Shown: positions 1 to 64,000 of the stretch, in pieces
How the letters are laid out: every line of letters starts with the position of its first letter
Position numbering within the stretch: the first letter of the stretch is position 1
Origin: Pseudomonadales bacterium
GTDB lineage: Bacteria > Pseudomonadota > Gammaproteobacteria > Pseudomonadales > CAWVSB01
Length of the DNA stretch: 64,000 nt
Reading direction: 5' to 3'
Assembly (NCBI GenBank): GCA_046710535.1
Contig: JBKEHH010000007.1
Location: 32,639 to 96,638, forward strand
Made by a program: the position numbers and the translations under genes
The notes under the pieces: model-generated
What the model saw: the letters and a program-made list of their open reading frames with translations, nothing else
What the model was told of the DNA's origin: nothing
The model's database searches: none

Positions 1-229
1 TAAAGCTGCTGCTGCGTTCAGCTGGGCTAGGTAACAGTGGCGCGATAATACGGTTATATAAGTCTTGCTCAAAAAATTTAAGCCTTATTAATTCTGCCGG
101 TTTTTTACTAATACCGCCAACCTTGGCGGATAGAAAAATGGTGATTTTATTTTCGCTCAGTTTTGGCAGCAACAAATTAACTGCGTAATTGCTGGCGATA
201 TCACGGTTAGCCAAAATAATAATGTTCAT
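1..229 (-). CDS. 5' part of an ORF running off the window start (MNIIILANRDIASNYAVNLLLPKL...); possibly a formyltransferase-like N-terminus
   Basis: Own minus-strand translation: ATG at 229..227, open to position 1 (76 codons). Not in the ORF track because no stop lies in the window. The function guess rests on N-terminal resemblance only. Confidence 0.4.
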   Translation of the reverse strand, partial: MNIIILANRDIASNYAVNLLLPKLSENKITIFLSAKVGGISKKPAELIRLKFFEQDLYNRIIAPLLPSPAERSSSF

Positions 230-245
230 TTCAGCGCTGCCATCA

Positions 246-2366
246 CTAGGTTTCGAGCCAAGCAATTATGTTGGCTAAAATATCATAAAATACATTGATG
301 ATTGGATCGAAAATTGATGGCTCTGATTCCTCACGCAGCGCATGCGCCTCTTCAATCACGTAAGCATATATATTGTCGACTTCTTGCGTGGATAGCACAC
401 CCTTAAAGCTAGGCATACCTGCAGACTCCATCATTCCTTCTAATAGAACTCGATTAAAGTTCTCATAGAAAAACATTGGCAGGTTGCGAAGATCTGGAAT
501 GGATTTGGAAGAAACGCCTGAGACGCCATGGCAAACCATGCAGTGGTCAGCATATAAAACAAGGCCGTCGTTAAGTTCTGCAGAGCTTGCGCTGGTGCGC
601 GGTGGTATAGCGACTAACTCGAAAATATTACTGCCAGTGGGTAGGTTTTTTTTTGCGCCAAGTTTAAACGCCAATATTCTGCTAGGTGGCACTTCGTTCC
701 TACCGTCAAATCGTACCGCTAAACCAGTAGCACCACCCCAGCCAGCTGCAACTGCAATATATTGTTCGCCATCGACAGCGTAGCTGACAGGTGCAGCTAT
801 AACACCGACTTGCGTATTGTGGCGCCATTTTATGGCTCCGGTATCGGCACTGGCGGCGATCAGTTCTGCTGTCGATGTACCTTGAAATAGTAAATTTCCC
901 GCAGTACTTAATATGCCTCCGTTTGCTCCGGTGGTGTGATTTATTCGCCACTGTTCTTTTTGGGTGACGGGGTTCCAGGCTAATAAATGGCCATGGAATA
1001 TTTTAGGTAGCACTTTCTTAGCTACAGTAGGCATCCCAATTACAGGGGGGGCTGGTAGTCGCACGCCGGTATTCCAATGGCCCCATTTGAATTCAGTTGG
1101 CATTGACTCGTACACTGAACCAGTATTGGTAACGGGTATATACACCAATCCTGTTACAGGGCTATAGCTCATTGGGTGCCAGTTATGAGCGCCCAGTGAT
1201 GAGGGAGAAATATTTTCCCCAGGGTTGGCTTGATAATCAGCATCTGGGGTTTCGACTGGTCGCCAGGTTTTTTTATCGTAGTGGGTAGCCCAAGTTGTTT
1301 TGGTATAAGGCTCAATCGACAGGGGCGTTCCTGTTTCTCTATCGATGACAAAGAAAAATCCATTCTTAGGTGCGTGCCATATTACTTTGTGTTGTTTTCC
1401 TTGCCATGGCATGTCGGCCAAAATCATTTGTTGGGTAGAAGTAAAATCCCAATTATCGGCAGGGGTCTCTTGATAGTGCCAAATGTAATCACCAGTGTCA
1501 GGATTAAGCGCAACGATTGAATTTAAATATAAATTGTCACCGCCGCCTGGGCTGCGTTGATCTCTATTCCAAGGAGTGCCATTGCCAGTGCCAATATAAA
1601 GCTGGTCTAGTTCTTCATCGTAAACAATGCTGTCCCAAACTGTGCCGCCGCCGCCGCGCTCCCACCATTTTCCATTCCAAGTATCAGCCGCTTTTGCTAA
1701 TGCTTCGCTTTCAAAACCGTCTGCGGGGTTGCCTGGCACGGTGTAAAACCGCCATAGGGCTGCGCCGGTCTCTAAATCATAGGCGCCAACAAAACCGCGC
1801 ACGCCATATTCAGCGCCGCCATTGCCGATAAAAACTTTGCCTTTAGCAATACGGGCCGCGCCAGTAATAGTGTAAGGCCACTTTTTGATATCGGCAGCTT
1901 GTGTTTCCCACAGTAGCTCTCCATTGATCGCGTTTAACGCAATGAGCCTGGCATCAAACGTACCAACCACAACTTTGCCATCTTTTACCGCGACGCCGCG
2001 GTTTACTACCCCGCAACAGCCTTTTGGGCCCCAGCTTTTGGGTACTTTAGGGTCGTATTTCCATAACATTTCACCGGTTTTTGCATCCAGTGCATAAACA
2101 AAACTCCAGCTACCGGTAACGTACATAACGCCGTCAACGACTATCGGAGTTGATTCTAAGCCACGATTAAAGTCGGTATCAAAAGACCAGGCCAAACCTA
2201 ATTGACTGACGTTTTCTTCGTTAATGGCTGTAAGTTGACTATAACGTTGTTCATTATAATCGTGCCCATGGGATGGCCAGTCAGTATTGTTAGATAGAAC
2301 ACTTGCGGTAAATAATAAGCTTATAAAAAAGTAGATGCTCGTCCATGGGTTTATTTTATTTTGCAT
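246..2366 (-). CDS. Quinohemoprotein PQQ-dependent alcohol dehydrogenase (type II, with C-terminal cytochrome c domain)
   Basis: 706 aa with an N-terminal signal peptide. Vicinal Cys-Cys (GCCGVVNRG) is typical of PQQ-ADHs. W/G-rich propeller repeats. C-terminal CMVCHG haem-c binding motif. Confidence 0.9.
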   Translation of the reverse strand: MQNKINPWTSIYFFISLLFTASVLSNNTDWPSHGHDYNEQRYSQLTAINEENVSQLGLAWSFDTDFNRGLESTPIVVDGVMYVTGSWSFVYALDAKTGEMLWKYDPKVPKSWGPKGCCGVVNRGVAVKDGKVVVGTFDARLIALNAINGELLWETQAADIKKWPYTITGAARIAKGKVFIGNGGAEYGVRGFVGAYDLETGAALWRFYTVPGNPADGFESEALAKAADTWNGKWWERGGGGTVWDSIVYDEELDQLYIGTGNGTPWNRDQRSPGGGDNLYLNSIVALNPDTGDYIWHYQETPADNWDFTSTQQMILADMPWQGKQHKVIWHAPKNGFFFVIDRETGTPLSIEPYTKTTWATHYDKKTWRPVETPDADYQANPGENISPSSLGAHNWHPMSYSPVTGLVYIPVTNTGSVYESMPTEFKWGHWNTGVRLPAPPVIGMPTVAKKVLPKIFHGHLLAWNPVTQKEQWRINHTTGANGGILSTAGNLLFQGTSTAELIAASADTGAIKWRHNTQVGVIAAPVSYAVDGEQYIAVAAGWGGATGLAVRFDGRNEVPPSRILAFKLGAKKNLPTGSNIFELVAIPPRTSASSAELNDGLVLYADHCMVCHGVSGVSSKSIPDLRNLPMFFYENFNRVLLEGMMESAGMPSFKGVLSTQEVDNIYAYVIEEAHALREESEPSIFDPIINVFYDILANIIAWLET

Positions 2367-2405
2367 AGCAAGTATCTCAACGGTATTTACAGCCAGAGGG
2401 TCAAT

Positions 2406-3197
2406 TTATCGCTTACTGTTGGCGTCCAATTGATTATATTCGTCCAGCGGGCGTATCCAAATATTACGATATTTAACCGGGCTGTTATGCCACTGAAACT
2501 TCAACGGTAGCTTGTCGGCATGAGGCTTATAGACACCATTTTTTCGCCATTCAGATTGCCCATTATATATTTGATTGAACTGCACCAATACGCCGTTGTG
2601 GACAACAGTGACATGGGCAGGTGTATCCAAACTGCCATCTGCATTAAAGCGTGGTGCACGAAAAAATATATCATAGCTTTGCCATTCATTAGACGGGCGT
2701 ATGGCATTGACCATAGGTGGGTGCACGCCATAGACAGCGCCTGCTTGTCCGTCGGGGTAGGTTTCATTTTGATAACTGTTTAGCACTTGTACTTCATATA
2801 GCCCCATAAAGATAACACCGCTATTGCCTTTGTTTTGGCCGGTGTTGTCTGATGGATAAGGTGATGCCCATTCAATATGCAGCTGTACGTCACCGAAGCT
2901 GTCGCTGGTTTGCTGATTACCCATGGCCATTATCATAGCGCCGTCGTTAATTTCTAAATCTTTGTTTTCGAAGTTTTCCAAATTGGTGCCATCAAACAAA
3001 ATTATCGCATCTGACGGTGGTGCGCCTGGCTTTGCTATCGGAGCAGGAGTCACTATTTTAGGTTGGGTGCGGGCAATGTCATGCACATGCCATTTTTGGC
3101 CGTAGATTAGTGGAGTTTGACCAGACATAAAGTGGGTCGTATAGCCAATGGCAATACCTAGTGCCAGCACAATGCTTAATGAGAGTAGTTTCTTCAT
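2406..3197 (-). CDS. DUF1080 / 3-keto-disaccharide hydrolase family protein, exported
   Basis: 263 aa with a signal/anchor MKKLLSLSIVLALGIAIG. The pattern LHIEWASP...NSGVIFMGLYEVQVLNS...YRNIWIRPL is typical of the DUF1080 concanavalin-like family. Confidence 0.8.
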   Translation of the reverse strand: MKKLLSLSIVLALGIAIGYTTHFMSGQTPLIYGQKWHVHDIARTQPKIVTPAPIAKPGAPPSDAIILFDGTNLENFENKDLEINDGAMIMAMGNQQTSDSFGDVQLHIEWASPYPSDNTGQNKGNSGVIFMGLYEVQVLNSYQNETYPDGQAGAVYGVHPPMVNAIRPSNEWQSYDIFFRAPRFNADGSLDTPAHVTVVHNGVLVQFNQIYNGQSEWRKNGVYKPHADKLPLKFQWHNSPVKYRNIWIRPLDEYNQLDANSKR

Positions 3198-3230
3198 CTT
3201 GATTAGTTTCCTAGTTAATTCTTAGCCAAG

Positions 3231-3494
3231 TTATATGGCGCTAGCTTTCTGTCTGCGCCAATACATGATTAATCCGCCGATGATGCCAATAGCGATAGAA
3301 GTAACTCCGCGCCATTCCCACAGCATAAAGTAGGCCGAGATAAATTTAATAGCGGTATAAATCGTATAGATGAATTCAATTTTTACTAAATGATATAGCT
3401 CGTAAAAAGACATCACCAGTGGCGGCGTTAAAAAGTAAATGCCGCCTGCAAGAATAGTGGCAAACAGCGTGCTTTTAGTTAATGCATTGTTCAT
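3231..3494 (-). CDS. Small hypothetical membrane protein (about 3 TM helices)
   Basis: The track ORF 3231..3524 overlaps the GMC stop. The internal ATG at 3494 (MNNALTKS...) removes the overlap. Hydrophobic helices are present. No recognisable family. Confidence 0.45.
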   Translation of the reverse strand: MNNALTKSTLFATILAGGIYFLTPPLVMSFYELYHLVKIEFIYTIYTAIKFISAYFMLWEWRGVTSIAIGIIGGLIMYWRRQKASAI

Positions 3495-3502
3495 AACTGC
3501 CT

Positions 3503-5200
3503 CTATATAAGTCCGTCGCGCCATTGGCTAACCGCATAGTCGCAGGCTCTGGCAGTAAGGGCCATATAAGTAAGTGACGGGTTTACCGATGCAGATGATG
3601 GCATTGCGGCGCCGTCAGTGACAAATAAATTGGGCACATCATGTGACTGATTCCATTTGTTTAGCACCGATGTTTTTGGGTCGAGTCCCATGCGTGCGCC
3701 ACCCATTTCGTGTATGGCCGCGCCCGGTGATGCCTCTGCTTCGCCTGAGATAAATGCTACCGCGCCGGCCGCTTTTAAAATATCTTCAGCCTGCACTTTG
3801 GCATCACTGGCGGCTTTTATCTCGTTCTCACTCCATTCAAAATTAACCTTTACTTGGCCAATGCCATAGCGATCTGGCTGGCTATCATCTAATGTCATTT
3901 GGTTGTTTTTATTAGGTAGGCATTCGCCAAAGCTAGTTAACAAATGCGCCCACGGGCCGGGTTTACGTAAGTTGTCTTTTAAGTCTTTGCCAAAACCTTT
4001 TTGGTGCAGGGTTTGCCGCCAATCTAAGCGCAGAGTATTGGATTGGAAGCCATAGCCGCGCACAAAATCTACATTGTCGTTATTCCCTGGTAGATTTCTA
4101 AACCTTGGTATGTAAGTACCATTTGGGCGGAAGCCATAAAAATAACGATCAATATTATCGACAAAAATACCAACACCGCTGACGGTCATATGATGATCCA
4201 TTAAATATTGTCCCAAGGTGCCACTTGAATTTGCGATACCACTAGGGTGAGATTCTGACGTAGAGTTAAGTAATATTTGGTTAGTGCCAATGGTTGATGC
4301 ACACATAAACACCATGTCGCTACTAAACTCTAAAACCTCTTTAGTATTGGCATCTATTACTCTTACTGCATTGACCTTGTTTGTTTCTTTATCGTAAAGA
4401 AGTTTTTCTACTACACTGTTTGGTCTCAGCGTTAACCTCCCGGTAGCTTCCGCTGCCGGTAAGGTAGAACTTTGAGTACTAAAGTAGCTGCCGGTAGAGC
4501 AGCCGCGTGGGCAGGGGCCGCAGTAGTGACAGGCGGCGCGGCCATTATGGTCTTGGGTGAGTATGGCGGCTCGGCCGATTGTCATGGTTAGGTCTGGCCG
4601 TTTTTTTTCTAGTCTAGCTTTAATAGTTTTTTCCACCGAATACATTTCCATTGGCGGTAAAAACTCACCGTCGGGAAAATGTTCAAGTCCTTCCTTCTGT
4701 CCACTTACGCCTATAAATTTTTCAACATAAGCGTACCAGTCTTTCAAATCCTCATAACGAATTGGCCAATCAACTCCGTGGCCATCTTGTTTGTTTGCCT
4801 CAAAATCTTGTGGGCTCCAGCGATATACTTGACGGCCCCAAATTAGCGATCGTCCGCCGACTCGTGAGCCCCTTACCCAATAAAAAGGTTTGTTTTTATC
4901 AAATAAATAAGGATTAAGTCTGTCGTTATTAAAATAATGCAGGGTGGAGGAATCGAGTGCGCCACCTGAACCTCCATCTTGTTGTGCGAAGTCAGTAGCC
5001 AATAGTTCTCTGTTAGGTAAGCCGTTATAAGGTAGTTTCCAGTTAGGTGCATGCTCCCCCAAATAGCCTTGGCTATGTTTTAAATCTGAGCCGCGTTCTA
5101 GCATTAAAACCCGCAGGCCTTTCTCTGTCAGCTCTTTAGCGGCCCAGCCACCAGTAATACCTGAACCAACCACTATTGCGTCAAAATGGGTATTATTCAT
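3503..5200 (-). CDS. GMC family FAD-dependent oxidoreductase (glucoside/gluconate dehydrogenase-like large subunit)
   Basis: 565 aa with the N-terminal FAD fold DAIVVGSGITGGWAAKEL. C-terminal GMC region (HEMGGARMG...NLFVTDGAAMPS). Confidence 0.9.
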   Translation of the reverse strand: MNNTHFDAIVVGSGITGGWAAKELTEKGLRVLMLERGSDLKHSQGYLGEHAPNWKLPYNGLPNRELLATDFAQQDGGSGGALDSSTLHYFNNDRLNPYLFDKNKPFYWVRGSRVGGRSLIWGRQVYRWSPQDFEANKQDGHGVDWPIRYEDLKDWYAYVEKFIGVSGQKEGLEHFPDGEFLPPMEMYSVEKTIKARLEKKRPDLTMTIGRAAILTQDHNGRAACHYCGPCPRGCSTGSYFSTQSSTLPAAEATGRLTLRPNSVVEKLLYDKETNKVNAVRVIDANTKEVLEFSSDMVFMCASTIGTNQILLNSTSESHPSGIANSSGTLGQYLMDHHMTVSGVGIFVDNIDRYFYGFRPNGTYIPRFRNLPGNNDNVDFVRGYGFQSNTLRLDWRQTLHQKGFGKDLKDNLRKPGPWAHLLTSFGECLPNKNNQMTLDDSQPDRYGIGQVKVNFEWSENEIKAASDAKVQAEDILKAAGAVAFISGEAEASPGAAIHEMGGARMGLDPKTSVLNKWNQSHDVPNLFVTDGAAMPSSASVNPSLTYMALTARACDYAVSQWRDGLI

Positions 5201-5221
5201 AACTTTTTCTAGCGTGGTTGC

Positions 5222-5842
5222 TTACATTAGTGGAACGGATACCCATGAACTTGCGTCTTGATCTAACGGTATGTCACCTTCAAAACGACCAGGAAAATGG
5301 TTCATACGCAATACTTGGGTTGAACCAACCTCTGACATAAAAAAGCCAAAAATAGTGAGCTCTTTAATTATGGCAATAAATGGCGCACTGGTTTCAAAGC
5401 CGCTGGCAGCGCCAAGGTTATACCAGGGATGGTTATCGCTAGCGTCTTCCATCTGCTCTAGAACAGTAATCTTTTGGTCATCACTGCAGTTAGCAAAACC
5501 TTGTTGATATTGATTCATCGCTAGTTGGTCTATCTCAAGCAGACCAGCAAAAAATTCGCCGCGTTCTTGATCTGTCATCCATTCGCAGGCAATGAGTTCT
5601 ATAAATCTAGGTACTTTAGCTATTGTTGCCCCAGGGCTATCAGTCTCAGGAATAATTGCTTCACAGACAACAGTAACCATGGCGCGTTGTTCGCCAGAAA
5701 AAGTAGTAGCGCTGGCAGTGGTATAAGCATCCCGCAGGAATATATGCTTGGCGTCGCTATCCATTAATGAGGCCAAGGCTTGCGAGTGAATAGTGCCGCC
5801 AAGTGCTAACGCAGCTAGGCTAGAAAACTGTCTTCGGTTCAT
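5222..5842 (-). CDS. Gluconate 2-dehydrogenase subunit 3-like small subunit (Tat signal)
   Basis: 206 aa with a twin-arginine leader MNRRQFSSLAALALGG. It lies directly upstream of the GMC gene and in the same orientation, the canonical small-subunit arrangement. Confidence 0.8.
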   Translation of the reverse strand: MNRRQFSSLAALALGGTIHSQALASLMDSDAKHIFLRDAYTTASATTFSGEQRAMVTVVCEAIIPETDSPGATIAKVPRFIELIACEWMTDQERGEFFAGLLEIDQLAMNQYQQGFANCSDDQKITVLEQMEDASDNHPWYNLGAASGFETSAPFIAIIKELTIFGFFMSEVGSTQVLRMNHFPGRFEGDIPLDQDASSWVSVPLM

Positions 5843-6073
5843 GATCAGTAGTATCTCTAAGCTTGTATTTATTATGTGTCCAAGATACCTAAAATGATGA
5901 CAAGCCGTCTAGTCAAAGCGTAATTAATAGTGCAATTAGCGTACAGAAGTATCTGTAGTCAGGAATAACAACAACGCTCAACCGTGGGGATGGTAAAATT
6001 ACATATCAAGAAATAGGTTTAGGCTACAATACAGTTTATGCTTAATCCTCAGAACTAGTAGGTTAGAAAACGT

Positions 6074-6475
6074 ATGTATGAAATTGTTAAATCGATATCC
6101 TTTTGTTATGGGCATAGATTACTGAATTATGTAGGGCCTTGTGCGCATCTACATGGCCATAATGCTAGTGTCGATATTAAATTGGCCAGTGAAAATCTTG
6201 ACGAACGCGGCATGGTGATGGATTTTAGTGATGTTAAATCAGTTGTTAAAAAATGGCTTGACGAGAATCTAGATCACACAATGTTACTGGCAGCTGATGA
6301 TCCGATAATCCCGATATTGGAACAAGCTGGCGAGAAATTCTACGTGATGAAAAAGAACCCAACAGCGGAATATATTGCGGAGCATATTTATGAGTTTGTT
6401 GAATTACAGGGTTTTCCAATTGTTGATGTGACTTTATGGGAGACCCCTACGAGTTACGCACGTTTTAGTCGATAA
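6074..6475 (+). CDS. queD: 6-carboxy-5,6,7,8-tetrahydropterin synthase (6-pyruvoyl-tetrahydropterin synthase family)
   Basis: 133 aa. Motifs CYGHRLL and CAHLHGHN (Zn/catalytic His cluster) and the DH..L motif of the PTPS/QueD family. Confidence 0.85.
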   Translation: MYEIVKSISFCYGHRLLNYVGPCAHLHGHNASVDIKLASENLDERGMVMDFSDVKSVVKKWLDENLDHTMLLAADDPIIPILEQAGEKFYVMKKNPTAEYIAEHIYEFVELQGFPIVDVTLWETPTSYARFSR

Positions 6476-6496
6476 AATCATTTGAACAATTGCTAG

Positions 6497-6531
6497 AGGT
6501 CATATTGCTTTTCGTAGTATGACCTTTTTTA
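6497..6531. terminator. Rho-independent terminator hairpin between convergent queD and mmsB
   Basis: AGGTCATA - 13-nt loop - TATGACCT followed by a T6 run. It lies between two convergent stop codons. Confidence 0.6.
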
Positions 6532-6534
6532 TAC

Positions 6535-7428
6535 TTAGCTTTGTTGATAGTATTTCAAAATACTCGAAAAATCTAAGTTACAGGTCTCATCATTCGAGTA
6601 CTCGCTATATAGCTTATTGGCCATTTCACCCATAGGGGTTTTTGAATCGCTAGCATCGGCGGCGGCCATGGCTAAGCCCAAATCTTTCTGCATTAACTTC
6701 ACCATAAAACCAGGTTTGTAGTCGTTACTCGCTGGAGCTACTTCCATTACGCCGGGGTAGGGGTTGTACTTCTCCAGCGACCAGTTTGCGCCTGAGCTTT
6801 TAAGCATAATATTTGATAACACTGCAGGATCTAAACCGTTGTCAGCGCCTAGTTGCAGTGCCTCTGCAGTACCTGTCATATGGATAGCTAGCAGCATGTT
6901 GTTACATACTTTGGCTATTTGGCCAGCCCCTGCATCACCGGCGCGGAACACATTAGCGCCCATTACGCCGAGTACTGTTTTTGCATCTTCTACCGCATCT
7001 TCTGTGCCGCCACACATAAAGGCGAGTGTGCCTGCGGCGGCTGCGGCTACGCCGCCAGATACTGGTGCGTCGATTGCGCGAATATTTTTTGCGGTGGCAG
7101 CGCTTGCCAGCGCGCGTGAATTTTCCGGAGCGACAGTAGAGCAGTCGATTACTAAACAGTCTTGGGCAATATAATCTAACAGCTTGGTATCGTGAATATA
7201 TAAACTTTCAACAATAGCTCCCGACGGTAACATGCTAATGACGAAGTTAGCGCCCACTACTGCGTCTATCGCGGTGGCAGCAGCCGTTGCGCCTTCATCA
7301 ACTAAAGGTTGAGTGAGGCTGGTTTGTAGGTCGAAGCAGACCACATTAAACTCTGCTTTAATTAGGTTGCTGGCCATTGGGCCGCCCATATTACCTAGAC
7401 CAATAAATGCTACTGTTTGTTTGCTCAT
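6535..7428 (-). CDS. mmsB: 3-hydroxyisobutyrate dehydrogenase
   Basis: 297 aa. N-terminal NAD fold VAFIGLGNMGGPMA. Family-typical DAPVSGG and KD.GLA motifs. Last gene of the valine-catabolic operon. Confidence 0.9.
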   Translation of the reverse strand: MSKQTVAFIGLGNMGGPMASNLIKAEFNVVCFDLQTSLTQPLVDEGATAAATAIDAVVGANFVISMLPSGAIVESLYIHDTKLLDYIAQDCLVIDCSTVAPENSRALASAATAKNIRAIDAPVSGGVAAAAAGTLAFMCGGTEDAVEDAKTVLGVMGANVFRAGDAGAGQIAKVCNNMLLAIHMTGTAEALQLGADNGLDPAVLSNIMLKSSGANWSLEKYNPYPGVMEVAPASNDYKPGFMVKLMQKDLGLAMAAADASDSKTPMGEMANKLYSEYSNDETCNLDFSSILKYYQQS

Positions 7429-7478
7429 GATTATTCCTGCTGCTTATTTATTAGGTTTATGTTGTTTGTTAAGTAGGG

Positions 7479-8600
7479 CTATAGTGCGGCTAATGGATTT
7501 GACGCAGCGCCCCAAGGAGCGACAAAGTGGTGCTGTACAAACTCGTCGCTTAGCTCGTCTAAAGTGGCGGGTTGGTAGCTTGGGTTGCGATCTTTATCAA
7601 CTAGCAAGGCTCGCACGCCTTCTTGAAAGTTGCCGTAACGAGAGCAGTTAAGCGACATGATTAACTCCATTTGGAATACCTCGCTTAGGCTCATGTCTTT
7701 TGCCCTAAGTAGTTGTTGCTGCACCAGGGCAAAACTTGTCACACAACCTTTACTCACATTTTTAACGGCGGTTTGAAGAAATTTGTCATCACTTTCAATC
7801 GCTAAAATGGCGTTAATGATTTCGTGCAGCGAATCTTTGCCAGTAACTTCTTCAATAAGATCTCGATGAGTAACAATATTGCCGACAGGTTTATCAGCTT
7901 CAGCTTGCTGCTCAAATGGTTTTAATACTTCCGAGATCTGATTTTTTACTTCTGCGCTGTCTTCCAGAAATTCAATTTTCTGCAGCGCAGCGATAACATT
8001 TTTTTGTTGGCTGCTATTGATGAAATGATCGCCCAGGTTTACTTCTAGTGCGTCATTGCCATTAATTTGCGCGCCAGTTAAACCCATAAACAAGCCGGTA
8101 TTGCCGGGAGCTTTATTTAAAAACCAGCTGCCGCCAACATCAGGGTATAAGCCAATGCTAATTTCAGGCATCGCCATGCGGGTTGTTTCAGTCACTATCC
8201 GATGGCTGCCGCCGGCGGTAAGACCGATGCCACCACCAAAACAAATACCAGACGCCCATACAATGAAAGGCTTCTTGTAGCTATGTATATGGTGGTTTAG
8301 GGTGTATTCACGTTGGAAAAAACCAAGCGCGTAAGGGTTGTCACCACCTTCGGTCTCAACAATTGAATCATACAGTTGGCGCACATCGCCGCCAGCGCAG
8401 AAAGCTTTTTCACCAGCGCTTTGCAAAAATACACAGCTTATAGATTGGTTGCTTTCCCACTCGTTAAGTTTAGCTTGAATGAGATCAACCATATCTAAAC
8501 TTAATGAGTTAAGGGTTTGTTCTACATTAATGGTAATCAGGCCAATGCTTTTGCTATTGGCCGTACTAAGTTCTTCAAAAAGTACTATTGCGTCTGACAT
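7479..8600 (-). CDS. 3-hydroxyisobutyryl-CoA hydrolase (ECH_2 crotonase family)
   Basis: 373 aa. Crotonase core FCAGGDV...GGG.GL...PE..IG.PDVG. The long C-terminal extension is typical of HIBCH. Operon context supports the call. Confidence 0.85.
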   Translation of the reverse strand: MSDAIVLFEELSTANSKSIGLITINVEQTLNSLSLDMVDLIQAKLNEWESNQSISCVFLQSAGEKAFCAGGDVRQLYDSIVETEGGDNPYALGFFQREYTLNHHIHSYKKPFIVWASGICFGGGIGLTAGGSHRIVTETTRMAMPEISIGLYPDVGGSWFLNKAPGNTGLFMGLTGAQINGNDALEVNLGDHFINSSQQKNVIAALQKIEFLEDSAEVKNQISEVLKPFEQQAEADKPVGNIVTHRDLIEEVTGKDSLHEIINAILAIESDDKFLQTAVKNVSKGCVTSFALVQQQLLRAKDMSLSEVFQMELIMSLNCSRYGNFQEGVRALLVDKDRNPSYQPATLDELSDEFVQHHFVAPWGAASNPLAAL

Positions 8601-8638
8601 AAGGTCCCTGTTTTTATCACTAAGTTCTATTCATTTTT

Positions 8639-9415
8639 TTATTTATTTTTCCATTTGGGTGCGCGTTTTTCAACGAATGCAGCTACGCCTTCTTTTTGAT
8701 CTTCGCTATCCCAAAGTTTTACAAACTGTTGACGCTCAAGGGCAAAATTACTGGTAAGCGGAGTGGTACGTGCTGCCATGATTAATTCTTTGCAATAGCG
8801 CACAGACGTTGGGCTCTGCTTCGCGGCATTGCCTGCTAGCTTAATAGCATGCTCTAAGCCTTCGCCTTTACCGACCACTTCTGAGATTAAGCCTATAGCT
8901 AATGCTTTATCGGTTTTCAGGCGCTCGCCTAAAAGAATCATTCGTTTGGCCCATTGCTCACCAACCAACCAAGCTAGGTGTTGGCTGCCTAAGCCGCAGG
9001 GTAGTAGGCCAACAGCACATTCTGGCAAGGCCATTTGAGCGTGCTCTTCAGCAATGCGAACATCGCAGGCTAGAGCAACTTCTAAACCACCACCCATGGC
9101 ATAGCCGTTAATAGCAGCAATTGAGACACCTTGGTAATTGGCCAGAGTTTCAAAAGCTGAGCCAAATGCATAAGAGAAGTCGAATGATTTGGCTTTGTCG
9201 TCGTGATTAAAACGATTTAAGTCAGCCCCCGCTGAGAAGAATTTTTCGCCTTCGCCGGTAATAACTAATGCGTAGTTATCAACGTCTGCATTGAGATCTT
9301 TAACAATGCTTTTAAGTTCCAATAAGCTCTCAGGTGTCCAAGTGTGAGCAGGTGGATTATTTAAAGTAACTACGGCTGTGTGGCCTTGCTTTTCTAATAT
9401 CAGTGCGTCGCTCAT
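8639..9415 (-). CDS. Enoyl-CoA hydratase (methacrylyl-CoA hydratase candidate)
   Basis: 258 aa. Crotonase motifs FSAGADL, GYAMGGGLEVALACD and PECAVGL. Confidence 0.9.
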   Translation of the reverse strand: MSDALILEKQGHTAVVTLNNPPAHTWTPESLLELKSIVKDLNADVDNYALVITGEGEKFFSAGADLNRFNHDDKAKSFDFSYAFGSAFETLANYQGVSIAAINGYAMGGGLEVALACDVRIAEEHAQMALPECAVGLLPCGLGSQHLAWLVGEQWAKRMILLGERLKTDKALAIGLISEVVGKGEGLEHAIKLAGNAAKQSPTSVRYCKELIMAARTTPLTSNFALERQQFVKLWDSEDQKEGVAAFVEKRAPKWKNK

Positions 9416-10572
9416 CGGATTTCCTTGGTTGCATTTTCGGCTAATAGACGACGTGCCACGATAACTCGCATCACTTCGTTAGTGCCTTCTAAAATTTGAT
9501 GTACTCGGGTATCACGGAAAAACCGTTCAATTGGGTATTCGCGCAGATAGCCATAGCCGCCATGTAATTGCAGTGCTTGATTACAGACTTCAAATCCCAC
9601 ATCGGTAGCAAAGCGTTTTGCCATGGCGCAGTAAGTGGTTTTATCTGGATGGTTGTTATCCAAATAGCTGGCGGCCATACGTACCATTTGGCGGGCGGCC
9701 ACCAATTCGGTGGTCATGTCGGCTAGTTTAAATTGCAATGCTTGAAAGTTAGCTATTGCTTGGCCGAACTGTTTGCGCTCCAAAATATATTTCTGTGCAT
9801 GGTCGATAGTCGTTTGCGCAGCCCCAATAGAACAGGTGGCAATATTAATCCGACCCCCGTCTAAACCTGACATGGCGAGTTTAAAGCCTTGTCCTTCAGC
9901 GCCAAGTAAGTTTTCTTTAGGTACTTTTACGTTATCAAACGAAATTGCACGGGTAGGTTGGCTGTTCCAGCCCATTTTGGCTTCGTTCTTACCGAACTCT
10001 ATGCCGAGAGTGTCAGACGGAATGGCAAATGCACTGACGCCTTTAGGTCCAGCGTCGCCGGTGCGAGCCATCACCACTAATAACTCGGTGCTACCTGCGC
10101 CACTGATGAACATTTTACTACCATTAATAAGGTAATGGTCACCGTCTAACTTGGCGCTAGTTTGCAGTGAACCTGCATCGCTGCCGGCGTTAGGCTCGGT
10201 TAAGCAATATGAGGCTAATACTTGCCCGGCAGTAAGTTTACCTGCCCACTCAGTTTTAAATTCTGCTGTGCCCCAGCCGCATACCATCCATGTAGCCATA
10301 TTATGAATAGAGATAAAGGCCGCAGTGGAAGTGCAAGCGCCGGCCAATTCTTCCAGAATAATAGCGGCATCTAAACGGGACATGCCCATGCCGCCATCTT
10401 CTTCGGGGCTGTACATACCGCAAAAACCCAGCTCACCTGATTGCTTGATAACATCGACTGGAAAGAATTTTTCTTCATCCCATTTAGCGGCATTGGGGGC
10501 AAGTTCCCCCTCAGCAAAAAGCCTGGCGGCGTCTTGAAATGCTAGCTGATCTTCTGAAAGGGAAAAGTCCAT
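9412..10572 (-). CDS. Acyl-CoA dehydrogenase (isobutyryl-CoA dehydrogenase candidate)
   Basis: 386 aa. ACAD signatures (LTEPNAGSD, QLHGGYGY..EYP.ER..RD.R...I.EGT.E). 4-bp overlap with the downstream crotonase gene. Confidence 0.9.
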   Translation of the reverse strand: MDFSLSEDQLAFQDAARLFAEGELAPNAAKWDEEKFFPVDVIKQSGELGFCGMYSPEEDGGMGMSRLDAAIILEELAGACTSTAAFISIHNMATWMVCGWGTAEFKTEWAGKLTAGQVLASYCLTEPNAGSDAGSLQTSAKLDGDHYLINGSKMFISGAGSTELLVVMARTGDAGPKGVSAFAIPSDTLGIEFGKNEAKMGWNSQPTRAISFDNVKVPKENLLGAEGQGFKLAMSGLDGGRINIATCSIGAAQTTIDHAQKYILERKQFGQAIANFQALQFKLADMTTELVAARQMVRMAASYLDNNHPDKTTYCAMAKRFATDVGFEVCNQALQLHGGYGYLREYPIERFFRDTRVHQILEGTNEVMRVIVARRLLAENATKEIR

Positions 10573-10593
10573 GAGCTTCCTTTTAGTTGTTTA

Positions 10594-11982
10594 CTATTTT
10601 AATTTTGCCATTACTGAACCAAATAATTCTTCATCAGAAGGTAATACTTTAGTTTTAGCTAATGGTTTTGACACCCAAGTTTCGTTGACTAAGTCGCGCC
10701 AGGTGATATTGTCATTAATGCTATTGCCACCCCATGAACCGCAACCCAAGGAGAAGGTTTGACGCATGCCATTCCATAAGTTACCGCTGTTTGAAGCCGA
10801 TTGTGGTTGGTTAACCATTACCCGAGAAGTTTTGGTTTCGCTGGCTAGCTTTAAAATATTATCATCATTAGTTGAGTAAATACCACAAGAGTGACCCTGG
10901 CCTTGATAGGCTTGAATATTGTTAGTTAGCGCAATCGCTTCATCAATATTACCTACTTTATACAGCGCCATAGTGACCGAGAGTTTTTCACCCGAGAAAG
11001 GATGCGCTGGACCGTAACCTGTTTCAGGAACAATAAAAAATAGTCTGTCGGCAGGCATATCAATGCCAGCCATAGTAGCGATTTTAGTCGCTTCTTGAGC
11101 CACAATAGCGGTGTTTAAATGGTCGTCTACCCAAATAGTATTTTGTAATTTGGTTTTGTCTTGGCCGTCTACTATGAATCCGCCTTGCGCTACTAGCTTG
11201 GCAAGCATGTCGTCATAGATTGTATCGAACAAAATAACCGAGTTGTCAGATGAGCAAGAAGCGGCTAAATCTAGAGTTTTAGAAATACGGATTTTTTCCG
11301 CTGCATCATCTAAGTCTGCAGTGTCATCAACCGTAATTACTGCATTGCCTACGCCAACTCCTAGCGCTGGTGTGCCGCTAGAATAGGCTGCCGATACCAT
11401 GGCCCCGCCGCCAGTTGCCAAGATGCGGTCACATTGTTTCATCAACTCGTTAGTTAATGGTAATGATGGTGTCTCTATACCAATGACTAAGTCGGCAGGT
11501 GCGCCCATGGCTTCAAGCGCTTCACGCATATAGTTACAGATCATGGTGTTAGTTAGTTTGGCGCGTGGGTGTGGTGCAATAATAATCGAGTTGCGACCTT
11601 TAACTGCCGAGATAGCTTTGATCACCGGCGTCGCTTCTGGGTTAGTTGAGGGTGATAGTGCGCCGATGACACCGACTGGTTTAGCAATTTTTACAATATT
11701 GCGTTCAGGTAGTTCTTCAATAATACCTACTGATTTGTCGTCAATAATATCCATTAAGGTAGCGCGAGTCTTTCTAAATATTTTTAGATACTTACCGTCA
11801 TAGTTACCTAGTCGAGTTTCTTCCACCGCGAATTTAGCAATTTTCTCAGCAATTCCTGGTTTGGCAATAGACCACACCATAGCCTTAATCAACTCATCAA
11901 CTTGCTGTTGGCTGTAGTGTTCTATTTGCGCTTGTGCCGCTCGGCTACGGGCAACTAATTCTGCCATCTGCTGCTGTTCCAT
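10594..11982 (-). CDS. CoA-acylating aldehyde dehydrogenase of the AdhE-N-terminal/EutE/SucD type (stand-alone)
   Basis: 462 aa. Collinear with my recollection of the E. coli AdhE ALDH domain: ..RAAQ..YSQQQVD.., ILATGGGAMV.AAYSSG.PALGVGVGN, the catalytic Cys region ASCSSDNSV, and C-terminal LGCGSWGGNSI. First gene of the operon. Confidence 0.8.
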   Translation of the reverse strand: MEQQQMAELVARSRAAQAQIEHYSQQQVDELIKAMVWSIAKPGIAEKIAKFAVEETRLGNYDGKYLKIFRKTRATLMDIIDDKSVGIIEELPERNIVKIAKPVGVIGALSPSTNPEATPVIKAISAVKGRNSIIIAPHPRAKLTNTMICNYMREALEAMGAPADLVIGIETPSLPLTNELMKQCDRILATGGGAMVSAAYSSGTPALGVGVGNAVITVDDTADLDDAAEKIRISKTLDLAASCSSDNSVILFDTIYDDMLAKLVAQGGFIVDGQDKTKLQNTIWVDDHLNTAIVAQEATKIATMAGIDMPADRLFFIVPETGYGPAHPFSGEKLSVTMALYKVGNIDEAIALTNNIQAYQGQGHSCGIYSTNDDNILKLASETKTSRVMVNQPQSASNSGNLWNGMRQTFSLGCGSWGGNSINDNITWRDLVNETWVSKPLAKTKVLPSDEELFGSVMAKLK

Positions 11983-12175
11983 GGTGTGCTCCTAAACTCT
12001 GTTGGTGCTAAAAATTGGCTAATCATCGTAATATTTTTAAGGTCGCAAGCATAGCCTTAGCGTGGCATGGTGCAAATTGAGTATATTGTCTTTATGATGG
12101 ACAATATTGCTGATTTTATGCGACTTAGCTTATTTCGATAATTTCACATAACTTTCTGATTAATATAGATTAATT

Positions 12176-13048
12176 ATGCAGATTACATCTAACTGGCCAT
12201 TGCCAGCTGAAGGTATTCGGTTTTTGGTGCCACAATTTTTACAAAATTGGTTACAGCAAAGCCCGTTGACACGTGACTTGTATCCTATTGCCTTGGGATA
12301 TTATCCGGTTGCTATCAACCATGTGATGAACCGGAGTAGTCATGATAATCATTTGCTGATGTATTGCACCCAGGGCAAAGGCTGGGTAACCGCAGCTGAT
12401 CAAAGCTTTCAAGTTACTGCTGGCGATGTGTTTTGTCTGCCTCGGGGTGTGGCGCATTCTTATGGCGCTGATAATAGCGACCCGTGGACCATTTATTGGG
12501 TGCATTACAATGGCGCTTTAAGCCATGACTATAATCAGTTTCTTGCTGGTGATAGCACCGTGGTTCATGTAGGGATTCAGCCTCGCTTACGGGCTGACTT
12601 TGAGGCGCTATTTAGTCTGCGCAAAGCCGGTTATTCTAGCGTCGAGTTTGTGCATGGCGCTTGCCAGTTAAAGCAGATGCTTAGCTACGTCGCAGTGCTC
12701 GCTAAACGCAGCTTATCAAGGCAGGGCCGGTTTAACTTAGATGATATTGAAGAGTTAATGGCGCTGCACATTCATAGCAGTCTCGATCTAGCATCGTTAG
12801 CAGCCCAAGCCCAGCTATCTAAATATCATTTCTCACGCAAGTTTAAACAGCTGACGGGGCATTCGCCAATTCAGCATTTTTTGCATTTAAAAATTCAGCA
12901 CGCTTGCCTATTGTTAGACACTAGCGACAATAGTATTAAGCAAATAGCGGGTGAAGTAGGTTACAGCGATGCTTATTACTTTTCGCGTCTTTTTAAGCAG
13001 GTTATGGGGGTATCGCCAAGTGGATATCGCAGTAAGTTAAAGGTTTAA
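12176..13048 (+). CDS. AraC family transcriptional regulator (cupin sensor plus HTH), divergent from the catabolic operon
   Basis: 290 aa. C-terminal AraC HTH (LSKYHFSRKFKQLTGHSP...GYSDAYYFSRLFKQVMGVSPSGYR). Confidence 0.85.
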   Translation: MQITSNWPLPAEGIRFLVPQFLQNWLQQSPLTRDLYPIALGYYPVAINHVMNRSSHDNHLLMYCTQGKGWVTAADQSFQVTAGDVFCLPRGVAHSYGADNSDPWTIYWVHYNGALSHDYNQFLAGDSTVVHVGIQPRLRADFEALFSLRKAGYSSVEFVHGACQLKQMLSYVAVLAKRSLSRQGRFNLDDIEELMALHIHSSLDLASLAAQAQLSKYHFSRKFKQLTGHSPIQHFLHLKIQHACLLLDTSDNSIKQIAGEVGYSDAYYFSRLFKQVMGVSPSGYRSKLKV

Positions 13049-13113
13049 TTCCTATATCGATAACTATTGCGCTGCTAGGATTAAAGCGAGCATATTTAAC
13101 CAAAGAGAGTGTC

Positions 13114-13713
13114 ATGCTAATAATAAAAATTACCGTTGCGCTATTGTTAAGCGCTAGCTTATCAATCGTGTTGTTTCTGGTGCAGTTAAAAAGTAGCAGT
13201 GGCTTTGGTAGCGTTAGCAATGGTGACTGGACTACCAGTCTTGATACTGGCTCTGAAAATGCTGGTGTTATGCAAAAGGCTGCGGTGGCTATAAGTGGTT
13301 TGTTGGCATCAAAGCGCGAAAGCTCGATTTATTATCGCTTGTCGGCAATTGACGGCAAGCCGCTAACTGTTAATTGCAGCTATCGAATAGAAGGCAATGA
13401 CTATGATGCTAACTGGTGGAGTATTACAGCCTATGGATGGGATAATTATTTACTGCCAAATGAACTAAAGCGATATTCATATAATAACGACAATTTAACG
13501 CGCGACGACAGCGGCAATTGGTCAGTGCAGGTAAGCGCAAAGTCACAAGGCGGCGACTGGTTGCCCATTGGCCCTGCCGGTGGCGATGACTGGAAAAATT
13601 TTAGTGATCATGATTTTGATTTACTGTTGCGCCTATACACGCCGGGAATTGCTTATTTACAAGCGCCTGATATCGCAGCGCTGCCCAAAGTAGTTGAAGA
13701 GGGTTGTTCATGA
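13114..13713 (+). CDS. DUF1214 domain protein, N-terminally membrane-anchored
   Basis: 199 aa with an N-terminal TM helix. The pattern WWSITAYG...RYSYNN...GDWLPIG...LLLRLYTP is typical of DUF1214. Confidence 0.7.
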   Translation: MLIIKITVALLLSASLSIVLFLVQLKSSSGFGSVSNGDWTTSLDTGSENAGVMQKAAVAISGLLASKRESSIYYRLSAIDGKPLTVNCSYRIEGNDYDANWWSITAYGWDNYLLPNELKRYSYNNDNLTRDDSGNWSVQVSAKSQGGDWLPIGPAGGDDWKNFSDHDFDLLLRLYTPGIAYLQAPDIAALPKVVEEGCS

Positions 13714-14243
13714 ATAAGATTAAGTGGTTAGTCGCGATTCTTCTTTTGGCATGGGTGGGCCAGTATGGGGTTGCAATGCTGGCACCCAATTTGATTATGC
13801 AAGCTCTGTATCGGGCTGTGGTTGATCTTAGCGGCGAAAATAATTTTGCGCTGACACCATTGCCAGATGAGACCACGAGAGGCGTAGTGCGGCCTAGCCC
13901 AGATTTATTTTACGGTATTTGTGCTTACAATGTTGAGAGTGGTCCAGTGTCCATTGAAGCCTTAGTACCGGAAAAATATTGGTCAATGCAGTTTTACCAA
14001 ATAAATACCGATAACTTCAGTAGTTTTAGCAATCAGCGAGATGAGTCTTACAGGGTAAATACCACAGCTAAGATTACCTTAATAAATGCAAGTGATGACG
14101 CCAGTAACTATCAAGGAGACGTGGTGCGGTCACCAACAGACAAAGGAGTGATGTTGATAAGGGTTTCGGCAATTGGTGATCAAGCGCAGCAGATGGCTGC
14201 GCTAAACTTAACTCGGTGTAGTGTCGCCGTTGATACTGAATAA
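13704..14243 (+). CDS. DUF1254 domain protein, N-terminally membrane-anchored
   Basis: 179 aa. The pattern RPSPDLFYGICAYNV..GPV......YWSMQFYQ is typical of DUF1254. 10-bp overlap with the upstream DUF1214 gene. Confidence 0.7.
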   Translation: MFMNKIKWLVAILLLAWVGQYGVAMLAPNLIMQALYRAVVDLSGENNFALTPLPDETTRGVVRPSPDLFYGICAYNVESGPVSIEALVPEKYWSMQFYQINTDNFSSFSNQRDESYRVNTTAKITLINASDDASNYQGDVVRSPTDKGVMLIRVSAIGDQAQQMAALNLTRCSVAVDTE

Positions 14244-14270
14244 AATAATTAACAGTGGTGAGTAGCGAGG

Positions 14271-15491
14271 ATGAATTTTGTTGTCTATGCAATTCCAGTT
14301 TTTATTTTGATGATAGCTATTGAATGGATTTGGGATAAGCGCCAAGAAAACAACTACTATCGACTTAACGATACGGTTAATAGCCTCAGCATGGGAATAC
14401 TGAGCACTACCAGTCGGTTAGTTTTTATTGATATTAGTGGGCGTGCATTTACGCTGTTACAGCAGCATTTTTCTATTGCCACTTGGGGTGAGGTCAATTA
14501 GTGGATGATTATCGTTGCCTTCGTCTTCTATGATTTCTGCTATTACTGGTTTCACCGTATAAGTCATGAGAAAAGTATTTTTTGGGCGTCCCATGTGGCT
14601 CATCATCAAAGTGAAGAATATAACTTAAGCACCGCATTGCGACAAACCAGCGCCAGCTTTTGGTTGGCGTGGGTTTTTTATGCGCCATGTTTTATATTGG
14701 GTATACCGGCGGAGCTTTTGGTCAGCGTGGCCAGTGCTAATTTGATTTATCAGTTCTGGGTGCATAAGCGCTATGTGCCACAGCCAGGGTGGTTTGAGAA
14801 AATATTTGTGAGCCCGTCAAATCATCGCGTGCATCATGCGCGTAATCCAGAATATATCGATAAGAATTATGATGGTATTTTTATTATTTTTGATCGAATA
14901 TTTGGCACCTATCTGCCCGAGCGTAAAGATTTGGCGGTAGATTTTGGTATTACCCGCGGCTTGAATAGTTGGAATCCATTGTGGGCTAACCTGCATGTAT
15001 ATGTCGGGATGATAAAAGACAGCATTGCTACTCCGCGCTGGGCAGATAAATTGCGGGTATGGGTTGGCGCCACCGGCTTTGTCGCGCCGGGTATTGTGAA
15101 GACTCCGGTTCAGGCTGGTAATTCGTATAATCCACCGTTATCAGTGGCACAGGAAACCTATGTAATTGTGCAGTTTGTATTGGTCTCTATGCTGTCTACT
15201 GCCATGTTATATAGTCAAGTAAGCTTTGATATCTTATTGATATTATTTGCTTTTTTACTGCTGTATCTGGTTTCAATTGGCTGGATTATAGATGGCAAGC
15301 ACTACACTATCGAATGGCTCAGAATGGCTCAGAATGGCTCAGAATGGCTCAGAATGGCCGTAGGGCTAGGCTTGTTATTCACAGAGCCTGCCCAGCAATT
15401 ATTAACTGTGTTGACGGCCGCATTAGTGGTTAACTTGCTATGGCTGATTTACTTGCAGCGACAGAAAAACGCTACTTTGGTCAATATTTAG
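14271..15491 (+). pseudogene. Sterol desaturase / fatty acid hydroxylase family gene interrupted by an in-frame TAG (14499..14501)
   Basis: Track ORFs 14271..14501 and 14505..15491 are in the same frame (...ATWGEVN*WMIIVAFVFYDFCYYWFHRISH...). The three His boxes HRISH, HVAHHQS and HRVHH all lie downstream of the stop. Confidence 0.75.
15312..15358 (+). repeat. Perfect 10-bp tandem repeat (GAATGGCTCA x4 plus a partial copy) inside the desaturase-family coding region
   Basis: Read directly: cGAATGGCTCAGAATGGCTCAGAATGGCTCAGAATGGCTCAGAATGGCCg. It is translated as EWLRMAQNGSEWLRMA. Confidence 0.9.
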
Positions 15492-15553
15492 GTTTATTGA
15501 GGGTGTTTTTTAGCCGTCCATGTGCTTGAATTTAAGCCATTGATAAAGCACAG

Positions 15554-16513
15554 GTGAAGAATAATAACTGCCTTGCTGAATTTAATTTCCAAAAGGGATT
15601 GGTGGACGGTATATACAAGCTGCAATATAGCGATTCTAGCAAAAATGTTTGGTTGACTGGTGACAAATTGAGCGTAGGGTCTGCCAACTCAAACGGTATC
15701 GCTGTGAGTGGTTCTGGGGTTGGGGAGCATCATGCTGATGTACGGGTTAATGGCGATAAAATCACCCTGTGTCCGATAGCTGGTTGTACTACGACGGTTA
15801 ATGGCGCAAAAGTTAACGCCAACAGAGACTTGCAGGTTGAAAATATCATGTCTTTTGCCAATGTGGGCATGAAATTAATACTGCCTGTGGAGCAAGCTAT
15901 CGGTGAGGCTGTAAAATCAACTCCCAAGGCACCAGATGCTAAAGTAAACCCTGAGTAAACCTGGCAAATTTTTGGCGCAGCAAAGCAAACCAAGAGTATC
16001 GTTGGTACAATAGTTGTCGGCCGTTCACCTGACTGCAGTATCACTTTTTCCCATGAACGCTTATCTCGTCGTCATGCTCAGTTTCATGAGTCTGATGGGG
16101 GTTTTTGGATTACCGATTTAGAGTCACCTAATGGCACTTTTGTTAATGGAAAACGGCTAGCGGCAGTTGAGCGCTTAAAAGATGGCGACAATATCTCTTT
16201 TGAAAAGCTGAAGTTTGTGGTTAACGCGCAAGCCCAAATGAGTTCAGCGGTTGCTGAAGACGAAGACGATGTCGGCAAAACTGTTGTCGGTTCAGCAATT
16301 AATTCTGAAGCGATCAAAAAAGCCCAAGCTGAACTAGTGAAAAGAAAGCGTCTGCAAGACGCTGAGCTAAAAATGGTGTCACAGCAAAATTTATAGTCTC
16401 AAGCTAAACTTAGGCCAGAAGCAGAAGGCGATGTCTCAAATATGATGATCATTGTGATAGTAGCAGTGGCTGTAGTGGCTGTTGCAGAAATCGCCGCAGT
16501 GGTATTAATGTAA
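15554..16513 (+). pseudogene. Tandem FHA-domain protein with a C-terminal TM anchor, one 320-codon frame with two internal stops (TAA 15956..15958, TAG 16394..16396)
   Basis: Own translation beyond track ORF 15554..15958. The same frame continues as TWQIFGAAKQTKSIVGTIVVGRSPDCSITFSHERLSRRHAQFHESDGGFWITDLESPNGTFVNGKRLAAVERLKDGDNISF..., then TAG, then ...NMMIIVIVAVAVVAVAEIAAVVLM, then TAA. Confidence 0.7.
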
Positions 16514-16532
16514 GCCTATTTTTCACCTTGTG

Positions 16533-17162
16533 CTATGCACTGTAGGCGCGCATAAAAACCTCAACGCAAGATTTCAAATAAGCCGCAGTCTTCTTTTTAG
16601 TAGGTGGGCGCATATTAAATAGCAGCATTTGGTGCGCATCTGCTTTAATCATAAAGGTAAATTGTCTAGCGGCAGCGTCAACATCTTCAATGTTTAAACT
16701 ACCAAGCCTATTTTGACTTTCGAGATAATTAGTAACTAGTTTGTTGATTTTTTGCGGACCATTTTCGTAAAACAGTTTGCTAAGAGTGGGGTGTGTGGGC
16801 GCAGTTGCGGCACATAGTCGAAACATTTTTATCGGTTCGTCAGATGTCAGTAAATCGTTCAAGTGCACCGCCAAATCAAGCATCATAGCTTCGCAAGAGA
16901 TATTGCGAGCAAAAAACTCTTCGGTTAAGTCGAACTCCTGTACTTTGTCTTCAATTGCAGCGCCAAACAGCGCTTCTTTTGACTGAAAATGGCTATAAAC
17001 CGTCTGTTTGGATACATCGGCCGAATTGGCAATATCATCCATAGTGGTGGAATCAAAACCTTGCTCCATGAACAGTTCGGCCGCCGCAGCAATAATCGCG
17101 CTGCGTTTGACTTGGCTTTTACTTCTGCCTTTGGAAGAGGTCTTTTTATTATCATTTGTCAT
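16533..17162 (-). CDS. TetR/AcrR family transcriptional regulator (divergent from the RND operon)
   Basis: 209 aa. N-terminal TetR HTH (AIIAAAAELFMEQGFDSTTMDDIANSADVSKQTVYSHFQSKEALF). Confidence 0.9.
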   Translation of the reverse strand: MTNDNKKTSSKGRSKSQVKRSAIIAAAAELFMEQGFDSTTMDDIANSADVSKQTVYSHFQSKEALFGAAIEDKVQEFDLTEEFFARNISCEAMMLDLAVHLNDLLTSDEPIKMFRLCAATAPTHPTLSKLFYENGPQKINKLVTNYLESQNRLGSLNIEDVDAAARQFTFMIKADAHQMLLFNMRPPTKKKTAAYLKSCVEVFMRAYSA

Positions 17163-17184
17163 TGCAATAAGCTTTATTTATCAT

Positions 17185-17199
17185 ACTAGACCGTCTAGT
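17185..17199. promoter_or_regulatory. Candidate TetR operator: perfect palindrome ACTAGAC-C-GTCTAGT in the TetR/RND divergent intergenic region
   Basis: Read directly. 7-bp arms around a single central base, located between the TetR start (17162) and the MFP start (17278). Confidence 0.4.
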
Positions 17200-17277
17200 T
17201 TAGTATTTGTTGATCTTATTTGCACCCCAGCCCGTAATTAAGTGGCATTTAGGTCGAATACATTTTAGGAGTTACCG

Positions 17278-18459
17278 GTGAAACGTTTTATTTTGACATT
17301 GTTGTCAGCAGGTTTTTTAGTCGCTTGCAGCGAAGAGCCGCAAGTGGTTTACCAAACAGTAACTGGTTTTACTCCGGTAAAGACCGAATATTATGAAGTT
17401 GAACGCTTGTTTATTGGTCGCGTTAGCGCAAGCCAGCAGGCAAATATAAGCTTTGAAACTCAAGGAATTGCTGAAGAGCTGTTGGTTGATCAAGGTGAAA
17501 AAGTGAGTAAGGGGCAAGCTTTAGCTAAGCTCGATATAAGCTTGTTGAAAACACAAAGCAGAGAACTGGCTGCGCAATTACGTGACACCAGGTCTCGTAG
17601 AACATTGGCCGAAAACAGCTTGCGTCGGCAAAAAGATTTAAAAGCAAATGGCTTTACTGCTGAGCAGCGAATAGACGAGCTAACGAGTGAAGTTGAGAGT
17701 TTGGTGGCAGTGCAGTCCAGGCTTGGTGCTTCATTGAACGCCAACGATATTCGATTAAAAAAAGCAGTATTAAAAGCACCGTTTACCGGCGTCGTAAGTC
17801 GTCGGTTCGTCGATGCTGGTACGGTTGTCGATCCAAGTCAGCCGATATTTCAAATAATTGATGAAGGTGGTTTAGAGTTAAATGTGGGGATTCCGGCTGG
17901 CTTAGTTGGCTCGCTAGTTACTGGTGATTCATATATTGCTCAAATTGACGGCGTTGAGACCATGGCGATATTTATTTCTGCTGCTGCTCATTTAGATCAA
18001 ATAAGCCAATCTGTACCAGTACGGTTTGCGTTAACTGATATTGAGGCGCGAGATGGGCAGACAGCAGTGGTCGGCATTACTAAAAAGCAGCAGATAGCTG
18101 GTTTTTGGGTGCCTATAGAATCGGTCACAGAAGGAATGCGTGGCTCTTGGGTTGTCTATGGGCTGGAAGGAAAGTCTGCGCTAAAAACACTGACGCAAAG
18201 TGCTGTTGAGATTTTACATGTCGATGATGATAGCTTTTATGTGAAAGCAGATATTACTGGCGATATCGTAGCCTCTGGAATGCACAAAGTCGTGCCGGGG
18301 CAGCTGGTGGAATTAGTTGTTATTGAAGCTGAGCAAGCGCCTACTATAGAGATAATTGATAGCGCCGGCGATCTGGCAGTAGTCGAGGGTGTTGTTTTAG
18401 ACCAGCCAGAACCTATTGCGCCTGGGGCAGATGAAAATTCTGCAGTGGTAGCTGAATAA
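17278..18459 (+). CDS. Efflux RND transporter periplasmic adaptor (MFP) lipoprotein
   Basis: 393 aa. Lipobox LLSAGFLVAC. Coiled-coil hairpin region and beta-barrel motifs. GTG start preceded by AGGAG. Stop overlaps the RND gene start. Confidence 0.9.
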   Translation: MKRFILTLLSAGFLVACSEEPQVVYQTVTGFTPVKTEYYEVERLFIGRVSASQQANISFETQGIAEELLVDQGEKVSKGQALAKLDISLLKTQSRELAAQLRDTRSRRTLAENSLRRQKDLKANGFTAEQRIDELTSEVESLVAVQSRLGASLNANDIRLKKAVLKAPFTGVVSRRFVDAGTVVDPSQPIFQIIDEGGLELNVGIPAGLVGSLVTGDSYIAQIDGVETMAIFISAAAHLDQISQSVPVRFALTDIEARDGQTAVVGITKKQQIAGFWVPIESVTEGMRGSWVVYGLEGKSALKTLTQSAVEILHVDDDSFYVKADITGDIVASGMHKVVPGQLVELVVIEAEQAPTIEIIDSAGDLAVVEGVVLDQPEPIAPGADENSAVVAE

Positions 18460-21400
18460 TGTTTGATAAAATTGTCGCTAATCCTAGACTTATTATTTTA
18501 CTGATAGGCCTACTTATTGTTGCTGGGTTGTCGGCGTTGAAGACACTGCCGCGGCTAGAAGATCCACGTTTATCGAGTCGTTTTGCGATTGTAAAAACGT
18601 TTTGGCCTGGAGCTTCAGCTGAAAGAGTCGAAGCGTTGGTGACGCGTAAGATAGAAGATGCGATACGCGAACAAAAAGACATTAAAAATATATCCTCGAA
18701 TAGTCGGGCTGGCGTGTCAGTAGTGCAAGTTGAGTTAGTTGACCAAGTCAAAAATGGAAAAGAGTCATTTACAGAGGCTCGACAAAAAGTTGAAAACATT
18801 CTTAATACTTTGCCCGCCGGAACTTCACGCCCTGAGTTTGAAGTAGCTTCATTGGGGGCAGAGACAGTTATTGTTGCCATTAATTGGATGGCCGATAGCG
18901 AGCCAAATGTAAATTTATTGGGTCGTTATGCTAAAGAGTTAGAATCGCGGTTACGGTCGGTACCCAGTACTGATGAAGTAAATGTGTATAGCTTGCCGCA
19001 AGAAGAAATATTGATAGAGATCGATTTTGTTAAGGCGATTGCCTTGGGTTTGTCGGTTGCTGAAATATCTCAAATCGTCGCTCAAGCCGATTCGAAAATA
19101 TCTGCAGGTGAGTTAAGCAATGACAAATATCGCTGGCAGCTTGAAGTTGATGGCGAATTCCAATCTCTGGAGCGTATAAAACAAATTCCGTTGCGCGCAG
19201 GCTTCGCTGGAGAAGGGGCGCGCTTGCGCGATATCGCTACTGTTGTGCGCACACCCAAATTGCCAGCAACAGAGCTTGCTATTATCGACGGAAAGCAAGC
19301 TGTTGTCGTCGGCTCCCGAATGGGCGCGGGCGTACGAATAGAGGTTTGGCGAAAAAATGTGCAGCACGTTTTTGACCAGTTTGAAAATGAGCTGCCAGTC
19401 GAAGTTGCTTTATCTATGCGCTTTGATCAGATCGGCTATACCCAAACCCGGCTGGCTGAGCTGGTGGGCAATATCGGCGTTGGTTTCGTCATTATACTAC
19501 TAGTACTATTTGTTACCTTGGGTTGGCGAGCGTCATTGATTGTTGCGGCATCGCTGCCATTAACTATTTGTTTTACCCTTTATTGTTTAAAGCTTTACGG
19601 TATGCAAATACACCAAATGTCGGTTACTGGCTTGGTGGTGTCACTAGGTATTATGGTCGATAACGCGATCGTGATGACTGACTCAGTGGCGCAAAATCGG
19701 CGCTTAGGCCTGTCTACATTAAAAGCTATTAAAAAGTCACTGTTACATTTAAAGGTACCCTTATTAGGGTCTACGCTAACAACCATTTTGGCCTTTTCAC
19801 CGATTGCATTGATGCCTGGCGCTGGTGGCGAGTTTGTTGGGCCGATTGCGTTGGCGGTAATGTTTTCCTTGATTGGTTCTTATCTTATATCGTTTACCTT
19901 AGTGGCGGGTGTTGCTGGCCGTTGGTTACCAGTAACGTCGCCAGATAAAAACTTACTGTTAAACAAACAATGGTTTAAATATGGCATTGAAGTGCCTGAT
20001 ATTGCCGATAAGTTTGCTAGTTCGTTGCGCACGGCATTAATTTGGCCTGGTAGAACAATAGCGGGTGTTGTTGCTATCTCTTTTTGTGGCTACTTCGGCG
20101 CCACCTTTATGACCACTAGTTTTTTTCCTCCCGCCGATAGAGATATGTTTCAAATTCAGATCTACATGCCGCCCGATGTTGGTATTAACACCACCAGAGA
20201 GATTACCGAACAGATTGCTGAAGATGTTAAAAAGATAGACGGCATAGAAAAGATTGATTGGTATATCGGCAATGGTGCACCATCGTTTTACTACAATTTA
20301 TTTTCTGGCAGCGAAGGAATGACCTTTTATGCGCAAGCGATGGTTAAGGCTAAAGGGTATAAAGAATCTGACCGCGCGATACATCTTATTCAGCGTGAGT
20401 TAAACCACAAATATCCTATCGCTCAAGTAATGGCAATGAAGCTACAGCAAGGCCCACCGGTTGATGCGCCGGTAGAGTTTCGAATTTACGGGCCTAATTT
20501 GGACACCTTAAAAGAGCTGAGTAATCAGGTGCGCCTAGCGGCGTCACAAGTTGAAGGCGTATTGGCTTCGCGCGCGACCATAGAGCCAGCCAGGAAAAAA
20601 CTCTGGATCAATTTGTCAGAAGACAAAATGGCTAAAGTCGGGATGAGCTTAGCTGATGCTTCACGGCAATTTCACGCTGCACTAGTGGGCGTAATTGGTG
20701 GCAGCGTTATTGAGGGTGGTGAAGATGTGCCAGTGCGCACCAGAATTGCTGATGAGCATCGGGGTAACTATAACCACATACTCAGTGGTTACCTCATGGT
20801 GGGTGATGCTGATAATCGCAGTATGGTGCCATTGTCTGCTTTGGGTGGCGCTAGTGTTAAGCCTGACTCTTCAGGCATAACGCGACGTAATGGTCAGCGC
20901 ATATCTGAGGTGCATATATTTCCGGTGGCCGATGTATTGCCTCAGTCTGTGTTGGCGGCCGTAATAAAACAGTTAGATAAGAATGGCTTTACAGTGCCCG
21001 CCGGCTATGCACTGGGGCTTGGTGGCGAAGCTGACGGCAGAAGCGATACCATGAGTGAGATGATGGTTTACGTTAATATTATTATCGCTTTACTCATTAT
21101 GGTGGTGGCCTTATCGTTTAACTCATTTAGATTAACGGCGGTGGTATTTAGCGTTGCTATTTTGTCAGTTGGCTTAGGCATGCTGAGCGTGTTTTTGGCC
21201 GGTTATTCTTTTGGTTTTATAATTATAGTAGCGCTAATGGGTTTAATGGGCTTGGCGATAAATGCTGCAATTGTCATTTTGGCGGAGTTTAAAAACAATC
21301 CGGCTGCTTGTCGTGGTAACACTGATGCAATTATTGAATGTGTGATGAGTTGCTGTCGCCACATTGTATCGACGACTTTAACGACTGTAGGCGGCTTAAT

Positions 21401-21581
21401 ACCGTTGATGTTTAGCGTAGGTTTGTTTTGGCCGCCATTTGCTATGACTATTATTGGTGGTACGGTATTAACAACATTGGTGTCGCTATACTTTGTGCCG
21501 GCTATATTTATACTTATGGCTAAAAAACGTCGTTTCGATCCAGTGATTGAACCCCTCGAGTCTCCTATTATCAGCACATAA
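18459..21581 (+). CDS. Efflux RND transporter permease (AcrB/AcrD/AcrF family)
   Basis: 1040 aa with 12-TM architecture and two large periplasmic loops, typical of the ACR_tran family. No outer-membrane factor gene is adjacent. Confidence 0.9.
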   Translation: MFDKIVANPRLIILLIGLLIVAGLSALKTLPRLEDPRLSSRFAIVKTFWPGASAERVEALVTRKIEDAIREQKDIKNISSNSRAGVSVVQVELVDQVKNGKESFTEARQKVENILNTLPAGTSRPEFEVASLGAETVIVAINWMADSEPNVNLLGRYAKELESRLRSVPSTDEVNVYSLPQEEILIEIDFVKAIALGLSVAEISQIVAQADSKISAGELSNDKYRWQLEVDGEFQSLERIKQIPLRAGFAGEGARLRDIATVVRTPKLPATELAIIDGKQAVVVGSRMGAGVRIEVWRKNVQHVFDQFENELPVEVALSMRFDQIGYTQTRLAELVGNIGVGFVIILLVLFVTLGWRASLIVAASLPLTICFTLYCLKLYGMQIHQMSVTGLVVSLGIMVDNAIVMTDSVAQNRRLGLSTLKAIKKSLLHLKVPLLGSTLTTILAFSPIALMPGAGGEFVGPIALAVMFSLIGSYLISFTLVAGVAGRWLPVTSPDKNLLLNKQWFKYGIEVPDIADKFASSLRTALIWPGRTIAGVVAISFCGYFGATFMTTSFFPPADRDMFQIQIYMPPDVGINTTREITEQIAEDVKKIDGIEKIDWYIGNGAPSFYYNLFSGSEGMTFYAQAMVKAKGYKESDRAIHLIQRELNHKYPIAQVMAMKLQQGPPVDAPVEFRIYGPNLDTLKELSNQVRLAASQVEGVLASRATIEPARKKLWINLSEDKMAKVGMSLADASRQFHAALVGVIGGSVIEGGEDVPVRTRIADEHRGNYNHILSGYLMVGDADNRSMVPLSALGGASVKPDSSGITRRNGQRISEVHIFPVADVLPQSVLAAVIKQLDKNGFTVPAGYALGLGGEADGRSDTMSEMMVYVNIIIALLIMVVALSFNSFRLTAVVFSVAILSVGLGMLSVFLAGYSFGFIIIVALMGLMGLAINAAIVILAEFKNNPAACRGNTDAIIECVMSCCRHIVSTTLTTVGGLIPLMFSVGLFWPPFAMTIIGGTVLTTLVSLYFVPAIFILMAKKRRFDPVIEPLESPIIST

Positions 21582-21625
21582 TGTGATATATTGCTCTAAC
21601 GAGAAATTAACACCGACCACTATTT

Positions 21626-22681
21626 ATGACAGTAGCAGATAAAACCGCTGGCAATGCCCGTCAGATCGTGCAAGAGCATCTTAATAAGCCTTGGCAGGCG
21701 TCTAGTTTAAGTGGCGAGCAAAAAGAGCAGACGATTGCTCGTATAAAGGTTTTGCTAGCAGAAAAAAACGCCGCCATTATCGCGCATTACTATACTTCCC
21801 CTGAGATACAAGATTTAGCTGAAGCCACTGGTGGCTGTGTGTCTGACTCATTAGAGATGGCTAAGTTTGGCAAAAACCATAGCGCCCAAACCTTAGTGGT
21901 TGCGGGGGTGAGATTCATGGGGGAAACCGCCAAAATATTAAGCCCTGAAAAACGGATATTAATGCCCACTTTAGAGGCTACTTGCTCGTTAGATTTGGGT
22001 TGTCCTGCTGATGAGTTTTCAGCGTTTTGTGATGCTCATCCTGATAGAACAGTTGTTGTGTACGCCAATACCTCTGCCGCTGTTAAAGCTAGGGCCGACT
22101 GGGTTGTTACCTCAAGCATTGCCTTAGATGTGGTTGATTACTTGTCAGCCGATGGGCAAAAAATCCTATGGGCGCCAGACAAGCATTTAGGCGCTTATAT
22201 TGAGGCGCAAACTGGCGCTGATATGTTGTGCTGGGACGGTTCATGCATTGTGCATGAAGAGTTTAAGGCCAAGGGTATTTTAGATTTAAAACAGGTTTAC
22301 CCAGATGCTGCCGTGCTGGTACACCCTGAATCACCCGCGCCAGTAGTACAGCTAGCTGATATGGCCGGTTCTACTACGCAAATTATTAATGCGGCCAGAG
22401 ACTTACCAAACAAGCAATTTATCGTTGCCACTGACCAGGGTATTTTCCATAAACTGCAACAGCAAATGCCTGACAAAGAGTTTTTGATTGCGCCTACGGC
22501 TGGCAACGGTGCAACGTGTAAAAGCTGTGCAAATTGCCCGTGGATGGCAATGAATGAACTGGAAAATTTAGCGCAGGCATTGGAGGCAGGCGCTAACGAA
22601 ATCAAAGTTGATGAAGGGCTGCGCCAGCGCGCATTATTACCACTAGATCGTATGGTTAATTTTGTTGCTGATAACAAATAA
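21626..22681 (+). CDS. nadA: Quinolinate synthase
   Basis: 351 aa. Strongly NadA-like (IIAHYY..PEIQ..A...GG.V.DSLEMA.FG, VHPESP, conserved Cys residues including [10 protein letters not shown]). Confidence 0.92.
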
Positions 22682-22684
22682 AGA

Positions 22685-24148
22685 TTAGCCGCTAACTTTT
22701 TCTATCCATAGCTGAATTTCTCGAATGCGCTGCTGCATGCGCTGGCTAGCTATCTTGTCATTTTTAGCTAAATTCAAACCATAGCTTAGTTGCTCTATCG
22801 CCAAGTTGGCGGCGCCATTGAGCATATAGTATTCAGCTCGCGCTTCATGCAAGCCAATAATATTACCTTTTAAGCCACGTATTTCGGCTAGCTGATACCA
22901 GAGCTGAGGATCAGTTTTACGTAAATTAATATGTTTAGTTAACAGGCTTTCAGCTTGGTCCAATTCTCCCTGGCGTCTTAAGGTATTAATATAGGTAACG
23001 GTAAGCGGATGGTTGTTAGGATTATATCGCAGCTGGGTGCTCAATAATTGCTTAGCTTTAGCTACATCGCCGGAGTCAGCCCATAGTTCTGCTTGGCCTA
23101 CTATATAAGCAATACTTGAACGGTCTTTACCTCTTAAATAGTCAAAACCTTCGCCAGCTTCGTCAAACTGCCCGTCGCGGATTAATGCCAGGGAAAGGCC
23201 ATATAAAGAAATGTCTTTATCTAACTTTGGGTTTTTTAATCGACTGCGAAACTCAGTAATTGCGGCGGTGTTATTTGACGTGAAGTGTAGTTCTACTCGT
23301 GTTTTCATCAAGTGATAATCAAAATTATCCTTAAGTTTAATCGGTGGTAAGTTTGCTGCCCGCCCGCGCGCGTCAGCGATTCGGCTGGAGGTTACTGGGT
23401 GAGTCAGTAGGAATTCTGGTACATTGCCACGAGAATAACGTGAGCCAAATTGCATCCGCTCAAACATATCCCCAACTGCATCTGGGCTCATCCCCGTTTT
23501 AACCAGCGTTTGCATACCCACGCGGTCAGCTTCTTGCTCGTTTGAGCGGCTATAATCTAATTGGTTTTGCAAAGCTGCTGCTTGAGTGGCGGTGATCGCG
23601 GCTATGCCTGCACCGCCGCCAGCGGTTGCTGCTAGTACCAAGCCAGCAAGAAGCCCCGCCATAGTCGGCAAATATGCAGCTTGTTGCTGCTCAACTCGAC
23701 GAGCAAAATGTCGTTGGCTTAAATGCGCCAATTCGTGAGCAAGCACAGATGCAAGTTGGTCTTCGTTCTCAGCAAATTTAAATAAGCCATTGTGAACACC
23801 AATGACGCCGCCAGGTACCGCGAATGCATTCATAGTTGGATTGTCCACCACCACTAAATCTAAGCGCCGATCGACTAGCTCGCTATTGGCAGTTAGCTTG
23901 TATAGTAGATGCTCTAAATAATCAGTTAATATTGGGTCGTCAACTAGTGGCGCTTGGCGTCGAAACTGCATTAGCCAAGTGCGGCCTAAGTCGTACTCGT
24001 GCTGGTTAGATATTAAACTGGCGCCTGCGTTGCCTAAGTCGGGTAGTTTTTGCTCTTCAATTTGGCTAATACTGGCCGGAGCAATTGCTGCTGCACTGAT
24101 AAACAGACCTGCCGTTGCTGTTGTTCTTATTCCTTGTCTTAAATTCAT
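22685..24148 (-). CDS. bepA: M48 family periplasmic metalloprotease with TPR domain (BepA/YfgC-like)
   Basis: 487 aa with a signal peptide. HELAHLSQRH zinc motif. C-terminal TPR-like repeats. Confidence 0.85.
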   Translation of the reverse strand: MNLRQGIRTTATAGLFISAAAIAPASISQIEEQKLPDLGNAGASLISNQHEYDLGRTWLMQFRRQAPLVDDPILTDYLEHLLYKLTANSELVDRRLDLVVVDNPTMNAFAVPGGVIGVHNGLFKFAENEDQLASVLAHELAHLSQRHFARRVEQQQAAYLPTMAGLLAGLVLAATAGGGAGIAAITATQAAALQNQLDYSRSNEQEADRVGMQTLVKTGMSPDAVGDMFERMQFGSRYSRGNVPEFLLTHPVTSSRIADARGRAANLPPIKLKDNFDYHLMKTRVELHFTSNNTAAITEFRSRLKNPKLDKDISLYGLSLALIRDGQFDEAGEGFDYLRGKDRSSIAYIVGQAELWADSGDVAKAKQLLSTQLRYNPNNHPLTVTYINTLRRQGELDQAESLLTKHINLRKTDPQLWYQLAEIRGLKGNIIGLHEARAEYYMLNGAANLAIEQLSYGLNLAKNDKIASQRMQQRIREIQLWIEKVSG

Positions 24149-24290
24149 CTATGGTAGTGTCTTTTGTCAATGGCGTGAAGAAGTTAGCCAAATATCCGTA
24201 ACTATTTGGACATCAGTTAAACATAAAGTTCTTCTGCGTTCTAAATGTTTTAGTGTGCTAGCATACCTTGATATTTGAAGGTGCTCAAAA

Positions 24291-24518
24291 TTGGAACAAG
24301 AACAGCTAGTTGACGCTACCGGACTGCAGTGTCCACTGCCTCTGTTAAAGGCAAAGCAGGGGCTTAATACTCTAGCTAGCGGTCAGTTATTACGGGTATT
24401 GGCGACCGATTCAAGCTCCGTCAAAGATTTTCGCACTTATACTGATATTAGTGGTCATAGCTTGCTTGAGTGTTTGCAAGAAAATGACGTTTATAGTTAT
24501 TTGATCAGAAAGAAATAA
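24291..24518 (+). CDS. TusA-like sulfurtransferase family protein
   Basis: 75 aa. The CPLPLLKAK (CPxP) motif is diagnostic for the TusA/SirA family. TTG start. Confidence 0.75.
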   Translation: MEQEQLVDATGLQCPLPLLKAKQGLNTLASGQLLRVLATDSSSVKDFRTYTDISGHSLLECLQENDVYSYLIRKK

Positions 24519-24534
24519 GTTCTAGGACAGGAAT

Positions 24535-25587
24535 ATGTTAGCTACATTTAGCAAATGGTTTAGTCAATTGTTTGGTGACGAGGAGTCACTAATTCTAATG
24601 CTATTGCTAATCGGCGGAGTAACGTTAGTTGTGATAATGGGTGACATTCTGGCACCATTGATCGCAGCCGTTATTTTTTCTTTTTTATTGCAGGGAGTAG
24701 ATGGTTTTCTACGACGCTGGGGTATATCTGAGCGAATTAGCTTGTGGCTGTGTTATGTCATGTTTATCAGCATCTTTGTAATAAGCCTTATCTTTATTAT
24801 GCCTTTGGTATGGAATCAGCTGGTAAATTTGTTCGCTGAATTACCACGCATGTTAATTGCAGTGAAAAAAGCCATTGTAGCCTTGGAAGGAGATTTATTC
24901 AGCAAGGAACAATTGAACGGAGTAGTGATTAATGCCAGTGAACAGGTCGCTGGTTTAGGTCAGTGGATGGTGTCGTTTTCACTGGAAAATATCTCAAACA
25001 TTGTCGGTCTTCTTATTTATATTGTGTTGGTGCCTATTTTAGTTTTTTTTATGCTGATGGATCGCGATGTAATTCTTACTTGGTTATCATCTTTTTTGCC
25101 AAAGAAACGGCCTATGATGCAAAAAATTTGGACAGAGATGAATAATCAGGTTGCTAACTATGCTCGTGGTAAAGCTATCGAGATAATTGTTGTTGGCGTG
25201 GTTAGTTATATTGCGTTTCTTATCCTGGGTTTGAACTATGCTGCATTACTTGCTTTGCTAGTAGGGTTGTCAGTTGTCATTCCTTACATAGGCGCTGCAG
25301 TTGTTACTATTCCGGTGCTACTGGTTGGCTTTGTACAATGGGGATGGAGTAGTGAATTTGCGTATTTGTTTTTTACTTATATGATCATTCAAGCGTTAGA
25401 CGGAAATGTGCTAGTGCCCTTACTATTTTCAGAAGCGGTGAATTTACATCCAGTCGCGATCATTATCACAGTATTATTTTTTGGTGGCATTTGGGGTTTG
25501 TGGGGAGTGTTTTTTGCTATTCCATTAGCCACGTTAATTAAAGCATTAATCAATGCTTGGCCAGCGGCTTTGCCCGCTTGCGAGTAG
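24535..25587 (+). CDS. AI-2E family transporter (PerM-like permease)
   Basis: 350 aa. Polytopic membrane protein with family-typical C-terminal motifs (PYIGA...P, LDGNVL.P.L, HP). Confidence 0.85.
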   Translation: MLATFSKWFSQLFGDEESLILMLLLIGGVTLVVIMGDILAPLIAAVIFSFLLQGVDGFLRRWGISERISLWLCYVMFISIFVISLIFIMPLVWNQLVNLFAELPRMLIAVKKAIVALEGDLFSKEQLNGVVINASEQVAGLGQWMVSFSLENISNIVGLLIYIVLVPILVFFMLMDRDVILTWLSSFLPKKRPMMQKIWTEMNNQVANYARGKAIEIIVVGVVSYIAFLILGLNYAALLALLVGLSVVIPYIGAAVVTIPVLLVGFVQWGWSSEFAYLFFTYMIIQALDGNVLVPLLFSEAVNLHPVAIIITVLFFGGIWGLWGVFFAIPLATLIKALINAWPAALPACE

Positions 25588-25596
25588 GAGAGAAAA

Positions 25597-28476
25597 TTGT
25601 CGGTAAATAAATCTTTAGCGCTAGCTGCGCTGCTCAGCAGCTTATTGCTTGTCGCCTGCGAGAAGCCTAAAAAAACTGTCGCTGAAGTAGATCAAGAAAA
25701 AGCTATTAGTGTAATTAAAAGCCCTAGTGACTCACGCACCTATGAGTATCGTAAGCTAGATAACGGCTTAGAAGTTTTGCTAATCTCAGACCCCAGTATC
25801 GAAATGGCTGCGGTAAGTTTGAATGTAAAAACAGGCAGTAAAGACGATCCACAAGCACGTCCTGGGTTAGCACATTTTGTGGAACATATGTTGTTTTTGG
25901 GAACTAAAAAATATCCAGCGGCTGACGATTACCAACAGTTTTTGTCCGATAATACTGGCAGCCATAACGCTTACACCGCGTTTGAAAATACTAATTACTT
26001 TTTTGATATCAAAGCCAATCAATTGGAGCCAGCGCTTGATCGATTCTCTCGCTTCTTTATTGATCCATTGTTACAAGAAGAATATGTGAAGCGAGAAAAA
26101 AGTGCCGTTCACTCTGAATATAAAGCCTATATAAAATCTGATGCCCGTCGCTATCTGGACGCACTGAAAGAGGTGACTAACCCTAGGCATCCGTTCTCTA
26201 AATTCACTGTTGGTAACCTAGATACTTTAGCTGAGCATGGCGAAGAGTCTTTGCGTTCTGCCGCAGTTGATTTTTATCAGCAATATTACTCGGCTAACGC
26301 AATGTCATTGGTTGTTTTAGGTAAGGAGCCGGTTGATGAATTAGCCCAATGGGTTAAGAAAAAATTTGCTCCGGTTCGAAATCGTCATTTGCCAAACTAT
26401 GAAATAACTACGCCATTGTTCGTCGATGGGATATTGCCGTTACGACTAGATGTTGCGCCAGTTAAAGAAGTGCGAAGCTTAGCTATCAGTTTTCCAGTGG
26501 AAAACCCGCGCGACCATCTGAATTCGCAGCCACTGCATCTGATCGGTGATATTTTAGGCCATGAGGGTGAAGGCAGTCTGTATCAGTATCTGCAAACTAA
26601 GGGCTGGGCAGAGAGTCTGTCTGCCGGCATTGGGGTTGAATATAATGGTGGTGGATTATTTGGCATAAAAGTTGAGCTAACTGAAATCGGTTTACAGCAT
26701 GTTGATGATGTAGCCGATGCTATTTTTTATGCCGTATCATTAGTCCGCGAGCAAGGTATAGCGGAACCTAGGTTTGAACAGCAACAATTAATTAATCGTC
26801 TAAACTTTGAATATTTAGAGCAAGTTTCAGCGGTGCATTATGTAATGGATTTGTCTTCTCGCATGGGCTTGTATCAGCCAAAGAATATTTTACAGGGACC
26901 ATATTCATTAAAGCTTTATGATCAGCAGGCGATAAATTCGTATCTGAATTCTATGCGTCCTGAGAACGCTTTAGTGTCGGTGACTGCGCCAAATTTTGTT
27001 GGAGTAACTAAGTCTAAGTATTACAGCACCCCATACACAGCCAAAAAAATAGCGGCTGAACAGATCGAAAAGTGGAATAACGTGACGGCTATTGATGATA
27101 TTAATATGCCTGCGTCAAATAGTTTTATTCCACAAGATTTCTCAATAGTCGACAAAATCCCACAGGCTGAGCCAAGGCAGCTAGAACCGGTTGGTGCAGT
27201 TGAATTATGGTATGGGCAGTCATCTTTTGAAGGGCCACGTGGTGCAATTTATTTGCAATTAAACAACGCACTGGTTAATGCTAGCCCTAAGAATTCAGCA
27301 ATGTCGCAGCTACTGGTCGCGTTGTTAAATGATAGTTTAAATAGTAAAGCCTACCCTGCAAGATTGGTCGGTTTCTCTCAGTCGGTGTCGTCTAGTCGTA
27401 GAGGTATACAGATAACAACTGGTGGCTACAATGATAAGCAAGAACAATTATTGGAACTGGTTTTAACTGAACTAGCTCGGGCTGAATTTAGCGAAGATAG
27501 ATTCATGGCATTGAAACAACAATTGATAAAAGACTGGCGCAACTCAATTATCAATGCTCCGTCGAGAGTATTAATGAAAAAGTTGAGTGAGAGTATTTAT
27601 CTTCATGGCTGGTCTGACGATAAACTAATCGCTGCTGTGCAAACTGTCGGTTTGGCAGACATTCTTGATTTTTCCAACAGTCTAATTACCTCATCAACGC
27701 CAACGATGTTGGTCTATGGTAATTTTTCTGCCGCAACGGCCACAGCAATGGCGGGAAAAGTTGATCAGGTGCTAGTCGCTAATTCTAGTGAAGAAACGTT
27801 GGTCGAGCTGGTTAGACTGCCAAAAGGCAAGCATCTGTTATCAGTCCAAGTGCCACACAATGACGCCGCTACTGTGCTTTATATGCAGGCGCCAAAAGAG
27901 GGTTATGCTGCAAGAGCTAAAATGGGTATTACCTCGCAGGTGCTTAAGCCGGCTTATTTTAACTCGCTGAGAACTGAGCAGCAGTTTGGTTATATTGTTT
28001 ACGCTAATGTCAGTGTTATGCAGCGCCTAGGTGGTATGGTCTTTATTGTACAGTCGCCTACTAACAGTCCTGCAGAGATAGATGCTGCCACTCGAGAGTT
28101 TTTTAAGCAGTCTTTGGAAGTTGTGCAAAATATGACGGTTGAAGAATATAGTCAGCATCAGCAGTCATTAATTGCTGCATTGTCGCAGCCGCCACAAAAC
28201 TTGGCGGAAGAAGCGGGAGATTATTGGTATCAACTAATTCACGGATATAGTGATTTCGAATTGGATAGAGAGTTGATAAATGCCATTAATTCATTGGACT
28301 TAACGCAGTGGCAGCAGTTTTACCAAAGCTATTTTTTCGCTGGCAATGAAAGGAGCTTATTATTGGTGTCCAGCGGTAAAACTAAAAAAGACGCGGACAA
28401 ACTGATCCAGCAGTATCAGTTAGTTGACGACATAGATAAGTTTAAGCAAACCGCTGAAAACCTTGGATTTAGATAG
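25597..28476 (+). CDS. M16 family (pitrilysin/insulinase-like) zinc protease, lipoprotein
   Basis: 959 aa. Lipobox LLLVAC. Inverted zincin motif HFVEHMLFLGT (HxxEH). TTG start with an upstream AGGAG. Confidence 0.85.
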   Translation: MSVNKSLALAALLSSLLLVACEKPKKTVAEVDQEKAISVIKSPSDSRTYEYRKLDNGLEVLLISDPSIEMAAVSLNVKTGSKDDPQARPGLAHFVEHMLFLGTKKYPAADDYQQFLSDNTGSHNAYTAFENTNYFFDIKANQLEPALDRFSRFFIDPLLQEEYVKREKSAVHSEYKAYIKSDARRYLDALKEVTNPRHPFSKFTVGNLDTLAEHGEESLRSAAVDFYQQYYSANAMSLVVLGKEPVDELAQWVKKKFAPVRNRHLPNYEITTPLFVDGILPLRLDVAPVKEVRSLAISFPVENPRDHLNSQPLHLIGDILGHEGEGSLYQYLQTKGWAESLSAGIGVEYNGGGLFGIKVELTEIGLQHVDDVADAIFYAVSLVREQGIAEPRFEQQQLINRLNFEYLEQVSAVHYVMDLSSRMGLYQPKNILQGPYSLKLYDQQAINSYLNSMRPENALVSVTAPNFVGVTKSKYYSTPYTAKKIAAEQIEKWNNVTAIDDINMPASNSFIPQDFSIVDKIPQAEPRQLEPVGAVELWYGQSSFEGPRGAIYLQLNNALVNASPKNSAMSQLLVALLNDSLNSKAYPARLVGFSQSVSSSRRGIQITTGGYNDKQEQLLELVLTELARAEFSEDRFMALKQQLIKDWRNSIINAPSRVLMKKLSESIYLHGWSDDKLIAAVQTVGLADILDFSNSLITSSTPTMLVYGNFSAATATAMAGKVDQVLVANSSEETLVELVRLPKGKHLLSVQVPHNDAATVLYMQAPKEGYAARAKMGITSQVLKPAYFNSLRTEQQFGYIVYANVSVMQRLGGMVFIVQSPTNSPAEIDAATREFFKQSLEVVQNMTVEEYSQHQQSLIAALSQPPQNLAEEAGDYWYQLIHGYSDFELDRELINAINSLDLTQWQQFYQSYFFAGNERSLLLVSSGKTKKDADKLIQQYQLVDDIDKFKQTAENLGFR

Positions 28477-28786
28477 TTGTAGCCGACTTCCAGCAATTTT
28501 TATCACGGTAAAAGTGTTGTGATCAGCTATGCTTTTGTTTGATATTGTTTGGGCCGTCTGCTAACTTTGATTGATAAGTTATTGAAACCTATAATATTAG
28601 TGCTATAAAAGTAGTTGCTTGTTCCCAGCAGCGGATTTCACCAACAGGTGGATGAAGAATTTTAAAGCTCACCAGACTAAGTGAGTTTGTAGAAGTTTAT
28701 ATAGGACGGCGGTAAACCTGCAATCCTTAATTTAAGCGGCAGTATCTGGTGATCCCTGATAGCGTCGCAGATGGAACGAGGTAATA

Positions 28787-31441
28787 ATGGAAGAAGATAT
28801 AGATCCTATCGAAACGCAGGAGTGGCTTAGTGCCCTTGATTCTGTGTTACACAACGAAGGCAAAGGCCGCAGTGCTTTTTTATTGCAGCAACTGACTAAT
28901 AGAGCAGTTGATGAAGGTATAGAGTTACCTCCTGCGATTACCACGCCTTATCGCAATACCATTACCCCTGCTTACGAAAAACATATGCCAGGCGATTTAT
29001 TTATTGAGCGCAAAATCCGCTCGATGATTCGTTGGAATGCCCTGGCAATGGTGTCGCGAGCAAATAGCAACAATGAAGATAGCTTGGGTGGGCATATATC
29101 TAGCTTCGCCTCTAGCGCGACTCTTTATGATGTTGGCTTCAATTATTTTTTCCAGGGTGGTGATGGCGATAGACCTGCCGACTTAATTTATTACCAAGGG
29201 CATAGCGCACCTGGTATTTACGCGCGCTCGTTTCTAGAGGGCCGTATTGAAGAATCGCAACTAGATAATTTTCGGCGTGAAGTTGATGGCGATGGTTTAT
29301 CATCTTACCCCCACCCTTGGCTAATGCCTGATTATTGGCAATTCCCCACAGTATCTATGGGGCTAGGTCCAATTCAAGCGATCTATCATGCTCATGTGCA
29401 AAAGTATCAAACCACCCGTGGTTTAGTTGATAACACTGATCGAAATATTTGGTGTTTTTTAGGTGACGGAGAATGTGATGAGCCTGAATCCTTAGGCGCG
29501 ATTTCTTTAGCCGGTAGAGAGCAACTGGGTAATCTTATATTTGTGGTTAACTGTAATTTACAGCGTTTAGACGGACCTGTGCGTGGCAATGGAAAAATTG
29601 TACAAGAGCTTGAAGGCGCATTTCGTGGCGCTGGTTGGAATGTAATTAAGGTCCTATGGGGGCGCTTGTGGGATCCATTGTTAGAGCGTGACAAAACTGG
29701 TTTATTGCAAAAGCGCATGGACGAAGTGTGTGACGGCGAATTACAAAATTATAAAGCCAACGGCGGCGCTTATACTCGCGAGCATTTCTTTGGTAAATAC
29801 CCTGAGTTATTAGAACTCGTTAAAGATTTAAGCGATGACGACATTATGCGTTTGAATCGTGGTGGACATGATCCTTACAAGGTTTATGCGGCTTACGCCC
29901 AAGCGGTAGAAAGTACTGAACAGCCTACGGTTATCTTGGCTCAAACAGTAAAAGGCTATGGTATGGGAGCGGCTGGTGAGGCGCAAAATGAAACTCACTC
30001 GTTGAAAAAGCTAGATATAGAAAGTTTAAAGGATTTTAGAGACCGCTTTGACATTCCAATCAGCGATGATCAACTGCCAACTATGCCCTATTATCGCCCC
30101 GCGCCAGATAGCCCAGAAATGGTTTATATGCAGCGTAGCCGTCAGCGCTTAGGAGGCTATTTACCTAAGCGACAGGCCCATTCAATTAAGCTAGATACTC
30201 CGCCTTTAGATACATTTAAAGCGCAATTAAAAAGCAGCGGTAAGCGCGAACTATCAACTACCATGGCGTTTGTACGAATGCTGTCTACCTTGACTAAAGA
30301 CAAGGCTATTGGCGCGAGTATTGTGCCTATTGTGCCGGATGAAGCGCGCACCTTTGGTATGGAAGGCATGTTTCGCCAACTTGGAATCTACTCGTCGGTT
30401 GGGCAGCGCTACAAACCCCATGATTCTGACAATTTAATGTATTACAAAGAGGACCAACAAGGACAAATATTAGAAGAGGGGATTAACGAAGCGGGTGCAA
30501 CATCGGCATGGATTGCTTGTGCTACCTCTTACAGTGTTAGTAACTCGCCGTTGATTCCATTCTACATTTTCTATTCTATGTTTGGCTTTCAGCGAGTAAT
30601 GGACTTGCTTTGGGCGGCCGGTGACTCCCAAGCTCGAGGCTTTTTATTGGGTGCAACATCTGGCAGAACCACACTCAATGGAGAAGGCTTACAGCATCAA
30701 GATGGTCATAGTCATTTAATGGCACATATGATTCCTAACTGCGTGTCGTATGACCCTACTTATGCTTACGAGCTAGCCATCATTATTCAGCATGGCTTAA
30801 AACGTATGTATCAAGATGATGAAAATTGTTTTTATTACATTACTTTGATGAATGAAAATTGGCATCACCCTGAAATGCCCATCGGTTGTGAAGAGGGCGT
30901 TATTAATGGCATGTATAAATTAACTGCCGCAGCAGAAGGCGCTAAGCACACTGTTCAATTACTAGGTAGTGGTGCAATTTTAGGCGAGGTAATTGAAGCT
31001 GCAAAAATACTGCAAGACGATTACCACGTAGCTGCTGATATTTGGAGTATGACAAGTTTCACTCAACTTATTCGCGATGCGCAAGAATGCGACCGTTGGA
31101 ATCTATTACACCCAGAAGAGACTGCTAAGTCGCCATATATTACTCAGCAACTAGCTGTTGCTGACGGGCCTGTTATTGCCGCCTCCGATTATATAAAAAC
31201 GTCTCTGTCGCAGTTAGCAATGTACATTCCGCTTCACTATTCCGTGCTAGGGACTGATGGTTTTGGGCGCAGTGATACTCGCGCCAAGCTGCGTCACTTC
31301 TTTGAAGTGGATAGATATTTCATTGTTATCTCAAGTTTAAAAGCGTTGGCTGATGAGGGTGATATAGAGCCAGCGGTGGTTAGCCAAGCGATAGCTAAAT
31401 TCAATATAGACCCTAATAAAATTAGTCCCATGCGAGCGTAA
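28787..31441 (+). CDS. aceE: Pyruvate dehydrogenase E1 component (homodimeric type)
   Basis: 884 aa. Collinear with enterobacterial AceE (DPIETQEW..., GGHISS.AS, GDGE.DEPE, transketolase-like C-terminal half). Confidence 0.95.
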   Translation: MEEDIDPIETQEWLSALDSVLHNEGKGRSAFLLQQLTNRAVDEGIELPPAITTPYRNTITPAYEKHMPGDLFIERKIRSMIRWNALAMVSRANSNNEDSLGGHISSFASSATLYDVGFNYFFQGGDGDRPADLIYYQGHSAPGIYARSFLEGRIEESQLDNFRREVDGDGLSSYPHPWLMPDYWQFPTVSMGLGPIQAIYHAHVQKYQTTRGLVDNTDRNIWCFLGDGECDEPESLGAISLAGREQLGNLIFVVNCNLQRLDGPVRGNGKIVQELEGAFRGAGWNVIKVLWGRLWDPLLERDKTGLLQKRMDEVCDGELQNYKANGGAYTREHFFGKYPELLELVKDLSDDDIMRLNRGGHDPYKVYAAYAQAVESTEQPTVILAQTVKGYGMGAAGEAQNETHSLKKLDIESLKDFRDRFDIPISDDQLPTMPYYRPAPDSPEMVYMQRSRQRLGGYLPKRQAHSIKLDTPPLDTFKAQLKSSGKRELSTTMAFVRMLSTLTKDKAIGASIVPIVPDEARTFGMEGMFRQLGIYSSVGQRYKPHDSDNLMYYKEDQQGQILEEGINEAGATSAWIACATSYSVSNSPLIPFYIFYSMFGFQRVMDLLWAAGDSQARGFLLGATSGRTTLNGEGLQHQDGHSHLMAHMIPNCVSYDPTYAYELAIIIQHGLKRMYQDDENCFYYITLMNENWHHPEMPIGCEEGVINGMYKLTAAAEGAKHTVQLLGSGAILGEVIEAAKILQDDYHVAADIWSMTSFTQLIRDAQECDRWNLLHPEETAKSPYITQQLAVADGPVIAASDYIKTSLSQLAMYIPLHYSVLGTDGFGRSDTRAKLRHFFEVDRYFIVISSLKALADEGDIEPAVVSQAIAKFNIDPNKISPMRA

Positions 31442-31471
31442 TTGGCTTGTAGTTAACGAAAGGATGTTGAG

Positions 31472-33124
31472 GTGAGTATAGAGACCATAAAAGTACCTGA
31501 CATAGGTGGGGCAAGCGATGTCGACGTTATTGAAGTTAACGTTGCTGTCGGCGATATGGTTGATGTTGAGCAAACATTAATTGTGCTGGAGACCGACAAA
31601 GCATCAATGGAAATTCCTTGTCCGCAAGCAGGTAAAGTAATCGCGGTGTTAGTCAAAGAAGGTGATAAAATTGATGAAGGCGCAGCAATTATTGAACTAG
31701 AAACTGTTGGCACTGATGATGCAAAAGTTGCGCAAGATGATAGTGCAACCACTGAGCAAGATGATGGTGCAACCACTGAGCAAACTGAGATCCAAAGCGA
31801 GCAAGTACAGCAAGAGCAGATAGTTGAAAAAGAGCCAACAATAGATGATTCCCATAAAATTTTATTACCAGTAATTATTCCTGATATTAGCGGTGCAACT
31901 GATGTTGATGTAATCGAGGTTGCGGTTGCCGTTGGTTTTGAAGTGATTGAGGGCGATTCTTTAATCGTTTTAGAGACTGACAAAGCGTCGATGGAAATAC
32001 CTGCACCAAGTGCGGGTAAAGTCACTGAGTTACAGGTTAAAGAAGGTGATAAGGTTAACGAAGGCGATTCAATTTTGGTGCTAGAGGTAATGCAATCTAG
32101 TAATACACCGTCGCAACCAATAGCCACCACTGAACAGAAAACTAAAACTATTGAGTCCACAGCTATCGCTGCCTCCGGCAGTGATCTCGTGAAAGCTGAT
32201 GTTGAAACGATGACTTTAGAATCTTCCAGCGATGTTCACGCTGGACCTGCGGTAAGGAAAATTGCCAGAGAGTTCGGGGTTGAGCTTGCCAAAGTGCCCA
32301 GTAGTGGGCCTAAAGGGCGAGTAATAAAAGAAGATGTACAAAAATATGTTAAGGCCGCATTGGATAACCCCGCCGCTAGCGGTGGTAGTGCTATTCCACC
32401 AGTGCCAGCTGTAGATTTTGCTAAATTTGGTCCGATCCATACAGAGGAAATGTCTAAGATTGCCAAGCTCACCGCTACCAATATGCAGCGTTCTTGGTTA
32501 AATGTACCGCACGTTACTCAACGCGATGAGGTTGATATTTCCGATCTTGAAGACTTTAGAAAGTCAATCAAAGAGGAGACGGCCAAAGATGGCATCAAAG
32601 TTACGCCTATCGCATTTATTATTAAGGCCTGCGCTGTTGCGTTAACGCGCCATCCTAAATTGGCATCGTCGTTGTCTGCCGATGGGGCAAACATTATTTA
32701 TAAAGACTATATTCATATTGGTATGGCAGTTGCCACGCCCGCAGGGTTAGTTGTGCCAGTGATAAGAGATGCGAACAAAAAATCTATTTATCAGTTATCA
32801 AAAGATATTGCTGAGCTGGCGAAAAAAGCGAAAGATCGCAAGTTGATGCCGACTGATATGCAGGGTGGCTGCTTTACTATCTCAAGTTTAGGTAATATCG
32901 GCGGTACTGGTTTTACGCCAATCGTTAACACTCCAGAGGTGGCAATTTTAGGGGTGTCTAAGGTGGCAATTAAGCCAGTATGGGATGGCAGTGATTTTGT
33001 GCCACGCCAAATTTTGCCCTTGTCGTTGTCCTATGACCATCGTGTAATTAACGGCGTCGATGGCGGACAATTTATGGCAGAATTAAACGCTCTACTAGGC
33101 GATGTAAGGCGCCTGGTGTTGTAA
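31472..33124 (+). CDS. aceF: Dihydrolipoamide acetyltransferase E2 component, two lipoyl domains
   Basis: 550 aa. Two lipoyl domains (ETDKASMEIP twice), a peripheral subunit-binding domain (GPAVRKIAREFGV) and a catalytic domain with DHRVINGVDG. Confidence 0.93.
   Translation: MSIETIKVPDIGGASDVDVIEVNVAVGDMVDVEQTLIVLETDKASMEIPCPQAGKVIAVLVKEGDKIDEGAAIIELETVGTDDAKVAQDDSATTEQDDGATTEQTEIQSEQVQQEQIVEKEPTIDDSHKILLPVIIPDISGATDVDVIEVAVAVGFEVIEGDSLIVLETDKASMEIPAPSAGKVTELQVKEGDKVNEGDSILVLEVMQSSNTPSQPIATTEQKTKTIESTAIAASGSDLVKADVETMTLESSSDVHAGPAVRKIAREFGVELAKVPSSGPKGRVIKEDVQKYVKAALDNPAASGGSAIPPVPAVDFAKFGPIHTEEMSKIAKLTATNMQRSWLNVPHVTQRDEVDISDLEDFRKSIKEETAKDGIKVTPIAFIIKACAVALTRHPKLASSLSADGANIIYKDYIHIGMAVATPAGLVVPVIRDANKKSIYQLSKDIAELAKKAKDRKLMPTDMQGGCFTISSLGNIGGTGFTPIVNTPEVAILGVSKVAIKPVWDGSDFVPRQILPLSLSYDHRVINGVDGGQFMAELNALLGDVRRLVL
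31733..31780 (+). repeat. 24-bp tandem duplication (2 copies, 1 mismatch) in the AceF inter-domain linker
   Basis: CAAGATGATAGTGCAACCACTGAG / CAAGATGATGGTGCAACCACTGAG, encoding QDDSATTE QDDGATTE. Confidence 0.8.
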
Positions 33125-33161
33125 GCGGCAAATAGTTGCCGCGCTGATACTTGGATTAGTT

Positions 33162-33965
33162 ATGAGCGGTAACATTAAGTTAGCGATAAATGACGGCGTA
33201 GCGCTGATCACCTTCGATCGCAGCGATTCTTTTAATACCTTTACTCACTCTATGATGACTGAGCTTGGTGATGCTTATCAACAATGCGATAGCAATGACG
33301 AAGTGCGAGTCATTGTTACTACCGGAGCTGGTAAAGCCTACTGCGCGGGGGCAGATTTAAGTCAAGGCGCTGCCACCTTTGATACTCAGGATGATATGAC
33401 TTTTAGCTCTTGTCCATTGTCGTTTCAAGCTTGGCAAGTGCGTAAGCCAGTTATCGCAGCCTGTAATGGTCATGCTGTTGGAGTTGGTTTAGGCATTGCG
33501 ATGCAAAGCGATATCAGGTTTTTTGCTGAGCAAGGAAAATATGGGTTTGTGCAAGCACGCCGTGGCGTTGTTGCAGATTTTGGCGTGCATCACATTTTAC
33601 CTCGTCTGGTAGGTACTGAAATTGCATTAGAAATGATTCTATCTGCTCGTCGTTATAGCGGACTCGAAGCAGTAGCTCTTGGTTTAGCTCGGCAAGCGTT
33701 GCCATCTGAGCAGGTGCTAGCGGCTGCTATGGCCTTGGCCGCAGAGATAGCTGAGCAATGCTCACCCTTGGTAACCGGTATGGCTAAAAAGCTGATATGG
33801 GATGGATTGGGCCAATCTTTAGATCAGGCTATAAATGCTGAGACGAAGGCCCTCCATTACTCTATGGGACGCGTTGATGCTATTGAAGGTGTTAGCGCCT
33901 ATATTGAAAAGCGTTTGCCCCATTGGCAGGGAAACATTGGTAAAGACTGGCCTGAGTGGTTATAA
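33162..33965 (+). CDS. Enoyl-CoA hydratase/isomerase family protein
   Basis: 267 aa. Crotonase motifs YCAGADL and NGHAVGVGLGIAMQSD. Confidence 0.85.
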   Translation: MSGNIKLAINDGVALITFDRSDSFNTFTHSMMTELGDAYQQCDSNDEVRVIVTTGAGKAYCAGADLSQGAATFDTQDDMTFSSCPLSFQAWQVRKPVIAACNGHAVGVGLGIAMQSDIRFFAEQGKYGFVQARRGVVADFGVHHILPRLVGTEIALEMILSARRYSGLEAVALGLARQALPSEQVLAAAMALAAEIAEQCSPLVTGMAKKLIWDGLGQSLDQAINAETKALHYSMGRVDAIEGVSAYIEKRLPHWQGNIGKDWPEWL

Positions 33966-34044
33966 AATAAACGATTTTTTTGTCCTTATTAGAATCTATC
34001 TTCTAGTCTAATTGGCTATAATTTTTATTTTTGGAATCAGCCTT

Positions 34045-35343
34045 ATGGCACCGCGCAAATTATCACCTCTTTCTGGAGAGTCATCATTGACTAAAGCTTC
34101 GCTAGGCCTAAAAGGCGGTATGCGGATGGCTCAAACCTTAGGCAAGGTTTATCCGCAGGCGTTAAAGCTGTTGCTAGGCTGGCGCAAGCCGACAGCCAAA
34201 GAAGTACGCGAGTTATTTGAATCTTTAGGTGTAACCTATATAAAGTTTGGTCAGCTTATTGCTAGCTCGCCATCTATTTTCCCTAAAGAATATGTCGATG
34301 AATTTCAAACCTGCTTAGACCAAACAACGTCGGTGCCGTTTTATCAGATCAGAGAGATTGTTGAGGCAGAGTTAGGCAAGCCTTTGGATGCAGTGTATTC
34401 GTCGTTTGAATATAAGCCATTAGCCTCAGCCTCTATTGCGCAAGTGCATGCGGCAACCTTAATAACTGGCGAAGATGTAGTCGTTAAAGTACAAAAGCCT
34501 GGCGTCGAGACCATTGTGACAACGGATATGAATGCGGTATTTCTAATGACCCGCTTAATGGAAATTATTGTTCCAAAAATGGATAAAGATTCGATTAGCG
34601 GCTTGGTGTCTGAGCTGTATCAAGCGATGATTGATGAATGCGATTTCGAAAAAGAGGCGAATAACCTCCGTCAGTTTGATGCATTTTTAACCCGCACGGG
34701 AAATCCGTATGTGATTGTACCTAAACCTTATGCCAAGGCGACTAGCAAGCGGGTATTAACGATGGAGCGTTTATATGGGGTGGCATTAACCAACGATGAT
34801 GCACTTAAAAAATGTAAGTCTGATCCAGCGGCGTCGCTATTTAATGCACTCAACACTTGGTTTGCAAGCCTGGATCAATGTGATTTTTTCCATGCAGATT
34901 TACATAGTGGTAATATTTTATTACTCGATGATGGTCGCATTGGTTTTATTGATTTTGGTATGGTGGGGCGTATACCGCCCAAAGCATGGAAGGCGATGAC
35001 CGAGTTTTTTGCTGCAATTAGCAATCAGGATTACAAGCTAATGGCAGAGTCGATGGTAGCGGTAGGAATGACTAAAATCGATGTCAACATTACTGCTTTG
35101 GCCAGTGACATAGAGAATTTGTTCGCGCCACAATTTGAAATGATGAATGAGAACAGTGGACCAAGTGACGATGTTGAGAAACTACTCAGTGAGCTTGGTG
35201 CAGTTGCTAATAACTACGGTATTCGGTTTCCGCGGGCATTTACTTTAGTAGTTAAACAGTTTTTATATTTTGACCGATATATGCAAATACTAGCCCCTGG
35301 GCACAATGTTTTTAATGATGACAGGATTGATTTGTTACAGTAA
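34045..35343 (+). CDS. ABC1/UbiB-family atypical protein kinase (soluble, about 430 aa)
   Basis: ABC1 motifs YIKFGQLIASSP, ASIAQVH.A and HADLHSGNIL..DGRIGFIDFG. The track ORF starts at TTG 34012. ATG 34045 is more plausible. Confidence 0.8.
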   Translation: MAPRKLSPLSGESSLTKASLGLKGGMRMAQTLGKVYPQALKLLLGWRKPTAKEVRELFESLGVTYIKFGQLIASSPSIFPKEYVDEFQTCLDQTTSVPFYQIREIVEAELGKPLDAVYSSFEYKPLASASIAQVHAATLITGEDVVVKVQKPGVETIVTTDMNAVFLMTRLMEIIVPKMDKDSISGLVSELYQAMIDECDFEKEANNLRQFDAFLTRTGNPYVIVPKPYAKATSKRVLTMERLYGVALTNDDALKKCKSDPAASLFNALNTWFASLDQCDFFHADLHSGNILLLDDGRIGFIDFGMVGRIPPKAWKAMTEFFAAISNQDYKLMAESMVAVGMTKIDVNITALASDIENLFAPQFEMMNENSGPSDDVEKLLSELGAVANNYGIRFPRAFTLVVKQFLYFDRYMQILAPGHNVFNDDRIDLLQ

Positions 35344-35439
35344 TCTTAAATTATTAGTTTGTTAAGTGGCTGGGTTAACTCGGCTTTTTATTGTTAGTCA
35401 TAAATAGTATTTGCCTTGCGCAATTTACAGGATAATCAT

Positions 35440-36108
35440 ATGTTAAAGCTCTACGGTTTTGCCTCTAGTAATTACTTCAATATAGTTAAGCACGCTTTGC
35501 TGTACAAAGAGATTGGGTTCGAAGAGGTGAAAAGTTATCCCGGCGCTAGCGCTGAGTATTTGCAAAAAAGCCCGCTAGGTAAAGTACCTTGTATAGAAAC
35601 GGAACATGGTTTTTTATCGGAAACAACGGCGATACTTGATTACTTGGAAGAGACTTACCCACAAAAGCCACTCTATCCAACGGATGCTTTTGCTAAAGCC
35701 AAAGTTAAAGAGCTGATGAAAATAGGTGAGCTCTATTTAGAGCTGTCGGCCAGAACTTTACTACCTGCTGTGTTAATGCGTTTTGACAGCACTGATGAGC
35801 AAAAACGCGATGCCAAATTCGTATTAAACAAGGGTGTCAAAGCTATGTCTCAAATAGCCAGCTTTAACCCATATATTGCTGGCAGCGAGATGACAATGGC
35901 GGATATTTATATGCGCCAAGTGATGTCGGTAACCGCCATGGTTTGCCGCAGCGCTTTTAAATGGGATATAGCGGCTGATATTACAACCATGCCAGCATGG
36001 CTTGCGATGATGAATGAAATGGCTATCAGCCAACAGATAGATGCTGACAAAGCAGAAGATTTACCAGTATTTGGTGCTCATATGATGGCGTTAGCTAAAA
36101 GCAAGTAG
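35440..36108 (+). CDS. Glutathione S-transferase family protein
   Basis: About 222 aa from ATG 35440 (AGGA 7 nt upstream). Thioredoxin-like N-terminal domain (KLYGF.SSNYFN..., [10 protein letters not shown]) and a helical C-terminal domain. Confidence 0.8.
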
Positions 36109-36113
36109 CGCGG

Positions 36114-36761
36114 TTAAACGCTTTGCCCATGCAGGTTTTTATTGGCCAAAATTTCCACCCCGGTATTGTCATTGTTGGCCGCTCTGATGAGCGCGCCAGC
36201 CACATCAGCCCCTTGTACTGATCTAATCGCTTTTGGCATTAGTGGAGTGACAATACTAAATACTGACTCCCCAAGGCGAAATTCGTCTCTGTTGCCAAGT
36301 AGCAGAGAGGGCTGGGCTATTGCAACATGTTGATAGTTGCTTTGTTTTAAAAAGTTTTCGACGGCGCCCTTATAATGAGAGTATTTAGACAGCGAACCTT
36401 CTTTTGCCCCTATAGCCGATACTAGGCCATAAAAACTCGCAGCAGCGGTTAAGCCTGCCTTGGCCAAATTAATTGGATATTCCATGTCAATTTTTTGATA
36501 CATGGACTTAGAAGGGGTCTTCTTAGCGGTTGTACCTAAAGCGCAGTAAACCTCATCAATTTTGTACTCGGCTAACTCTTGCTCCAACTGGTCAAAGTCA
36601 ATAACCATGACGCTAACCTTTTTATCATCGGCCCAGTCGGCAGATAGCTGGCTGCGACATAAGGCGATAACCTTGTCATAGCTTGAATGACTGCAAAGCT
36701 GGCGCACTATGTGCCCGCCAACAAGCCCTGTACTGCCTGCTACTAATGCTGTTTTTCCCAT
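36114..36761 (-). CDS. NAD(P)H-binding atypical SDR (NmrA/semialdehyde dehydrogenase-like)
   Basis: 215 aa. N-terminal GSTGLVGGH Rossmann motif. Confidence 0.75.
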   Translation of the reverse strand: MGKTALVAGSTGLVGGHIVRQLCSHSSYDKVIALCRSQLSADWADDKKVSVMVIDFDQLEQELAEYKIDEVYCALGTTAKKTPSKSMYQKIDMEYPINLAKAGLTAAASFYGLVSAIGAKEGSLSKYSHYKGAVENFLKQSNYQHVAIAQPSLLLGNRDEFRLGESVFSIVTPLMPKAIRSVQGADVAGALIRAANNDNTGVEILANKNLHGQSV

Positions 36762-36862
36762 TGTCGTTCTGCCTCATTGAATATGTATCGATTATAGCTA
36801 GTTAGCGGTGTTAAAACAGTTGCTTGGCTAGTAAAATTGTAAGTTCATGTTAAGAGCAGCAT

Positions 36863-38239
36863 ATGAAAGAAAAGCTAACTAGGATAAAAAGTAAACGACT
36901 TGAACGTCGTCTGTCGGTATCTATTGCTGGGCTCAGAGCCGGCGGGGCGATTGCTTTAGGTCGCTCCACTGACTGGCTATTGAAAGCCGACGAGCGCAAA
37001 AGTAAGCGTAAAGTTGTGCTTGCCAAAGAAGCCAAGCGCTTTGCCAGTGAGTTAGGCAAGCTCAAAGGAAGTTATGTCAAAATTGGCCAAATGTTGGCGC
37101 TGTTTGGCGAGCATTTATTACCTAAAGAATTGACCGCAGCGCTCCATGAGTTAGAGCATCAAACTGTGGCTCTAGACTGGCCTATTATTGAAACAGCTCT
37201 GACGGAAGAGTTGGGTGATATTTTAGGTGAGCTAATGATTGAACCAGAGCCTTTGGCTTGCGCATCGATTGGTCAGGTTCATCGCGCTAAAATCATTGCT
37301 ACCGGTGAAGAAATTTGCCTCAAGGTTCAGTATCCCGGCGTCGAGGAAACCATCGACTCTGATTTCTCCGATGTGGTGGCGATGCTTAAATTGGCGAATT
37401 GGCTGAAAACTAGCCGTAATTTAGATTTATTACTGGAAGATATTCGCAAGCTATTACATGAAGAAACTGACTATCAGCGCGAAGCAGTGATGACAGTCAA
37501 TATGGCTAATTTACTTAAAGGCGATAAGCGCTTCCAAGTGCCGGCAGTGCATCAGCGCTTCAGTACCAAGAAAATTATCGCTTTAGAGTTTATTGAAGGC
37601 TTTGAGGTGACTGCTAGCAATGTACAAGAACTGCCATTGGCTAGGCGTAACAAGTTAGCCAAAGCTATGCTCGACCTGTTGATGAAAGAAATATTTGAAT
37701 GGGGGGTGTTGCAAACAGATCCCAATTTCGGCAATTATCGTATTAAGAGTTCAAGTAAAAGTGACAAGTTGGTATTGCTAGACTTTGGCGCAGTAAGAGC
37801 GTTTGATAATTCATTTTTAAACCCTTTGCGTGCCACAATTACTGGTGCCTATCACAACGATAAAGCGGCAGTAGTGCAGGGTGTTATCGATTTAAAATGT
37901 ATTGATGGATGCCACCCTAAAAGTGTGCAGGAGTCATTTGCAGAATTTTGCATGGGTTTGCTTGAGCCACTGCGAGAGGATTTTGATGGTGTCAGTTCGG
38001 ACTGGATTAACGAGCAGGGTGAATATTGCTGGGCTAAGTCGACATTAATTAGGCGCGCTGCCAAGCAAGCAGCTAAGTCGTCATTTAGCCTTCACTTTAC
38101 CGTTCCACCGCAAGAGTTTGCATTAATTGCCCGTAAGCTTACTGGCGTTTTCACTTTTATAGTGGTGCTCGATGCCGAATTTAATGGCCACGATATTCTT
38201 AAAAGTTATGTAGATAATTGGGAGCAAAATTCCTACTAG
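36863..38239 (+). CDS. ABC1/UbiB-family atypical protein kinase, second paralogue
   Basis: 458 aa. Motifs YVKIGQMLALF, ASIGQVHRA and QTDPNFGNY......LVLLDFG. Confidence 0.8.
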   Translation: MKEKLTRIKSKRLERRLSVSIAGLRAGGAIALGRSTDWLLKADERKSKRKVVLAKEAKRFASELGKLKGSYVKIGQMLALFGEHLLPKELTAALHELEHQTVALDWPIIETALTEELGDILGELMIEPEPLACASIGQVHRAKIIATGEEICLKVQYPGVEETIDSDFSDVVAMLKLANWLKTSRNLDLLLEDIRKLLHEETDYQREAVMTVNMANLLKGDKRFQVPAVHQRFSTKKIIALEFIEGFEVTASNVQELPLARRNKLAKAMLDLLMKEIFEWGVLQTDPNFGNYRIKSSSKSDKLVLLDFGAVRAFDNSFLNPLRATITGAYHNDKAAVVQGVIDLKCIDGCHPKSVQESFAEFCMGLLEPLREDFDGVSSDWINEQGEYCWAKSTLIRRAAKQAAKSSFSLHFTVPPQEFALIARKLTGVFTFIVVLDAEFNGHDILKSYVDNWEQNSY

Positions 38240-38294
38240 TCGAACTATTTAGCGTTAATAAGCTCTAATTGAAAAATAATATCAGACCAAGCCA

Positions 38295-39029
38295 ATGATT
38301 TTTCGCTTATGTGCTGTCAGTCTACTGCTGTTACTTAGCGCTGTTACTTATAGTGTTGAGTTTAAAAGTGGCGATAAGCAAGTTCAACTAATTGAGCTAT
38401 ATACCTCTGAGGGTTGCAGTAGTTGCCCTCCAGCAGATAATTTTTTAACTACGTTTTTAGATGATCCTACTTTATGGCACAGTCGAATACCGATAGCCAT
38501 TCATGTCGATTACTGGGACTACATCGGTTGGCAGGATCGCTTTGCTTCAAAAGAAAACTCTGCACGCCAGCGACTACATGCGCAACAAGGCAATGTATCT
38601 CAGGTCTATACGCCGGGTTTTATTGTCTCTGGTGAAGAATGGCGCAGCTGGTTTTTAGGTGATAGAACAATTCCGACCTCGCGCGCTTAACCTGGAGAAT
38701 TACTGTTAAGCGTTGATGATAAATCGTTTAATGCCAGTTTCTCTCCCATTAAAAATGTTGGCAGTAAATTAGAACTGCATCTGGCACTGCTCGGTTTCGG
38801 TCTGGTTAATGACATAGACGCTGGCGAAAATCACGGCCGCAAGCTCGCGCATAACTTTGTTAAATTAAGCGAAACCGTTGTTATTAGTCGAGACCAATCA
38901 TGGCAGGGTGAATTGCCAAGCATTCCACAAAATATGCAAGATTATAAGCAATTGGCAGTGGTTGCTTGGGTCAACAGCGTAAAAAATATTAAATCAATAC
39001 AGGCAACTGGTGGCTGGCTAGAAAACTAA
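38295..39029 (+). pseudogene. DUF1223 (thioredoxin-like CxxC) secreted protein gene interrupted by an in-frame TAA (38688..38690)
   Basis: The track lists only 38295..38690 (ELYTSEGCSSCPPAD motif). The same frame continues after TAA for 112 codons (PGELLLSVDD...DAGENHGRKLAHNFVKL...GGWLEN*) to 39029. That gives the usual DUF1223 length of about 244 codons. Confidence 0.75.
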
Positions 39030-39119
39030 GCTCCCCATGACGCTAAGTTAGCGTTTTGATCTTGTGCTGATGGGTGTTGTTTTGTATGTTGTAGCATTGA
39101 AATTCATCCGGAGAAAACT

Positions 39120-40028
39120 ATGACGCTATTAAACTTGCTACGCCCATTAGGGCTGTCGTTGGCATTTTTGCTAACTACGCTGCTGACAGTTAATGCTAAC
39201 AGCGCACATCATGAAGACTCGCCTAGATTCAGTATTACACCTGTTACAGACAACTTATCAATGCTACAAGGTAGAGGCGGTAATTTAGCGCTGTTAACCG
39301 GCGACCAAGGTCTGCTGTTAGTCGATAACGACTACCAAGACATGTCTGTTGCCTTAGAAGCTGCTTTAGCGGGTTACGGTGGGGCTGACAAGCTTACCTA
39401 TATTATTAATACTCATTGGCATGGTGATCACACTGGAGGCAACTTAGCACTGGGGCAATATGCCAATATTGTTGCTCACGACAATGTGCGTAAGCGCCTG
39501 TTAAACGCCCAAGAAATCAAGTTGTTTAAGATGAAGTCTGACCCTTATCCAGAGATTGCGGTTCCTTCCATCACTTATGAAAAAGCTATGTCTTTGCATA
39601 TTAATGGCGAAGAAGTCGAGCTGGTACATTTTGCCGGTGGTCATACCGACGGCGACTCCATAGTGTTTTTCAAAAGTGCCAATGTAGTCCATACCGGTGA
39701 TCATTTCTTTAACGGTTTTTTCCCATTTGTCGATGTCGACAGTGGCGGCAATGTTTTGGTGCTGGCAGAAAATGTTAAGTTGCTGCTTGGCATGATTGAT
39801 GACAATACTAAGATAATTCCTGGCCATGGACCGTTGGCTAACAAAGCCGATTTGATGGCGTTTGCACAAATGCTGGAAGGCACGGCGGCTGAGGTCAAGG
39901 CCATGAAAGATAAGGGTTTGAGTTTAGCTAAAATCCAGCAGCAGGGTTTAAGTGACAACTGGCAGTCGTGGACTGATGGTTTTTTAACTACTGATGTTTG
40001 GATCTCGATCGTCTACAACAGTTTGTAA
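39120..40028 (+). CDS. MBL-fold metallo-hydrolase, exported
   Basis: 302 aa with a signal peptide. HWHGDHTGG (HxHxDH) motif and a downstream GHGP motif. Confidence 0.85.
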   Translation: MTLLNLLRPLGLSLAFLLTTLLTVNANSAHHEDSPRFSITPVTDNLSMLQGRGGNLALLTGDQGLLLVDNDYQDMSVALEAALAGYGGADKLTYIINTHWHGDHTGGNLALGQYANIVAHDNVRKRLLNAQEIKLFKMKSDPYPEIAVPSITYEKAMSLHINGEEVELVHFAGGHTDGDSIVFFKSANVVHTGDHFFNGFFPFVDVDSGGNVLVLAENVKLLLGMIDDNTKIIPGHGPLANKADLMAFAQMLEGTAAEVKAMKDKGLSLAKIQQQGLSDNWQSWTDGFLTTDVWISIVYNSL

Positions 40029-40045
40029 ACTAGCTGAGTTAAAGC

Positions 40046-40076
40046 AAGGCTTAAGGATATCCTTAAGCCTTTTTTA
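40046..40076. terminator. Bidirectional rho-independent terminator between the MBL gene and the P450 gene
   Basis: Perfect palindrome AAGGCTTAAGGATATCCTTAAGCCTT followed by T5. It lies between convergent genes. Confidence 0.7.
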
Positions 40077-40080
40077 TTGT

Positions 40081-41307
40081 TTACTTACAATTAGTTCTTA
40101 AAATCAGTGATTCAAAAGTAATTGAGTTGTGGTCGGTCATATCTCGCTTGGGTTCTTCGGCTAGCTCAATATTAGGAAAGCGTCTATGCAGTTCACCCAG
40201 GGTTAAATAAAGCTGACGTTTAGCTAAGGCAGCACCGATACAGAAGCGGGGGCCGTAACCAAATAACAAATCAGGGTTAAATTTTCTGGTGACATCAAAC
40301 TTTTCAGGCTCAGGAAATATATCAGGGTTTTGACGATCTAAATGCGGCATCAGCAACACCATTTGACCTTTGCGAACCTTGGTCCCCAAAATATCCATAT
40401 CTTCTGGCGCATAACGAGCAAAGCCCATCTTTGAGATAACCCCCCAACGCTGTACTTCTGCAAATGCATTATGAAAGGCATCGGGAGTCGACAATGCTTG
40501 GTCAATTTGATCTTTATTTTTCATAAAGGCAAAAGTAATCCACTGCTGGAATACTAAGGTGGTATCAGCGCCTGCGCCTATTAACGCAAGGATTAGGCAG
40601 ATAACATCCCACTCTTCAAAATTTTCATTTTCGGCTTCTATTTTTAATAGCACGCTCAAAAAGTCATCTTCTTCTGGCGCTAGTCTGCGCTCAGCGATTA
40701 CTTCTTGCAAAATATCAATAGCTTTATTGCTTAGCTCTATAGCTTTTGCTCGTTGTTCTTCCGGAATGGTTGGATTCCATGTTTCAGTAAACTTGATAAT
40801 AACGGGCTTAATGTCGTCCCAGTATTTTTCCGGGATACCGATCATTTTAGTGACTGAGATAAACGGAATATGCTTAGCGATTTCCGTCACATAATCGAAA
40901 GTTTCAGGTTCACCCAAATTATCAAATAATTTAATTACCTCGGGCTCTATACTGCGTTGAATTTGGTCGACGACGTTGCGCGAAAAAGCTGGCGAGGTGA
41001 TTTTTCGAATGAGGCGATGATGGTCATGATCGGCCAGCAAACTATGTCCGATTAGCGCTTTTTCAAAATTCCCCCATTCGGCTTCGGGTGGGCGTGGCGG
41101 GGCAAATTCCCAATCAAAAAAGTCTGACGATAAATATTCTTTTTTCCAGCAATCCATAATGTCTGGAGTTTGCGTCATTATCCAAGCTTGCCATGGTTCA
41201 TACCATACCAAATCACCGCGTGCAGCTAATGCCAGGCATTGTGGGCCTGGGTCATAACAGTACTCCTCAGAGTTCGGATTAAAGATTTCGGCGATATCTA
41301 CTGTCAT
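40081..41307 (-). CDS. Cytochrome P450
   Basis: 408 aa. Haem-thiolate loop FGYGPRFCIGAALA (FxxGxRxCxG), an I-helix GAGADTT-like motif and an E..R motif. Confidence 0.9.
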   Translation of the reverse strand: MTVDIAEIFNPNSEEYCYDPGPQCLALAARGDLVWYEPWQAWIMTQTPDIMDCWKKEYLSSDFFDWEFAPPRPPEAEWGNFEKALIGHSLLADHDHHRLIRKITSPAFSRNVVDQIQRSIEPEVIKLFDNLGEPETFDYVTEIAKHIPFISVTKMIGIPEKYWDDIKPVIIKFTETWNPTIPEEQRAKAIELSNKAIDILQEVIAERRLAPEEDDFLSVLLKIEAENENFEEWDVICLILALIGAGADTTLVFQQWITFAFMKNKDQIDQALSTPDAFHNAFAEVQRWGVISKMGFARYAPEDMDILGTKVRKGQMVLLMPHLDRQNPDIFPEPEKFDVTRKFNPDLLFGYGPRFCIGAALAKRQLYLTLGELHRRFPNIELAEEPKRDMTDHNSITFESLILRTNCK

Positions 41308-41388
41308 GGTCTGTCTCTACATATGTGGTTATATATAAAGCTATTATGAAGACTAATAGGGTATTAATAACAGTGAACGTGCTGTAAT

Positions 41389-43119
41389 TTATTGAGGATC
41401 AGTGGTGCGGCGGCCTTCATAGCCTTCTTCGCCTCCACCGACGTACATTTGAATCCTATTGCCGCCGTTTTTTATCGCCCGATACATCGCTTGATCGGCC
41501 GATTCTAGCAGCTGATTATGATCAGTTATTCGATTGCTTCTGTCGTTGTTGTTATAGCATGCGATACCAATACTGAGAGTTGTCGTAGAGTTGTCTTTAA
41601 TAGATATACGTATTCTCTCAGCGATTATCTTCGCACTTTCTGCTGGGGTGTTAGGTAGTATTACGGCTAATTCATCCTGATTGAATCTTGCAGCAACATG
41701 AGTTTTCCTCAAAATTTTTTCGATTCGGTAGGCGACATTTTTCATCAGTCGATTGTTGCCAAAGCCAGAAGATGATTGAGCGGGGTCGCTTAGCTGGTCA
41801 ATATTTATTAGTAATAAACACAAGCTATGTTGTTGATGAAATGCGATTTCAAATTCAGTTTCCATCCGTTCAAAAAAATAGACACGGTTAAATAGCTGGG
41901 TGATAGGGTCGATATATTTGTAACGATTATCCTGTTGAACGTTAATGCTGAGTGTTAATGAAAATAGTATTAGCCCTATTAACAACGCAATCGGGAATGC
42001 CTCTCGCGTAAAGACAGTATTATCAATAATTCCCTCATTACGAAGTGCACCAATTAAAAAACCGATGATAATTACACTCATTGCAGCGACATAAAATTTG
42101 GCAGATTTTTCGCCTGAGGATAGGGCTATGCCGCCTAGTGCTAGGAGATACAGCATGCATAGCAATGAAGCTAGCCAACTAATAAGTAACAATACACCAT
42201 GGTCTAATATAGGAATTATCAATATTAGTAGCACAACGGCCCAAATTAAATAACGGGCTATATTGTCGGCTGCAGGCGCAATAAAGTTTAATGATAATAT
42301 TCTGCGAGAGAACTGTATCCAGAATATCTGGGTCAAAAATATGCCCAATAATAAAATATTATTAGCAGTATCAGGGTTATTTGGCCAAATATATTTGAAA
42401 CTCAAACCAGAGGTAACTAATGTGCACAGTCCAGTGCTAACTAGATAACAAAGATAGTAGCCAGTGACTGAGCTAGGTGTACCCCAAAGACGAAACAAGT
42501 TATAAATCAATAAGGTGAAAATTCCACCAAAGAAAAGGCCTGAAAAAGTTTTAATTTCACTAATTTTATGCAGTAAAGAAGGCTCATTGTTGATGCCAAA
42601 ATCAATGACGGTTTGACCTTTGGTCGCCACTCTAAATAATAGTGTTTTACTACTATTTGCGGCAAGATCTAATGGAAAAATAGGTTGAATGAAGTCCAGT
42701 GGGCGTTGTTTGAAAGCAATGCGATCACCGCTAGTCAATCGGTCCCAGTTGATGTCACTAGAACTATAAAAATCGATGTAGTCGGCAGTACTATCATCAT
42801 GTCTAATAAAATAACGCCGCTGGCTATCACTGCTATTTTTAACAGTGGCTCTTAACCAAATCGCCGATTCTGTAAAGCCTAGGCTAGGCTGTGCTGGTGC
42901 GGGTCTAAATTCGCTACTAATGTTCGGGCTGATAACGTCATGAACGTTTAGCTTATTAGTCTTATCCACATACATGGTAAAATAATTCAGTAGCGATATT
43001 TCATCAATAATAGTCTCGCCATCCAGTGCATTATTGGCGTGGGCCTGACTCACCATCGCTAATATAATTAGCGCTGTAGCTGCTAGTGTTCGAGAGATTG
43101 TTTTTTCTATTAAAGTCAT
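41389..43119 (-). CDS. 7TMR-DISM sensor (extracellular DISMED2 plus 7TM) with a C-terminal degenerate GGDEF domain
   Basis: 576 aa with a signal peptide, a periplasmic domain and about 7 TM helices. The C-terminal GGDEF-fold region has NQDEL in place of GGDEF (AARFNQDELAVILPN). Confidence 0.8.
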   Translation of the reverse strand: MTLIEKTISRTLAATALIILAMVSQAHANNALDGETIIDEISLLNYFTMYVDKTNKLNVHDVISPNISSEFRPAPAQPSLGFTESAIWLRATVKNSSDSQRRYFIRHDDSTADYIDFYSSSDINWDRLTSGDRIAFKQRPLDFIQPIFPLDLAANSSKTLLFRVATKGQTVIDFGINNEPSLLHKISEIKTFSGLFFGGIFTLLIYNLFRLWGTPSSVTGYYLCYLVSTGLCTLVTSGLSFKYIWPNNPDTANNILLLGIFLTQIFWIQFSRRILSLNFIAPAADNIARYLIWAVVLLILIIPILDHGVLLLISWLASLLCMLYLLALGGIALSSGEKSAKFYVAAMSVIIIGFLIGALRNEGIIDNTVFTREAFPIALLIGLILFSLTLSINVQQDNRYKYIDPITQLFNRVYFFERMETEFEIAFHQQHSLCLLLINIDQLSDPAQSSSGFGNNRLMKNVAYRIEKILRKTHVAARFNQDELAVILPNTPAESAKIIAERIRISIKDNSTTTLSIGIACYNNNDRSNRITDHNQLLESADQAMYRAIKNGGNRIQMYVGGGEEGYEGRRTTDPQ

Positions 43120-43229
43120 AAACTATTGGATTTCATTATAATCAATCATCTAAGCTTATAGCAGCTAGCGTATAAGTTGTATTTAAATAATTCCTTAACA
43201 TTTGTCGGTATAATAATCGGCTTATTGGT

Positions 43230-45068
43230 ATGAGTAATAACATGTTTAAGTTCTTTGAAAATTTAGTCGACCCGTTTCCGCTAAAGCACCCTGAGCAACC
43301 CCCGTTAGGCTTGTTTAAATTCTGCCGTTACTATACCAAAGGTTTAGAGCCTTATCTGATTGCAATGGCAGTACTAACTGTTATTACAGCAGTAGGTGAG
43401 GCTATGTTATATGCGGTGTTAGGGCAGGTGGTAGATTGGCTAGCCAGTCAAAGTCCAGAACACTTTTTTGCCGAACAATGGCCATTATTACTGGGCATTT
43501 CTCTCTATGTGTTAATTTTTATCCCGATTACTGTTTTATTGCATGCCTTAATTATTAATCAAACACTGATGGGAAACTTTCCCATGTCAGTTCGATGGAT
43601 GGCGCATCGTTATTTACTCAGTCAAAGTTTTTCTTTTTTTCAAAATGAATTTAGTGGTCGTATTGCAACCAAGGTCATGCAAACAGCATTGGCAGTGCGC
43701 GATTCGGTAATGAAGATATTAGATGTGATGTTATTTGTAGTCGTCTATATGGTGACTACGGTGCTATTGGTTGCCAGCTCAGATTGGCGCTTAAGTGTGC
43801 CAATAATTATTTGGCTAGTGCTATACATATCAATATTGCGATACTTTGTTCCTAGACTGCGAGATATATCTACTCTGCAAGCAGACTCACGCTCGTTAAT
43901 GACCGGGCGTATTGTTGATAGCTATACCAATATAGTTACCCTCAAATTGTTTTCTCGGATAAATCGCGAGTCAGAGTATGTAAAAGAAGGGATGACTGGG
44001 TTTTTACAAACCGTACATCCACAGATGCGCTTAGCCACCATGCTGGAGTTTTGTGTGTGGATTTTGAATATGTCATTGATATTCTTTACTGGCTTGCTGG
44101 GCATTTTACTCTGGCAAAATTCAGCGATAACTCCCGGTGCTATTGCTATTGCTATGGCTATAGCGATTAGGCTTGCGGGCATGTCTCACTGGATTATGTG
44201 GGAGGTAAGTAACTTATTCGAAAATATCGGCACCGTACAAGATGGTATGAATACCTTGTCACTCTCTCAATCGATTACTGATAAGCCTGATGCTAAACCA
44301 CTACAAGTTAGCCATGGTGAGATTAATTTTGACCAGGTAGATTTTGCCTATGGTAATAGTGACTTGGTGTTCGAAGATTTGTCAGTAGTGATCAAAGCTA
44401 GTGAAAAAATTGGTATTGTTGGGCGCCCAGGTGCGGGTAAATCCACCTTAGTTAATGTTCTGTTACGGTTTTATGATGTGCAAAGTGGTTGCGTTTTAAT
44501 TGACGGTCAAGATATTCGTGATGTTAGCCAGCAAAGTTTACGAGCTAATATTGCCATGGTGACTCAAGACACCTCACTGCTATTTCGCAGCGTACGTGAA
44601 AACATTATGTTCGGTAGGCCTGAAGCCACTGAAGCAGAAATGATTGCGTGTGCTAAGCAAGCGAAAGCCTATGAGTTTATTCAAACTTTAACTGATATTA
44701 ATGGCCGTAAAGGCTTTGATGCGCATGTTGGCGAGCGCGGGGTCAATCTGTCTGGTGGCCAGCGTCAACGTATCGCTATTGCCCGTGTGCTGCTTAAAAA
44801 TGCCCCAATATTGGTTTTAGACGAGGCAACTTCGGCGCTGGATTCAGAAGTAGAAGTGTTAATACAGCAAAGCTTATATGAGTTGATGGAAGGTAAAACA
44901 GTTATCGCTATTGCCCACCGGTTATCAACCATTGCTGCTATGGACAGGCTGCTGGTATTTGATGAAGGTAAAATTGTAGAGCAGGGTAGCCATCAACAGC
45001 TGCTGCTTAACAACGGCTTGTATGCCCAGTTGTGGCAGCATCAGTCAGGTGGTTTTCTTGGCGAGTAG
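43230..45068 (+). CDS. ABC transporter, fused permease/ATP-binding protein (exporter type)
   Basis: 612 aa. N-terminal 6-TM domain. Walker A GRPGAGKST, signature LSGGQRQRIAIAR, Walker B ILVLDEATSALD. Confidence 0.9.
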   Translation: MSNNMFKFFENLVDPFPLKHPEQPPLGLFKFCRYYTKGLEPYLIAMAVLTVITAVGEAMLYAVLGQVVDWLASQSPEHFFAEQWPLLLGISLYVLIFIPITVLLHALIINQTLMGNFPMSVRWMAHRYLLSQSFSFFQNEFSGRIATKVMQTALAVRDSVMKILDVMLFVVVYMVTTVLLVASSDWRLSVPIIIWLVLYISILRYFVPRLRDISTLQADSRSLMTGRIVDSYTNIVTLKLFSRINRESEYVKEGMTGFLQTVHPQMRLATMLEFCVWILNMSLIFFTGLLGILLWQNSAITPGAIAIAMAIAIRLAGMSHWIMWEVSNLFENIGTVQDGMNTLSLSQSITDKPDAKPLQVSHGEINFDQVDFAYGNSDLVFEDLSVVIKASEKIGIVGRPGAGKSTLVNVLLRFYDVQSGCVLIDGQDIRDVSQQSLRANIAMVTQDTSLLFRSVRENIMFGRPEATEAEMIACAKQAKAYEFIQTLTDINGRKGFDAHVGERGVNLSGGQRQRIAIARVLLKNAPILVLDEATSALDSEVEVLIQQSLYELMEGKTVIAIAHRLSTIAAMDRLLVFDEGKIVEQGSHQQLLLNNGLYAQLWQHQSGGFLGE

Positions 45069-45151
45069 AAAAGCTATTACTTTGCAGATAGTGGCACGAC
45101 AGTTTTGGGCTGCTACATTTGTGTTCAAATATTTATCCTAAAGAGCTAGTT

Positions 45152-45952
45152 ATGTCGCAAACAAAATTTGATCAAGATACAGCCATAAGCCAAGTTAGTG
45201 AATTGGTGTGGCAAGCCGAGCTCGATGCTGGTTGGTGTGTTGGGCCGGTACCAAACGGCGGTTATGTTCTTGCAATTGGTGCCAGAGTATTGAGTGCCGC
45301 ATTGCCCCATAAAGATCCTCTGACAACCAGTGCTTACTATTTTGCACCCACTCATGCCGGGCCAATTAAATGTCAGATGGAAGTTATTAAGCAGAGCGGC
45401 TCTACCGCATTCGGTATGGTACGTATGTATCAAGATGATGAGTTAAAAGTACAAATAACCGCTTCGTTTACGACTCTTGCTCAAATGAGAGGTGAAAGTC
45501 TACAGCTCGACCCCGCTCCGCCAGTGGCAAAATTAGTAGATTGTGTAAGAGTGCCATCGGCTGATTTTATCCAGATTGGCAAGCAAACCATCCAAATGAT
45601 TGAGCCCGGTATGGAGCAAGCGTTTGTAGGTAAACCCACCGGTGAAGGCGAGTTTGCTGGTTGGGTCAGCTTACCCGATACAGACGAAGCTGATTTGTTT
45701 GCCTTACTAATGTTTAGTGATGCCATGCCACCACCGGTATTTAATATTTTTGGTGCTTTAGCATAGGTGCCAACCATAGAATTAAATGTTCAAATTAGAG
45801 CTATGCCAGCGCCTGGGCCAATCCAGTTTAAATTCAGTAGTCGTAATTTAACCAACGGTCTAACTGAAGAAAACGGTTGGTTATGGGATAGCACCGGTAA
45901 GCTAGTGGCGATGAGCCGACAAACAGCAAAATTTAGAGTTGCCAAACAATAG
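45152..45952 (+). pseudogene. Acyl-CoA thioesterase-like (double hotdog, 4HBT_3-type) gene interrupted by an in-frame TAG (45764..45766)
   Basis: Track ORFs 45119..45766 and 45767..45952 abut in the same frame: ...PPPVFNIFGALA*VPTIELNVQIRAMPAPGPIQFKF...WLWDSTGKLVAMSRQTA. Together they make one thioesterase-length protein. Confidence 0.7.
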
Positions 45953-45985
45953 TATGGAACCAATTAACAAACGATCAATCCTAGG

Positions 45986-46021
45986 TAAAGATAATTAAAT
46001 AGCTAAAGATAGTTAAATAGG
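45986..46021 (+). repeat. 18-bp tandem duplication immediately upstream of the msrA start
   Basis: TAAAGATAATTAAATAGC / TAAAGATAGTTAAATAGG, with 2 mismatches (one is the last base). It ends 6 nt before ATG 46028. Confidence 0.7.
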
Positions 46022-46027
46022 TGATGT

Positions 46028-46609
46028 ATGAATAACATTATAAAAGTATTAGCTGTTATTATTTCAATGTCAGCGGTGAGCTATTCTCATGCTGATAAAG
46101 CAGTCTTTGCCGGCGGCTGCTTTTGGTGCGTTGAAGCGGCTTATCAAGATGTAGACGGTGTAACCGATGCAGTCTCTGGTTTTATTGGCGGAACATTAAA
46201 AAATCCTACATATAGCGGCAATCATAAAGGCCACTACGAGGCGGTGGAAATTACCTTTGATCCAGCAATTATTAGCTATCAACAGTTACTTGATCTGTTC
46301 TGGGTTAATGTCGATCCGTTTGATGACCGTGGTCAGTTTTGCGATAAAGGTTTTAGTTATCTTAGTGCTATATTTGTAGTAGATGAGGCTCAGCAACAGC
46401 TAGCTACTGCCAGTCGCGCCAAAGTCGTCGGGAAATTTCCCGGCCAAAGGGTTATTACACTAATTTTACCTGCCAATAAATTTTGGCCGGTTGAAGAATA
46501 TCATCAGGATTACTACTTAAAGAATCCGCTGCGCTACAAATACTACCGTTATGGTTGTGGCCGCGACGCGCGCCTTAAAGATATTTGGGGTGATGCGGCA
46601 AAACACTAG
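46028..46609 (+). CDS. msrA: Peptide-methionine (S)-S-oxide reductase with an N-terminal signal peptide
   Basis: 193 aa. GGCFWCVEA active-site motif. Preceded by a cleavable-looking leader MNNIIKVLAVIISMSAVSYSHA. Confidence 0.9.
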   Translation: MNNIIKVLAVIISMSAVSYSHADKAVFAGGCFWCVEAAYQDVDGVTDAVSGFIGGTLKNPTYSGNHKGHYEAVEITFDPAIISYQQLLDLFWVNVDPFDDRGQFCDKGFSYLSAIFVVDEAQQQLATASRAKVVGKFPGQRVITLILPANKFWPVEEYHQDYYLKNPLRYKYYRYGCGRDARLKDIWGDAAKH

Positions 46610-46640
46610 TGTTGTCGTTAATCAATAAATGGAGAACAAG

Positions 46641-46928
46641 ATGAAGTATTTACTATTAACCGCGCTGCTGTTGCCGCTCAATAGCTATGCCTCGGATATA
46701 GATTGCGAACAAAAAACTGCCGAGCTAGTGGCTAGCCTTGTCGCGGTCAATCTGACTAAAGGCAGTGATGACGCGATTGCCAAAGAAGCTGTTAAGTTTT
46801 GCCAATCTATAGTTAACCACACAGATAAAGTACGAGCAGAAGAGGCCAATTCGGAATTTACCGAATGGTTAATTAATGGGGAAGTTGCAGACAAGCCAGG
46901 TAATAAAAGGCTGAAGCGACTTAAGTAA
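46641..46928 (+). CDS. Hypothetical small secreted protein
   Basis: 95 aa from ATG 46641 (GGAGA upstream). Signal peptide MKYLLLTALLLPLNSYA. No family recognised. Confidence 0.5.
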   Translation: MKYLLLTALLLPLNSYASDIDCEQKTAELVASLVAVNLTKGSDDAIAKEAVKFCQSIVNHTDKVRAEEANSEFTEWLINGEVADKPGNKRLKRLK

Positions 46929-46930
46929 TT

Positions 46931-47554
46931 CTAATTGCTATATCTTGGTATTAGTAATTTAGTCGCCGTATCCAACATTGCATCAATTGCGGTTTTATCT
47001 ACGTAAATCCCGTCAATAACTAAGCGACTCATACCGTGAAATGTACTCCAGCTAAGCTGAGCGATTCTTAATGGCGTGACGCCATCAGGTAGCTCAATAT
47101 TTTCACAAAGGGCTGTTACTGTCTCGGTATAGCCGCGAAAACTACTGTAGGCATTTTCCTTTAGACTTTCGCTAATCTTACTCGATTTCCAAATACGACT
47201 AGAAAACATCAAGTCGTAATACTCAGAATTGTCAATTGCAAAATTGACGTAAACCCTTAGTTGCCTTTGCATGTGGCCATGTAAATCGTCAGTATCCTCT
47301 CGCTGTCTAAATAGTAAATCAAATCGTTTAAAGCCTTCCTCAGCGATAGCGCAGAGTAAATCTTGTTTATCGCCAAAATGGTGGTAGGGGGCGGTACGAG
47401 AAACTCCTGTGTTAGTGGCAAGTTTGCGCATAGACAGCGCATCTTCGCCTTCCTCACGGATAATTTTTACTGCAGCAATAATCAATACTTCACGTAAATC
47501 ACCATGATGATAGGCTTTTTTTGGATGTTTTAGCTGGCCTTTACTTGTTCTCAT
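46931..47554 (-). CDS. TetR family transcriptional regulator (divergent from fadH)
   Basis: HTH LSMRKLATNTGVSRTAPYHHFGDKQDLL. The track start is TTG 47590. ATG 47554 (MRTSKGQ...) is more plausible. Confidence 0.85.
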   Translation of the reverse strand: MRTSKGQLKHPKKAYHHGDLREVLIIAAVKIIREEGEDALSMRKLATNTGVSRTAPYHHFGDKQDLLCAIAEEGFKRFDLLFRQREDTDDLHGHMQRQLRVYVNFAIDNSEYYDLMFSSRIWKSSKISESLKENAYSSFRGYTETVTALCENIELPDGVTPLRIAQLSWSTFHGMSRLVIDGIYVDKTAIDAMLDTATKLLIPRYSN

Positions 47555-47574
47555 GGAATGGAATGTAGCAGCCA

Positions 47575-47630
47575 AACTTGACACCGTCAAAATTATCGAC
47601 TAATTTGTTTGGTCAGAACTTGACGCCGTC
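47575..47630. promoter_or_regulatory. Two copies of AACTTGAC(A/G)CCGTC spaced 42 bp apart in the TetR-fadH intergenic region (candidate operator sites)
   Basis: Read directly: 47575..47588 AACTTGACACCGTC (part of TTGACaccGTCAA, 5-bp inverted arms) and 47617..47630 AACTTGACGCCGTC. Confidence 0.3.
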
Positions 47631-47908
47631 TAGTTGCTTGCAGTTTTTTCAAAGTTATAAACAAATAAGCCATGGTTATTGAATAACACTATTACGTAGT
47701 AAAAAAATAAAGATAAGCAATTATTGGCCTAAACTCTGGCTCAGAGCGTAAAGTTTGGTTGATTTGCGATATCAAAATTAAAGCGGGGTTATGCGGTTAC
47801 CCATTTAATAGCATGCAAAGAATACTGAAACTAATGACAGCTGAATTGGGAAAAAACGGCTTTTTCTCCACAAAATACAATTTTCTTATATTGATTCTTA
47901 ATAAATAA

Positions 47909-49948
<2,040 letters not shown>

Positions 49949-49976
49949 CGGGTATAGTAATAAGTAAGATTTAAAA

Positions 49977-50002
49977 AGCCTAGCTTGTGCTGGGCTTTTT
50001 TG
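49977..50002 (+). terminator. Rho-independent terminator after fadH
   Basis: AGCCTAGC-TTGT-GCTGGGCT (one G-U pair) followed by T6. Confidence 0.65.
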
Positions 50003-50030
50003 TGTCTGCTTAGTTGTCCAACAGCTTTAA

Positions 50031-51251
50031 TTACTGGTCAACATAGGTGGAAATTGCTCGCAGCATTGTTACATTTTCATTCATATGGGCAGTAAAGTTT
50101 GGGTCTACGGCCGTCCGGGCAATAACCACTCCCCGTTTTTCATCCACCCAAATATGTTGGCTCCAAATACCTGATGCAAAATATTCTCGGTCATAGTCTT
50201 CAGGCACCCACCATTGGTATTGATAGCCGCGGTAGCCTCTTACGTTTTTAGGCTGTACATGGGGGCTGTCAGGTGTAGTGGCTTCCACTATCCATTGTTT
50301 AGATAGCAACTGTTGGCCATTCCAGACGCCGCCTAATCGATATAGTTCGCCCAAGTGGGCAAAATCTCTAAGGGTCGCGTTAAGGCAGCAAAAAGTGACT
50401 GCCGACTTTTCATCACTGCTATCTAGTAACCAATTGGCATCTGACCCCATCCCTGCAGGTTGCCATAGCCGTTGTTCAATAATTTCTGCGAATGGCCTTT
50501 ACATGACCTTTTCAACTAGCCAGCCTAAAATTTGAGTGTCACTAGAGCGATACTCCCAGCGGCTGCCTGGCTCTTCTTTTTTGCCATAGTCACCGGCTAA
50601 CTGATTCATATTGAGGCCAAATATCCATGCGGCATTAGTTATCTTTTGCACATCTGAAAAAGCTAATGCGGTGTTGCTGCCAGCCGCACCATAAGATTCA
50701 AAAAAATCTACGCCGGATGACATTTGCAACACATCTTTAATGGTCGCTTCGCCATATGCTTTACCGCTTAATTCAGGAATATACTTTTGGACTTGGTCAT
50801 CAACGCTGGCAATTAAACCATCGTCAATTGCCATGCCTACCATGGTAGAGACAAAGCTTTTTGCGACCGACCAGCTTGTGTGCAAACTGTCTTTAGTTTC
50901 ACCTAGGCGATATTGCTCGTGGATAACAATTCCGTCTTTAATAACAATTAAACCAGTAGTATTAGTGCGTTCTAAATTGTCTGACAGGGCAATAGTTTTA
51001 CCGTCAAACTGATAGCTAAACTCTAACGGCTTAGACTGATTTGGCCACTGATGAGTTTGCTCTGCTTTGTGAATAGGCTGTGATGGATAGAGTTTATCCA
51101 TATTGCGAAAATGCTCGACGCGCTCACCCTCTAAAAAGGTTCTAGTCATGTCGGCAGGCGAGTACTCAGCCCAAGGTTGATAGAAGATAAGCGCTGCGGT
51201 TATAACTATCATCAGCAGTATGGCGCCGATAGCTTTTAGCCATGGTGACAT
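50031..51251 (-). pseudogene. Beta-lactamase-family serine hydrolase gene interrupted by an in-frame TAA (50499..50501)
   Basis: Track ORFs 50499..51251 (SxxK motif SWSVAKS) and 50031..50450 share one frame: ...ILGWLVEKVM*RPFAEIIEQRLWQPAGMGSDANWLLD... The bridging 16 codons are typical family sequence. Confidence 0.75.
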
Positions 51252-51277
51252 TGTTGTATCCCTATTTATTGTTAATG

Positions 51278-53698
51278 TTAACTATTATCGGGTGGGTCTA
51301 TGCGGCTTAAAGTACCGTGATCAGCATCTAGGCGCACATAATCACCAGTGCTGAATACTTTAGTGGCAGTGCGTAAATTTACAATTGCAGGTAAACCGTA
51401 TTCGCGGGCAATTACCGCCCCATGAGACACGGCGCTGCCAACATCAGTGGCTAAACCGGCAATAGAGCTAAAATATGGCGTCCAGCCAACATCTGTTATC
51501 GGGGTGATTAATATCTCGCCCGGTTGTAAGCCTGCGGCTTCACTTAGCGTTGTTGCAACTCGCGCATAGCCTTCAACCACGCCCAAGCTTACTGGGCGGC
51601 CAGTGAGCTCACCTGCCACAGTCGATTCGCTAGCTTGATAAACAATTGGCTCAGGATTGCCAACGTAAATATCATCAAACTCCAGTTTTTCATGAAACGA
51701 TAAAGCTACTCGCCGCTCTTTAGCCAATTGATTATCGCTGGCCGCAGGTGCATGGCAAAACATTTTTAGCTCGTCATGGGTTAAAAAGAACACTAAGTCA
51801 GCATCGCTTAAATGGCCTGCCTGTTCTAATAGCTCCCCTAAATGACGATAGCCCCGCTTTAACCGATGGGTAGCCATTACCATCATCGACTTAGTATGTT
51901 CGCGCTGGCGAATTGCATAGTGGGCTTTCGGCAACAGCCACCGCAGGGTGCGGCTGAGCGCAGCAAAATCAATTTTAGGTGTTTGTTTTGGCGTGTAATT
52001 GCCACTGTCTCTAGCTTTTAAGGCGGCCTGCATGGTTTCTACTACCGCTATGGGGCGATCAATCCAGCCTTGTTCTCTAACGCAGAGCTCACGATAAGAC
52101 CGGTGGCCATGGCGAGCTAAAAACTCCTTAAATACAGTGCCAGGGTTGGTTGCTTTGTTATTCCCTACAGACTCAAAACTCTGTAACCACTTAAGCGCGG
52201 CTTCACTGTCGCCTTTGGCAAACACTTCGCGGCTGTCAGGGTGCTCAGCAATTACATCTACCACGCAGTCTAAATGGGCAACCAGTAAGGCGCTTTCAAC
52301 TTCACTGGCGCCAGCAAACAGCTTTGCGGCGTCTGCTTGTTGCTGTGTAGTGGGTGGATGCTGTCCCTCAGAGACAATTCCTTGCACAATCCCCTCCATC
52401 AGGCCAGAGCTGGCAGACGAGCGCAGATGCACTTCGGTTACTTCATTTAGCCATGGCAGCATTTCATCTAACTTAGCTATCATGGCCTCAGGCTCGTCTG
52501 ACAGCGTCACATCTAATTGATCAAAGCGCTGCTCAAATTCGCTAATCGTTTTTTTAGCTGCCATGCAATAACGCAAAAATTTATAGCTGCCGTACCAGCG
52601 TTGCCAGGGCGGGGCTTTAAAGTCAGGTTCTTTTAATTCAGTAATAGGGCGGCCACATAAACTCTGAGCCATAGTCTCAACGGTGTTGACCGAAACATAG
52701 CTGGCACTTTTCATCCCGCCGCTCATATTCAAAAACATATGGCCAAAAAATAAATTTAACTGAGTCCACTCTTCGGTGATTGCTGGCCGCACGCCCCAAC
52801 ACACATGCATGTGCTGCATACCATGCTCTATCGCTCGACCTTGTACTGAAAATGTCAGCGGGCAAACTGCGCCTGGCATCATTTCACCCACATTGCAGCG
52901 GGTAATGACATCACTTTGGTCAATGGCAGTATCTAGCTCATTTAGGTCGGCGCCTAATGTCGTCACCGGGCGCGCTTGCAACCAATATAGGTTGTCATCA
53001 GCATCAATCGCCCATTCCATATCTAAATGCGCTGCTAACTGTTCACTAGCCGTTCTAGCACCATCGGCCAGTGCTTTAATGTGGTCGTTGTTTAGTAACG
53101 GCAGCTCGCCGCTTAGCTCTTGCTGGCATAGCTCATTACTAAGGTTTAGCTCATAGTGGTCGGGGGTGACTTCACCGCTAACTAATGCTTCGCCTAGGCC
53201 TGCTACGGCATCTATCACCAGGCGGTCGTGACGGCCGCTAACAGGGTCGGCGGTAAACAACACACCGGCTGCCTTGGGTTGCACCATACGTTGTACCACC
53301 ACACACATAGACGCTTCGCTAATATTGGTTTGTTGTTGCTTATAGGCGTTAGCATGGCTGCTATCAAGTGAGGCGACGCACCGGTTAATCGCATGTTTTA
53401 AAGCAGGGATGCCCTCAACATTTAAAATAGTTTCATATTGGCCAGCGAAAGAGCTATCAACGCCGTCTTCACCAATAGCTGAGGAGCGCACGGCTACCAA
53501 TCCGCCACCGATAGATTGATAAAAATCCTCTAGTCGATCTATGTCAGTATTTTGTTGGGCGTTAATAATCACAAACGCATTGGGTACAGCTAGGCCAATA
53601 CTAACCAGCTTGGCTAGGCCATGGGCTTTGCCGCCAACAGACTGATGGTCTATATCGCTAATCGCTAATAGTTGTGGTGAGGCTGTTAATGTTTGCAT
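51278..53698 (-). CDS. PEP-utilising three-domain enzyme (N-terminal PPDK_N ATP-grasp, central domain, C-terminal swivel His domain), rifampicin-phosphotransferase/PEP-synthase-like
   Basis: 806 aa. N-terminus GGKAHGLAKL..GLAVPNAFVI. C-terminus GWTPYFSSIAGLATDVGSAVSHGAVIAREYGLPAIV (phosphohistidine swivel motif). Confidence 0.8.
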   Translation of the reverse strand: MQTLTASPQLLAISDIDHQSVGGKAHGLAKLVSIGLAVPNAFVIINAQQNTDIDRLEDFYQSIGGGLVAVRSSAIGEDGVDSSFAGQYETILNVEGIPALKHAINRCVASLDSSHANAYKQQQTNISEASMCVVVQRMVQPKAAGVLFTADPVSGRHDRLVIDAVAGLGEALVSGEVTPDHYELNLSNELCQQELSGELPLLNNDHIKALADGARTASEQLAAHLDMEWAIDADDNLYWLQARPVTTLGADLNELDTAIDQSDVITRCNVGEMMPGAVCPLTFSVQGRAIEHGMQHMHVCWGVRPAITEEWTQLNLFFGHMFLNMSGGMKSASYVSVNTVETMAQSLCGRPITELKEPDFKAPPWQRWYGSYKFLRYCMAAKKTISEFEQRFDQLDVTLSDEPEAMIAKLDEMLPWLNEVTEVHLRSSASSGLMEGIVQGIVSEGQHPPTTQQQADAAKLFAGASEVESALLVAHLDCVVDVIAEHPDSREVFAKGDSEAALKWLQSFESVGNNKATNPGTVFKEFLARHGHRSYRELCVREQGWIDRPIAVVETMQAALKARDSGNYTPKQTPKIDFAALSRTLRWLLPKAHYAIRQREHTKSMMVMATHRLKRGYRHLGELLEQAGHLSDADLVFFLTHDELKMFCHAPAASDNQLAKERRVALSFHEKLEFDDIYVGNPEPIVYQASESTVAGELTGRPVSLGVVEGYARVATTLSEAAGLQPGEILITPITDVGWTPYFSSIAGLATDVGSAVSHGAVIAREYGLPAIVNLRTATKVFSTGDYVRLDADHGTLSRIDPPDNS

Positions 53699-53828
53699 GG
53701 CAACTAGTGGCTTGACCTATATAATAATAAGATAATATCTAAACCGTAGTGCATAAAGGTAAAGTTGGCGACTTGACTTTGTTTAATTTGCGTGGTCAAC
53801 AGGGCCGCCACTGCTGAAAGGAGAGAAA

Positions 53829-54854
53829 ATGCAGCATGTAGTTTTTGGTGCAGGGCTTATTGGCGGTTATCTCGCAGGCTCAATGATTAATAGCGGGATG
53901 AATGTAAGTTTGGCGGCGCGGCCTTCGGTACAAACAAAGCTAAGCGATGGCTTAGTGTTAACCGACTATCAAGACCACCATGCCAGCATAGACCTTGTGC
54001 CGTTTATAGCCGAGAGCACCTTGCGCGAAGCGCCTGCTTCTCACGCCTGTGACTATTTATGGCTTACAGTTAAATGCACGGATGTTGATAGTTCTTTAAC
54101 TGATTTACCCGCTTTAGTTGGCCCCAATACGGTTATCTTTTGTGTACAAAATGGCTTGGGTTCAGAGCCAAGTGTTAAAGCTAAATTCCCCAATAACAAA
54201 GTTATGCGCGCCATGGTGGTGTTCAATGTTGCCGAACCTAAGATTGGTCATTTGCATCGTGGCTCTGAAGGTAACCTTAGTATTGAAGAGCTAGCCGATT
54301 ACCCCGCTATTGCCCGCGCTATCGCAGCGCAAATAAATAGCCCATTATTGCCGGCCCAAAGTTGTGATCATATGCAGGCTTTATTATGGGCCAAGTTACA
54401 GCTTAATTTGGCTAACGCTGTAAACGCCTTGGCAGATATTCCAGTAAAACAAATGATCGAAGATAGAGACTTTCGCCGGGTTATGACGCTATTAATGCGT
54501 GAATTAATAGCTGTAACCAAAGCCAAAAATATAGACATGCCTAAAGTTGCGGCGATTCCTGCACATGTAATTCCTATTATTTTATCACTACCTAATTTTA
54601 TTTTTAAATTGATAGCGCAGAAAATGTTAGCTGTAGACCCGACTGTACGTGCCTCTATGTGGTGGGATTTACGCGCAGGCAAACTAACTGAGATAGACTA
54701 TTTAAATGCAGTGGTTGTAGCCGAGGGCGAAGCATTAGGTGTAGCGTGCCCTGCTAACAAAAAATTGGTCGCTATGATGCATCGCGCTGAACAAGGCGAC
54801 TTAGCTCAAGGTATTAGTGGTAGAGATTTATTGACTGCATTAACCAGCGAATGA
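53829..54854 (+). CDS. 2-dehydropantoate 2-reductase (ApbA/PanE) family oxidoreductase
   Basis: 341 aa. N-terminal VFGAGLIGGYLAG fold. Central KLQLN and C-terminal S..D....K.TE.D..NG motifs of the ketopantoate reductase family. Confidence 0.8.
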   Translation: MQHVVFGAGLIGGYLAGSMINSGMNVSLAARPSVQTKLSDGLVLTDYQDHHASIDLVPFIAESTLREAPASHACDYLWLTVKCTDVDSSLTDLPALVGPNTVIFCVQNGLGSEPSVKAKFPNNKVMRAMVVFNVAEPKIGHLHRGSEGNLSIEELADYPAIARAIAAQINSPLLPAQSCDHMQALLWAKLQLNLANAVNALADIPVKQMIEDRDFRRVMTLLMRELIAVTKAKNIDMPKVAAIPAHVIPIILSLPNFIFKLIAQKMLAVDPTVRASMWWDLRAGKLTEIDYLNAVVVAEGEALGVACPANKKLVAMMHRAEQGDLAQGISGRDLLTALTSE

Positions 54855-55510
54855 AAACCACAGAGCAGCTAACAAAGTCGACTGAGCAAACCACGCTGCA
54901 TTATATTTACGACCCAATGTGTAGCTGGTGTTGGGGCTTTAGGCCAACTTGGAATGCCATTCAGGCAGGCTTACCCCAAGGTGTTGCCGTAGAATATGTA
55001 GCCGCTGGTTTAGCCCCTGATAGTGATCAGCCTATGTCGCAAGCCATGCGTGAAACTATTGAAGGTTATTGGCATGAAATTGAGCGTAAGTTAGGCGCCG
55101 AGTTTAACTATGAATTTTGGCGCTTAAATACACCACGGCGCGCAACCTATAATGCGTGCCGCGCGGCTATTGCCGCCAAGCTGCAGGGGCGAGAGGAAGC
55201 TATGGTGAATGCTATCCAACAGGCTTACTATTTACGTGCAATGAATCCATCGGATATATCGATGTTAGTGGGCTTGGCTCAAGAGCTTGCAGAAAATGAT
55301 GATGACTTCACTGTTGATCAATTTAAGCAAGATCTAACCTCCATTGAAGTAGACCAAGAATTTAACCGTCAGCGAGATTTTGCCCAGCAAATTTCATCCC
55401 AAGGCTACCCATCTTTAGTGTTAAAATATCAGAATGTGCATTACCCCATAGTACGCGACTATCTCAATGCCGATGCGGCATTAAACGATATTAAGCAGCT
55501 ACTAAATTAA
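54851..55510 (+). CDS. DsbA-family thioredoxin-fold protein
   Basis: 219 aa. CSWCWG (CxxC) near the N-terminus. 4-bp overlap with the upstream gene. Confidence 0.8.
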   Translation: MKTTEQLTKSTEQTTLHYIYDPMCSWCWGFRPTWNAIQAGLPQGVAVEYVAAGLAPDSDQPMSQAMRETIEGYWHEIERKLGAEFNYEFWRLNTPRRATYNACRAAIAAKLQGREEAMVNAIQQAYYLRAMNPSDISMLVGLAQELAENDDDFTVDQFKQDLTSIEVDQEFNRQRDFAQQISSQGYPSLVLKYQNVHYPIVRDYLNADAALNDIKQLLN

Positions 55511-55529
55511 TCAAATCGAGGAATTATTA

Positions 55530-56135
55530 ATGTCAGAGATTGGCAGAGTGCTATTGGTACGTCATGGGCAAACGTTTGCCAATATTAATAAAGTTTGGCA
55601 TGGCCATACCGATACCGCCTTAACCAAGGAAGGTGAAGGCCAAGCGATTATGCTAGGGAAGTATTTTCATAATTATCTGCCGCAAGTTCATGCTATCTAT
55701 GCCAGTCCATTACAGCGTGCCCACAATACTGCTAAGCAAATAGCGCTTAATAGCGGCGCAGAAATTGGCCTAGACGCGCGCTTAATGGAGTTTGGTGTAG
55801 GCGACTTTGAAGACATGAGCTTTGATGAATTATCTGATACTCATGACTTTTTTGCCAAAATGATGGCTGATGAGCATCACCGCGCACCCAACGGAGAGAC
55901 CCGCTATGAAGTAGGTAAGCGTTTTGTTGAAGCGGTGGAAGAAAAAGCTGATCAGCATCAAGGCGAGAATATAGTCATTGTCGCTCACGGTATTTCTATT
56001 GGTTGTGGTCTTGCCCATTGGGAGCATAACGACACCGCCAAATGGGTAGATTATCGTTTAGGTAACACCTCTGTGAGTGAGGTAAATTTAGCCACCGGAA
56101 GCGTAATCTACTTTAATAAAAGTGAGCATATTTGA
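55530..56135 (+). CDS. Histidine phosphatase family protein (phosphoglycerate mutase-like)
   Basis: 201 aa. LVRHGQT catalytic RHG motif and a downstream AHG motif. Confidence 0.85.
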   Translation: MSEIGRVLLVRHGQTFANINKVWHGHTDTALTKEGEGQAIMLGKYFHNYLPQVHAIYASPLQRAHNTAKQIALNSGAEIGLDARLMEFGVGDFEDMSFDELSDTHDFFAKMMADEHHRAPNGETRYEVGKRFVEAVEEKADQHQGENIVIVAHGISIGCGLAHWEHNDTAKWVDYRLGNTSVSEVNLATGSVIYFNKSEHI

Positions 56136-56138
56136 TTG

Positions 56139-56753
56139 CTAGCTCGCAATGCCCCAATAATTAAAGCCAGCAATCTTTGGGGTGCTGGGCAAATACATAC
56201 TGTCTAAACTGTCGATGGTAAAACCGCCTTGGCGCAACAGTTGTGGAATGTCGCGGTTTATATTGCAGCCGCCAAATAGTACTTTCCAGGTTGGGTTTAT
56301 GCGGTTTTGCCATTTGCTCACGGTCGCATCTGGCGCTTGGCCATGCTCACAAAAAATTAGTTTACCATTGGGCTTTAATACGCGGCGCATTCCCTCTAGC
56401 GCAGTGACTGGGTCAGGTATGGTACACAAGCTATAGGTGACTAATACAGTATCTATACTGTTGTCGTCTAATGGTATTTGCTCACTGGGCAGGCCAATAA
56501 ACTCTACCTCGAAGGGCAAGTTTTCGGCGCGCTCGCCAGCTAATTTCCACGACGCTTCTGATGGGTCTAAACCAATCACTTTTTCTACTTTATTGGCATC
56601 GTAATAATCTAGATTGATGCCAGTGCCAATACCTATCTCTAAGACTCGACCACTGGCTAATGGCACTACTTTCTCTCGCTGTTTTAAAATTGGCTTGGTG
56701 CCGCAGGCACAGTTAATAATATGCGGCATTACCTTGTCTTCATAAAAACTCAT
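56139..56753 (-). CDS. Class I SAM-dependent methyltransferase
   Basis: SAM motif I VLEIGIGTGIN plus LKPNGKLIF. The track start is 56801. ATG 56753 (MSFYEDKV) is plausible. Confidence 0.85.
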   Translation of the reverse strand: MSFYEDKVMPHIINCACGTKPILKQREKVVPLASGRVLEIGIGTGINLDYYDANKVEKVIGLDPSEASWKLAGERAENLPFEVEFIGLPSEQIPLDDNSIDTVLVTYSLCTIPDPVTALEGMRRVLKPNGKLIFCEHGQAPDATVSKWQNRINPTWKVLFGGCNINRDIPQLLRQGGFTIDSLDSMYLPSTPKIAGFNYWGIAS

Positions 56754-56902
56754 CACTAAACCCTTATTTTTTGGTATTAACAAATTATGCACTGGCCGCA
56801 TTAAATATGCGAGTGAGTCTCGGCTATTCTTCTATGAGGTAACAAAGGGGCTATATTCAGTGAATAAATTAAACGGATTTTTAATGGACAAAGGACAGTG
56901 TC

Positions 56903-57460
56903 ATGGCCATTTCTATTCAGTATCAAAAATATCGCGAGCAAATGAAAAATGGCGATATATTATTATTTAAGGGTAGTAATATTCTTTCCCAAATAATCCA
57001 ATGGCGTACTGGTTCAGTTTATAGTCATGCTGGCTTAGTGGTGTGGTGGAATGGCCGGCTAATGGTATTAGAGGCAATGGGGCGCGGAGTGGTGGTTGCG
57101 CCAATATCTTATAACTTAAATCACTACAAAGGCGATATAGACTATTTTAGGCCGACCATTGAATTGTCAGATACACAGCGTTTGGCGATGGTTTCATTCG
57201 CTCAAAATCAGTTGAGTAAAAAGTTCGGTTTAATAAAAATTATCAGTTTTTTCATCAAGCTAATGGCCGGCATAAAGCTGGCCAAACTCGATTCGTTAAA
57301 GCCTAAAGGTAAATACTTTTGTTCAGAATATGTCGCGCAAATCTATAATATCGTTGGTATAGACCTAGTGCCAGATTTTAGCGAGTCTTACACATCGCCA
57401 GATAAACTAGAGAAATCTGAGTATTTGGAGATAGTCGGTACATTGTTGAATGCTGACTAA
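56903..57460 (+). CDS. YiiX/DUF830-like permuted papain-fold (NlpC/P60-related) protein
   Basis: 185 aa. GDILLFKG...YSHAGLV (His region) precedes the FCSEYVAQIY (Cys region), the permuted order typical of this family. Confidence 0.6.
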   Translation: MAISIQYQKYREQMKNGDILLFKGSNILSQIIQWRTGSVYSHAGLVVWWNGRLMVLEAMGRGVVVAPISYNLNHYKGDIDYFRPTIELSDTQRLAMVSFAQNQLSKKFGLIKIISFFIKLMAGIKLAKLDSLKPKGKYFCSEYVAQIYNIVGIDLVPDFSESYTSPDKLEKSEYLEIVGTLLNAD

Positions 57461-57564
57461 CGTAAACCTCAGTTTTGTATGTTTAGTAAATTCCGATACT
57501 GCTAGGTTTAATCGGTTAGCAGTATGTCAGCCATTAACAAAGGATCGCCAAATAATACTGATGC

Positions 57565-58329
57565 CTAGTGAAATCCGAACTGACGTGCCATTAGTTTACT
57601 CGCTAGCGATTGCGGTAGAAAGCGCAGTACAAAGTCCAATATTCTGACGTTACCGCCAACTATAATACTTTGCTTGTTGGAGTGTGTTGCAGCCCAAATA
57701 GCGCTAACAATATCTTCTGGTTTTAAGTCGACTCCCATTAAATCCAATAATTGATTAGGCACTGCGTCTAGCATACCGGTAGCAACAAACCCTGGTTTGA
57801 TTAACGTCACTCTGACACCGTGCTGCTTCCACTCGATGCTCAGAGCCTCACACAATCCTCTTACATAAAATTTGGTGGCAGCATAGACGCCAAGCAATGG
57901 TACTCCTCTAATACTCGACGCTGAGCATAAGCAGACCATAATAGAGTTCTCAGTTTCTTGTAGATATGGAAAACCTAATTGAGCCAAATAAGTAAAACCT
58001 TTCACATTAATATCAATCATCAAATCATGTGCGGTGTGATCGATTTCAGAAAATTTACCACCACTTAAAACGCCAGCATTATTAATAATGACATTAATTT
58101 TTCCATTGGTCATTTTGGTGAAGTGTTCAAGAGCTGACCGCACAGAACTATGATCAGTAACATCACAGCGGCTGCCACATGCGTTGCTGAATTCAGCGGT
58201 TTGCAACAGTTCAGTTACGCCAGATTCATTAATGTCGTAAAGCCCCACAAACCAACCTTGGGCGGCAAAATGTTGAGCGGTAGCTAAACCAATGCCGGAG
58301 GCCGCGCCGGTAATAAATACTGACTTCAT
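57565..58329 (-). CDS. SDR family oxidoreductase
   Basis: 254 aa. TGAASGIG cofactor motif, NNAG, and the YAATK (YxxxK) catalytic motif. Confidence 0.9.
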   Translation of the reverse strand: MKSVFITGAASGIGLATAQHFAAQGWFVGLYDINESGVTELLQTAEFSNACGSRCDVTDHSSVRSALEHFTKMTNGKINVIINNAGVLSGGKFSEIDHTAHDLMIDINVKGFTYLAQLGFPYLQETENSIMVCLCSASSIRGVPLLGVYAATKFYVRGLCEALSIEWKQHGVRVTLIKPGFVATGMLDAVPNQLLDLMGVDLKPEDIVSAIWAATHSNKQSIIVGGNVRILDFVLRFLPQSLASKLMARQFGFH

Positions 58330-58406
58330 CAGAAATTCCCCTTACTTTATTTTATATTATTGCATACAGACTATGCAGCAAATTGTTATCGGGCTTCACA
58401 TAAAGG

Positions 58407-58964
58407 CTAATTACTGTCAATAGCAATGACTAAAGTAGAAATAATTTTATAGTAACTAAAAATAACGACAAGGAAAAAAATGAATAGGAGCATCTCATGC
58501 TTAAAATGATGGCGCAGGTAGAAATAGCGGTCTTTATGGTGCAGCACGTCCATTAATTCATCGACGAAGCGAATAGAAAGAAATGTATCGATAACAGATA
58601 AGAAAATAACAATCCAATATGGATAAGGGTTGGTTAATATGACTTTTATGAGTTGGGTAAGAAAGGTAGTCTCATAAAATTCACTGAAATACATTAAGCA
58701 AAAAACATTGATCAATATAGCAATCGCCCATACAACTATTTCCTATAATATCATGCTGATACCAAATATAAGCATCAGCGGGAAATCTAATAAGAAGCCA
58801 GCATCGGCAACTGGTATGCATAGTACAAAAAAGCTCCATGTTATTAAGGCTGCTATACTTCCAGTTAATAAATCATACTGATAGGTTAAATACATAAAAT
58901 AAAAAAATAACAGCAAACATAGTAATAGAAACTTTATTAATACCTGGTGACGAGGATGCTTCAT
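58407..58964 (-). pseudogene. Hypothetical polytopic membrane protein written as two in-frame ORFs separated by TAG (58743..58745)
   Basis: Track ORFs 58743..58964 and 58407..58715 are in the same frame: ...LIFGISMIL*EIVVWAIAILINVFCLMYF... A hydrophobic helix runs through the junction. Confidence 0.55.
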
Positions 58965-59044
58965 GGCCTTCTTATTAACCTGGTTTGTTGATTAATTGTT
59001 TGCTTATACAGTCTAGTGATTAATAGGTTCGTCAGATGAAAAAT

Positions 59045-59263
59045 TTATTGATGTGACGATTTTACTTGGAACTCAATTTATTCGCCTGAGCTATCACGCT
59101 CATGTTCTATATTATATTGAGCTCTTACCGGCACATAAATTCCCTCGTTAGCAATTTGGATCTCAAATTTCTCACCACTTTTTAAAGCGTCTGCTAGACG
59201 GCGAAGCTTTGAAACGAATTTAGCAGTAGAGTAATCTTTTTCTATATCACGTTCCTCTTTCAT
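59045..59263 (-). pseudogene. Amphi-Trp domain protein with an in-frame TAA (59078..59080) ten codons before the frame's final stop
   Basis: ...EHERDSSGE*IEFQVKSSHQ*. The family normally ends in an acidic stretch followed by ELEhEhKW, which corresponds to the segment after the TAA. Confidence 0.5.
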
Positions 59264-59383
59264 TATTGGGCCTACTAAATAGAAGTGGAAGAGAGTGTCG
59301 TCATCTCGCTAGGCTGAAATAAACCCAGCGAAAGGGATGCTCAGTCCGCGTGGATATCACGCGGGCAGTCGAGTCTGGCTTGA

Positions 59384-59857
59384 CTACGTTTTTGCTGTTG
59401 CTCTTAACATCCACGCTGTTTTTTCATGTATGCGCATGCGATCAGAAACTAACGATGCTGTTGATTCATCATCAGCAGCTTGTGCTATTTTCAATACTTC
59501 ACGGGAGGTCTTAATGACTTGTTCATGACCTTTTGTTAGCAGCTCAACCATCTCTGCTGAACTCGGAACACCATCTACCTCTTTAATGGAGCTGAGTTTT
59601 GAAAATTCTTTATAAGTCCCAGGTGCCGGCACATCAAGCGTTCGAATACGTTCAGCAATATCATCGACAGCAATTGCCAATTCCGTATAGTGCTCCTCAA
59701 ACATTAAGTGCAATTCACGAAAGTGTAATCCCGTAACATTCCAATGAAAATTATGGGTTTGTAAATATAGCGTGTAAGAGTCTGCTAGAAGTTTCTTTAA
59801 ACCTTCAGAGATTTCTGTTCTATTTTCTTTGCTTATACCGATGTCTATAGCTGTCAT
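59384..59857 (-). CDS. dps: Dps family DNA starvation/stationary phase protection protein
   Basis: 157 aa. The ferritin-like pattern [19 protein letters not shown]......D..AER is diagnostic for Dps. Confidence 0.9.
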
Positions 59858-59914
59858 TTTATAGCCTCATATTTAAAGTTATGATGAATTGTTAATTCTT
59901 GCTTAGTGACGAAT

Positions 59915-60396
59915 TTAGCTAACGGTCGTCATCGCTTGGTCTCTTTTATTTTTTAGAATGCAATTAATCTTATAGTCAAAATATAATAGTGAAAGCCCAG
60001 TTGTCCAAAAGCCATGAAAGCATGTATTTTTTTCACTATCTAGATAGCAATATGTATTCAGTCTATTTCTTGCTTTAAAGCTCCATAGAATAAGCATTGT
60101 TATTCCAGTGGTATCTACTAGTTTACTAAGCCACTCTATGGGATGTCCTTTCTCAGCAAAGAAACAGGTAATAAATAGAAAAAGCGAAGCATATAAGATA
60201 ACAATTAGTGAGTTTATGAAGCCAACATATACTGTTTTCTATTGTCGACGGCAGAGTTTATTACGGTCGATCGACTTTGAATATAATAGGCAAAATAGAC
60301 ACCGTAGGTAATTACGCCCAAGCTGAGTAGCTCCCATATACTTTGGTTTTTTAAATGTTCTATAAATCCCTTATTTCTCATACTTTGTCCTAACAA
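59915..60396 (-). pseudogene. DUF4234-like small membrane protein gene with a frameshift near 60225-60245
   Basis: ORF 60214..60396 (SIWELLSLGVITYGVYFAYY) ends at TAA. A different frame is open from 60240 (KTVYVGFINSLIVILYASLFLFITCFF...) into track ORF 59915..60097. The junction is at an AGAAAACAG tract. Confidence 0.5.
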
Positions 60397-60473
60397 CTAA
60401 AACTAAGGAGGTATGCTGTCAGTTAAAGTGTATATCTGCTGTGCGGCCTTGCTGCGAGCGCTGCCTGTGGTTT

Positions 60474-61013
60474 TTAGAGGGCACTTGTGGATACCGCGAA
60501 TACTAGGTCGTTCTGTATCTCGCCGCCGATGTGGAATTCATGACTTCCCACTTCTTTAAACCCAAGCTGTCTATAAAATGCGATAGCTTTTAGGTTTTCT
60601 TCCCATACCCCAAGCCAGATATTTTCATGGGACATCGCATAAGCTATTTTTCCGACTCTGGAAAGTAATTGCCGGCCGACCCCCAAACCATGGCTCGACT
60701 TATCAATATATATTCGCCAAAGCTGTGCTGAAATGTCCAAGCTGATGGTCTTCGGGATTGGATTCAAGCGGAGCTGAGCATAGCCGACCAATAGTTGGTC
60801 AATCTCTACCAAAAGGGTTGTTACATTAGGGTCCGACAATTGAGCCTGTTGCTGGCTACTGGTAAAACTTTCCTTGATATATGACGCCAAAATATCAGCA
60901 GACATGCTGTCAGCGTAGGCTTGATGAAATAGCTTTGCCGCTAAATGAGATAGTCGAAGCGCATCTTTGTTATTGCCGATCGATATAACTATTTTTCGTT
61001 CAATATCGGTCAT
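60474..61013 (-). CDS. GNAT family N-acetyltransferase
   Basis: 179 aa. Acetyl-CoA binding motif HGLGVGRQLL and the FY..LGF motif. Confidence 0.85.
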   Translation of the reverse strand: MTDIERKIVISIGNNKDALRLSHLAAKLFHQAYADSMSADILASYIKESFTSSQQQAQLSDPNVTTLLVEIDQLLVGYAQLRLNPIPKTISLDISAQLWRIYIDKSSHGLGVGRQLLSRVGKIAYAMSHENIWLGVWEENLKAIAFYRQLGFKEVGSHEFHIGGEIQNDLVFAVSTSAL

Positions 61014-61335
61014 GTTTAAGAGTGCCTCCTAATACTGAGAGCAAGGATATTGTCATTCAGTTAAAGTTTTATAGCTTGTTGCATAGCATTATTAGATCCT
61101 TGTGCTCGCCACAGCAGTGACCCCGTCATTTACCTCTGTGCCCGTATAACATTACCTTAGTTCACGTTAACTTATTCTTTGTTGATTTTTTATCGGCAAA
61201 ATCTACAACCGTTGCAGTATTGGCTGTAGGATTGATGATCGCAGGAAAACCCAAAAATACGGTAACCAATTTAGCATAGAAGTCAGCCGTTTAGCTCTTA
61301 TCTCTCTGCTGAGCTGACGCTTGATACTCTTTGCG

Positions 61336-61602
61336 TCAAAGTTTTTCGGCCGGTTCTTCCTTTTTATCTTCAGCCTTTTTAACCCGTATTTTATTACTTC
61401 CGACAGTTTTGTTGTTGAGGTTTTTAGTTGCGGCTTTTGCTTCACCTGATTTTGGCATCTCAATAAAAGCAAAACCTTTAGATGCTCCACTAACGCGGTC
61501 GATGACTAACTTGCAAGATTGTACGACCCCAAATTCTTGAAATAAAACTGTTAGTTCTTGTTCTGTAGTTGATCGATCTAAGTTACGTACTAATAATTTC
61601 AT
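61336..61602 (-). CDS. RRM-domain RNA-binding protein
   Basis: 88 aa. RNP2 LLVRNL and RNP1 KGFAFIEM motifs. Basic/acidic tail. Confidence 0.9.
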   Translation of the reverse strand: MKLLVRNLDRSTTEQELTVLFQEFGVVQSCKLVIDRVSGASKGFAFIEMPKSGEAKAATKNLNNKTVGSNKIRVKKAEDKKEEPAEKL

Positions 61603-61708
61603 ATAGTTTCCGATTGGTAATTTTTCGTTATGAGTTAATTTAATATATTGCTATGAGACCTGCGACGTTACAGCCATCAACCTATGTGCGGTGTGATTTT
61701 ATAATTTC

Positions 61709-62240
61709 TCAATCACTGCGCGATAATAAAAAGTATTCGGTTGATCGGAGGACTTCTGCGCAATCATAAGCTTTTGCTGATCTTTATTTTTTCAGAAGTA
61801 ATTTATCAATCTTATTTAACGGCTATTCAGGAAAGTACATTTGTGTAATAAGCTCAACATACTCCCTTTTCGTCACCTTAAAATTAATATGTGGAGGTCG
61901 AACCCATCCCAGCGCAACTGGATAAGAACCAGGCAATACCGTCTAAAATTTGAATTCTCCATCTTTACCGGTCTAAACTATGGCCCAGCCCTGAAATTTT
62001 TCGTCCGCCGGTGCTAGGTTAGAATCATGTGGCTGGCGATATTTCCCGGCCGCCTTAGCTTGCCACATATCAATAGTAGCGTTCTCTACAGGGAGCCCCT
62101 CTGTGTCAACAATACTTCCATAGACAAAGATATGCTCTTCCAATGCCTCCATGTTACTATTATCAACGGTGATAAGATAAAAATCTTTATTTTTTTACGC
62201 AATTACTGGGTGGAACGGCCCCTTTATTTCGGCCGTCGTC
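61709..62240 (-). pseudogene. Intradiol ring-cleavage dioxygenase-family remnant with five in-frame stops and no frameshift
   Basis: Own translation, not in the track: TTAEIKGPFHPVIA*KNKDFYLITVDNSNMEALEEHIFVYGSIVDTEGLPVENATIDMWQAKAAGKYRQPHDSNLAPADEKFQGWAIV*TGKDGEFKF*TVLPGSYPVALGWVRPPHINFKVTKREYVELITQMYFPE*PLNKIDKLLLKK*RS... Stops at 62195, 61973, 61943, 61823 and 61784. No start codon found. Confidence 0.65.
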
Positions 62241-62481
62241 GGTTGGCTATTGCGGAGTGGCTGATTACTCCAACCGTATCTAGAGCCCCAGCTTTGCCTA
62301 GCTTTCTATTGACATCCACTATATCAATAAGAGACGAACCTGCTCTTAGTTGAGTTAAACCAATATCATCTGCTAATGGGCGCTCTACAACACAGCCTAA
62401 AACAGCACAATAGAAATTAATAAGAGCTATATTTTGTTCGGTGCGTAGTAAGATGTGATCTATCGCCCTTGGTTTTGTCAT
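62224..62481 (-). pseudogene. VOC (glyoxalase/bleomycin resistance/dioxygenase) family N-terminal fragment
   Basis: 85-aa ORF. IDHILLRTEQ...FYCAVLGCVVER...GLTQLRAGSSLIDIV is a typical first VOC module. The second module is missing. The 3' end overlaps the start of the dioxygenase remnant in another frame. Confidence 0.55.
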
Positions 62482-62642
62482 ATAGTTCTTGTGGCTAAAC
62501 CTTTAGGCAGATAGCGCTAGCGACGCAACAGACGGAACCCCTGTGTGCGCCACTATTAGACAGTTTTGGCCACAATAAAACCATGGTCATTTACTGTATA
62601 TTAAAATTGTTAACTAAAATCATCTTTCAGATAAATTTTCTT

Positions 62643-63023
62643 TCACACTGGCTTTTTATCCAAGCTCCAAATTCCCGCACCGCGCACCGCAACGAATAAA
62701 AAGATAAAACAAAACAATGTCGATATTTCGCCACCATTCGCTATCGGGAAAAAGTTATTTAAACCATGTGCCATCCAATAGGCTACTGCCATTGTACCGC
62801 TACAAATAAATGCTACTGGGCGCGCAAATAGACCAATCATAATGAGTGTGCCACCAATCAATTCAATGCCGGCAGCAGCAGTCATCAGGGGGTTTAGTGG
62901 CCCATAAGGAAAATCAATCGGAAAATTAAAAAACTTTTGTGCACCATGCCAGATGAATAAGAATCCACTCATTATTCTTAATAGGGCATATGACTCTTCT
63001 TGGTAATTATCGAGAAATTTCAT
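62643..63023 (-). CDS. DoxX family membrane protein
   Basis: 126 aa with 4 TM helices. The pattern LLRI..G..F..HG..K is typical of DoxX. Confidence 0.85.
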   Translation of the reverse strand: MKFLDNYQEESYALLRIMSGFLFIWHGAQKFFNFPIDFPYGPLNPLMTAAAGIELIGGTLIMIGLFARPVAFICSGTMAVAYWMAHGLNNFFPIANGGEISTLFCFIFLFVAVRGAGIWSLDKKPV

Positions 63024-63137
63024 GGTTACAGCCTCACAATATTATTAGTAGGAGATTTAATATGTCATCTTATACTACTATTTTTTATTTTTCATATAGT
63101 TGTAAATCAACTATATGATTTTTTTGTTAATGCCAAT

Positions 63138-63335
63138 TTATATAGCGTTGTTAGCCTGGCCAAATTGATTTTCTAGAAATTGATATGATGTATTGAAGTA
63201 GTAACTACACCAAGCGACAATTCCTAACCATTTCAGCTCGTCTTCGAAAAAATACTTCCAATGCCCAAGTACTTGGATCCATTGTTGAAGAATGGAATCG
63301 ATAACAACAGAAAAACCAAGTAACCCAAGCGCCAA
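63138..63335 (-). CDS. Hypothetical small membrane protein, start uncertain
   Basis: 65-aa track ORF with a TTG start. The frame is open a further 30 codons upstream (NIIYAILAVNLCTYLITF...) without a canonical start. No family recognised. Confidence 0.3.
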   Translation of the reverse strand: MALGLLGFSVVIDSILQQWIQVLGHWKYFFEDELKWLGIVAWCSYYFNTSYQFLENQFGQANNAI

Positions 63336-63524
63336 ATCTAATAAAGAGACATGTGTTGTTAAAATAAGTTGTTTAAAAGTGATTAAATAAGTACATAAAT
63401 TGACTGCTAAAATCGCATAGATAATATTTTAATTCAAGTCGAGATACTTCGAGGCTAGCGTCTCCTGACCTATACGCTTTAATTATCGATAGATTGGTAG
63501 CTAACTGCTGAAAAATCGCAATCC

Positions 63525-63660
63525 GTGAATACGGGCATTAACTGGGGCGCTGCAATTTAATGCAAGCGATACTTCATCAGAGCAAAAGTTATCATGAGGT
63601 TGTGATGGCGCTACTAAAAAGTGGGTCGGCACCGGTTGCAGTAAATAGGACTAATAAGAT
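63525..63660 (+). pseudogene. Ankyrin-repeat-like remnant with a frameshift at a GGGG run (about 63543-63548)
   Basis: Frame 0 gives VNTGINWG. Frame +2 continues RCNLMQAILHQSKSYHEVVMALLKSGSAPVAVN, which fits the ankyrin consensus G.T.L..A......EVV..LL..GA.VN. No intact ORF. Confidence 0.35.
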
Positions 63661-63680
63661 AAATAAGACTAGTGAACAAT

Positions 63681-64000
63681 CTAAATTTTCACTATTCCCA
63701 TATCGGCTAGGCTTTTTGCGCCAGCGATAATAGCGTCTTGTGCCGAGCGAGGCTGCCAGCCGATTGATTTTGCTGCACTAATATTAGCAGTCTTAATCTT
63801 GTTGGCTTCATCCTTAAACATTTCCATTTCTGTGAGGAAACACGACAAAATTGAGAACAAAAAATCAGGCATTTCGCGGCTAGAAATTTTCCTTGTTGGG
63901 AATTCCTTAGTCAGTAGCTGCACCACTTCTTTTAACCACATAAATCCATTGGCACACAGAAAACGCTGGCCTATTGCAGCAGGCGACTCATAGGCTAGCC
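63681..64000 (-). CDS. 3' part of an NAD-dependent epimerase/dehydratase (aldehyde reductase / dihydroflavonol reductase-like SDR) gene continuing beyond the window end
   Basis: The frame is open upstream of track ORF 63681..63941 to position 64000 (...LAYESPAAIGQRFLCANGFMWLKEVVQLL...AKSIGWQPRSAQDAIIAGAKSL). This is the typical C-terminal region of extended SDRs. Confidence 0.7.
   Translation of the reverse strand, partial: LAYESPAAIGQRFLCANGFMWLKEVVQLLTKEFPTRKISSREMPDFLFSILSCFLTEMEMFKDEANKIKTANISAAKSIGWQPRSAQDAIIAGAKSLADMGIVKI

Follow-up and report, generated by a model that had tools for sequence, protein, structure and literature searches.

A SucD/SauS-Type Acylating Aldehyde Dehydrogenase in the MmsA Position of a Bacterial Valine Operon

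The catabolism of valine is textbook metabolism, in which MmsA is regarded, to our knowledge, as the universal last step. The window considered here, a stretch of 64,000 nucleotides from a Pseudomonadales bacterium, contains an operon of this pathway headed by a different protein, a stand-alone CoA-acylating aldehyde dehydrogenase (ALDH) of 462 amino acids. This raises the question of which reaction the protein catalyzes in this position, and what has become of MmsA. The reading considered probable here is that the ALDH is the aldehyde-oxidizing last enzyme of the valine/isobutyrate operon, acting on methylmalonate semialdehyde, where we infer both the substrate and the direction of the reaction. 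A search of the literature found no paper on this protein family or its role in valine catabolism. A 2025 review of the ALDH superfamilies does not mention sulfoacetaldehyde; the passages retrieved from it for methylmalonate semialdehyde were citations of the classical MSDH in its reference list, and for the CoA-acylating family it names no enzymes other than succinyl-CoA and propionyl-CoA reductases.

The Operon and Its Leading Gene

The open reading frame of the ALDH is uninterrupted, and its GC content (43.6%) is equal to that of the window (43.3%), so the composition gives no sign of recent transfer. From the ALDH through the acyl-CoA dehydrogenase (ACAD), the hydratase (ECH), and HIBCH to MmsB, the genes are separated by 21, −4 (an overlap of 4 nt), 38, and 50 nt, and scans of the operon for promoters and terminators returned matches at chance level, with the exception of the hairpin next to mmsB (Table 1). 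All 24 sequencing runs listed for positions 6500-12100 are DNA metagenomes, and none is of RNA.

Table 1. Features of the ALDH operon and its surroundings, with positions in the window.
Feature	Position	Strand	Remarks
14-bp-stem hairpin between mmsB and the convergent queD-like gene	6495..6527		Probable operon terminator; consensus match only
3-Hydroxyisobutyrate dehydrogenase MmsB	6535..7428	-	TIGR01692, 379 bits (cut-off 292)
3-Hydroxyisobutyryl-CoA hydrolase (HIBCH)	7479..8600	-	PRK05617, 347 bits (cut-off 274); ECH_2 over cut-off
Enoyl-CoA hydratase	8639..9415	-	PRK09076 over cut-off; predicted methacrylyl-CoA hydratase
Acyl-CoA dehydrogenase (ACAD)	9412..10572	-	Predicted isobutyryl-CoA dehydrogenase, by operon position
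Stand-alone CoA-acylating ALDH, 462 aa, SucD/SauS/AdhE-N type	10594..11982	-	Predicted methylmalonate-semialdehyde dehydrogenase
Shine-Dalgarno AGGAG	11989..11993	-	6 nt 5' of the ALDH ATG at 11982
Divergent ALDH/AraC intergenic region, 193 bp	11983..12175		Presumed promoter/operator; weak consensus matches only
AraC-family regulator, cupin/AraC_binding N-terminal domain	12176..13048	+	Divergent from the ALDH

The initial annotation had likened this gene order to that of the canonical mmsA-led valine operon, and the likeness holds. In one locus of a bacterial family (L109), the order is AraC, MmsA, ACAD, ECH, HIBCH, and MmsB, and in another locus of the same family (L110), the ALDH stands in the slot of MmsA, with the remaining genes in the same order. 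Orthologues of the AraC regulator stand before both the MmsA-led and the ALDH-led operons. The variant, whose extent had been raised as a question, is also widespread, given that the ALDH adjoins ACAD in 66 of the 80 loci, which belong to the Gamma- and Alphaproteobacteria, and that this pairing occurs in two gene orders, that is, ECH-HIBCH in the former class and HIBCH-ECH in the latter.

The protein had been placed initially, on the basis of three sequence motifs, in the AdhE-N/EutE/SucD/SauS type of acylating ALDH, and all three motifs are present in the open frame. Its best NCBIfam match is SauS NF047625, at 514 bits (cut-off 600), followed by the N-terminal half of AdhE (412 bits) and the EutH-type ACDH (345 bits), and the Pfam Aldedh match reaches only 67 bits; hmmscan returned no match to the MmsA model, TIGR01722. 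In phmmer, the matches to SucD (8CEI, E 4e-96), AdhE (1e-87), and 3K9D (1e-72) covered residues 4-455 each time, a full-length similarity to the solved ALDHs of the AdhE-N/SucD/EutE/PduP type (ALDH20, cd07121/cd07122). The AlphaFold model (pLDDT 96.7) is closest in Foldseek to the SucD of Clostridium kluyveri (8CEK, 8CEI, and 8CEJ; TM 0.94-0.97, rmsd 1.5-1.7 Å, 39% identity), and every one of the PDB matches 1-33 is an acylating ALDH; the modeled fold is that of the CoA-acylating AdhE-N/SucD/EutE/PduP type. Neither Cys243 nor His364 varies among 50 homologues, in which the conservation of Ser365 is at least 90%, and these residues align with Cys242 and His364-Thr365 of SucD. By this alignment, Cys243 and the His364-Ser365 pair, which corresponds to the His-Thr/Ser pair protonating CoA in this type of enzyme, are the predicted catalytic set of an acylating ALDH. 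Arg70, Arg73, and Arg407 are conserved across the family.

A protein from a Tribonema transcriptome (P0034) is 81% identical to the ALDH; its length and identity are bacterial, and it probably represents bacterial contamination. The N-terminal extension of a further protein, P0122, is acidic and unlike a mitochondrial presequence.

The Substrate Pocket and the SauS Label

The residues Leu/Leu/Val, which close the pocket of PduP, correspond in SucD to Lys70/Thr395/Ser243, of which the first and the third bind the distal carboxylate (PMC10249356). In the alignment, the same three positions are occupied by Lys71/Ser395/Ser244 in the ALDH and by Lys/Thr/Ser in the true SauS, and AdhE has Ala at the first and third. 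The aligned ALDH residues, including the small residue at 395, agree with those of SucD and SauS, which handle anionic acyl groups, and not with those of AdhE or PduP. Lys64 and Lys67 were also considered as markers of an anionic substrate and were discarded, because AdhE has both; only Lys71 discriminates. By analogy with SucD and PduP, Cys243 would attack the aldehyde of methylmalonate semialdehyde, the hydride would then pass to NAD(P)+, and the acyl group would be transferred to CoA, with the help of His364/Ser365. The distal carboxylate would be held, again by analogy, by Lys71 and Ser244, and probably also by the family-specific Arg70, Arg73, and Arg407.

The same similarities may suggest that the ALDH is a genuine SauS, which interconverts sulfoacetaldehyde and sulfoacetyl-CoA, or a genuine SucD, and that its position in the operon is unrelated to valine. 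SauS is the best NCBIfam match, SucD is the best structural match, and many members of the family carry the JGI name "sulfoacetaldehyde dehydrogenase". This alternative is nevertheless considered highly improbable, as the 514 bits fall short of the curated cut-off, whereas a true SauS representative (P0129) scores 799 bits against NF047625 and is only 45% identical to the ALDH. In an LG+G4 quick tree, whose deep branches should be taken cautiously and in which SucD is not a row, the ALDH family is a clade of its own (SH-aLRT 99) within the SauS-like half, and P0129 belongs to a different clade of 24 rows (support 98). The phylogenetic placement proposed at the outset as a check thus returns a distinct subfamily, sister to neither the true SauS nor AdhE. 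No sulfonate, sulfoacetate, or 4-hydroxybutyrate genes were found among those flanking the ALDH, the valine-gene neighborhood is conserved in two classes, and the distribution of the ALDH is complementary to that of MmsA.

The differences from both relatives extend to the details of the sequence. The ALDH shares with SauS (EC 1.2.1.81), the nearest named family, R-K-T at positions 70-72 and Cys-Ser at 243-244, and its predicted substrate is likewise an aldehyde whose next carbon bears an anionic group, but it has LDLAASC where SauS has FDNxTSC, and GMRQT where SauS has GLPFT. Like the ALDH, SucD (EC 1.2.1.76) is a stand-alone protein of about 450-460 amino acids. SucD, however, reduces a C4 dicarboxyl-CoA as part of 4-hydroxybutyrate fermentation, whereas the operon of the ALDH is one of aerobic valine catabolism, and the predicted substrate is a beta-carboxy aldehyde with a branched C4 skeleton. 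The ALDH also differs from SucD in the three additional conserved arginines and in having CSSDN instead of CSSEQ. The AdhE N-terminal domain, EutE, and PduP share the fold and the Cys/His mechanism at 26-37% identity, but they have hydrophobic residues or Ala at the pocket positions, and they occur either as fusions with an alcohol dehydrogenase or in association with microcompartments, neither of which applies to the ALDH.

In automated pipelines, the carriers of this gene are scored either as being without this step of valine catabolism or as having a sulfoacetate gene, and "sauS" is therefore probably overcounted in marine metagenomes.

Complementary Distribution of the ALDH and MmsA

The host genome, which is 94% complete, was searched for a canonical mmsA elsewhere, and none was found, with the best TIGR01722 match at 287 bits (cut-off 448.5). 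Among these sub-threshold matches, the three that score highest are a betaine-aldehyde dehydrogenase, a succinate-semialdehyde dehydrogenase, and a generic ALDH, and the 462-residue ALDH is absent from the 11 matches at E <= 0.001. Nor was MmsA found in 10 further ALDH-carrying genomes, including those of Haliea salexigens DSM 19537 and Pseudohalioglobus lutimaris HF004.

Of 94 MmsB-positive genomes of the order, MmsA alone occurs in 68, the ALDH alone in 19, both in five, and neither in two. The order-level sample around a Parasphingorhabdus genome contained only two carriers in 121 genomes, which was too few, so a family-level sample was used for the Alphaproteobacteria, in which MmsA is missing from five of the six ALDH-positive genomes, in comparison with seven of the 75 ALDH-negative ones. 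In MmsB-positive genomes, MmsA and the ALDH are thus nearly mutually exclusive and jointly nearly exhaustive, in two independent taxa. The exceptions, namely the five genomes in the sample of the order and one in that of the alphaproteobacterial family, have both enzymes and count against the main reading. In such genomes, MmsA is located elsewhere, beside a class-III aminotransferase or other genes.

The occupation of the same slot and the complementary distribution in two taxa are comparative data, and they point to a functional role like that of MmsA. The non-orthologous replacement suggested by the initial annotation is supported by both lines of evidence, and the family of the ALDH has probably displaced MmsA in situ at the head of the valine operon. 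MmsA (IolA/ALDH6A1; TIGR01722, EC 1.2.1.27) and the ALDH are both CoA-acylating thiol enzymes, but MmsA belongs to another branch of the ALDH superfamily, and has about 500 amino acids rather than 462. In the pathway envisaged, isobutyryl-CoA would be converted via methacrylyl-CoA, 3-hydroxyisobutyryl-CoA, and 3-hydroxyisobutyrate to methylmalonate semialdehyde, on which the ALDH would act. A different enzyme lineage would then serve the MmsA step in abundant marine groups, such as the relatives of Halieaceae/OM60-NOR5, the Sphingorhabdaceae, and others.

One observation that counts against this reading is that no clear branched-chain 2-oxoacid dehydrogenase (BCKDH) was recognized in the 94%-complete genome, whose single E1 alpha/beta cluster resembles PDH. 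It would fit better with the ALDH as a feeder enzyme, which converts isobutyraldehyde or another branched aldehyde, derived from an amine, an alcohol, or a 2-oxoisovalerate decarboxylase, into isobutyryl-CoA for ACAD, bypassing BCKDH, with methylmalonate semialdehyde being handled otherwise. The gene is located directly 5' of ACAD, and the relatives PduP, EutE, and AdhE-N use plain aliphatic aldehydes. This role appears quite unlikely, however, given that the pocket is polar and basic, as in SucD and SauS, that a sister genome has MmsA in the same slot, and that 19 of the 24 genomes with the ALDH operon would then lack an enzyme for methylmalonate semialdehyde. In six loci, moreover, the ALDH is paired with methylmalonyl-CoA mutase rather than ACAD.

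The main substrate might also be malonate semialdehyde, converted into acetyl-CoA or malonyl-CoA, and derived from beta-alanine, 3-hydroxypropionate, uracil, or a modified beta-oxidation of propionyl-CoA by the same operon enzymes. Both semialdehydes are generally accepted by MmsA enzymes, enzymes of the HIBCH and MmsB types are also active on the 3-hydroxypropionyl analogues, and malonate semialdehyde is isosteric with sulfoacetaldehyde, the substrate of SauS. As the main substrate it is nonetheless unlikely, because all carriers have a route from propionyl-CoA via methylmalonyl-CoA, so that a modified beta-oxidation of propionate would be redundant, and because MmsB scores well above the HIBADH equivalog cut-off. 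In one of the genomes with both enzymes, it is MmsA, and not the ALDH, that adjoins a beta-alanine-type aminotransferase. Dual specificity is likely, so that this alternative is compatible with methylmalonate semialdehyde as a substrate.

The Predicted Product

The initial annotation had assumed the products of MmsA, propionyl-CoA or acetyl-CoA. The replacement role stands, as described above, while the product may be either propionyl-CoA and CO2, formed by MmsA-like decarboxylation, or methylmalonyl-CoA, which the evidence rather favors. If the substrate is correct, methylmalonyl-CoA, formed without decarboxylation, is, by analogy, somewhat the likelier of the two, because the closest characterized relatives, SauS and SucD, retain the anionic group, and because the ALDH was found solely in mutase-positive genomes and is located behind the mutase in one lineage. 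The full reaction, methylmalonate semialdehyde + CoA + NAD(P)+ -> methylmalonyl-CoA + NAD(P)H, catalyzed by the ALDH, is put forward only tentatively. We know of no natural enzyme that has been assigned to it.

Such a product would enter the epimerase and mutase encoded elsewhere in the genome, bypassing the ATP-dependent propionyl-CoA carboxylase; by stereochemical bookkeeping, the (S)-semialdehyde would yield the (R)-thioester, which is the substrate of the mutase. If the product is methylmalonyl-CoA, this would be a new reaction and a shorter pathway for valine and isobutyrate, straight to the mutase, saving the one ATP and the bicarbonate of the carboxylase, and it would explain the spread of the gene solely among mutase-containing Gamma- and Alphaproteobacteria. 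The ALDH would also represent a ready-made methylmalonyl-CoA reductase for the engineered routes to 3-hydroxyisobutyrate and methacrylate, which currently borrow promiscuous malonyl-CoA or succinyl-CoA reductases.

Methylmalonyl-CoA mutase is present in all 24 of the ALDH-positive MmsB-positive genomes of the order and in 14 of the 70 other MmsB-positive ones, and, at the family level, in nine of nine and four of 22, respectively, although these genomes are related and thereby not independent of one another. The families that carry the ALDH may be a single, ancestrally mutase-positive group, so that this co-occurrence could reflect inheritance rather than function.

In six loci, all of one lineage, the ALDH is located directly 3' of the mutase gene, on the same strand, at a distance of about 145 to 240 bp, and the mutase proteins are 87-96% identical. 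As it is confined to one lineage, this adjacency counts as one event, and does not prove co-transcription. In the four genomes of this lineage that were searched, MmsB is encoded elsewhere and no MmsA was found. A gene of the glyoxalase family (135 amino acids), located right after the ALDH in locus L083, was considered as a methylmalonyl-CoA epimerase and rejected, as it has no TIGR03081 match and occurs only in that locus. Also in favor of methylmalonyl-CoA, the host genome contains no prpB, and its carboxylase, epimerase, mutase, and MeaB are encoded in one cluster; with this propionyl-CoA carboxylase-like cluster present, however, either product could be used.

Family, fold and operon of the dehydrogenase

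The CoA-acylating aldehyde dehydrogenase (ALDH) genuinely belongs to the AdhE-N/SucD/EutE/PduP class. Among NCBIfam models it scores highest on SauS, the acylating sulfoacetaldehyde dehydrogenase (NF047625), with 514 bits, short of the curated cut-off (600); next come the AdhE N-terminal half (412 bits) and the EutH-type acetaldehyde dehydrogenase (345 bits), while Pfam returns only a weak Aldedh match (67 bits). The nearest solved structure by sequence is the succinyl-CoA reductase SucD of Clostridium kluyveri (8CEI, E 4e-96), ahead of AdhE N-terminal domains and stand-alone acetylating dehydrogenases. An AlphaFold model built from a 50-sequence alignment (mean pLDDT 96.7) matches SucD with a TM of 0.94-0.97 and an rmsd of about 1.5 A, and every one of the following 30 structural matches is an acylating aldehyde dehydrogenase. 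The three motifs quoted in the initial annotation are each found in the 462-aa protein. Cys243 and His364, the counterparts of SucD Cys242 and His364, are invariant in the 50 sequences, and Ser365 aligns with SucD Thr365; the enzyme looks catalytically intact.

The proposed ALDH-headed operon was confirmed by an intact reading frame, a ribosome-binding site, HIBCH and MmsB scores over cut-off, and tight same-strand junctions, which measure, from ALDH to MmsB, 21, -4 (an overlap of 4 nt), 38, and 50 nt. The GC content of the ALDH gene equals that of the window.

Features of the ALDH operon in the window
Feature	Position	Strand	Remark
ALDH reading frame	10594-11982	-	462 codons, no interruption
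Ribosome-binding site AGGAG			6 nt 5' of the ALDH ATG
Acyl-CoA dehydrogenase (ACAD)	9412-10572	-	first gene after ALDH
Enoyl-CoA hydratase (ECH)	8639-9415	-	after ACAD
3-Hydroxyisobutyryl-CoA hydrolase (HIBCH)	7479-8600	-	score over cut-off
3-Hydroxyisobutyrate dehydrogenase (MmsB)	6535-7428	-	score over cut-off
AraC-family regulator	12176-13048	+	divergent from ALDH
Strong hairpin	6495-6527		end of the ALDH-MmsB unit; probable terminator

Beyond the mmsB (3') end lie two unrelated features, a QueD/PTPS-family gene (6074-6475, +) and a GMC-family oxidoreductase accompanied by a partner that resembles gluconate-2-dehydrogenase subunit 3 (3503-5842, -).

A probable stand-in for MmsA

The suggestion that this enzyme is a non-orthologous stand-in for the canonical methylmalonate-semialdehyde dehydrogenase, MmsA, is supported by four independent lines of comparative genomic evidence: the absence of MmsA, the conservation of the operon, displacement in situ, and a complementary distribution. 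In the window's genome, a Cellvibrionales MAG that is 94% complete, no protein exceeds the MmsA (TIGR01722) cut-off, and the three best sub-threshold matches are a betaine-aldehyde dehydrogenase, a succinate-semialdehyde dehydrogenase, and a generic ALDH. MmsA is also absent from 10 further carriers, each checked singly, including Haliea salexigens DSM 19537, Pseudohalioglobus lutimaris HF004, Sphingorhabdus sp. EL138, and Parasphingorhabdus sp. JC815.

The operon variant is widespread: of the 80 loci that come from named genomes, 66 have ALDH adjoining ACAD, with hosts among the Halieaceae, Spongiibacteraceae, Sphingorhabdaceae, Sphingomicrobiaceae, Novosphingobium, Hirschia, and Rhodobacterales. 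The order after ALDH is ACAD-ECH-HIBCH-MmsB in the Gammaproteobacteria, whereas it is ACAD-HIBCH-ECH-MmsB in the Alphaproteobacteria, so the link with ACAD is kept in two gene orders and does not reflect a single cassette copied around. Some operons of the Sphingorhabdaceae type (L052:9446-10393, L070, L076, L078, and L083:9776-10753) have a polysaccharide-deacetylase-family gene (PF01522, ~315-325 aa) between ALDH and ACAD. Proteobacterial-type ALDH operons also occur in MAGs labelled Bifidobacterium, Cryomorphaceae, Marinimicrobia, Klebsiella pneumoniae, Verrucomicrobiaceae, and Kuenenia (L014, L019, L025, L027, L033, L044, and L072), contigs that are probably mis-binned rather than from genuine hosts.

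Displacement of MmsA in situ is supported within one family of the window's host order, in which genome G107 reads AraC/MmsA/ACAD/ECH/HIBCH/MmsB, and genome G148 reads AraC/ALDH/ACAD/ECH/HIBCH/MmsB. In an evenly drawn sample of 201 genomes of this order, MmsB is present in 94, accompanied by MmsA only in 68, ALDH only in 19, both in five, and neither in two (one of them merely 75% complete); as related genomes are not independent, raw P values for these and the other distribution counts are given no weight. Where both enzymes occur, MmsA lies outside the ALDH operon in all four loci examined, beside a class-III aminotransferase, among SDR/hydrolase/TonB genes, or with a LysR regulator alone. 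In an alphaproteobacterial family, MmsA is absent from 5/6 ALDH carriers versus 7/75 non-carriers, and the complementarity recurs in at least nine families of the window's host order as well as in another class. The comparison supports the view that the slot of a known reaction has been taken by a different enzyme lineage, the chemistry of which is possibly new.

Substrate pocket and product

In the SucD structure (PMC10249356), the residues that close the PduP pocket (Leu158, Leu483, and Val331) are replaced by Lys70, Thr395, and Ser243, of which the first and the third bind the distal carboxylate. The window's enzyme has Lys71, Ser395 (Ala in some kin), and Ser244 at these positions; true SauS has Lys, Thr, and Ser, and AdhE has Ala at the first and third. 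Arg70 and Arg73 (K-I-x-R-K-T-R-A) and Arg407 (G-M-R-Q-T) are invariant in the family, which has CSSDN where others have CSSE(N/Q). These residues mark the pocket as one for an acyl group that carries an anion, and the extra arginines may play a part in it. Such a pocket argues against a role restricted to turning isobutyraldehyde into isobutyryl-CoA.

MmsA decarboxylates its thioacyl intermediate and releases propionyl-CoA, while SauS and SucD, the nearest characterised relatives of ALDH, keep the anionic group. If ALDH did likewise, methylmalonate semialdehyde would yield methylmalonyl-CoA; by CIP bookkeeping, the valine-derived (S)-semialdehyde would then be turned into (R)-methylmalonyl-CoA, the substrate of methylmalonyl-CoA mutase. 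Methylmalonate semialdehyde racemises easily.

In the order sample, the mutase is found in 24/24 genomes with ALDH and MmsB versus 14/70 other MmsB genomes (by family, 9/9 ALDH-carrying versus 4/22 others); 54 genomes have MmsA and MmsB without the mutase, and none has ALDH without it. One "Pseudomonadales" MAG lineage has six loci in which ALDH lies outside the valine operon, directly 3' of the mutase gene (NF006944, 1209 bits) on the same strand; the four of these genomes that were searched carry MmsB at another site but lack MmsA. Both observations lean toward a methylmalonyl-CoA product. The mutase may, however, be ancestral to the carrier lineages, making the co-occurrence phylogenetic, and the adjacency is one event; as phylogeny could thus explain both, methylmalonyl-CoA formation without decarboxylation is considered just somewhat more likely than not, provided that the substrate is right. 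Comparative genomics supports the reading given in the initial annotation, with a single change: methylmalonyl-CoA may be formed in place of the MmsA-type product.

In the mutase-ALDH lineage, an LLM-class F420-type oxidoreductase directly adjoins the start of the mutase gene, and an integron integrase (TIGR02249, 477 bits; L017:9445-10455, -) lies directly downstream on the opposite strand; reading frames at this position in L029 (split in two) and L051 group with it by BLASTP.

The window's genome encodes a carboxyltransferase, biotin carboxylase, methylmalonyl-CoA epimerase, mutase, and MeaB in one cluster (G000:C1:306506-314731; locus L118:3506-11731), so that either product would be assimilable; no methylisocitrate lyase was found in this genome. 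The biotin-carboxylase protein is unusually long (952 aa), and the carboxyltransferase (575 aa), followed by epimerase, mutase, and MeaB, scores just 323 bits on an mmdA/PccB-type model. This 94% complete genome yielded no clear branched-chain 2-oxoacid dehydrogenase; its sole heterodimeric E1 alpha/beta cluster (G000:C4:211000-223000; locus L122) is PDH-like and neighbours a carotenoid-cleavage-type dioxygenase and a thiolase.

Place in the tree and spread of the gene

Searching 1.84 billion representatives clustered at 50% identity recovered 4719 related clusters. A tree of 80 full-length members (LG+G4, quick search) groups the window's enzyme with its 76-82%-identical relatives in a tight clade (SH-aLRT 99) within a "SauS-like" half, outside the clade of proteins over the NCBI SauS cut-off (e.g., P0129; 799 bits, 45% identity); the other half comprises AdhE N-terminal domains and other acetaldehyde dehydrogenases. 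Two other sub-threshold SauS-like proteins whose loci were examined, P0123 and P0124, have unrelated neighbours (TRAP transporter/alcohol dehydrogenase and ComA/lyase/ADP-forming CoA ligase, respectively). Given this separate clade and these contexts, the enzyme represents a distinct, unnamed subfamily. NCBI names its members "aldehyde dehydrogenase family protein", and JGI names many "sulfoacetaldehyde dehydrogenase". The literature search found no paper assigning an MmsA-like role to the clade; a passage on the CoA-acylating family in a 2025 ALDH superfamily review names only succinyl-CoA and propionyl-CoA reductases, and the word sulfoacetaldehyde is absent from that review.

Between classes, ALDH is much more conserved (76-82% identity) than its operon partners ACAD (54-68%), MmsB (41-65%), and HIBCH (29-50%), excluding L013, a 99%-identical near-copy of the window's locus. 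Alpha- and Gammaproteobacteria are interleaved in the ALDH tree (eight label changes), the deep branches of which are short and weakly supported, versus five changes, the minimum, in the ACAD tree. This pattern is consistent with repeated lateral acquisition of ALDH into pre-existing operons.

The cluster with P0124 (L102:1-13507; 51% identity) may encode a so far uncharacterised route for sulfonates or dicarboxylates; it contains a gene for ComA (phosphosulfolactate synthase-like), two genes of the fumarate-lyase family, a PALP enzyme, an ADP-forming CoA ligase, and an NMT1/ABC transporter. A single protein, P0122 (515 aa, 57% identity), is sister to the family as a whole and lies on a 272-kb JGI metagenome contig (L100:7001-8548), the remaining genes of which are eukaryotic-looking (RRP12 HEAT, ubiquitin-conjugating enzyme, IQ protein, and P450). 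P0122 has an acidic N-terminal extension of ~50 aa, unlike a typical mitochondrial presequence, and may represent a bacterial-to-eukaryote transfer.

Follow-up and report, generated by a model that had tools for sequence, protein, structure and literature searches.

Eight accessory genes apparently cut short by stop-creating single-base changes in a marine Porticoccus-like bacterium

In-frame TAA and TAG codons interrupt several unrelated, otherwise recognisable genes in a 64-kb stretch of a bacterial contig, raising the question of whether these genes are dead, read through or wrongly assembled. This stretch (the window, 64,000 nucleotides) was taken from a 156,441-bp contig of a MAG labelled 'Pseudomonadales bacterium', which represents an uncultured marine organism closest to Porticoccus. 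The window was compared with a syntenic sister contig (Ga0455761_048150) and two further lineages, which come from other metagenomes and have nucleotide identities of 91-96%. From these comparisons, eight accessory genes in the window look to have been cut short by stop-creating single-base changes. With a probability of roughly 0.7, they are ordinary nonsense pseudogenes, lineage-specific and recent, in dispensable accessory genes of one marine Porticoccus-like gammaproteobacterium.

A sequence-only reading of the window had reported 13 internal in-frame stops and two frameshift-type lesions, for which it offered assembly error, recent pseudogenisation under a GC to AT bias, or tolerance of UAA and UAG. 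The 13 triplets and their coordinates stand, whereas the count of frameshift lesions does not. Recent pseudogenisation is supported, but neither its rider of a biased or mutator spectrum nor assembly error is.

Intact orthologues and ancestral codons

All 13 TAA and TAG triplets are present in the claimed position and orientation. Orthologue alignments, which the sequence-only reading had called for, showed that each interrupted gene has an uninterrupted syntenic counterpart in close relatives. The Pfam domains spanning or flanking the stops are FA_hydroxylase, two FHA domains, DUF1223, 4HBT_3/4HBT_3C, Beta-lactamase, Amphi-Trp (a weak match) and Dioxygenase_C. An intact syntenic orthologue, one hallmark of a nonsense (unitary) pseudogene, was found for all eight genes, and another, a stop created from a sense codon by a point substitution, for 12 of the 13 stops. 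The remaining one, TAA 61784, had also been counted as an in-frame stop but is the consequence of a 2-bp deletion.

The substitutions are TGG to TAG, CAA to TAA, CAG to TAG and AAA to TAA (twice each), and AAG to TAG, TTG to TAG, TCG to TAG and GAA to TAA (once each). The ancestral codons were taken from the sister, and the third lineage agrees wherever it is available. UAG accounts for 7 of the 12 substitution stops, the residues lost are diverse (W, K, L, Q, S and E), and no common sequence context was found around the stops. A single ordinary base substitution would account for each stop, the starting sense codon still being kept in the sister populations.

Interrupted genes

A fatty-acid hydroxylase or alkylglycerol-monooxygenase-like gene (the desaturase; 14271-15491, plus strand; 396 aa in relatives) is dead and carries TAG 14499-14501 in place of TGG (Trp77). 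Tryptophan had been suggested as the original residue both at this site and at 45764, and TGG is indeed found at both in two other lineages. Besides the stop, the desaturase has 15 nonsynonymous (N) and 4 synonymous (S) private changes (Fisher P = 4e-6 vs. 77:224 in the intact genes) and an in-frame 30-bp expansion of a 10-bp repeat (15312-15358). The tandem-FHA protein gene (15611-16513, plus strand; 300 aa in relatives), which is fast-evolving in all lineages, has two stops: TAA 15956-15958 at codon 116, derived from AAA or GAA, and TAG 16394-16396 at codon 262, derived from TTG.

Three genes appear to have been hit recently. The DUF1223 gene (38295-39029, plus strand; 244 aa in relatives) carries TAA 38688-38690 in place of AAA at codon 132 and otherwise has 2 N and 4 S private changes, indicating a recent hit. 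The acyl-CoA thioesterase gene (4HBT_3/4HBT_3C; 45152-45952, plus strand; 265 aa in relatives) carries TAG 45764-45766 in place of TGG (Trp205); its terminator has moved by one codon through a change of TAA to CAA, and with 18 N and 34 S private changes its truncation also looks recent. In the serine hydrolase or class-C beta-lactamase-like gene (50031-51251, minus strand; 406 aa in relatives), TAA 50499-50501 replaces CAA (Gln251), and the private changes (6 N and 17 S) again point to a recent hit. The two shortest interrupted genes, both on the minus strand, encode a small membrane protein of no Pfam family (58407-58895; 162 aa in the sister), with TAG 58743-58745 in place of TCG at codon 51, and an Amphi-Trp domain protein (59045-59263; 72 aa in the sister), with TAA 59078-59080 in place of GAA at codon 62 of 72.

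Dioxygenase and glyoxalase locus

The intradiol dioxygenase remnant (61699-62296, minus strand; 209 aa in relatives) has lost its start codon and combines four substitution stops with deletions. The stops are at 62195 (CAA to TAA), 61973 (CAG to TAG), 61943 (AAG to TAG) and 61823 (CAG to TAG). A 10-bp deletion lies between 62247 and 62246, and a 2-bp deletion in a run of eight A lies between 61793 and 61792, after which the true dioxygenase frame runs on in a different frame; the TAA at 61784, just downstream, is out of frame. A 318-bp deletion with its junction at 62297/62296 removed the 3' end of a glyoxalase/VOC gene (truncated to 62297-62481, minus strand), the spacer between the two genes and 20 bases from the dioxygenase's start. 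A histidine of the catalytic PHIHF motif is lost by a change to asparagine. In addition to the four stops and three deletions, the private changes of the remnant number ~12 N and 6 S (P = 5e-4).

The claim of only two frameshift-type lesions is therefore an under-count, since this locus alone adds the 10-bp, 2-bp and 318-bp deletions. Moreover, the lesion placed at 63.54 kb is the junction (63462-63468) of a 6.3-kb deletion, where 6.3 kb of the sister (L100 3235-9556) are missing from the window. The lesion near 60.23 kb is out of frame, but it lies in an old, DUF4234-like gene remnant for a small membrane protein (59915-60396, minus strand, in two frames), which is also out of frame in the third-lineage contigs and of which the sister lacks 438 bp (window 59935-60372).

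Selection on interrupted and intact genes

The intact genes of the window have private N:S changes of 77:224 (0.34), compared with 101:234 (0.43) in the sister, and thus show no general relaxation of selection. The desaturase and the dioxygenase have evolved neutrally on the window branch, which identifies them as true pseudogenes and, with all substitution stops one step away from the sense codons of relatives, supports the earlier suggestion of recent pseudogenisation. Five other interrupted genes have no clear amino-acid excess, being hit too recently or evolving too fast to tell. The three young genes that can be polarised have dN/dS below 1, and the few changes downstream of their stops are 2 N and 4 S in the serine hydrolase, 2 N and 3 S in the DUF1223 gene, and 0 N and 1 S in the thioesterase. 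As their N:S ratios are normal, these young genes may conceivably still function. We nevertheless infer that the truncated genes are non-functional. The desaturase and the dioxygenase/glyoxalase pair are the older loci and have been decaying neutrally, with deletions also added at the dioxygenase locus. The DUF1223, thioesterase and serine hydrolase stops would be very young loss-of-function alleles, mildly deleterious or neutral and probably still segregating, as instances of the in-frame stops that are known to occur often in bacterial populations but to be short-lived.

Young stops with no missense excess would also be expected if they were substitution errors or rare variants in the consensus of a low-coverage metagenome, which would likewise consist of substitutions only, occur in one sample and lack accompanying decay. 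Consistent with such an artefact, the stop-bearing alleles are confined to the source contig and the Logan contigs of a single run (one sample), two exact-pattern scans of JGI metagenomes yielded no other copy, and the Logan contigs, at 3-4 kb, are short enough to suggest modest coverage. However, an error rate of ~0.25%, as six or more stops would require, would also place ~50 missense changes in the intact genes analysed, for which their unelevated N:S ratio leaves no room, and the p450 gene has no nonsynonymous difference in 408 codons. The stops are also restricted to short accessory genes; the ten longest genes, among them AcrB-like, M16 peptidase, AceE, AceF, PPDK-like and FadH genes, hold 39% of the coding DNA and have no internal stop (P ~0.02-0.03). 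The same sequence was obtained from two assemblers: Logan contigs built from SRR28961167 match at 100% identity over 3.3 and 4.2 kb, two stops included, although this run may hold the very reads from which the JGI assembly was made. The other stop-bounded fragments (as proteins) are also listed with Logan as their source. Finally, the desaturase and the dioxygenase carry many more lineage-specific changes and indels. Random error is thus disfavoured as the cause, and an artefact appears very unlikely.

Balance of nonsense and frameshift lesions

Over the 53 kb aligned to the sister, eight internal nonsense substitutions were found in seven genes. None of the coding indels in this alignment disrupts a frame: five have lengths divisible by three, and one of 1 nt, at 36761, falls at the annotated start of an epimerase gene, where a complete 215-aa ORF remains. 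The reported dominance of nonsense thus holds for the recently hit genes, with eight nonsense lesions vs. no frameshift. The noncoding DNA of the same alignments served as a null, with 18 frameshifting indels per 325 substitutions and nonsense making up ~4.2% of random coding substitutions. Under this indel ratio, a simple first-hit model gives P ~0.001-0.003 for the 8:0 outcome; if the coding indel rate is three- to four-fold lower, P is ~0.06-0.10. Noncoding DNA and old remnants have ~1.3 frameshifting indels for each nonsense change that would be expected. Whether nonsense exceeds chance therefore depends on the null chosen. Eight of the ~60 genes in the window are hit, compared with one in the sister at a similar branch length (P ~0.02). 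All these statistics are based on 8-12 events that were selected post hoc.

Partial tolerance of UAA and UAG, through an ochre-type suppressor tRNA or weakened termination, would make nonsense cheaper than frameshift and let it persist or accumulate. Suppression predicts the absence of both TGA and young frameshifts, and both are as seen: none of the 12 substitution stops is TGA vs. 23% expected (P ~0.04), and young frameshifts are missing even though indels are common in the neutral DNA of the same lineages. The larger number of genes hit than in the sister, at an intact-gene N:S ratio that is not raised, and the normal N:S ratios of the serine hydrolase, DUF1223 and thioesterase genes point in the same direction. 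However, the desaturase and the dioxygenase decay neutrally and are not maintained, and the sister's own pseudogene, Dps, repeats the pattern of stops without frameshifts, with substitutions only and four stops including a TGA. The diverse lost residues and the absence of a common context around the stops also speak against tolerance, as does the small, post hoc set of events behind its supporting statistics.

Among 48 intact genes, 27 end with TAA, 15 with TAG and 6 with TGA, and nearly all of these terminators are identical to those of the sister. The intact genes are thus TGA-poor, as had been remarked before, and the lack of TGA among the stops is weak evidence. As TAA and TAG end 42 of the 48, they have not been reassigned; the confinement of internal stops to eight short accessory genes, with conserved and essential genes spared, likewise rejects reassignment. 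Recoding to pyrrolysine or selenocysteine was rejected for the stops of the window as well, because TAA and TAG are both involved, TGA is not, the genes are unrelated and the ancestral residues are diverse. An ochre suppressor with the anticodon UUA would allow both TAA and TAG, and reassigned stops are known from genetic codes 4, 25 and 15. The window resembles ochre or amber suppression in that only TAA and TAG are affected. It differs from suppressor-bearing or reassigned systems in its ordinary terminators, in the absence of internal stops from essential or long genes and in the neutral evolution of two interrupted genes. The 64-kb window holds no tRNA gene, and an Rfam search of it returned no match. 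Taken together, tolerance is an unlikely explanation. Under ordinary gene decay, TAA and TAG would retain their normal meaning as terminators, and it is still mildly odd that none of the youngest lesions is a frameshift. This absence may reflect chance in small numbers, or indels may be rarer in coding DNA that is intact.

Mutation spectrum

The 12 substitution stops comprise six GC to AT transitions, two GC to TA and four AT to TA changes (the stop at 15956 being alternatively GC to TA). Codon usage with transitions favoured by a factor of 2 to 4 predicts 4.0-6.0, 1.9-2.5 and 2.6-3.5, respectively. The spectrum thus matches codon usage and ordinary transition bias, and there is no special signature of the strong GC to AT bias proposed earlier, as from a mutator or a mutagenised strain. 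A recent substitution-only burst of hypermutation, caused by a defect in proofreading or oxidative repair or by an external mutagen, would produce many point mutations and few indels. It would suit the predominance of point-mutation lesions, the well-represented transversions and the excess of hit genes over the sister. However, no single class is enriched over the codon-usage prediction, a comparison of little power as only stop-creating classes can be observed, and the synonymous branch length and intact-gene N:S ratio equal those of the sister. Such a burst is highly improbable.

Comparison with known systems

Unitary nonsense pseudogenes have been catalogued in Salmonella Typhi and Paratyphi A, Shigella, Mycobacterium leprae and Sodalis, and frameshifts are usually more numerous than nonsense changes among bacterial pseudogenes. 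The genes of the window resemble these pseudogenes in having a syntenic intact orthologue and a stop one substitution away, with relaxed selection and then indels in the older cases. However, the window organism is apparently a free-living marine gammaproteobacterium and not restricted to a host as a pathogen or symbiont, IS elements play no part, the young lesions are all nonsense, and the intact genes are not under relaxed selection. Among translated pseudogenes of Salmonella, frameshifts also outnumber nonsense changes (55 vs. 35; PMC9122581).

Across prokaryotes, genes with in-frame stops are found widely, and the stops persist only briefly (Belinky et al. 2021, PMC7918605). The stops in the window are similar in that the genes carrying them are otherwise well conserved, and other changes are few or absent. 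However, that study used stops common to two or more genomes, whereas each stop here is private to one assembly, and the density here is high (7-8 genes in 64 kb). The 'pseudo-pseudogenes' of Salmonella are translated by low-level readthrough, and frameshifted genes are recoded there too (Feng et al. 2022, PMC9122581). The window shares with them in-frame stops and a prominence of UAG, and some full-length product is conceivable, but the C-rich -1/+4 context of the Salmonella readthrough is not seen at its stops.

The sole nonsense change in a long gene of the window falls in its penultimate codon. An ABC transporter gene (43230-45068, plus strand) has an extra stop, absent from the sequence-only reading, at 45066-45068, where CAG in the penultimate codon became TAG. 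With the old TAA now AAA, the protein ends one residue earlier, which is harmless.

Origin of the interrupting stop codons

The interruptions in the window are best read as ordinary gene loss still in progress, in which point mutations disable dispensable accessory genes of one clone-like lineage that was sampled once. The window lies within a 156,441-bp contig of a metagenome-assembled genome (MAG) (proteins MFQ3323987 to MFQ3324035, locus tags ACI90U_0018xx; also in JGI/IMG), and MAGs named 'Porticoccus sp.' are its nearest named relatives. One related sequence of a third lineage also occurs in Tara Oceans data, which identifies the organism as a marine gammaproteobacterium. The best match to FadH in a scan of one genome per species had 77% protein identity, lacked synteny with the interrupted genes and was useless for ancestral codons; the species-representative set therefore contains no close relative. 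Comparisons were made with a syntenic sister population (JGI 3300041950 to 3300041954, 3300046534 and 3300055726; Logan SRR25824424, SRR25824425 and SRR28961194) and with more distant lineages of 86-88% identity as outgroups (contigs L099, L103, L104 and L105). Among themselves, the sister contigs share 99.4-99.9% identity; they are 91-96% identical to the window, with complete synteny.

All 13 TAA and TAG triplets listed by the sequence-only reading are present at the positions it gave. Pfam matches support the identities of the genes (FA_hydroxylase, two FHA, DUF1223, acyl-CoA thioesterase N and C domains, Beta-lactamase, a weak Amphi-Trp and Dioxygenase_C). In the sister contig, all eight genes are uninterrupted: the desaturase (396 aa), tandem FHA (300 aa), DUF1223 (244 aa), thioesterase (265 aa), serine hydrolase (406 aa), small membrane protein (162 aa), Amphi-Trp (72 aa) and dioxygenase (209 aa) genes. 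Codon-by-codon alignment to the relatives gave the ancestral state of each stop. On the plus strand, the changes are TGG to TAG in the desaturase (14499), AAA (sister) or GAA (third lineage) to TAA and TTG to TAG in the FHA gene (15956 and 16394), AAA to TAA in DUF1223 (38688) and TGG to TAG in the thioesterase (45764). On the minus strand, they are CAA to TAA in the serine hydrolase (50499), TCG to TAG in the membrane protein (58743), GAA to TAA in Amphi-Trp (59078), and CAA to TAA (62195), CAG to TAG (61973), AAG to TAG (61943) and CAG to TAG (61823) in the dioxygenase. The earlier guess of an ancestral Trp at 14499 and 45764 was therefore right, TGG being ancestral at both. Twelve of the 13 triplets are substitutions, but the TAA at 61784 is a frameshift by-product, because an A8 run immediately upstream of it has lost two As and the real frame runs on elsewhere (KNKDQQKLMIAQK...). 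One nonsense change had been overlooked, CAG to TAG at 45066 in the penultimate codon of the ABC transporter gene. Comparison of the sequence context around the stops revealed no common pattern.

Two terminators have moved by one codon. That of the ABC transporter (45063-45071) combines the CAG to TAG change with conversion of the old TAA to AAA, and that of the neighbouring thioesterase (45947-45952) has changed from TAA to CAA, with a new TAA in the next codon.

Assembly error and mutation spectrum

Substitution errors in the assembly had been offered as one explanation. To produce at least six of the stops, a uniform error of ~0.25% would be needed, which predicts ~50 extra missense changes over the intact genes that could be polarised. 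However, the ratio of private nonsynonymous to synonymous changes (N:S) of the intact genes is not raised (77:224 in the window, 101:234 in the sister and roughly 0.32-0.35 in the outgroups), and the p450 gene has no amino-acid differences over 408 codons despite 23 synonymous ones. The ten longest genes, 39% of the coding DNA, are free of internal stops (P about 0.02-0.03), the sole nonsense change in any long gene being in a penultimate codon. The Logan assembly of SRR28961167, a run that may be the same library as the JGI assembly, matches the window exactly across 3.3 and 4.2 kb including two stops, and the remaining stop-bounded protein fragments are all recorded from Logan too. JGI metagenomes were scanned by exact pattern for the TAG allele of the desaturase and for one TAG allele of the dioxygenase; no other sample matched, and neither did the source contig itself.

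A GC to AT-biased spectrum, for example from a mutator or mutagenesis, was the second explanation. The 12 substitutions comprise six GC to AT transitions, two GC to TA and four AT to TA changes, with 15956 scored as A to T from the AAA of the sister (an ancestral GAA would make it G to T, a GC to TA change). Codon usage at a transition bias of 2-4 predicts 4-6, 1.9-2.5 and 2.6-3.5, respectively, together with ~1.5-2 changes in two classes without observations. The observed classes equal this expectation and show no GC to AT, mutator or mutagen signature. TGA should account for ~23% of new nonsense mutations under the codon usage of the window and a range of spectra, compared with none of the 12 stops (P about 0.04). 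The missing TGA is weak evidence, and a TGG to TGA change is present in the sister's own Dps pseudogene.

Older pseudogenes and young stop alleles

Private changes were assigned to branches by three-lineage comparisons. The desaturase has a private N:S of 15:4 in addition to its stop and a 30-bp repeat expansion, which differs strongly from the 77:224 of the intact genes (Fisher P = 4e-6); the sister desaturase has 2:10. The dioxygenase has a private N:S of ~12:6, four stops, three deletions and a His to Asn change in its PHIHF motif. Besides the 2-bp loss from the A run, the locus carries a 10-bp deletion and a 318-bp deletion that takes the glyoxalase 3' end, the spacer and the dioxygenase start codon, so the previous count of only two frameshift-type lesions was too low. 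Judged by these sequence changes, the desaturase and the dioxygenase have been genuine pseudogenes for some time.

Amino-acid changes are not in excess in the serine hydrolase (private N:S of 6:17), DUF1223 (2:4) or the thioesterase (18:34, mostly from an imported N-terminal segment), and the stops in these three genes would be either very recent or tolerated. The FHA gene is fast-evolving in every lineage. Pairwise dN/dS agrees with the private-change counts on decay. Gene loss would thus have left two older pseudogenes and, among the remaining interrupted genes, several very young stop alleles, of the same kind as the short-lived in-frame stops described by Belinky et al. (PMC7918605).

The desaturase expansion (15312-15358) consists of 4.7 copies of the 10-bp unit GAATGGCTCA, compared with 1.7 in the relatives, and the gain of exactly 30 bp is in frame (EWLRMAQNGS). 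In the third lineage, the glyoxalase gene beside the dioxygenase (L103 4725-5144 and L104 ~3250-3800, corresponding to ~62300-62500 of the window) has an in-frame stop and indels, and its called product has no Pfam match on record. This copy also looks degraded, and the window lineage and the third lineage appear to have lost the glyoxalase independently.

The supposed frameshift near 63.5 kb is instead the junction of a 6.3-kb segment that is present in the sister and absent from the window. The split ORF near 60.23 kb is indeed a two-frame pair with a weak DUF4234 match, but it is an old remnant rather than a recent lesion, since it is out of frame in the third lineage too and deleted in the sister. 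The surrounding region (56000-64000) is AT-richer (39.6% GC vs. 43-46%) and, like its sister equivalent (contig L100, 1-10000), is variable, decaying accessory DNA in all lineages. Besides the DUF4234-like remnant, it contains a truncated DUF2238 and a MarC remnant (61029-61335) with six 1-bp indels relative to the sister; the sister region holds a run of sulfatase and ring-hydroxylase fragments.

Nonsense and frameshift changes

Over the 53 kb aligned to the sister, there are eight internal nonsense substitutions in seven genes, and coding indels of 3, 3, 9, 24 and 30 bp. A 1-nt indel at the annotated epimerase start leaves a complete ORF of 215 aa, as called in two other contigs. The noncoding parts of these alignments contain 325 substitutions and 19 indels; of the indels, 18 are frameshifting and most lie outside long homopolymers. 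Old remnants show similar or higher indel ratios. Given this ratio, and with nonsense changes making up ~4.2% of random coding substitutions, ~1.3 frameshifts are expected per nonsense change, and the observed 8:0 has a P of about 0.001, or 0.06-0.10 for a 3- to 4-fold lower indel rate in intact coding DNA. The three clear pseudogenes of the clade, with two frameshifts against nine stops in ~85 substitutions, hint at such a lower coding rate. Variation within the sister population offers no calibration of the indel:SNP ratio, since no indels lie outside a misaligned end and the region is 94% coding. Eight genes are hit in the window lineage and one in the sister, although the synonymous branches are of similar length (P about 0.02). 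All these figures are suggestive, but they were picked after the fact and depend on a handful of events.

The sister Dps/ferritin pseudogene (contig L091 ~1390-1870, corresponding to 59384-59857) has four stops (TAT to TAG, CAA to TAA, AAT to TAG and TGG to TGA), a lost start (ATG to CCG), a lost stop and no frameshifts; the window copy is intact (157 aa).

Frameshift pseudogenes usually outnumber nonsense ones, as among translated Salmonella pseudogenes (55 vs. 35; PMC9122581), and it is therefore only the absence of young frameshifts that keeps suppression or leaky termination alive as an explanation of low probability. The Porticoccus-like lineage would then terminate weakly or possess a natural suppressor that reads UAR, so that in-frame TAA and TAG are tolerated by partial readthrough and frameshifts are purged. 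The eight young nonsense lesions without a frameshift, the missing TGA, the larger number of hit genes than in the sister and the normal N:S of three young interrupted genes are all consistent with this, and it is nevertheless quite improbable. TAA and TAG are ordinary stops here, since they end most of the 48 intact genes (TAA 27, TAG 15 and TGA 6), almost all with the terminator of the sister. On this usage and the TAA/TAG mix, code reassignment and pyrrolysine or selenocysteine insertion were rejected. No tRNA genes or Rfam families were found in the 64-kb window. Ambiguous decoding is thought to precede stop-codon reassignment, and a suppressor lineage would be a free-living bacterium caught at that stage. 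Should the all-TAA/TAG pattern of the young lesions extend to the whole genome, a natural population that tolerates stop codons would be indicated, with a bearing on the origins of genetic-code change.

As ordinary point-mutation loss, the window provides a well-resolved example of gene decay in an uncultured marine bacterium, for which the ancestral codons, the approximate ages and the mutation spectrum are available. In the annotation of the deposited MAG, the split ORFs should be marked as pseudogenes, and one of the 13 'nonsense' sites and both 'frameshifts' need re-description.

Mosaic divergence and the sister contigs

Synonymous divergence from the sister contig L082 across 4256-25484 swings from ~0.04 to >2 between neighbouring genes (e.g. 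8639-9415 and 10594-11982), with dS values of ~2.06 for the enoyl-CoA hydratase (ECH_1), 0.10 for Aldedh and 0.60 for the acyl-CoA dehydrogenase. Within the serine hydrolase, one block matches another lineage. The genome thus has the look of a mosaic produced by recombination. At NCBI, near-identical sister proteins are assigned to MAGs named Porticoccus sp., Alphaproteobacteria bacterium and Chitinophagales bacterium (clusters of window 62646-63023, 61339-61602, 56142-56801 and 39120-40025), which points to binning or taxonomy errors in these MAGs. A further substitution-type lesion occurs in one sister contig, L083, which is otherwise 99.8% identical to its neighbours: the start of ECH_1 (~5143, corresponding to ~9415 of the window) is lost by an ATG to AAG change.

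Follow-up and report, generated by a model that had tools for sequence, protein, structure and literature searches.

A probable lineage-specific pseudogene for a tandem-FHA, tail-anchored protein next to a broken lipid-hydroxylase gene

The locus and its coding frame

The window considered here is a 64-kb stretch of DNA (64,000 nucleotides in all) taken from a 156,441-bp contig of a metagenome-assembled genome (MAG) annotated as "Pseudomonadales bacterium." On its plus strand, from 15611 to 16513, lies an interrupted gene whose layout is FHA domain, FHA domain, linker, and transmembrane (TM) helix. It comprises 300 codons, a count that takes in the native stop and the two stops within the frame, and it aligns codon by codon, without a gap, with intact orthologues of 298-300 amino acids at seven other loci (L001, L002, L005, L085, L086, L087, and L089).

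Read from a GTG at 15554, the frame runs for 134 codons to a TAA (15956-15958), for a further 145 codons to a TAG (16394-16396), and for a last 38 codons to a TAA (16511-16513). An initial annotation of this DNA had described three in-frame pieces with stops at 15956, 16394, and 16511, and all three stops are present at those coordinates. It had also remarked that the second FHA piece has no start codon until a GTG at about 16215; the earliest in-frame start after the TAA at 15956, whether ATG, GTG, or TTG, is indeed a GTG, at 16217. Given the base composition of the sequence, a random open stretch of 145 codons has a probability of approximately 1.6e-4, and the whole 15554-16513 frame aligns with the orthologues at an E value of approximately 1e-139; together, these values rule out a chance origin for the FHA frame. 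The minus-strand open reading frames (ORFs) at 15730-16044 and 16084-16317 match no Pfam family and are antisense to a conserved plus-strand gene, and we therefore take them, as the initial annotation did, to be shadows of that gene.

Both FHA pieces score above the Pfam cutoff for the family (PF00498, 20.7 bits). FHA domain 1 (15671-15850, plus strand) is degenerate, with 22.3 bits for Pfam FHA and 28.5 bits for Yop-YscD_cpl. In this domain GS replaces GR and AEHH replaces SxxH, leaving it without the residues that bind phosphothreonine (pThr), and judged from its sequence, it is probably not a pThr binder. FHA domain 2 (16010-16201, plus strand), the one that lacks a start codon of its own, is canonical (73.5 bits, E value of 1.9e-20), and the columns holding its GR, SRRH, and NGT motifs are invariant in the window and in all of the orthologues. 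The frame ends in 23 codons for a hydrophobic tail-anchor helix (16442-16510, plus strand), and the hydrophobic character of this C-terminus is conserved in the orthologues.

The true beginning of the gene lies downstream of the GTG at 15554. The preceding stretch (15492-15610, plus strand) is a conserved non-coding leader that contains this GTG, the false start chosen by gene callers, as well as an SD-like GGTGGA at 15601-15606. The leaders of the orthologues vary by indels whose lengths are not divisible by three, which identifies the 19 codons from GTG 15554 to 15611 as non-coding. All of the orthologues start at an ATG that sits in the motif MYKLQ and corresponds to position 15611, and the gene is therefore 300 codons long (15611-16513) instead of 320. 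Where the orthologues have this ATG, the window reads ATA (15611-15613, plus strand). This is the first of three lesions; the codon is ATG in all six distinct orthologous loci that were aligned and ATA in the window only. The second lesion is the in-frame TAA at 15956-15958, at which L001 (a Porticoccus MAG) has AAA and L002 (a Cellvibrionales MAG) has GAA, the residue being Glu or Lys across all orthologous proteins. The third is the in-frame TAG at 16394-16396, which is TTG in L001 and TTA in L002; 11 of the 12 close orthologues have Leu or Met at this site, and the remaining one (P0009) has Ser. In the DNA alignment each of the two stops differs in a single base from the sense codon of the orthologues, so that the gene carries three disabling point substitutions and, over 300 codons, not one indel. 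The initial annotation had envisaged one 320-codon product struck by two nonsense lesions. The single product stands; the length was too great by 20 codons, and the change of the start codon from ATG to ATA had been overlooked. NCBI and JGI both annotate the pieces as distinct proteins, a 134-amino-acid fragment that starts at GTG 15554 and a hypothetical protein of 59 amino acids.

The gene immediately upstream is broken as well. It belongs to the fatty-acid-hydroxylase family, is annotated as an alkylglycerol monooxygenase, and occupies 14271-15491 on the plus strand, where TAG replaces TGG at 14499-14501. Near 15310-15360 a CAGAATGGCT repeat of this gene has also grown by 30 nt, an expansion that keeps the frame. 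In the four loci that span the whole of the hydroxylase gene (L001, L085, L086, and L087), it is intact at 396 amino acids. The hydroxylase and FHA genes adjoin in the same orientation in every orthologous locus that spans both. A scan of 14100-17400 for promoters and terminators gave results at or near the shuffled expectation and is uninformative on co-transcription.

A search with the conceptual product of the FHA gene returned 12 orthologous proteins of 67-79% identity. Eleven are 297-300 amino acids long; the other, P0010, has 285 and appears to be clipped at its C-terminus. In each of the 12, one ORF encodes the two FHA domains together, and the hydrophobic C-terminus is kept in all except P0010. 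None of them takes the form of separate short proteins, the outcome that would have told against the initial annotation. Its view that the pieces must belong to a single FHA-FHA-linker-TM product is borne out by the layout of the close orthologues and by a structural model of an intact one, described below.

A genome scan placed two of the orthologues, those of L001 and L002, and five further loci come from TARA and JGI metagenomes and from Logan assemblies. The metagenome scan with protein alignment picked up generic FHA-core peptide patterns; among its 80 loci, the only true orthologue was that of L005 (TARA), and the DNA of the other orthologues was obtained through exact-protein look-ups. 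The FHA gene is uninterrupted in all seven syntenic loci, at 298-300 codons, and the gene order around it is common to them, the longest loci reading AraC, DUF1214, DUF1254, hydroxylase, FHA, TetR, MFP, and RND. Distant tandem-FHA homologues (P0013, P0014, and P0021) lack the hydroxylase-FHA pairing and have unrelated neighbourhoods, and the support that synteny lends to a link between the two genes is thus confined to one clade.

Selection and mutation on the window lineage

Codon alignments were made across the syntenic loci for the FHA gene and for seven of its neighbours, and changes were scored as private when they occur in one lineage at a site where all others agree. For most pairs of intact FHA orthologues, pairwise omega lies between 0.08 and 0.13 (0.18-0.19 for L001 versus L002 or L005); pairs that include the window give 0.14-0.26. 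Depending on the set of loci used, the ratio of nonsynonymous to synonymous private changes (N:S) in the FHA gene of the window is 19:2 or 21:4, against 48:43 for the other lineages together (Fisher p = 0.001). In the flanking genes, the private N:S of the window is 1:4 for AraC, 1:3 for DUF1214, 7:10 for TetR, 20:29 for MFP, and 20:111 for RND; comparison of the 21:4 of the FHA gene with the 47:150 of the right-hand flanking genes yields a Fisher p of 6e-9. The hydroxylase gene of the window has 13 private nonsynonymous changes and no private synonymous change (14N:1S when polarised, as opposed to 2:7 in L001), and its private N:S also differs from that of the left-hand flanks (Fisher p = 2e-4).

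Polarising the window branch with an outgroup gives 36N:13S for the FHA gene versus 11N:31S for TetR (p = 8e-6), the former being close to the approximately 3:1 expected without selection. The same comparison between the window and L001 branches of the FHA gene (36:13 versus 8:8, p = 0.12) is not significant on its own. The private replacements strike otherwise invariant residues in both FHA domains and in the linker, and one of them, A294E, puts a Glu in place of an Ala midway along the membrane helix. Purifying selection has been relaxed on the window lineage, and the relaxation is confined to the FHA and hydroxylase genes, which seem to have decayed together.

The spectrum of changes is in keeping with decay. 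GC-to-AT changes relative to AT-to-GC changes number 40:24 in the pseudogenes and 102:147 in the intact flanks (p = 0.003), and such a bias is what mutation without selection usually leaves behind. Genome-wide drift toward AT was considered as a source of the bias and rejected; the GC and GC3 contents of the genes in the window equal those of their relatives. About 49 substitutions on its branch have left the frame of the FHA gene without an indel, a slightly surprising outcome if the pseudogene is old.

The relation between the window and L001 is a mosaic one. Their identity is approximately 97% between 11235 and about 15,700 and 74-88% from there to 18216, with the break falling inside the FHA gene near 15,710-15,780. 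Either recombination has produced a mosaic or the L001 contig is chimeric, and in both cases estimates of branch length are complicated. The FHA gene has approximately 88% DNA identity to L001, compared with 97-98% upstream, and accelerated evolution of the gene was entertained as an explanation. We rejected it: identity is lower for everything beyond about 15,750, TetR and MFP included, and the drop therefore marks the mosaic boundary.

Origin of the stops and the case for a dead gene

Three other genes of the window are interrupted by an in-frame stop: a DUF1223 gene on the plus strand (TAA at 38688), an acyl-CoA thioesterase gene on the plus strand (TAG at 45764), and a gene for a class-C beta-lactamase-related hydrolase on the minus strand (TAA at 50499). 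For all three, the Pfam match and the alignment with a solved homologue extend straight across the stop, which in the thioesterase falls opposite a Trp of that homologue. In total, six nonsense codons affect 5 of the approximately 55 genes in the window, and all are UAA or UAG. The absence of UGA among them is uninformative, as nonsense mutations at 43% GC mostly give TAA or TAG; these two codons also end 37 of the 41 long ORFs in the window (90%). No disruption of the frameshift type was seen within the 64 kb, and lesions that consist only of substitutions are the one mildly unusual aspect of the pattern.

We consider it very probable that 15611-16513 is a lineage-specific pseudogene and one half of a decaying two-gene pair. 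The verdict draws on three things in combination: intact syntenic orthologues, disabling lesions, and a relaxation of selection that the neighbouring genes do not share. Of the two options put forward by the initial annotation, the first, a gene dead through nonsense mutation, is supported more firmly than that annotation had supposed, by the three disabling substitutions, by the near-neutral pattern of change, and by the death of the adjacent gene. In the population for which the MAG stands, three single-base substitutions (ATG to ATA, A/GAA to TAA, and TTG to TAG) disabled the FHA gene and another (TGG to TAG) the lipid-hydroxylase gene adjacent to it upstream, and both genes have afterwards drifted without purifying selection. 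On the most economical reading, the hydroxylase-FHA pair would have ceased, as one unit, to be useful or to be expressed. The full-length product would no longer be made, and at most a short fragment limited to FHA1 might be initiated from GTG 15554 or GTG 15602.

It is very improbable that such a fragment is the functional product of a remodelled, shorter gene, that is, a soluble protein of 118-134 amino acids with FHA1 only, running from GTG 15554 or GTG 15602 to the TAA at 15956, the distal part alone being dead. Gene callers do predict the 134-amino-acid ORF, and GTG 15602 stands just 3' of an AAGGGA motif. Identity to L001 is also still approximately 95% in the 5' third of the gene, but this figure is due to the mosaic relation between the two, in which the upstream genes are included, and not to constraint. 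A retained FHA1 would have to function despite the loss of the native ATG, the missing pThr-binding residues, and private changes at five otherwise invariant sites of the first piece (S26N, G77E, D78N, E88K, and S97I), and no stand-alone FHA1 of this kind occurs among the orthologues and homologues that we found.

We regard it as very unlikely that the stops are artefacts of sequencing, assembly, or binning, or minority alleles, in an organism that has an intact gene. The suspicion is a natural one for a sequence that comes from a metagenome-assembled genome, that has five interrupted genes in 64 kb, a high rate, and whose lesions are all substitutions, with no indels. The Logan assembly of SRR28961167, made with a different pipeline, is nevertheless 100% identical to the window from 15329 to 19010 (3,682 bp), all three FHA lesions included, and it reproduces the stops at 45764 and 50499 as well. 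The stops are consequently not the artefact of one assembler. The Logan assembly was probably built from the same reads as the MAG, and the population that was sampled could also include an intact allele. Random errors, on the other hand, would be spread evenly, whereas only the broken genes show an excess of nonsynonymous change, AraC, TetR, MFP, and RND being normal.

The second option of the initial annotation, expression by readthrough, fared badly, and we hold it to be extremely improbable. It would require that the UAA at 15956 and the UAG at 16394 both be read through, by a suppressor tRNA or through leaky termination, following initiation at an alternative GTG or TTG, so as to yield the full-length protein. 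Sequential readthrough of a UAA and a UAG at ordinary bacterial background rates gives negligible product. The frame kept over 300 codons without an indel, the retention of the GR, SRRH, and NGT motifs in FHA2, and six stops in five genes that are all UAA or UAG and never UGA, the pair that an ochre suppressor reads, are what one might expect of readthrough. Against these stand the sense codons that all orthologues carry at both positions, the loss of the start codon in addition to the two stops, and a branch N:S near the neutral 3:1, with invariant residues struck. The residues replaced reveal no coherent recoding, being Glu or Lys and mostly Leu or Met in the FHA gene, Trp in the hydroxylase, and, by alignment, Trp in the thioesterase, and the sequence contexts of the six stops have nothing in common. 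Efficient suppression would also be costly where TAA and TAG are the normal terminators of 37 of 41 long ORFs. No tRNA gene is present in the 64-kb window, and 14000-17500 contains no Rfam match. There is just as little likelihood that the lineage at large tolerates ochre and amber stops, by means of a suppressor tRNA or weakened termination, and still makes the products of its interrupted genes at some level; in that event the FHA gene and the others would not be simply dead.

The ancestral protein and its relatives

A dead gene can still be informative about the protein that it specified. The AlphaFold model of an intact orthologue (P0002) has beta-sandwiches at residues 1-93 (pLDDT 77-92) and 113-210 (pLDDT 70-91), both in agreement with the eleven-stranded fold of FHA domains, then a long helix at 232-266, modelled at low confidence, and a terminal helix at 280-299, the tail anchor. 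Foldseek matched the model to FHA structures with a probability of 1.00, and the individual domains matched those of FhaA, OdhI, GarA, EmbR, and CT664 with target-normalised TM scores of 0.8-0.9. The ancestor would have been a tail-anchored protein of approximately 300 amino acids, in which a degenerate FHA domain at the N-terminus was followed by a canonical, pThr-binding one, then by a charged linker of helical structure, and finally by a membrane anchor at the C-terminus. This anchor may have kept the two FHA domains on the cytoplasmic side of the inner membrane. We infer that its role was that of a membrane-tethered phosphothreonine adaptor. Neither a Hanks-type kinase nor a PP2C phosphatase is encoded within the 64-kb window.

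The curated NCBIfam families that we compared (FhaB/FipA, OdhI, TagH, and SctD) all give this protein scores far under their cutoffs; for TagH, an FHA protein of the T6SS, the score is 43.1 against a cutoff of 120.25. The nearest relatives of FHA2 in sequence (OdhI and GarA being the closest in the PDB, E value of 4e-8) and in fold (TM 0.8-0.9, rmsd 1.1-1.4 A) are stand-alone pThr-binding FHA proteins of bacteria, OdhI/GarA and FhaA (Rv0020c) of Corynebacterium and Mycobacterium, with which it shares the GR, SxxH, and NG motifs of pThr binding. These relatives are soluble or built from domains in another arrangement, and they are without the second, degenerate FHA domain and the C-terminal anchor. 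The OdhI score is 44.6 where the equivalog cutoff is 200, and the copy in the window is in any case dead.

The best NCBIfam match is to FhaB/FipA (Rv0019c), like the present family a small FHA protein with a single TM tether. The 58.5 bits of this match lie under the cutoff of 125, and the taxon is a different one. FipA has one FHA domain, at its C-terminus, with the TM helix N-terminal of that domain, whereas the present family has two FHA domains and its TM helix at the extreme C-terminus.

Another relation is suggested by SctD/YscD/MxiG, the inner-membrane ring component of the T3SS with a cytoplasmic FHA-like domain, given that both of our FHA domains match Pfam Yop-YscD_cpl. MxiG/SctD is an FHA-plus-TM protein of similar architecture (PMC3162421). 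The score for SctD (TIGR02500) is 20.7 against a cutoff of 86, however, and the present protein ends at its TM helix and has no periplasmic domain. T3SS genes are absent from the window and from the orthologous loci.

The ABC transporter Rv1747 (PMC3138270) and EssC, the T7SS ATPase (PMC4925161), are also membrane proteins with two consecutive FHA-type beta-sandwich domains, which are N-terminal and cytoplasmic. In both, the FHA pair is attached to a large transporter or ATPase body, whereas here there is only a linker and a tail anchor, and the tandem FHA structure of EssC (5fwh) is a poor match, ranked 30th by Foldseek with an rmsd of 11.6 A. The layout of an N-terminal FHA domain, a helical linker, and a C-terminal tail anchor recurs in SLMAP, to whose FHA domain there is a weak sequence match (6ar0, E value of 0.0024). 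According to PMC5663475, SLMAP binds the autophosphorylated linker of MST2 and recruits STRIPAK; its description as a tail-anchored membrane protein appears in the reference list of that paper. SLMAP differs in being eukaryotic and in having a single FHA domain, and it is not orthologous; the resemblance is one of architecture alone and is probably convergent. A search of the literature found nothing directly relevant on bacterial tail-anchored FHA proteins or on pseudogenes of Porticoccaceae.

The intact family is an uncharacterised tandem-FHA, tail-anchored protein, and the copy in the window is an ordinary broken gene of one uncultured marine bacterium. The current understanding of translation and of FHA signalling is unchanged by this finding. 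Its practical consequence concerns the public records: NCBI entries MFQ3323988-90 list, as separate proteins, hypothetical proteins of 134 and 59 amino acids and a 328-amino-acid "alkylglycerol monooxygenase," and pseudogene flags are due for them. For the organism, nonsense codons in 5 of approximately 55 genes, with no frameshift, suggest a lineage that is shedding accessory genes. For the family, the joint decay of the FHA and hydroxylase genes, together with their conserved pairing in Porticoccaceae-like bacteria, gives a weak hint that the tandem-FHA adaptor may work with, or be co-expressed with, a membrane lipid hydroxylase.

A Second Pseudogene Upstream of the FHA Gene

The fatty-acid-hydroxylase-family gene directly upstream of the tandem-FHA gene (window positions 14271–15491) is a pseudogene as well. 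Codon 77 has changed from TGG to TAG in the window (14499–14501), and the gene is intact, at 396 amino acids, in four relatives. Along the branch leading to the window's sequence, the hydroxylase gene has accumulated 14 nonsynonymous changes as against 1 synonymous change. A tandem expansion of the 10-nt unit CAGAATGGCT, at approximately 15310–15360, adds 30 nt in frame, placing 10 extra residues (QNGSEWLRMA-like) in the C-terminal part of the protein relative to all orthologues. Public annotation of the locus records only the 328-aa remainder, under the name alkylglycerol monooxygenase. A 318-aa homologue of the hydroxylase encoded on other JGI contigs (P0044) begins at the same internal methionine as this remnant; this may reflect truncation at a contig edge or a separate N-terminal disruption in another lineage.

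Mosaic Relation to the Porticoccus Contig and Potential FHA Partners

The relation of the window to L001, the Porticoccus MAG contig that carries intact copies of both genes, is mosaic. Over window positions 11235–18216, identity is approximately 97% to the left of a breakpoint and 74%–88% to its right, and the breakpoint itself (approximately 15,710–15,780) falls inside the FHA gene. The mosaic stems either from homologous recombination between lineages or from chimeric assembly of a metagenome contig; a contig of the separate Logan assembly covers the window's side of the junction.

As for potential partners of the FHA protein, neither a Hanks-type Ser/Thr kinase nor a PP2C phosphatase was found within the window, whose only kinase-like genes are two of the atypical ABC1/UbiB type that lie near each other (34012–35343 and 36863–38239).

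Other Interrupted Genes and the Nature of the Lesions

Three further genes are each split by a single in-frame stop. The DUF1223 gene (38295–39029) contains an in-frame TAA at 38688–38690, with Pfam positions 1–85 before the stop and 130–200 after it, and the alignment to PDB 2axo continues across the interruption. Likewise, the alignment to PDB 8rlj runs through the TAA at 50499–50501 in a class-C beta-lactamase-related serine hydrolase gene (50031–51251, minus strand), a stop also present in the Logan assembly of SRR28961167 (locus L095). That assembly (locus L096) shares, in addition, the TAG at 45764–45766 of an acyl-CoA thioesterase II-like gene (45119–45952); because this codon aligns with a tryptophan of PDB 3bbj, the comparison suggests that the stop arose as TGG to TAG. 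Between 58.4 and 64 kb, where coding density is low, there are two more places at which one TAG divides a pair of open stretches in the same frame (58407–58991, minus strand, TAG 58743; 61820–62353, plus strand, TAG 62015). Since neither pair has a Pfam match, each may be another broken gene, from an unknown family, or simply a coincidence.

In total, the window holds six in-frame TAA or TAG codons, distributed over 5 of approximately 55 genes; one of these genes has also lost its start codon, and another has a repeat expanded in frame. Judged by Pfam coverage, no frameshift-type disruption was found across the window, and its GC content is that of its relatives. This substitution-only pattern of lesions could be due to chance or to a substitution-biased mutator; suppression is a less likely explanation.
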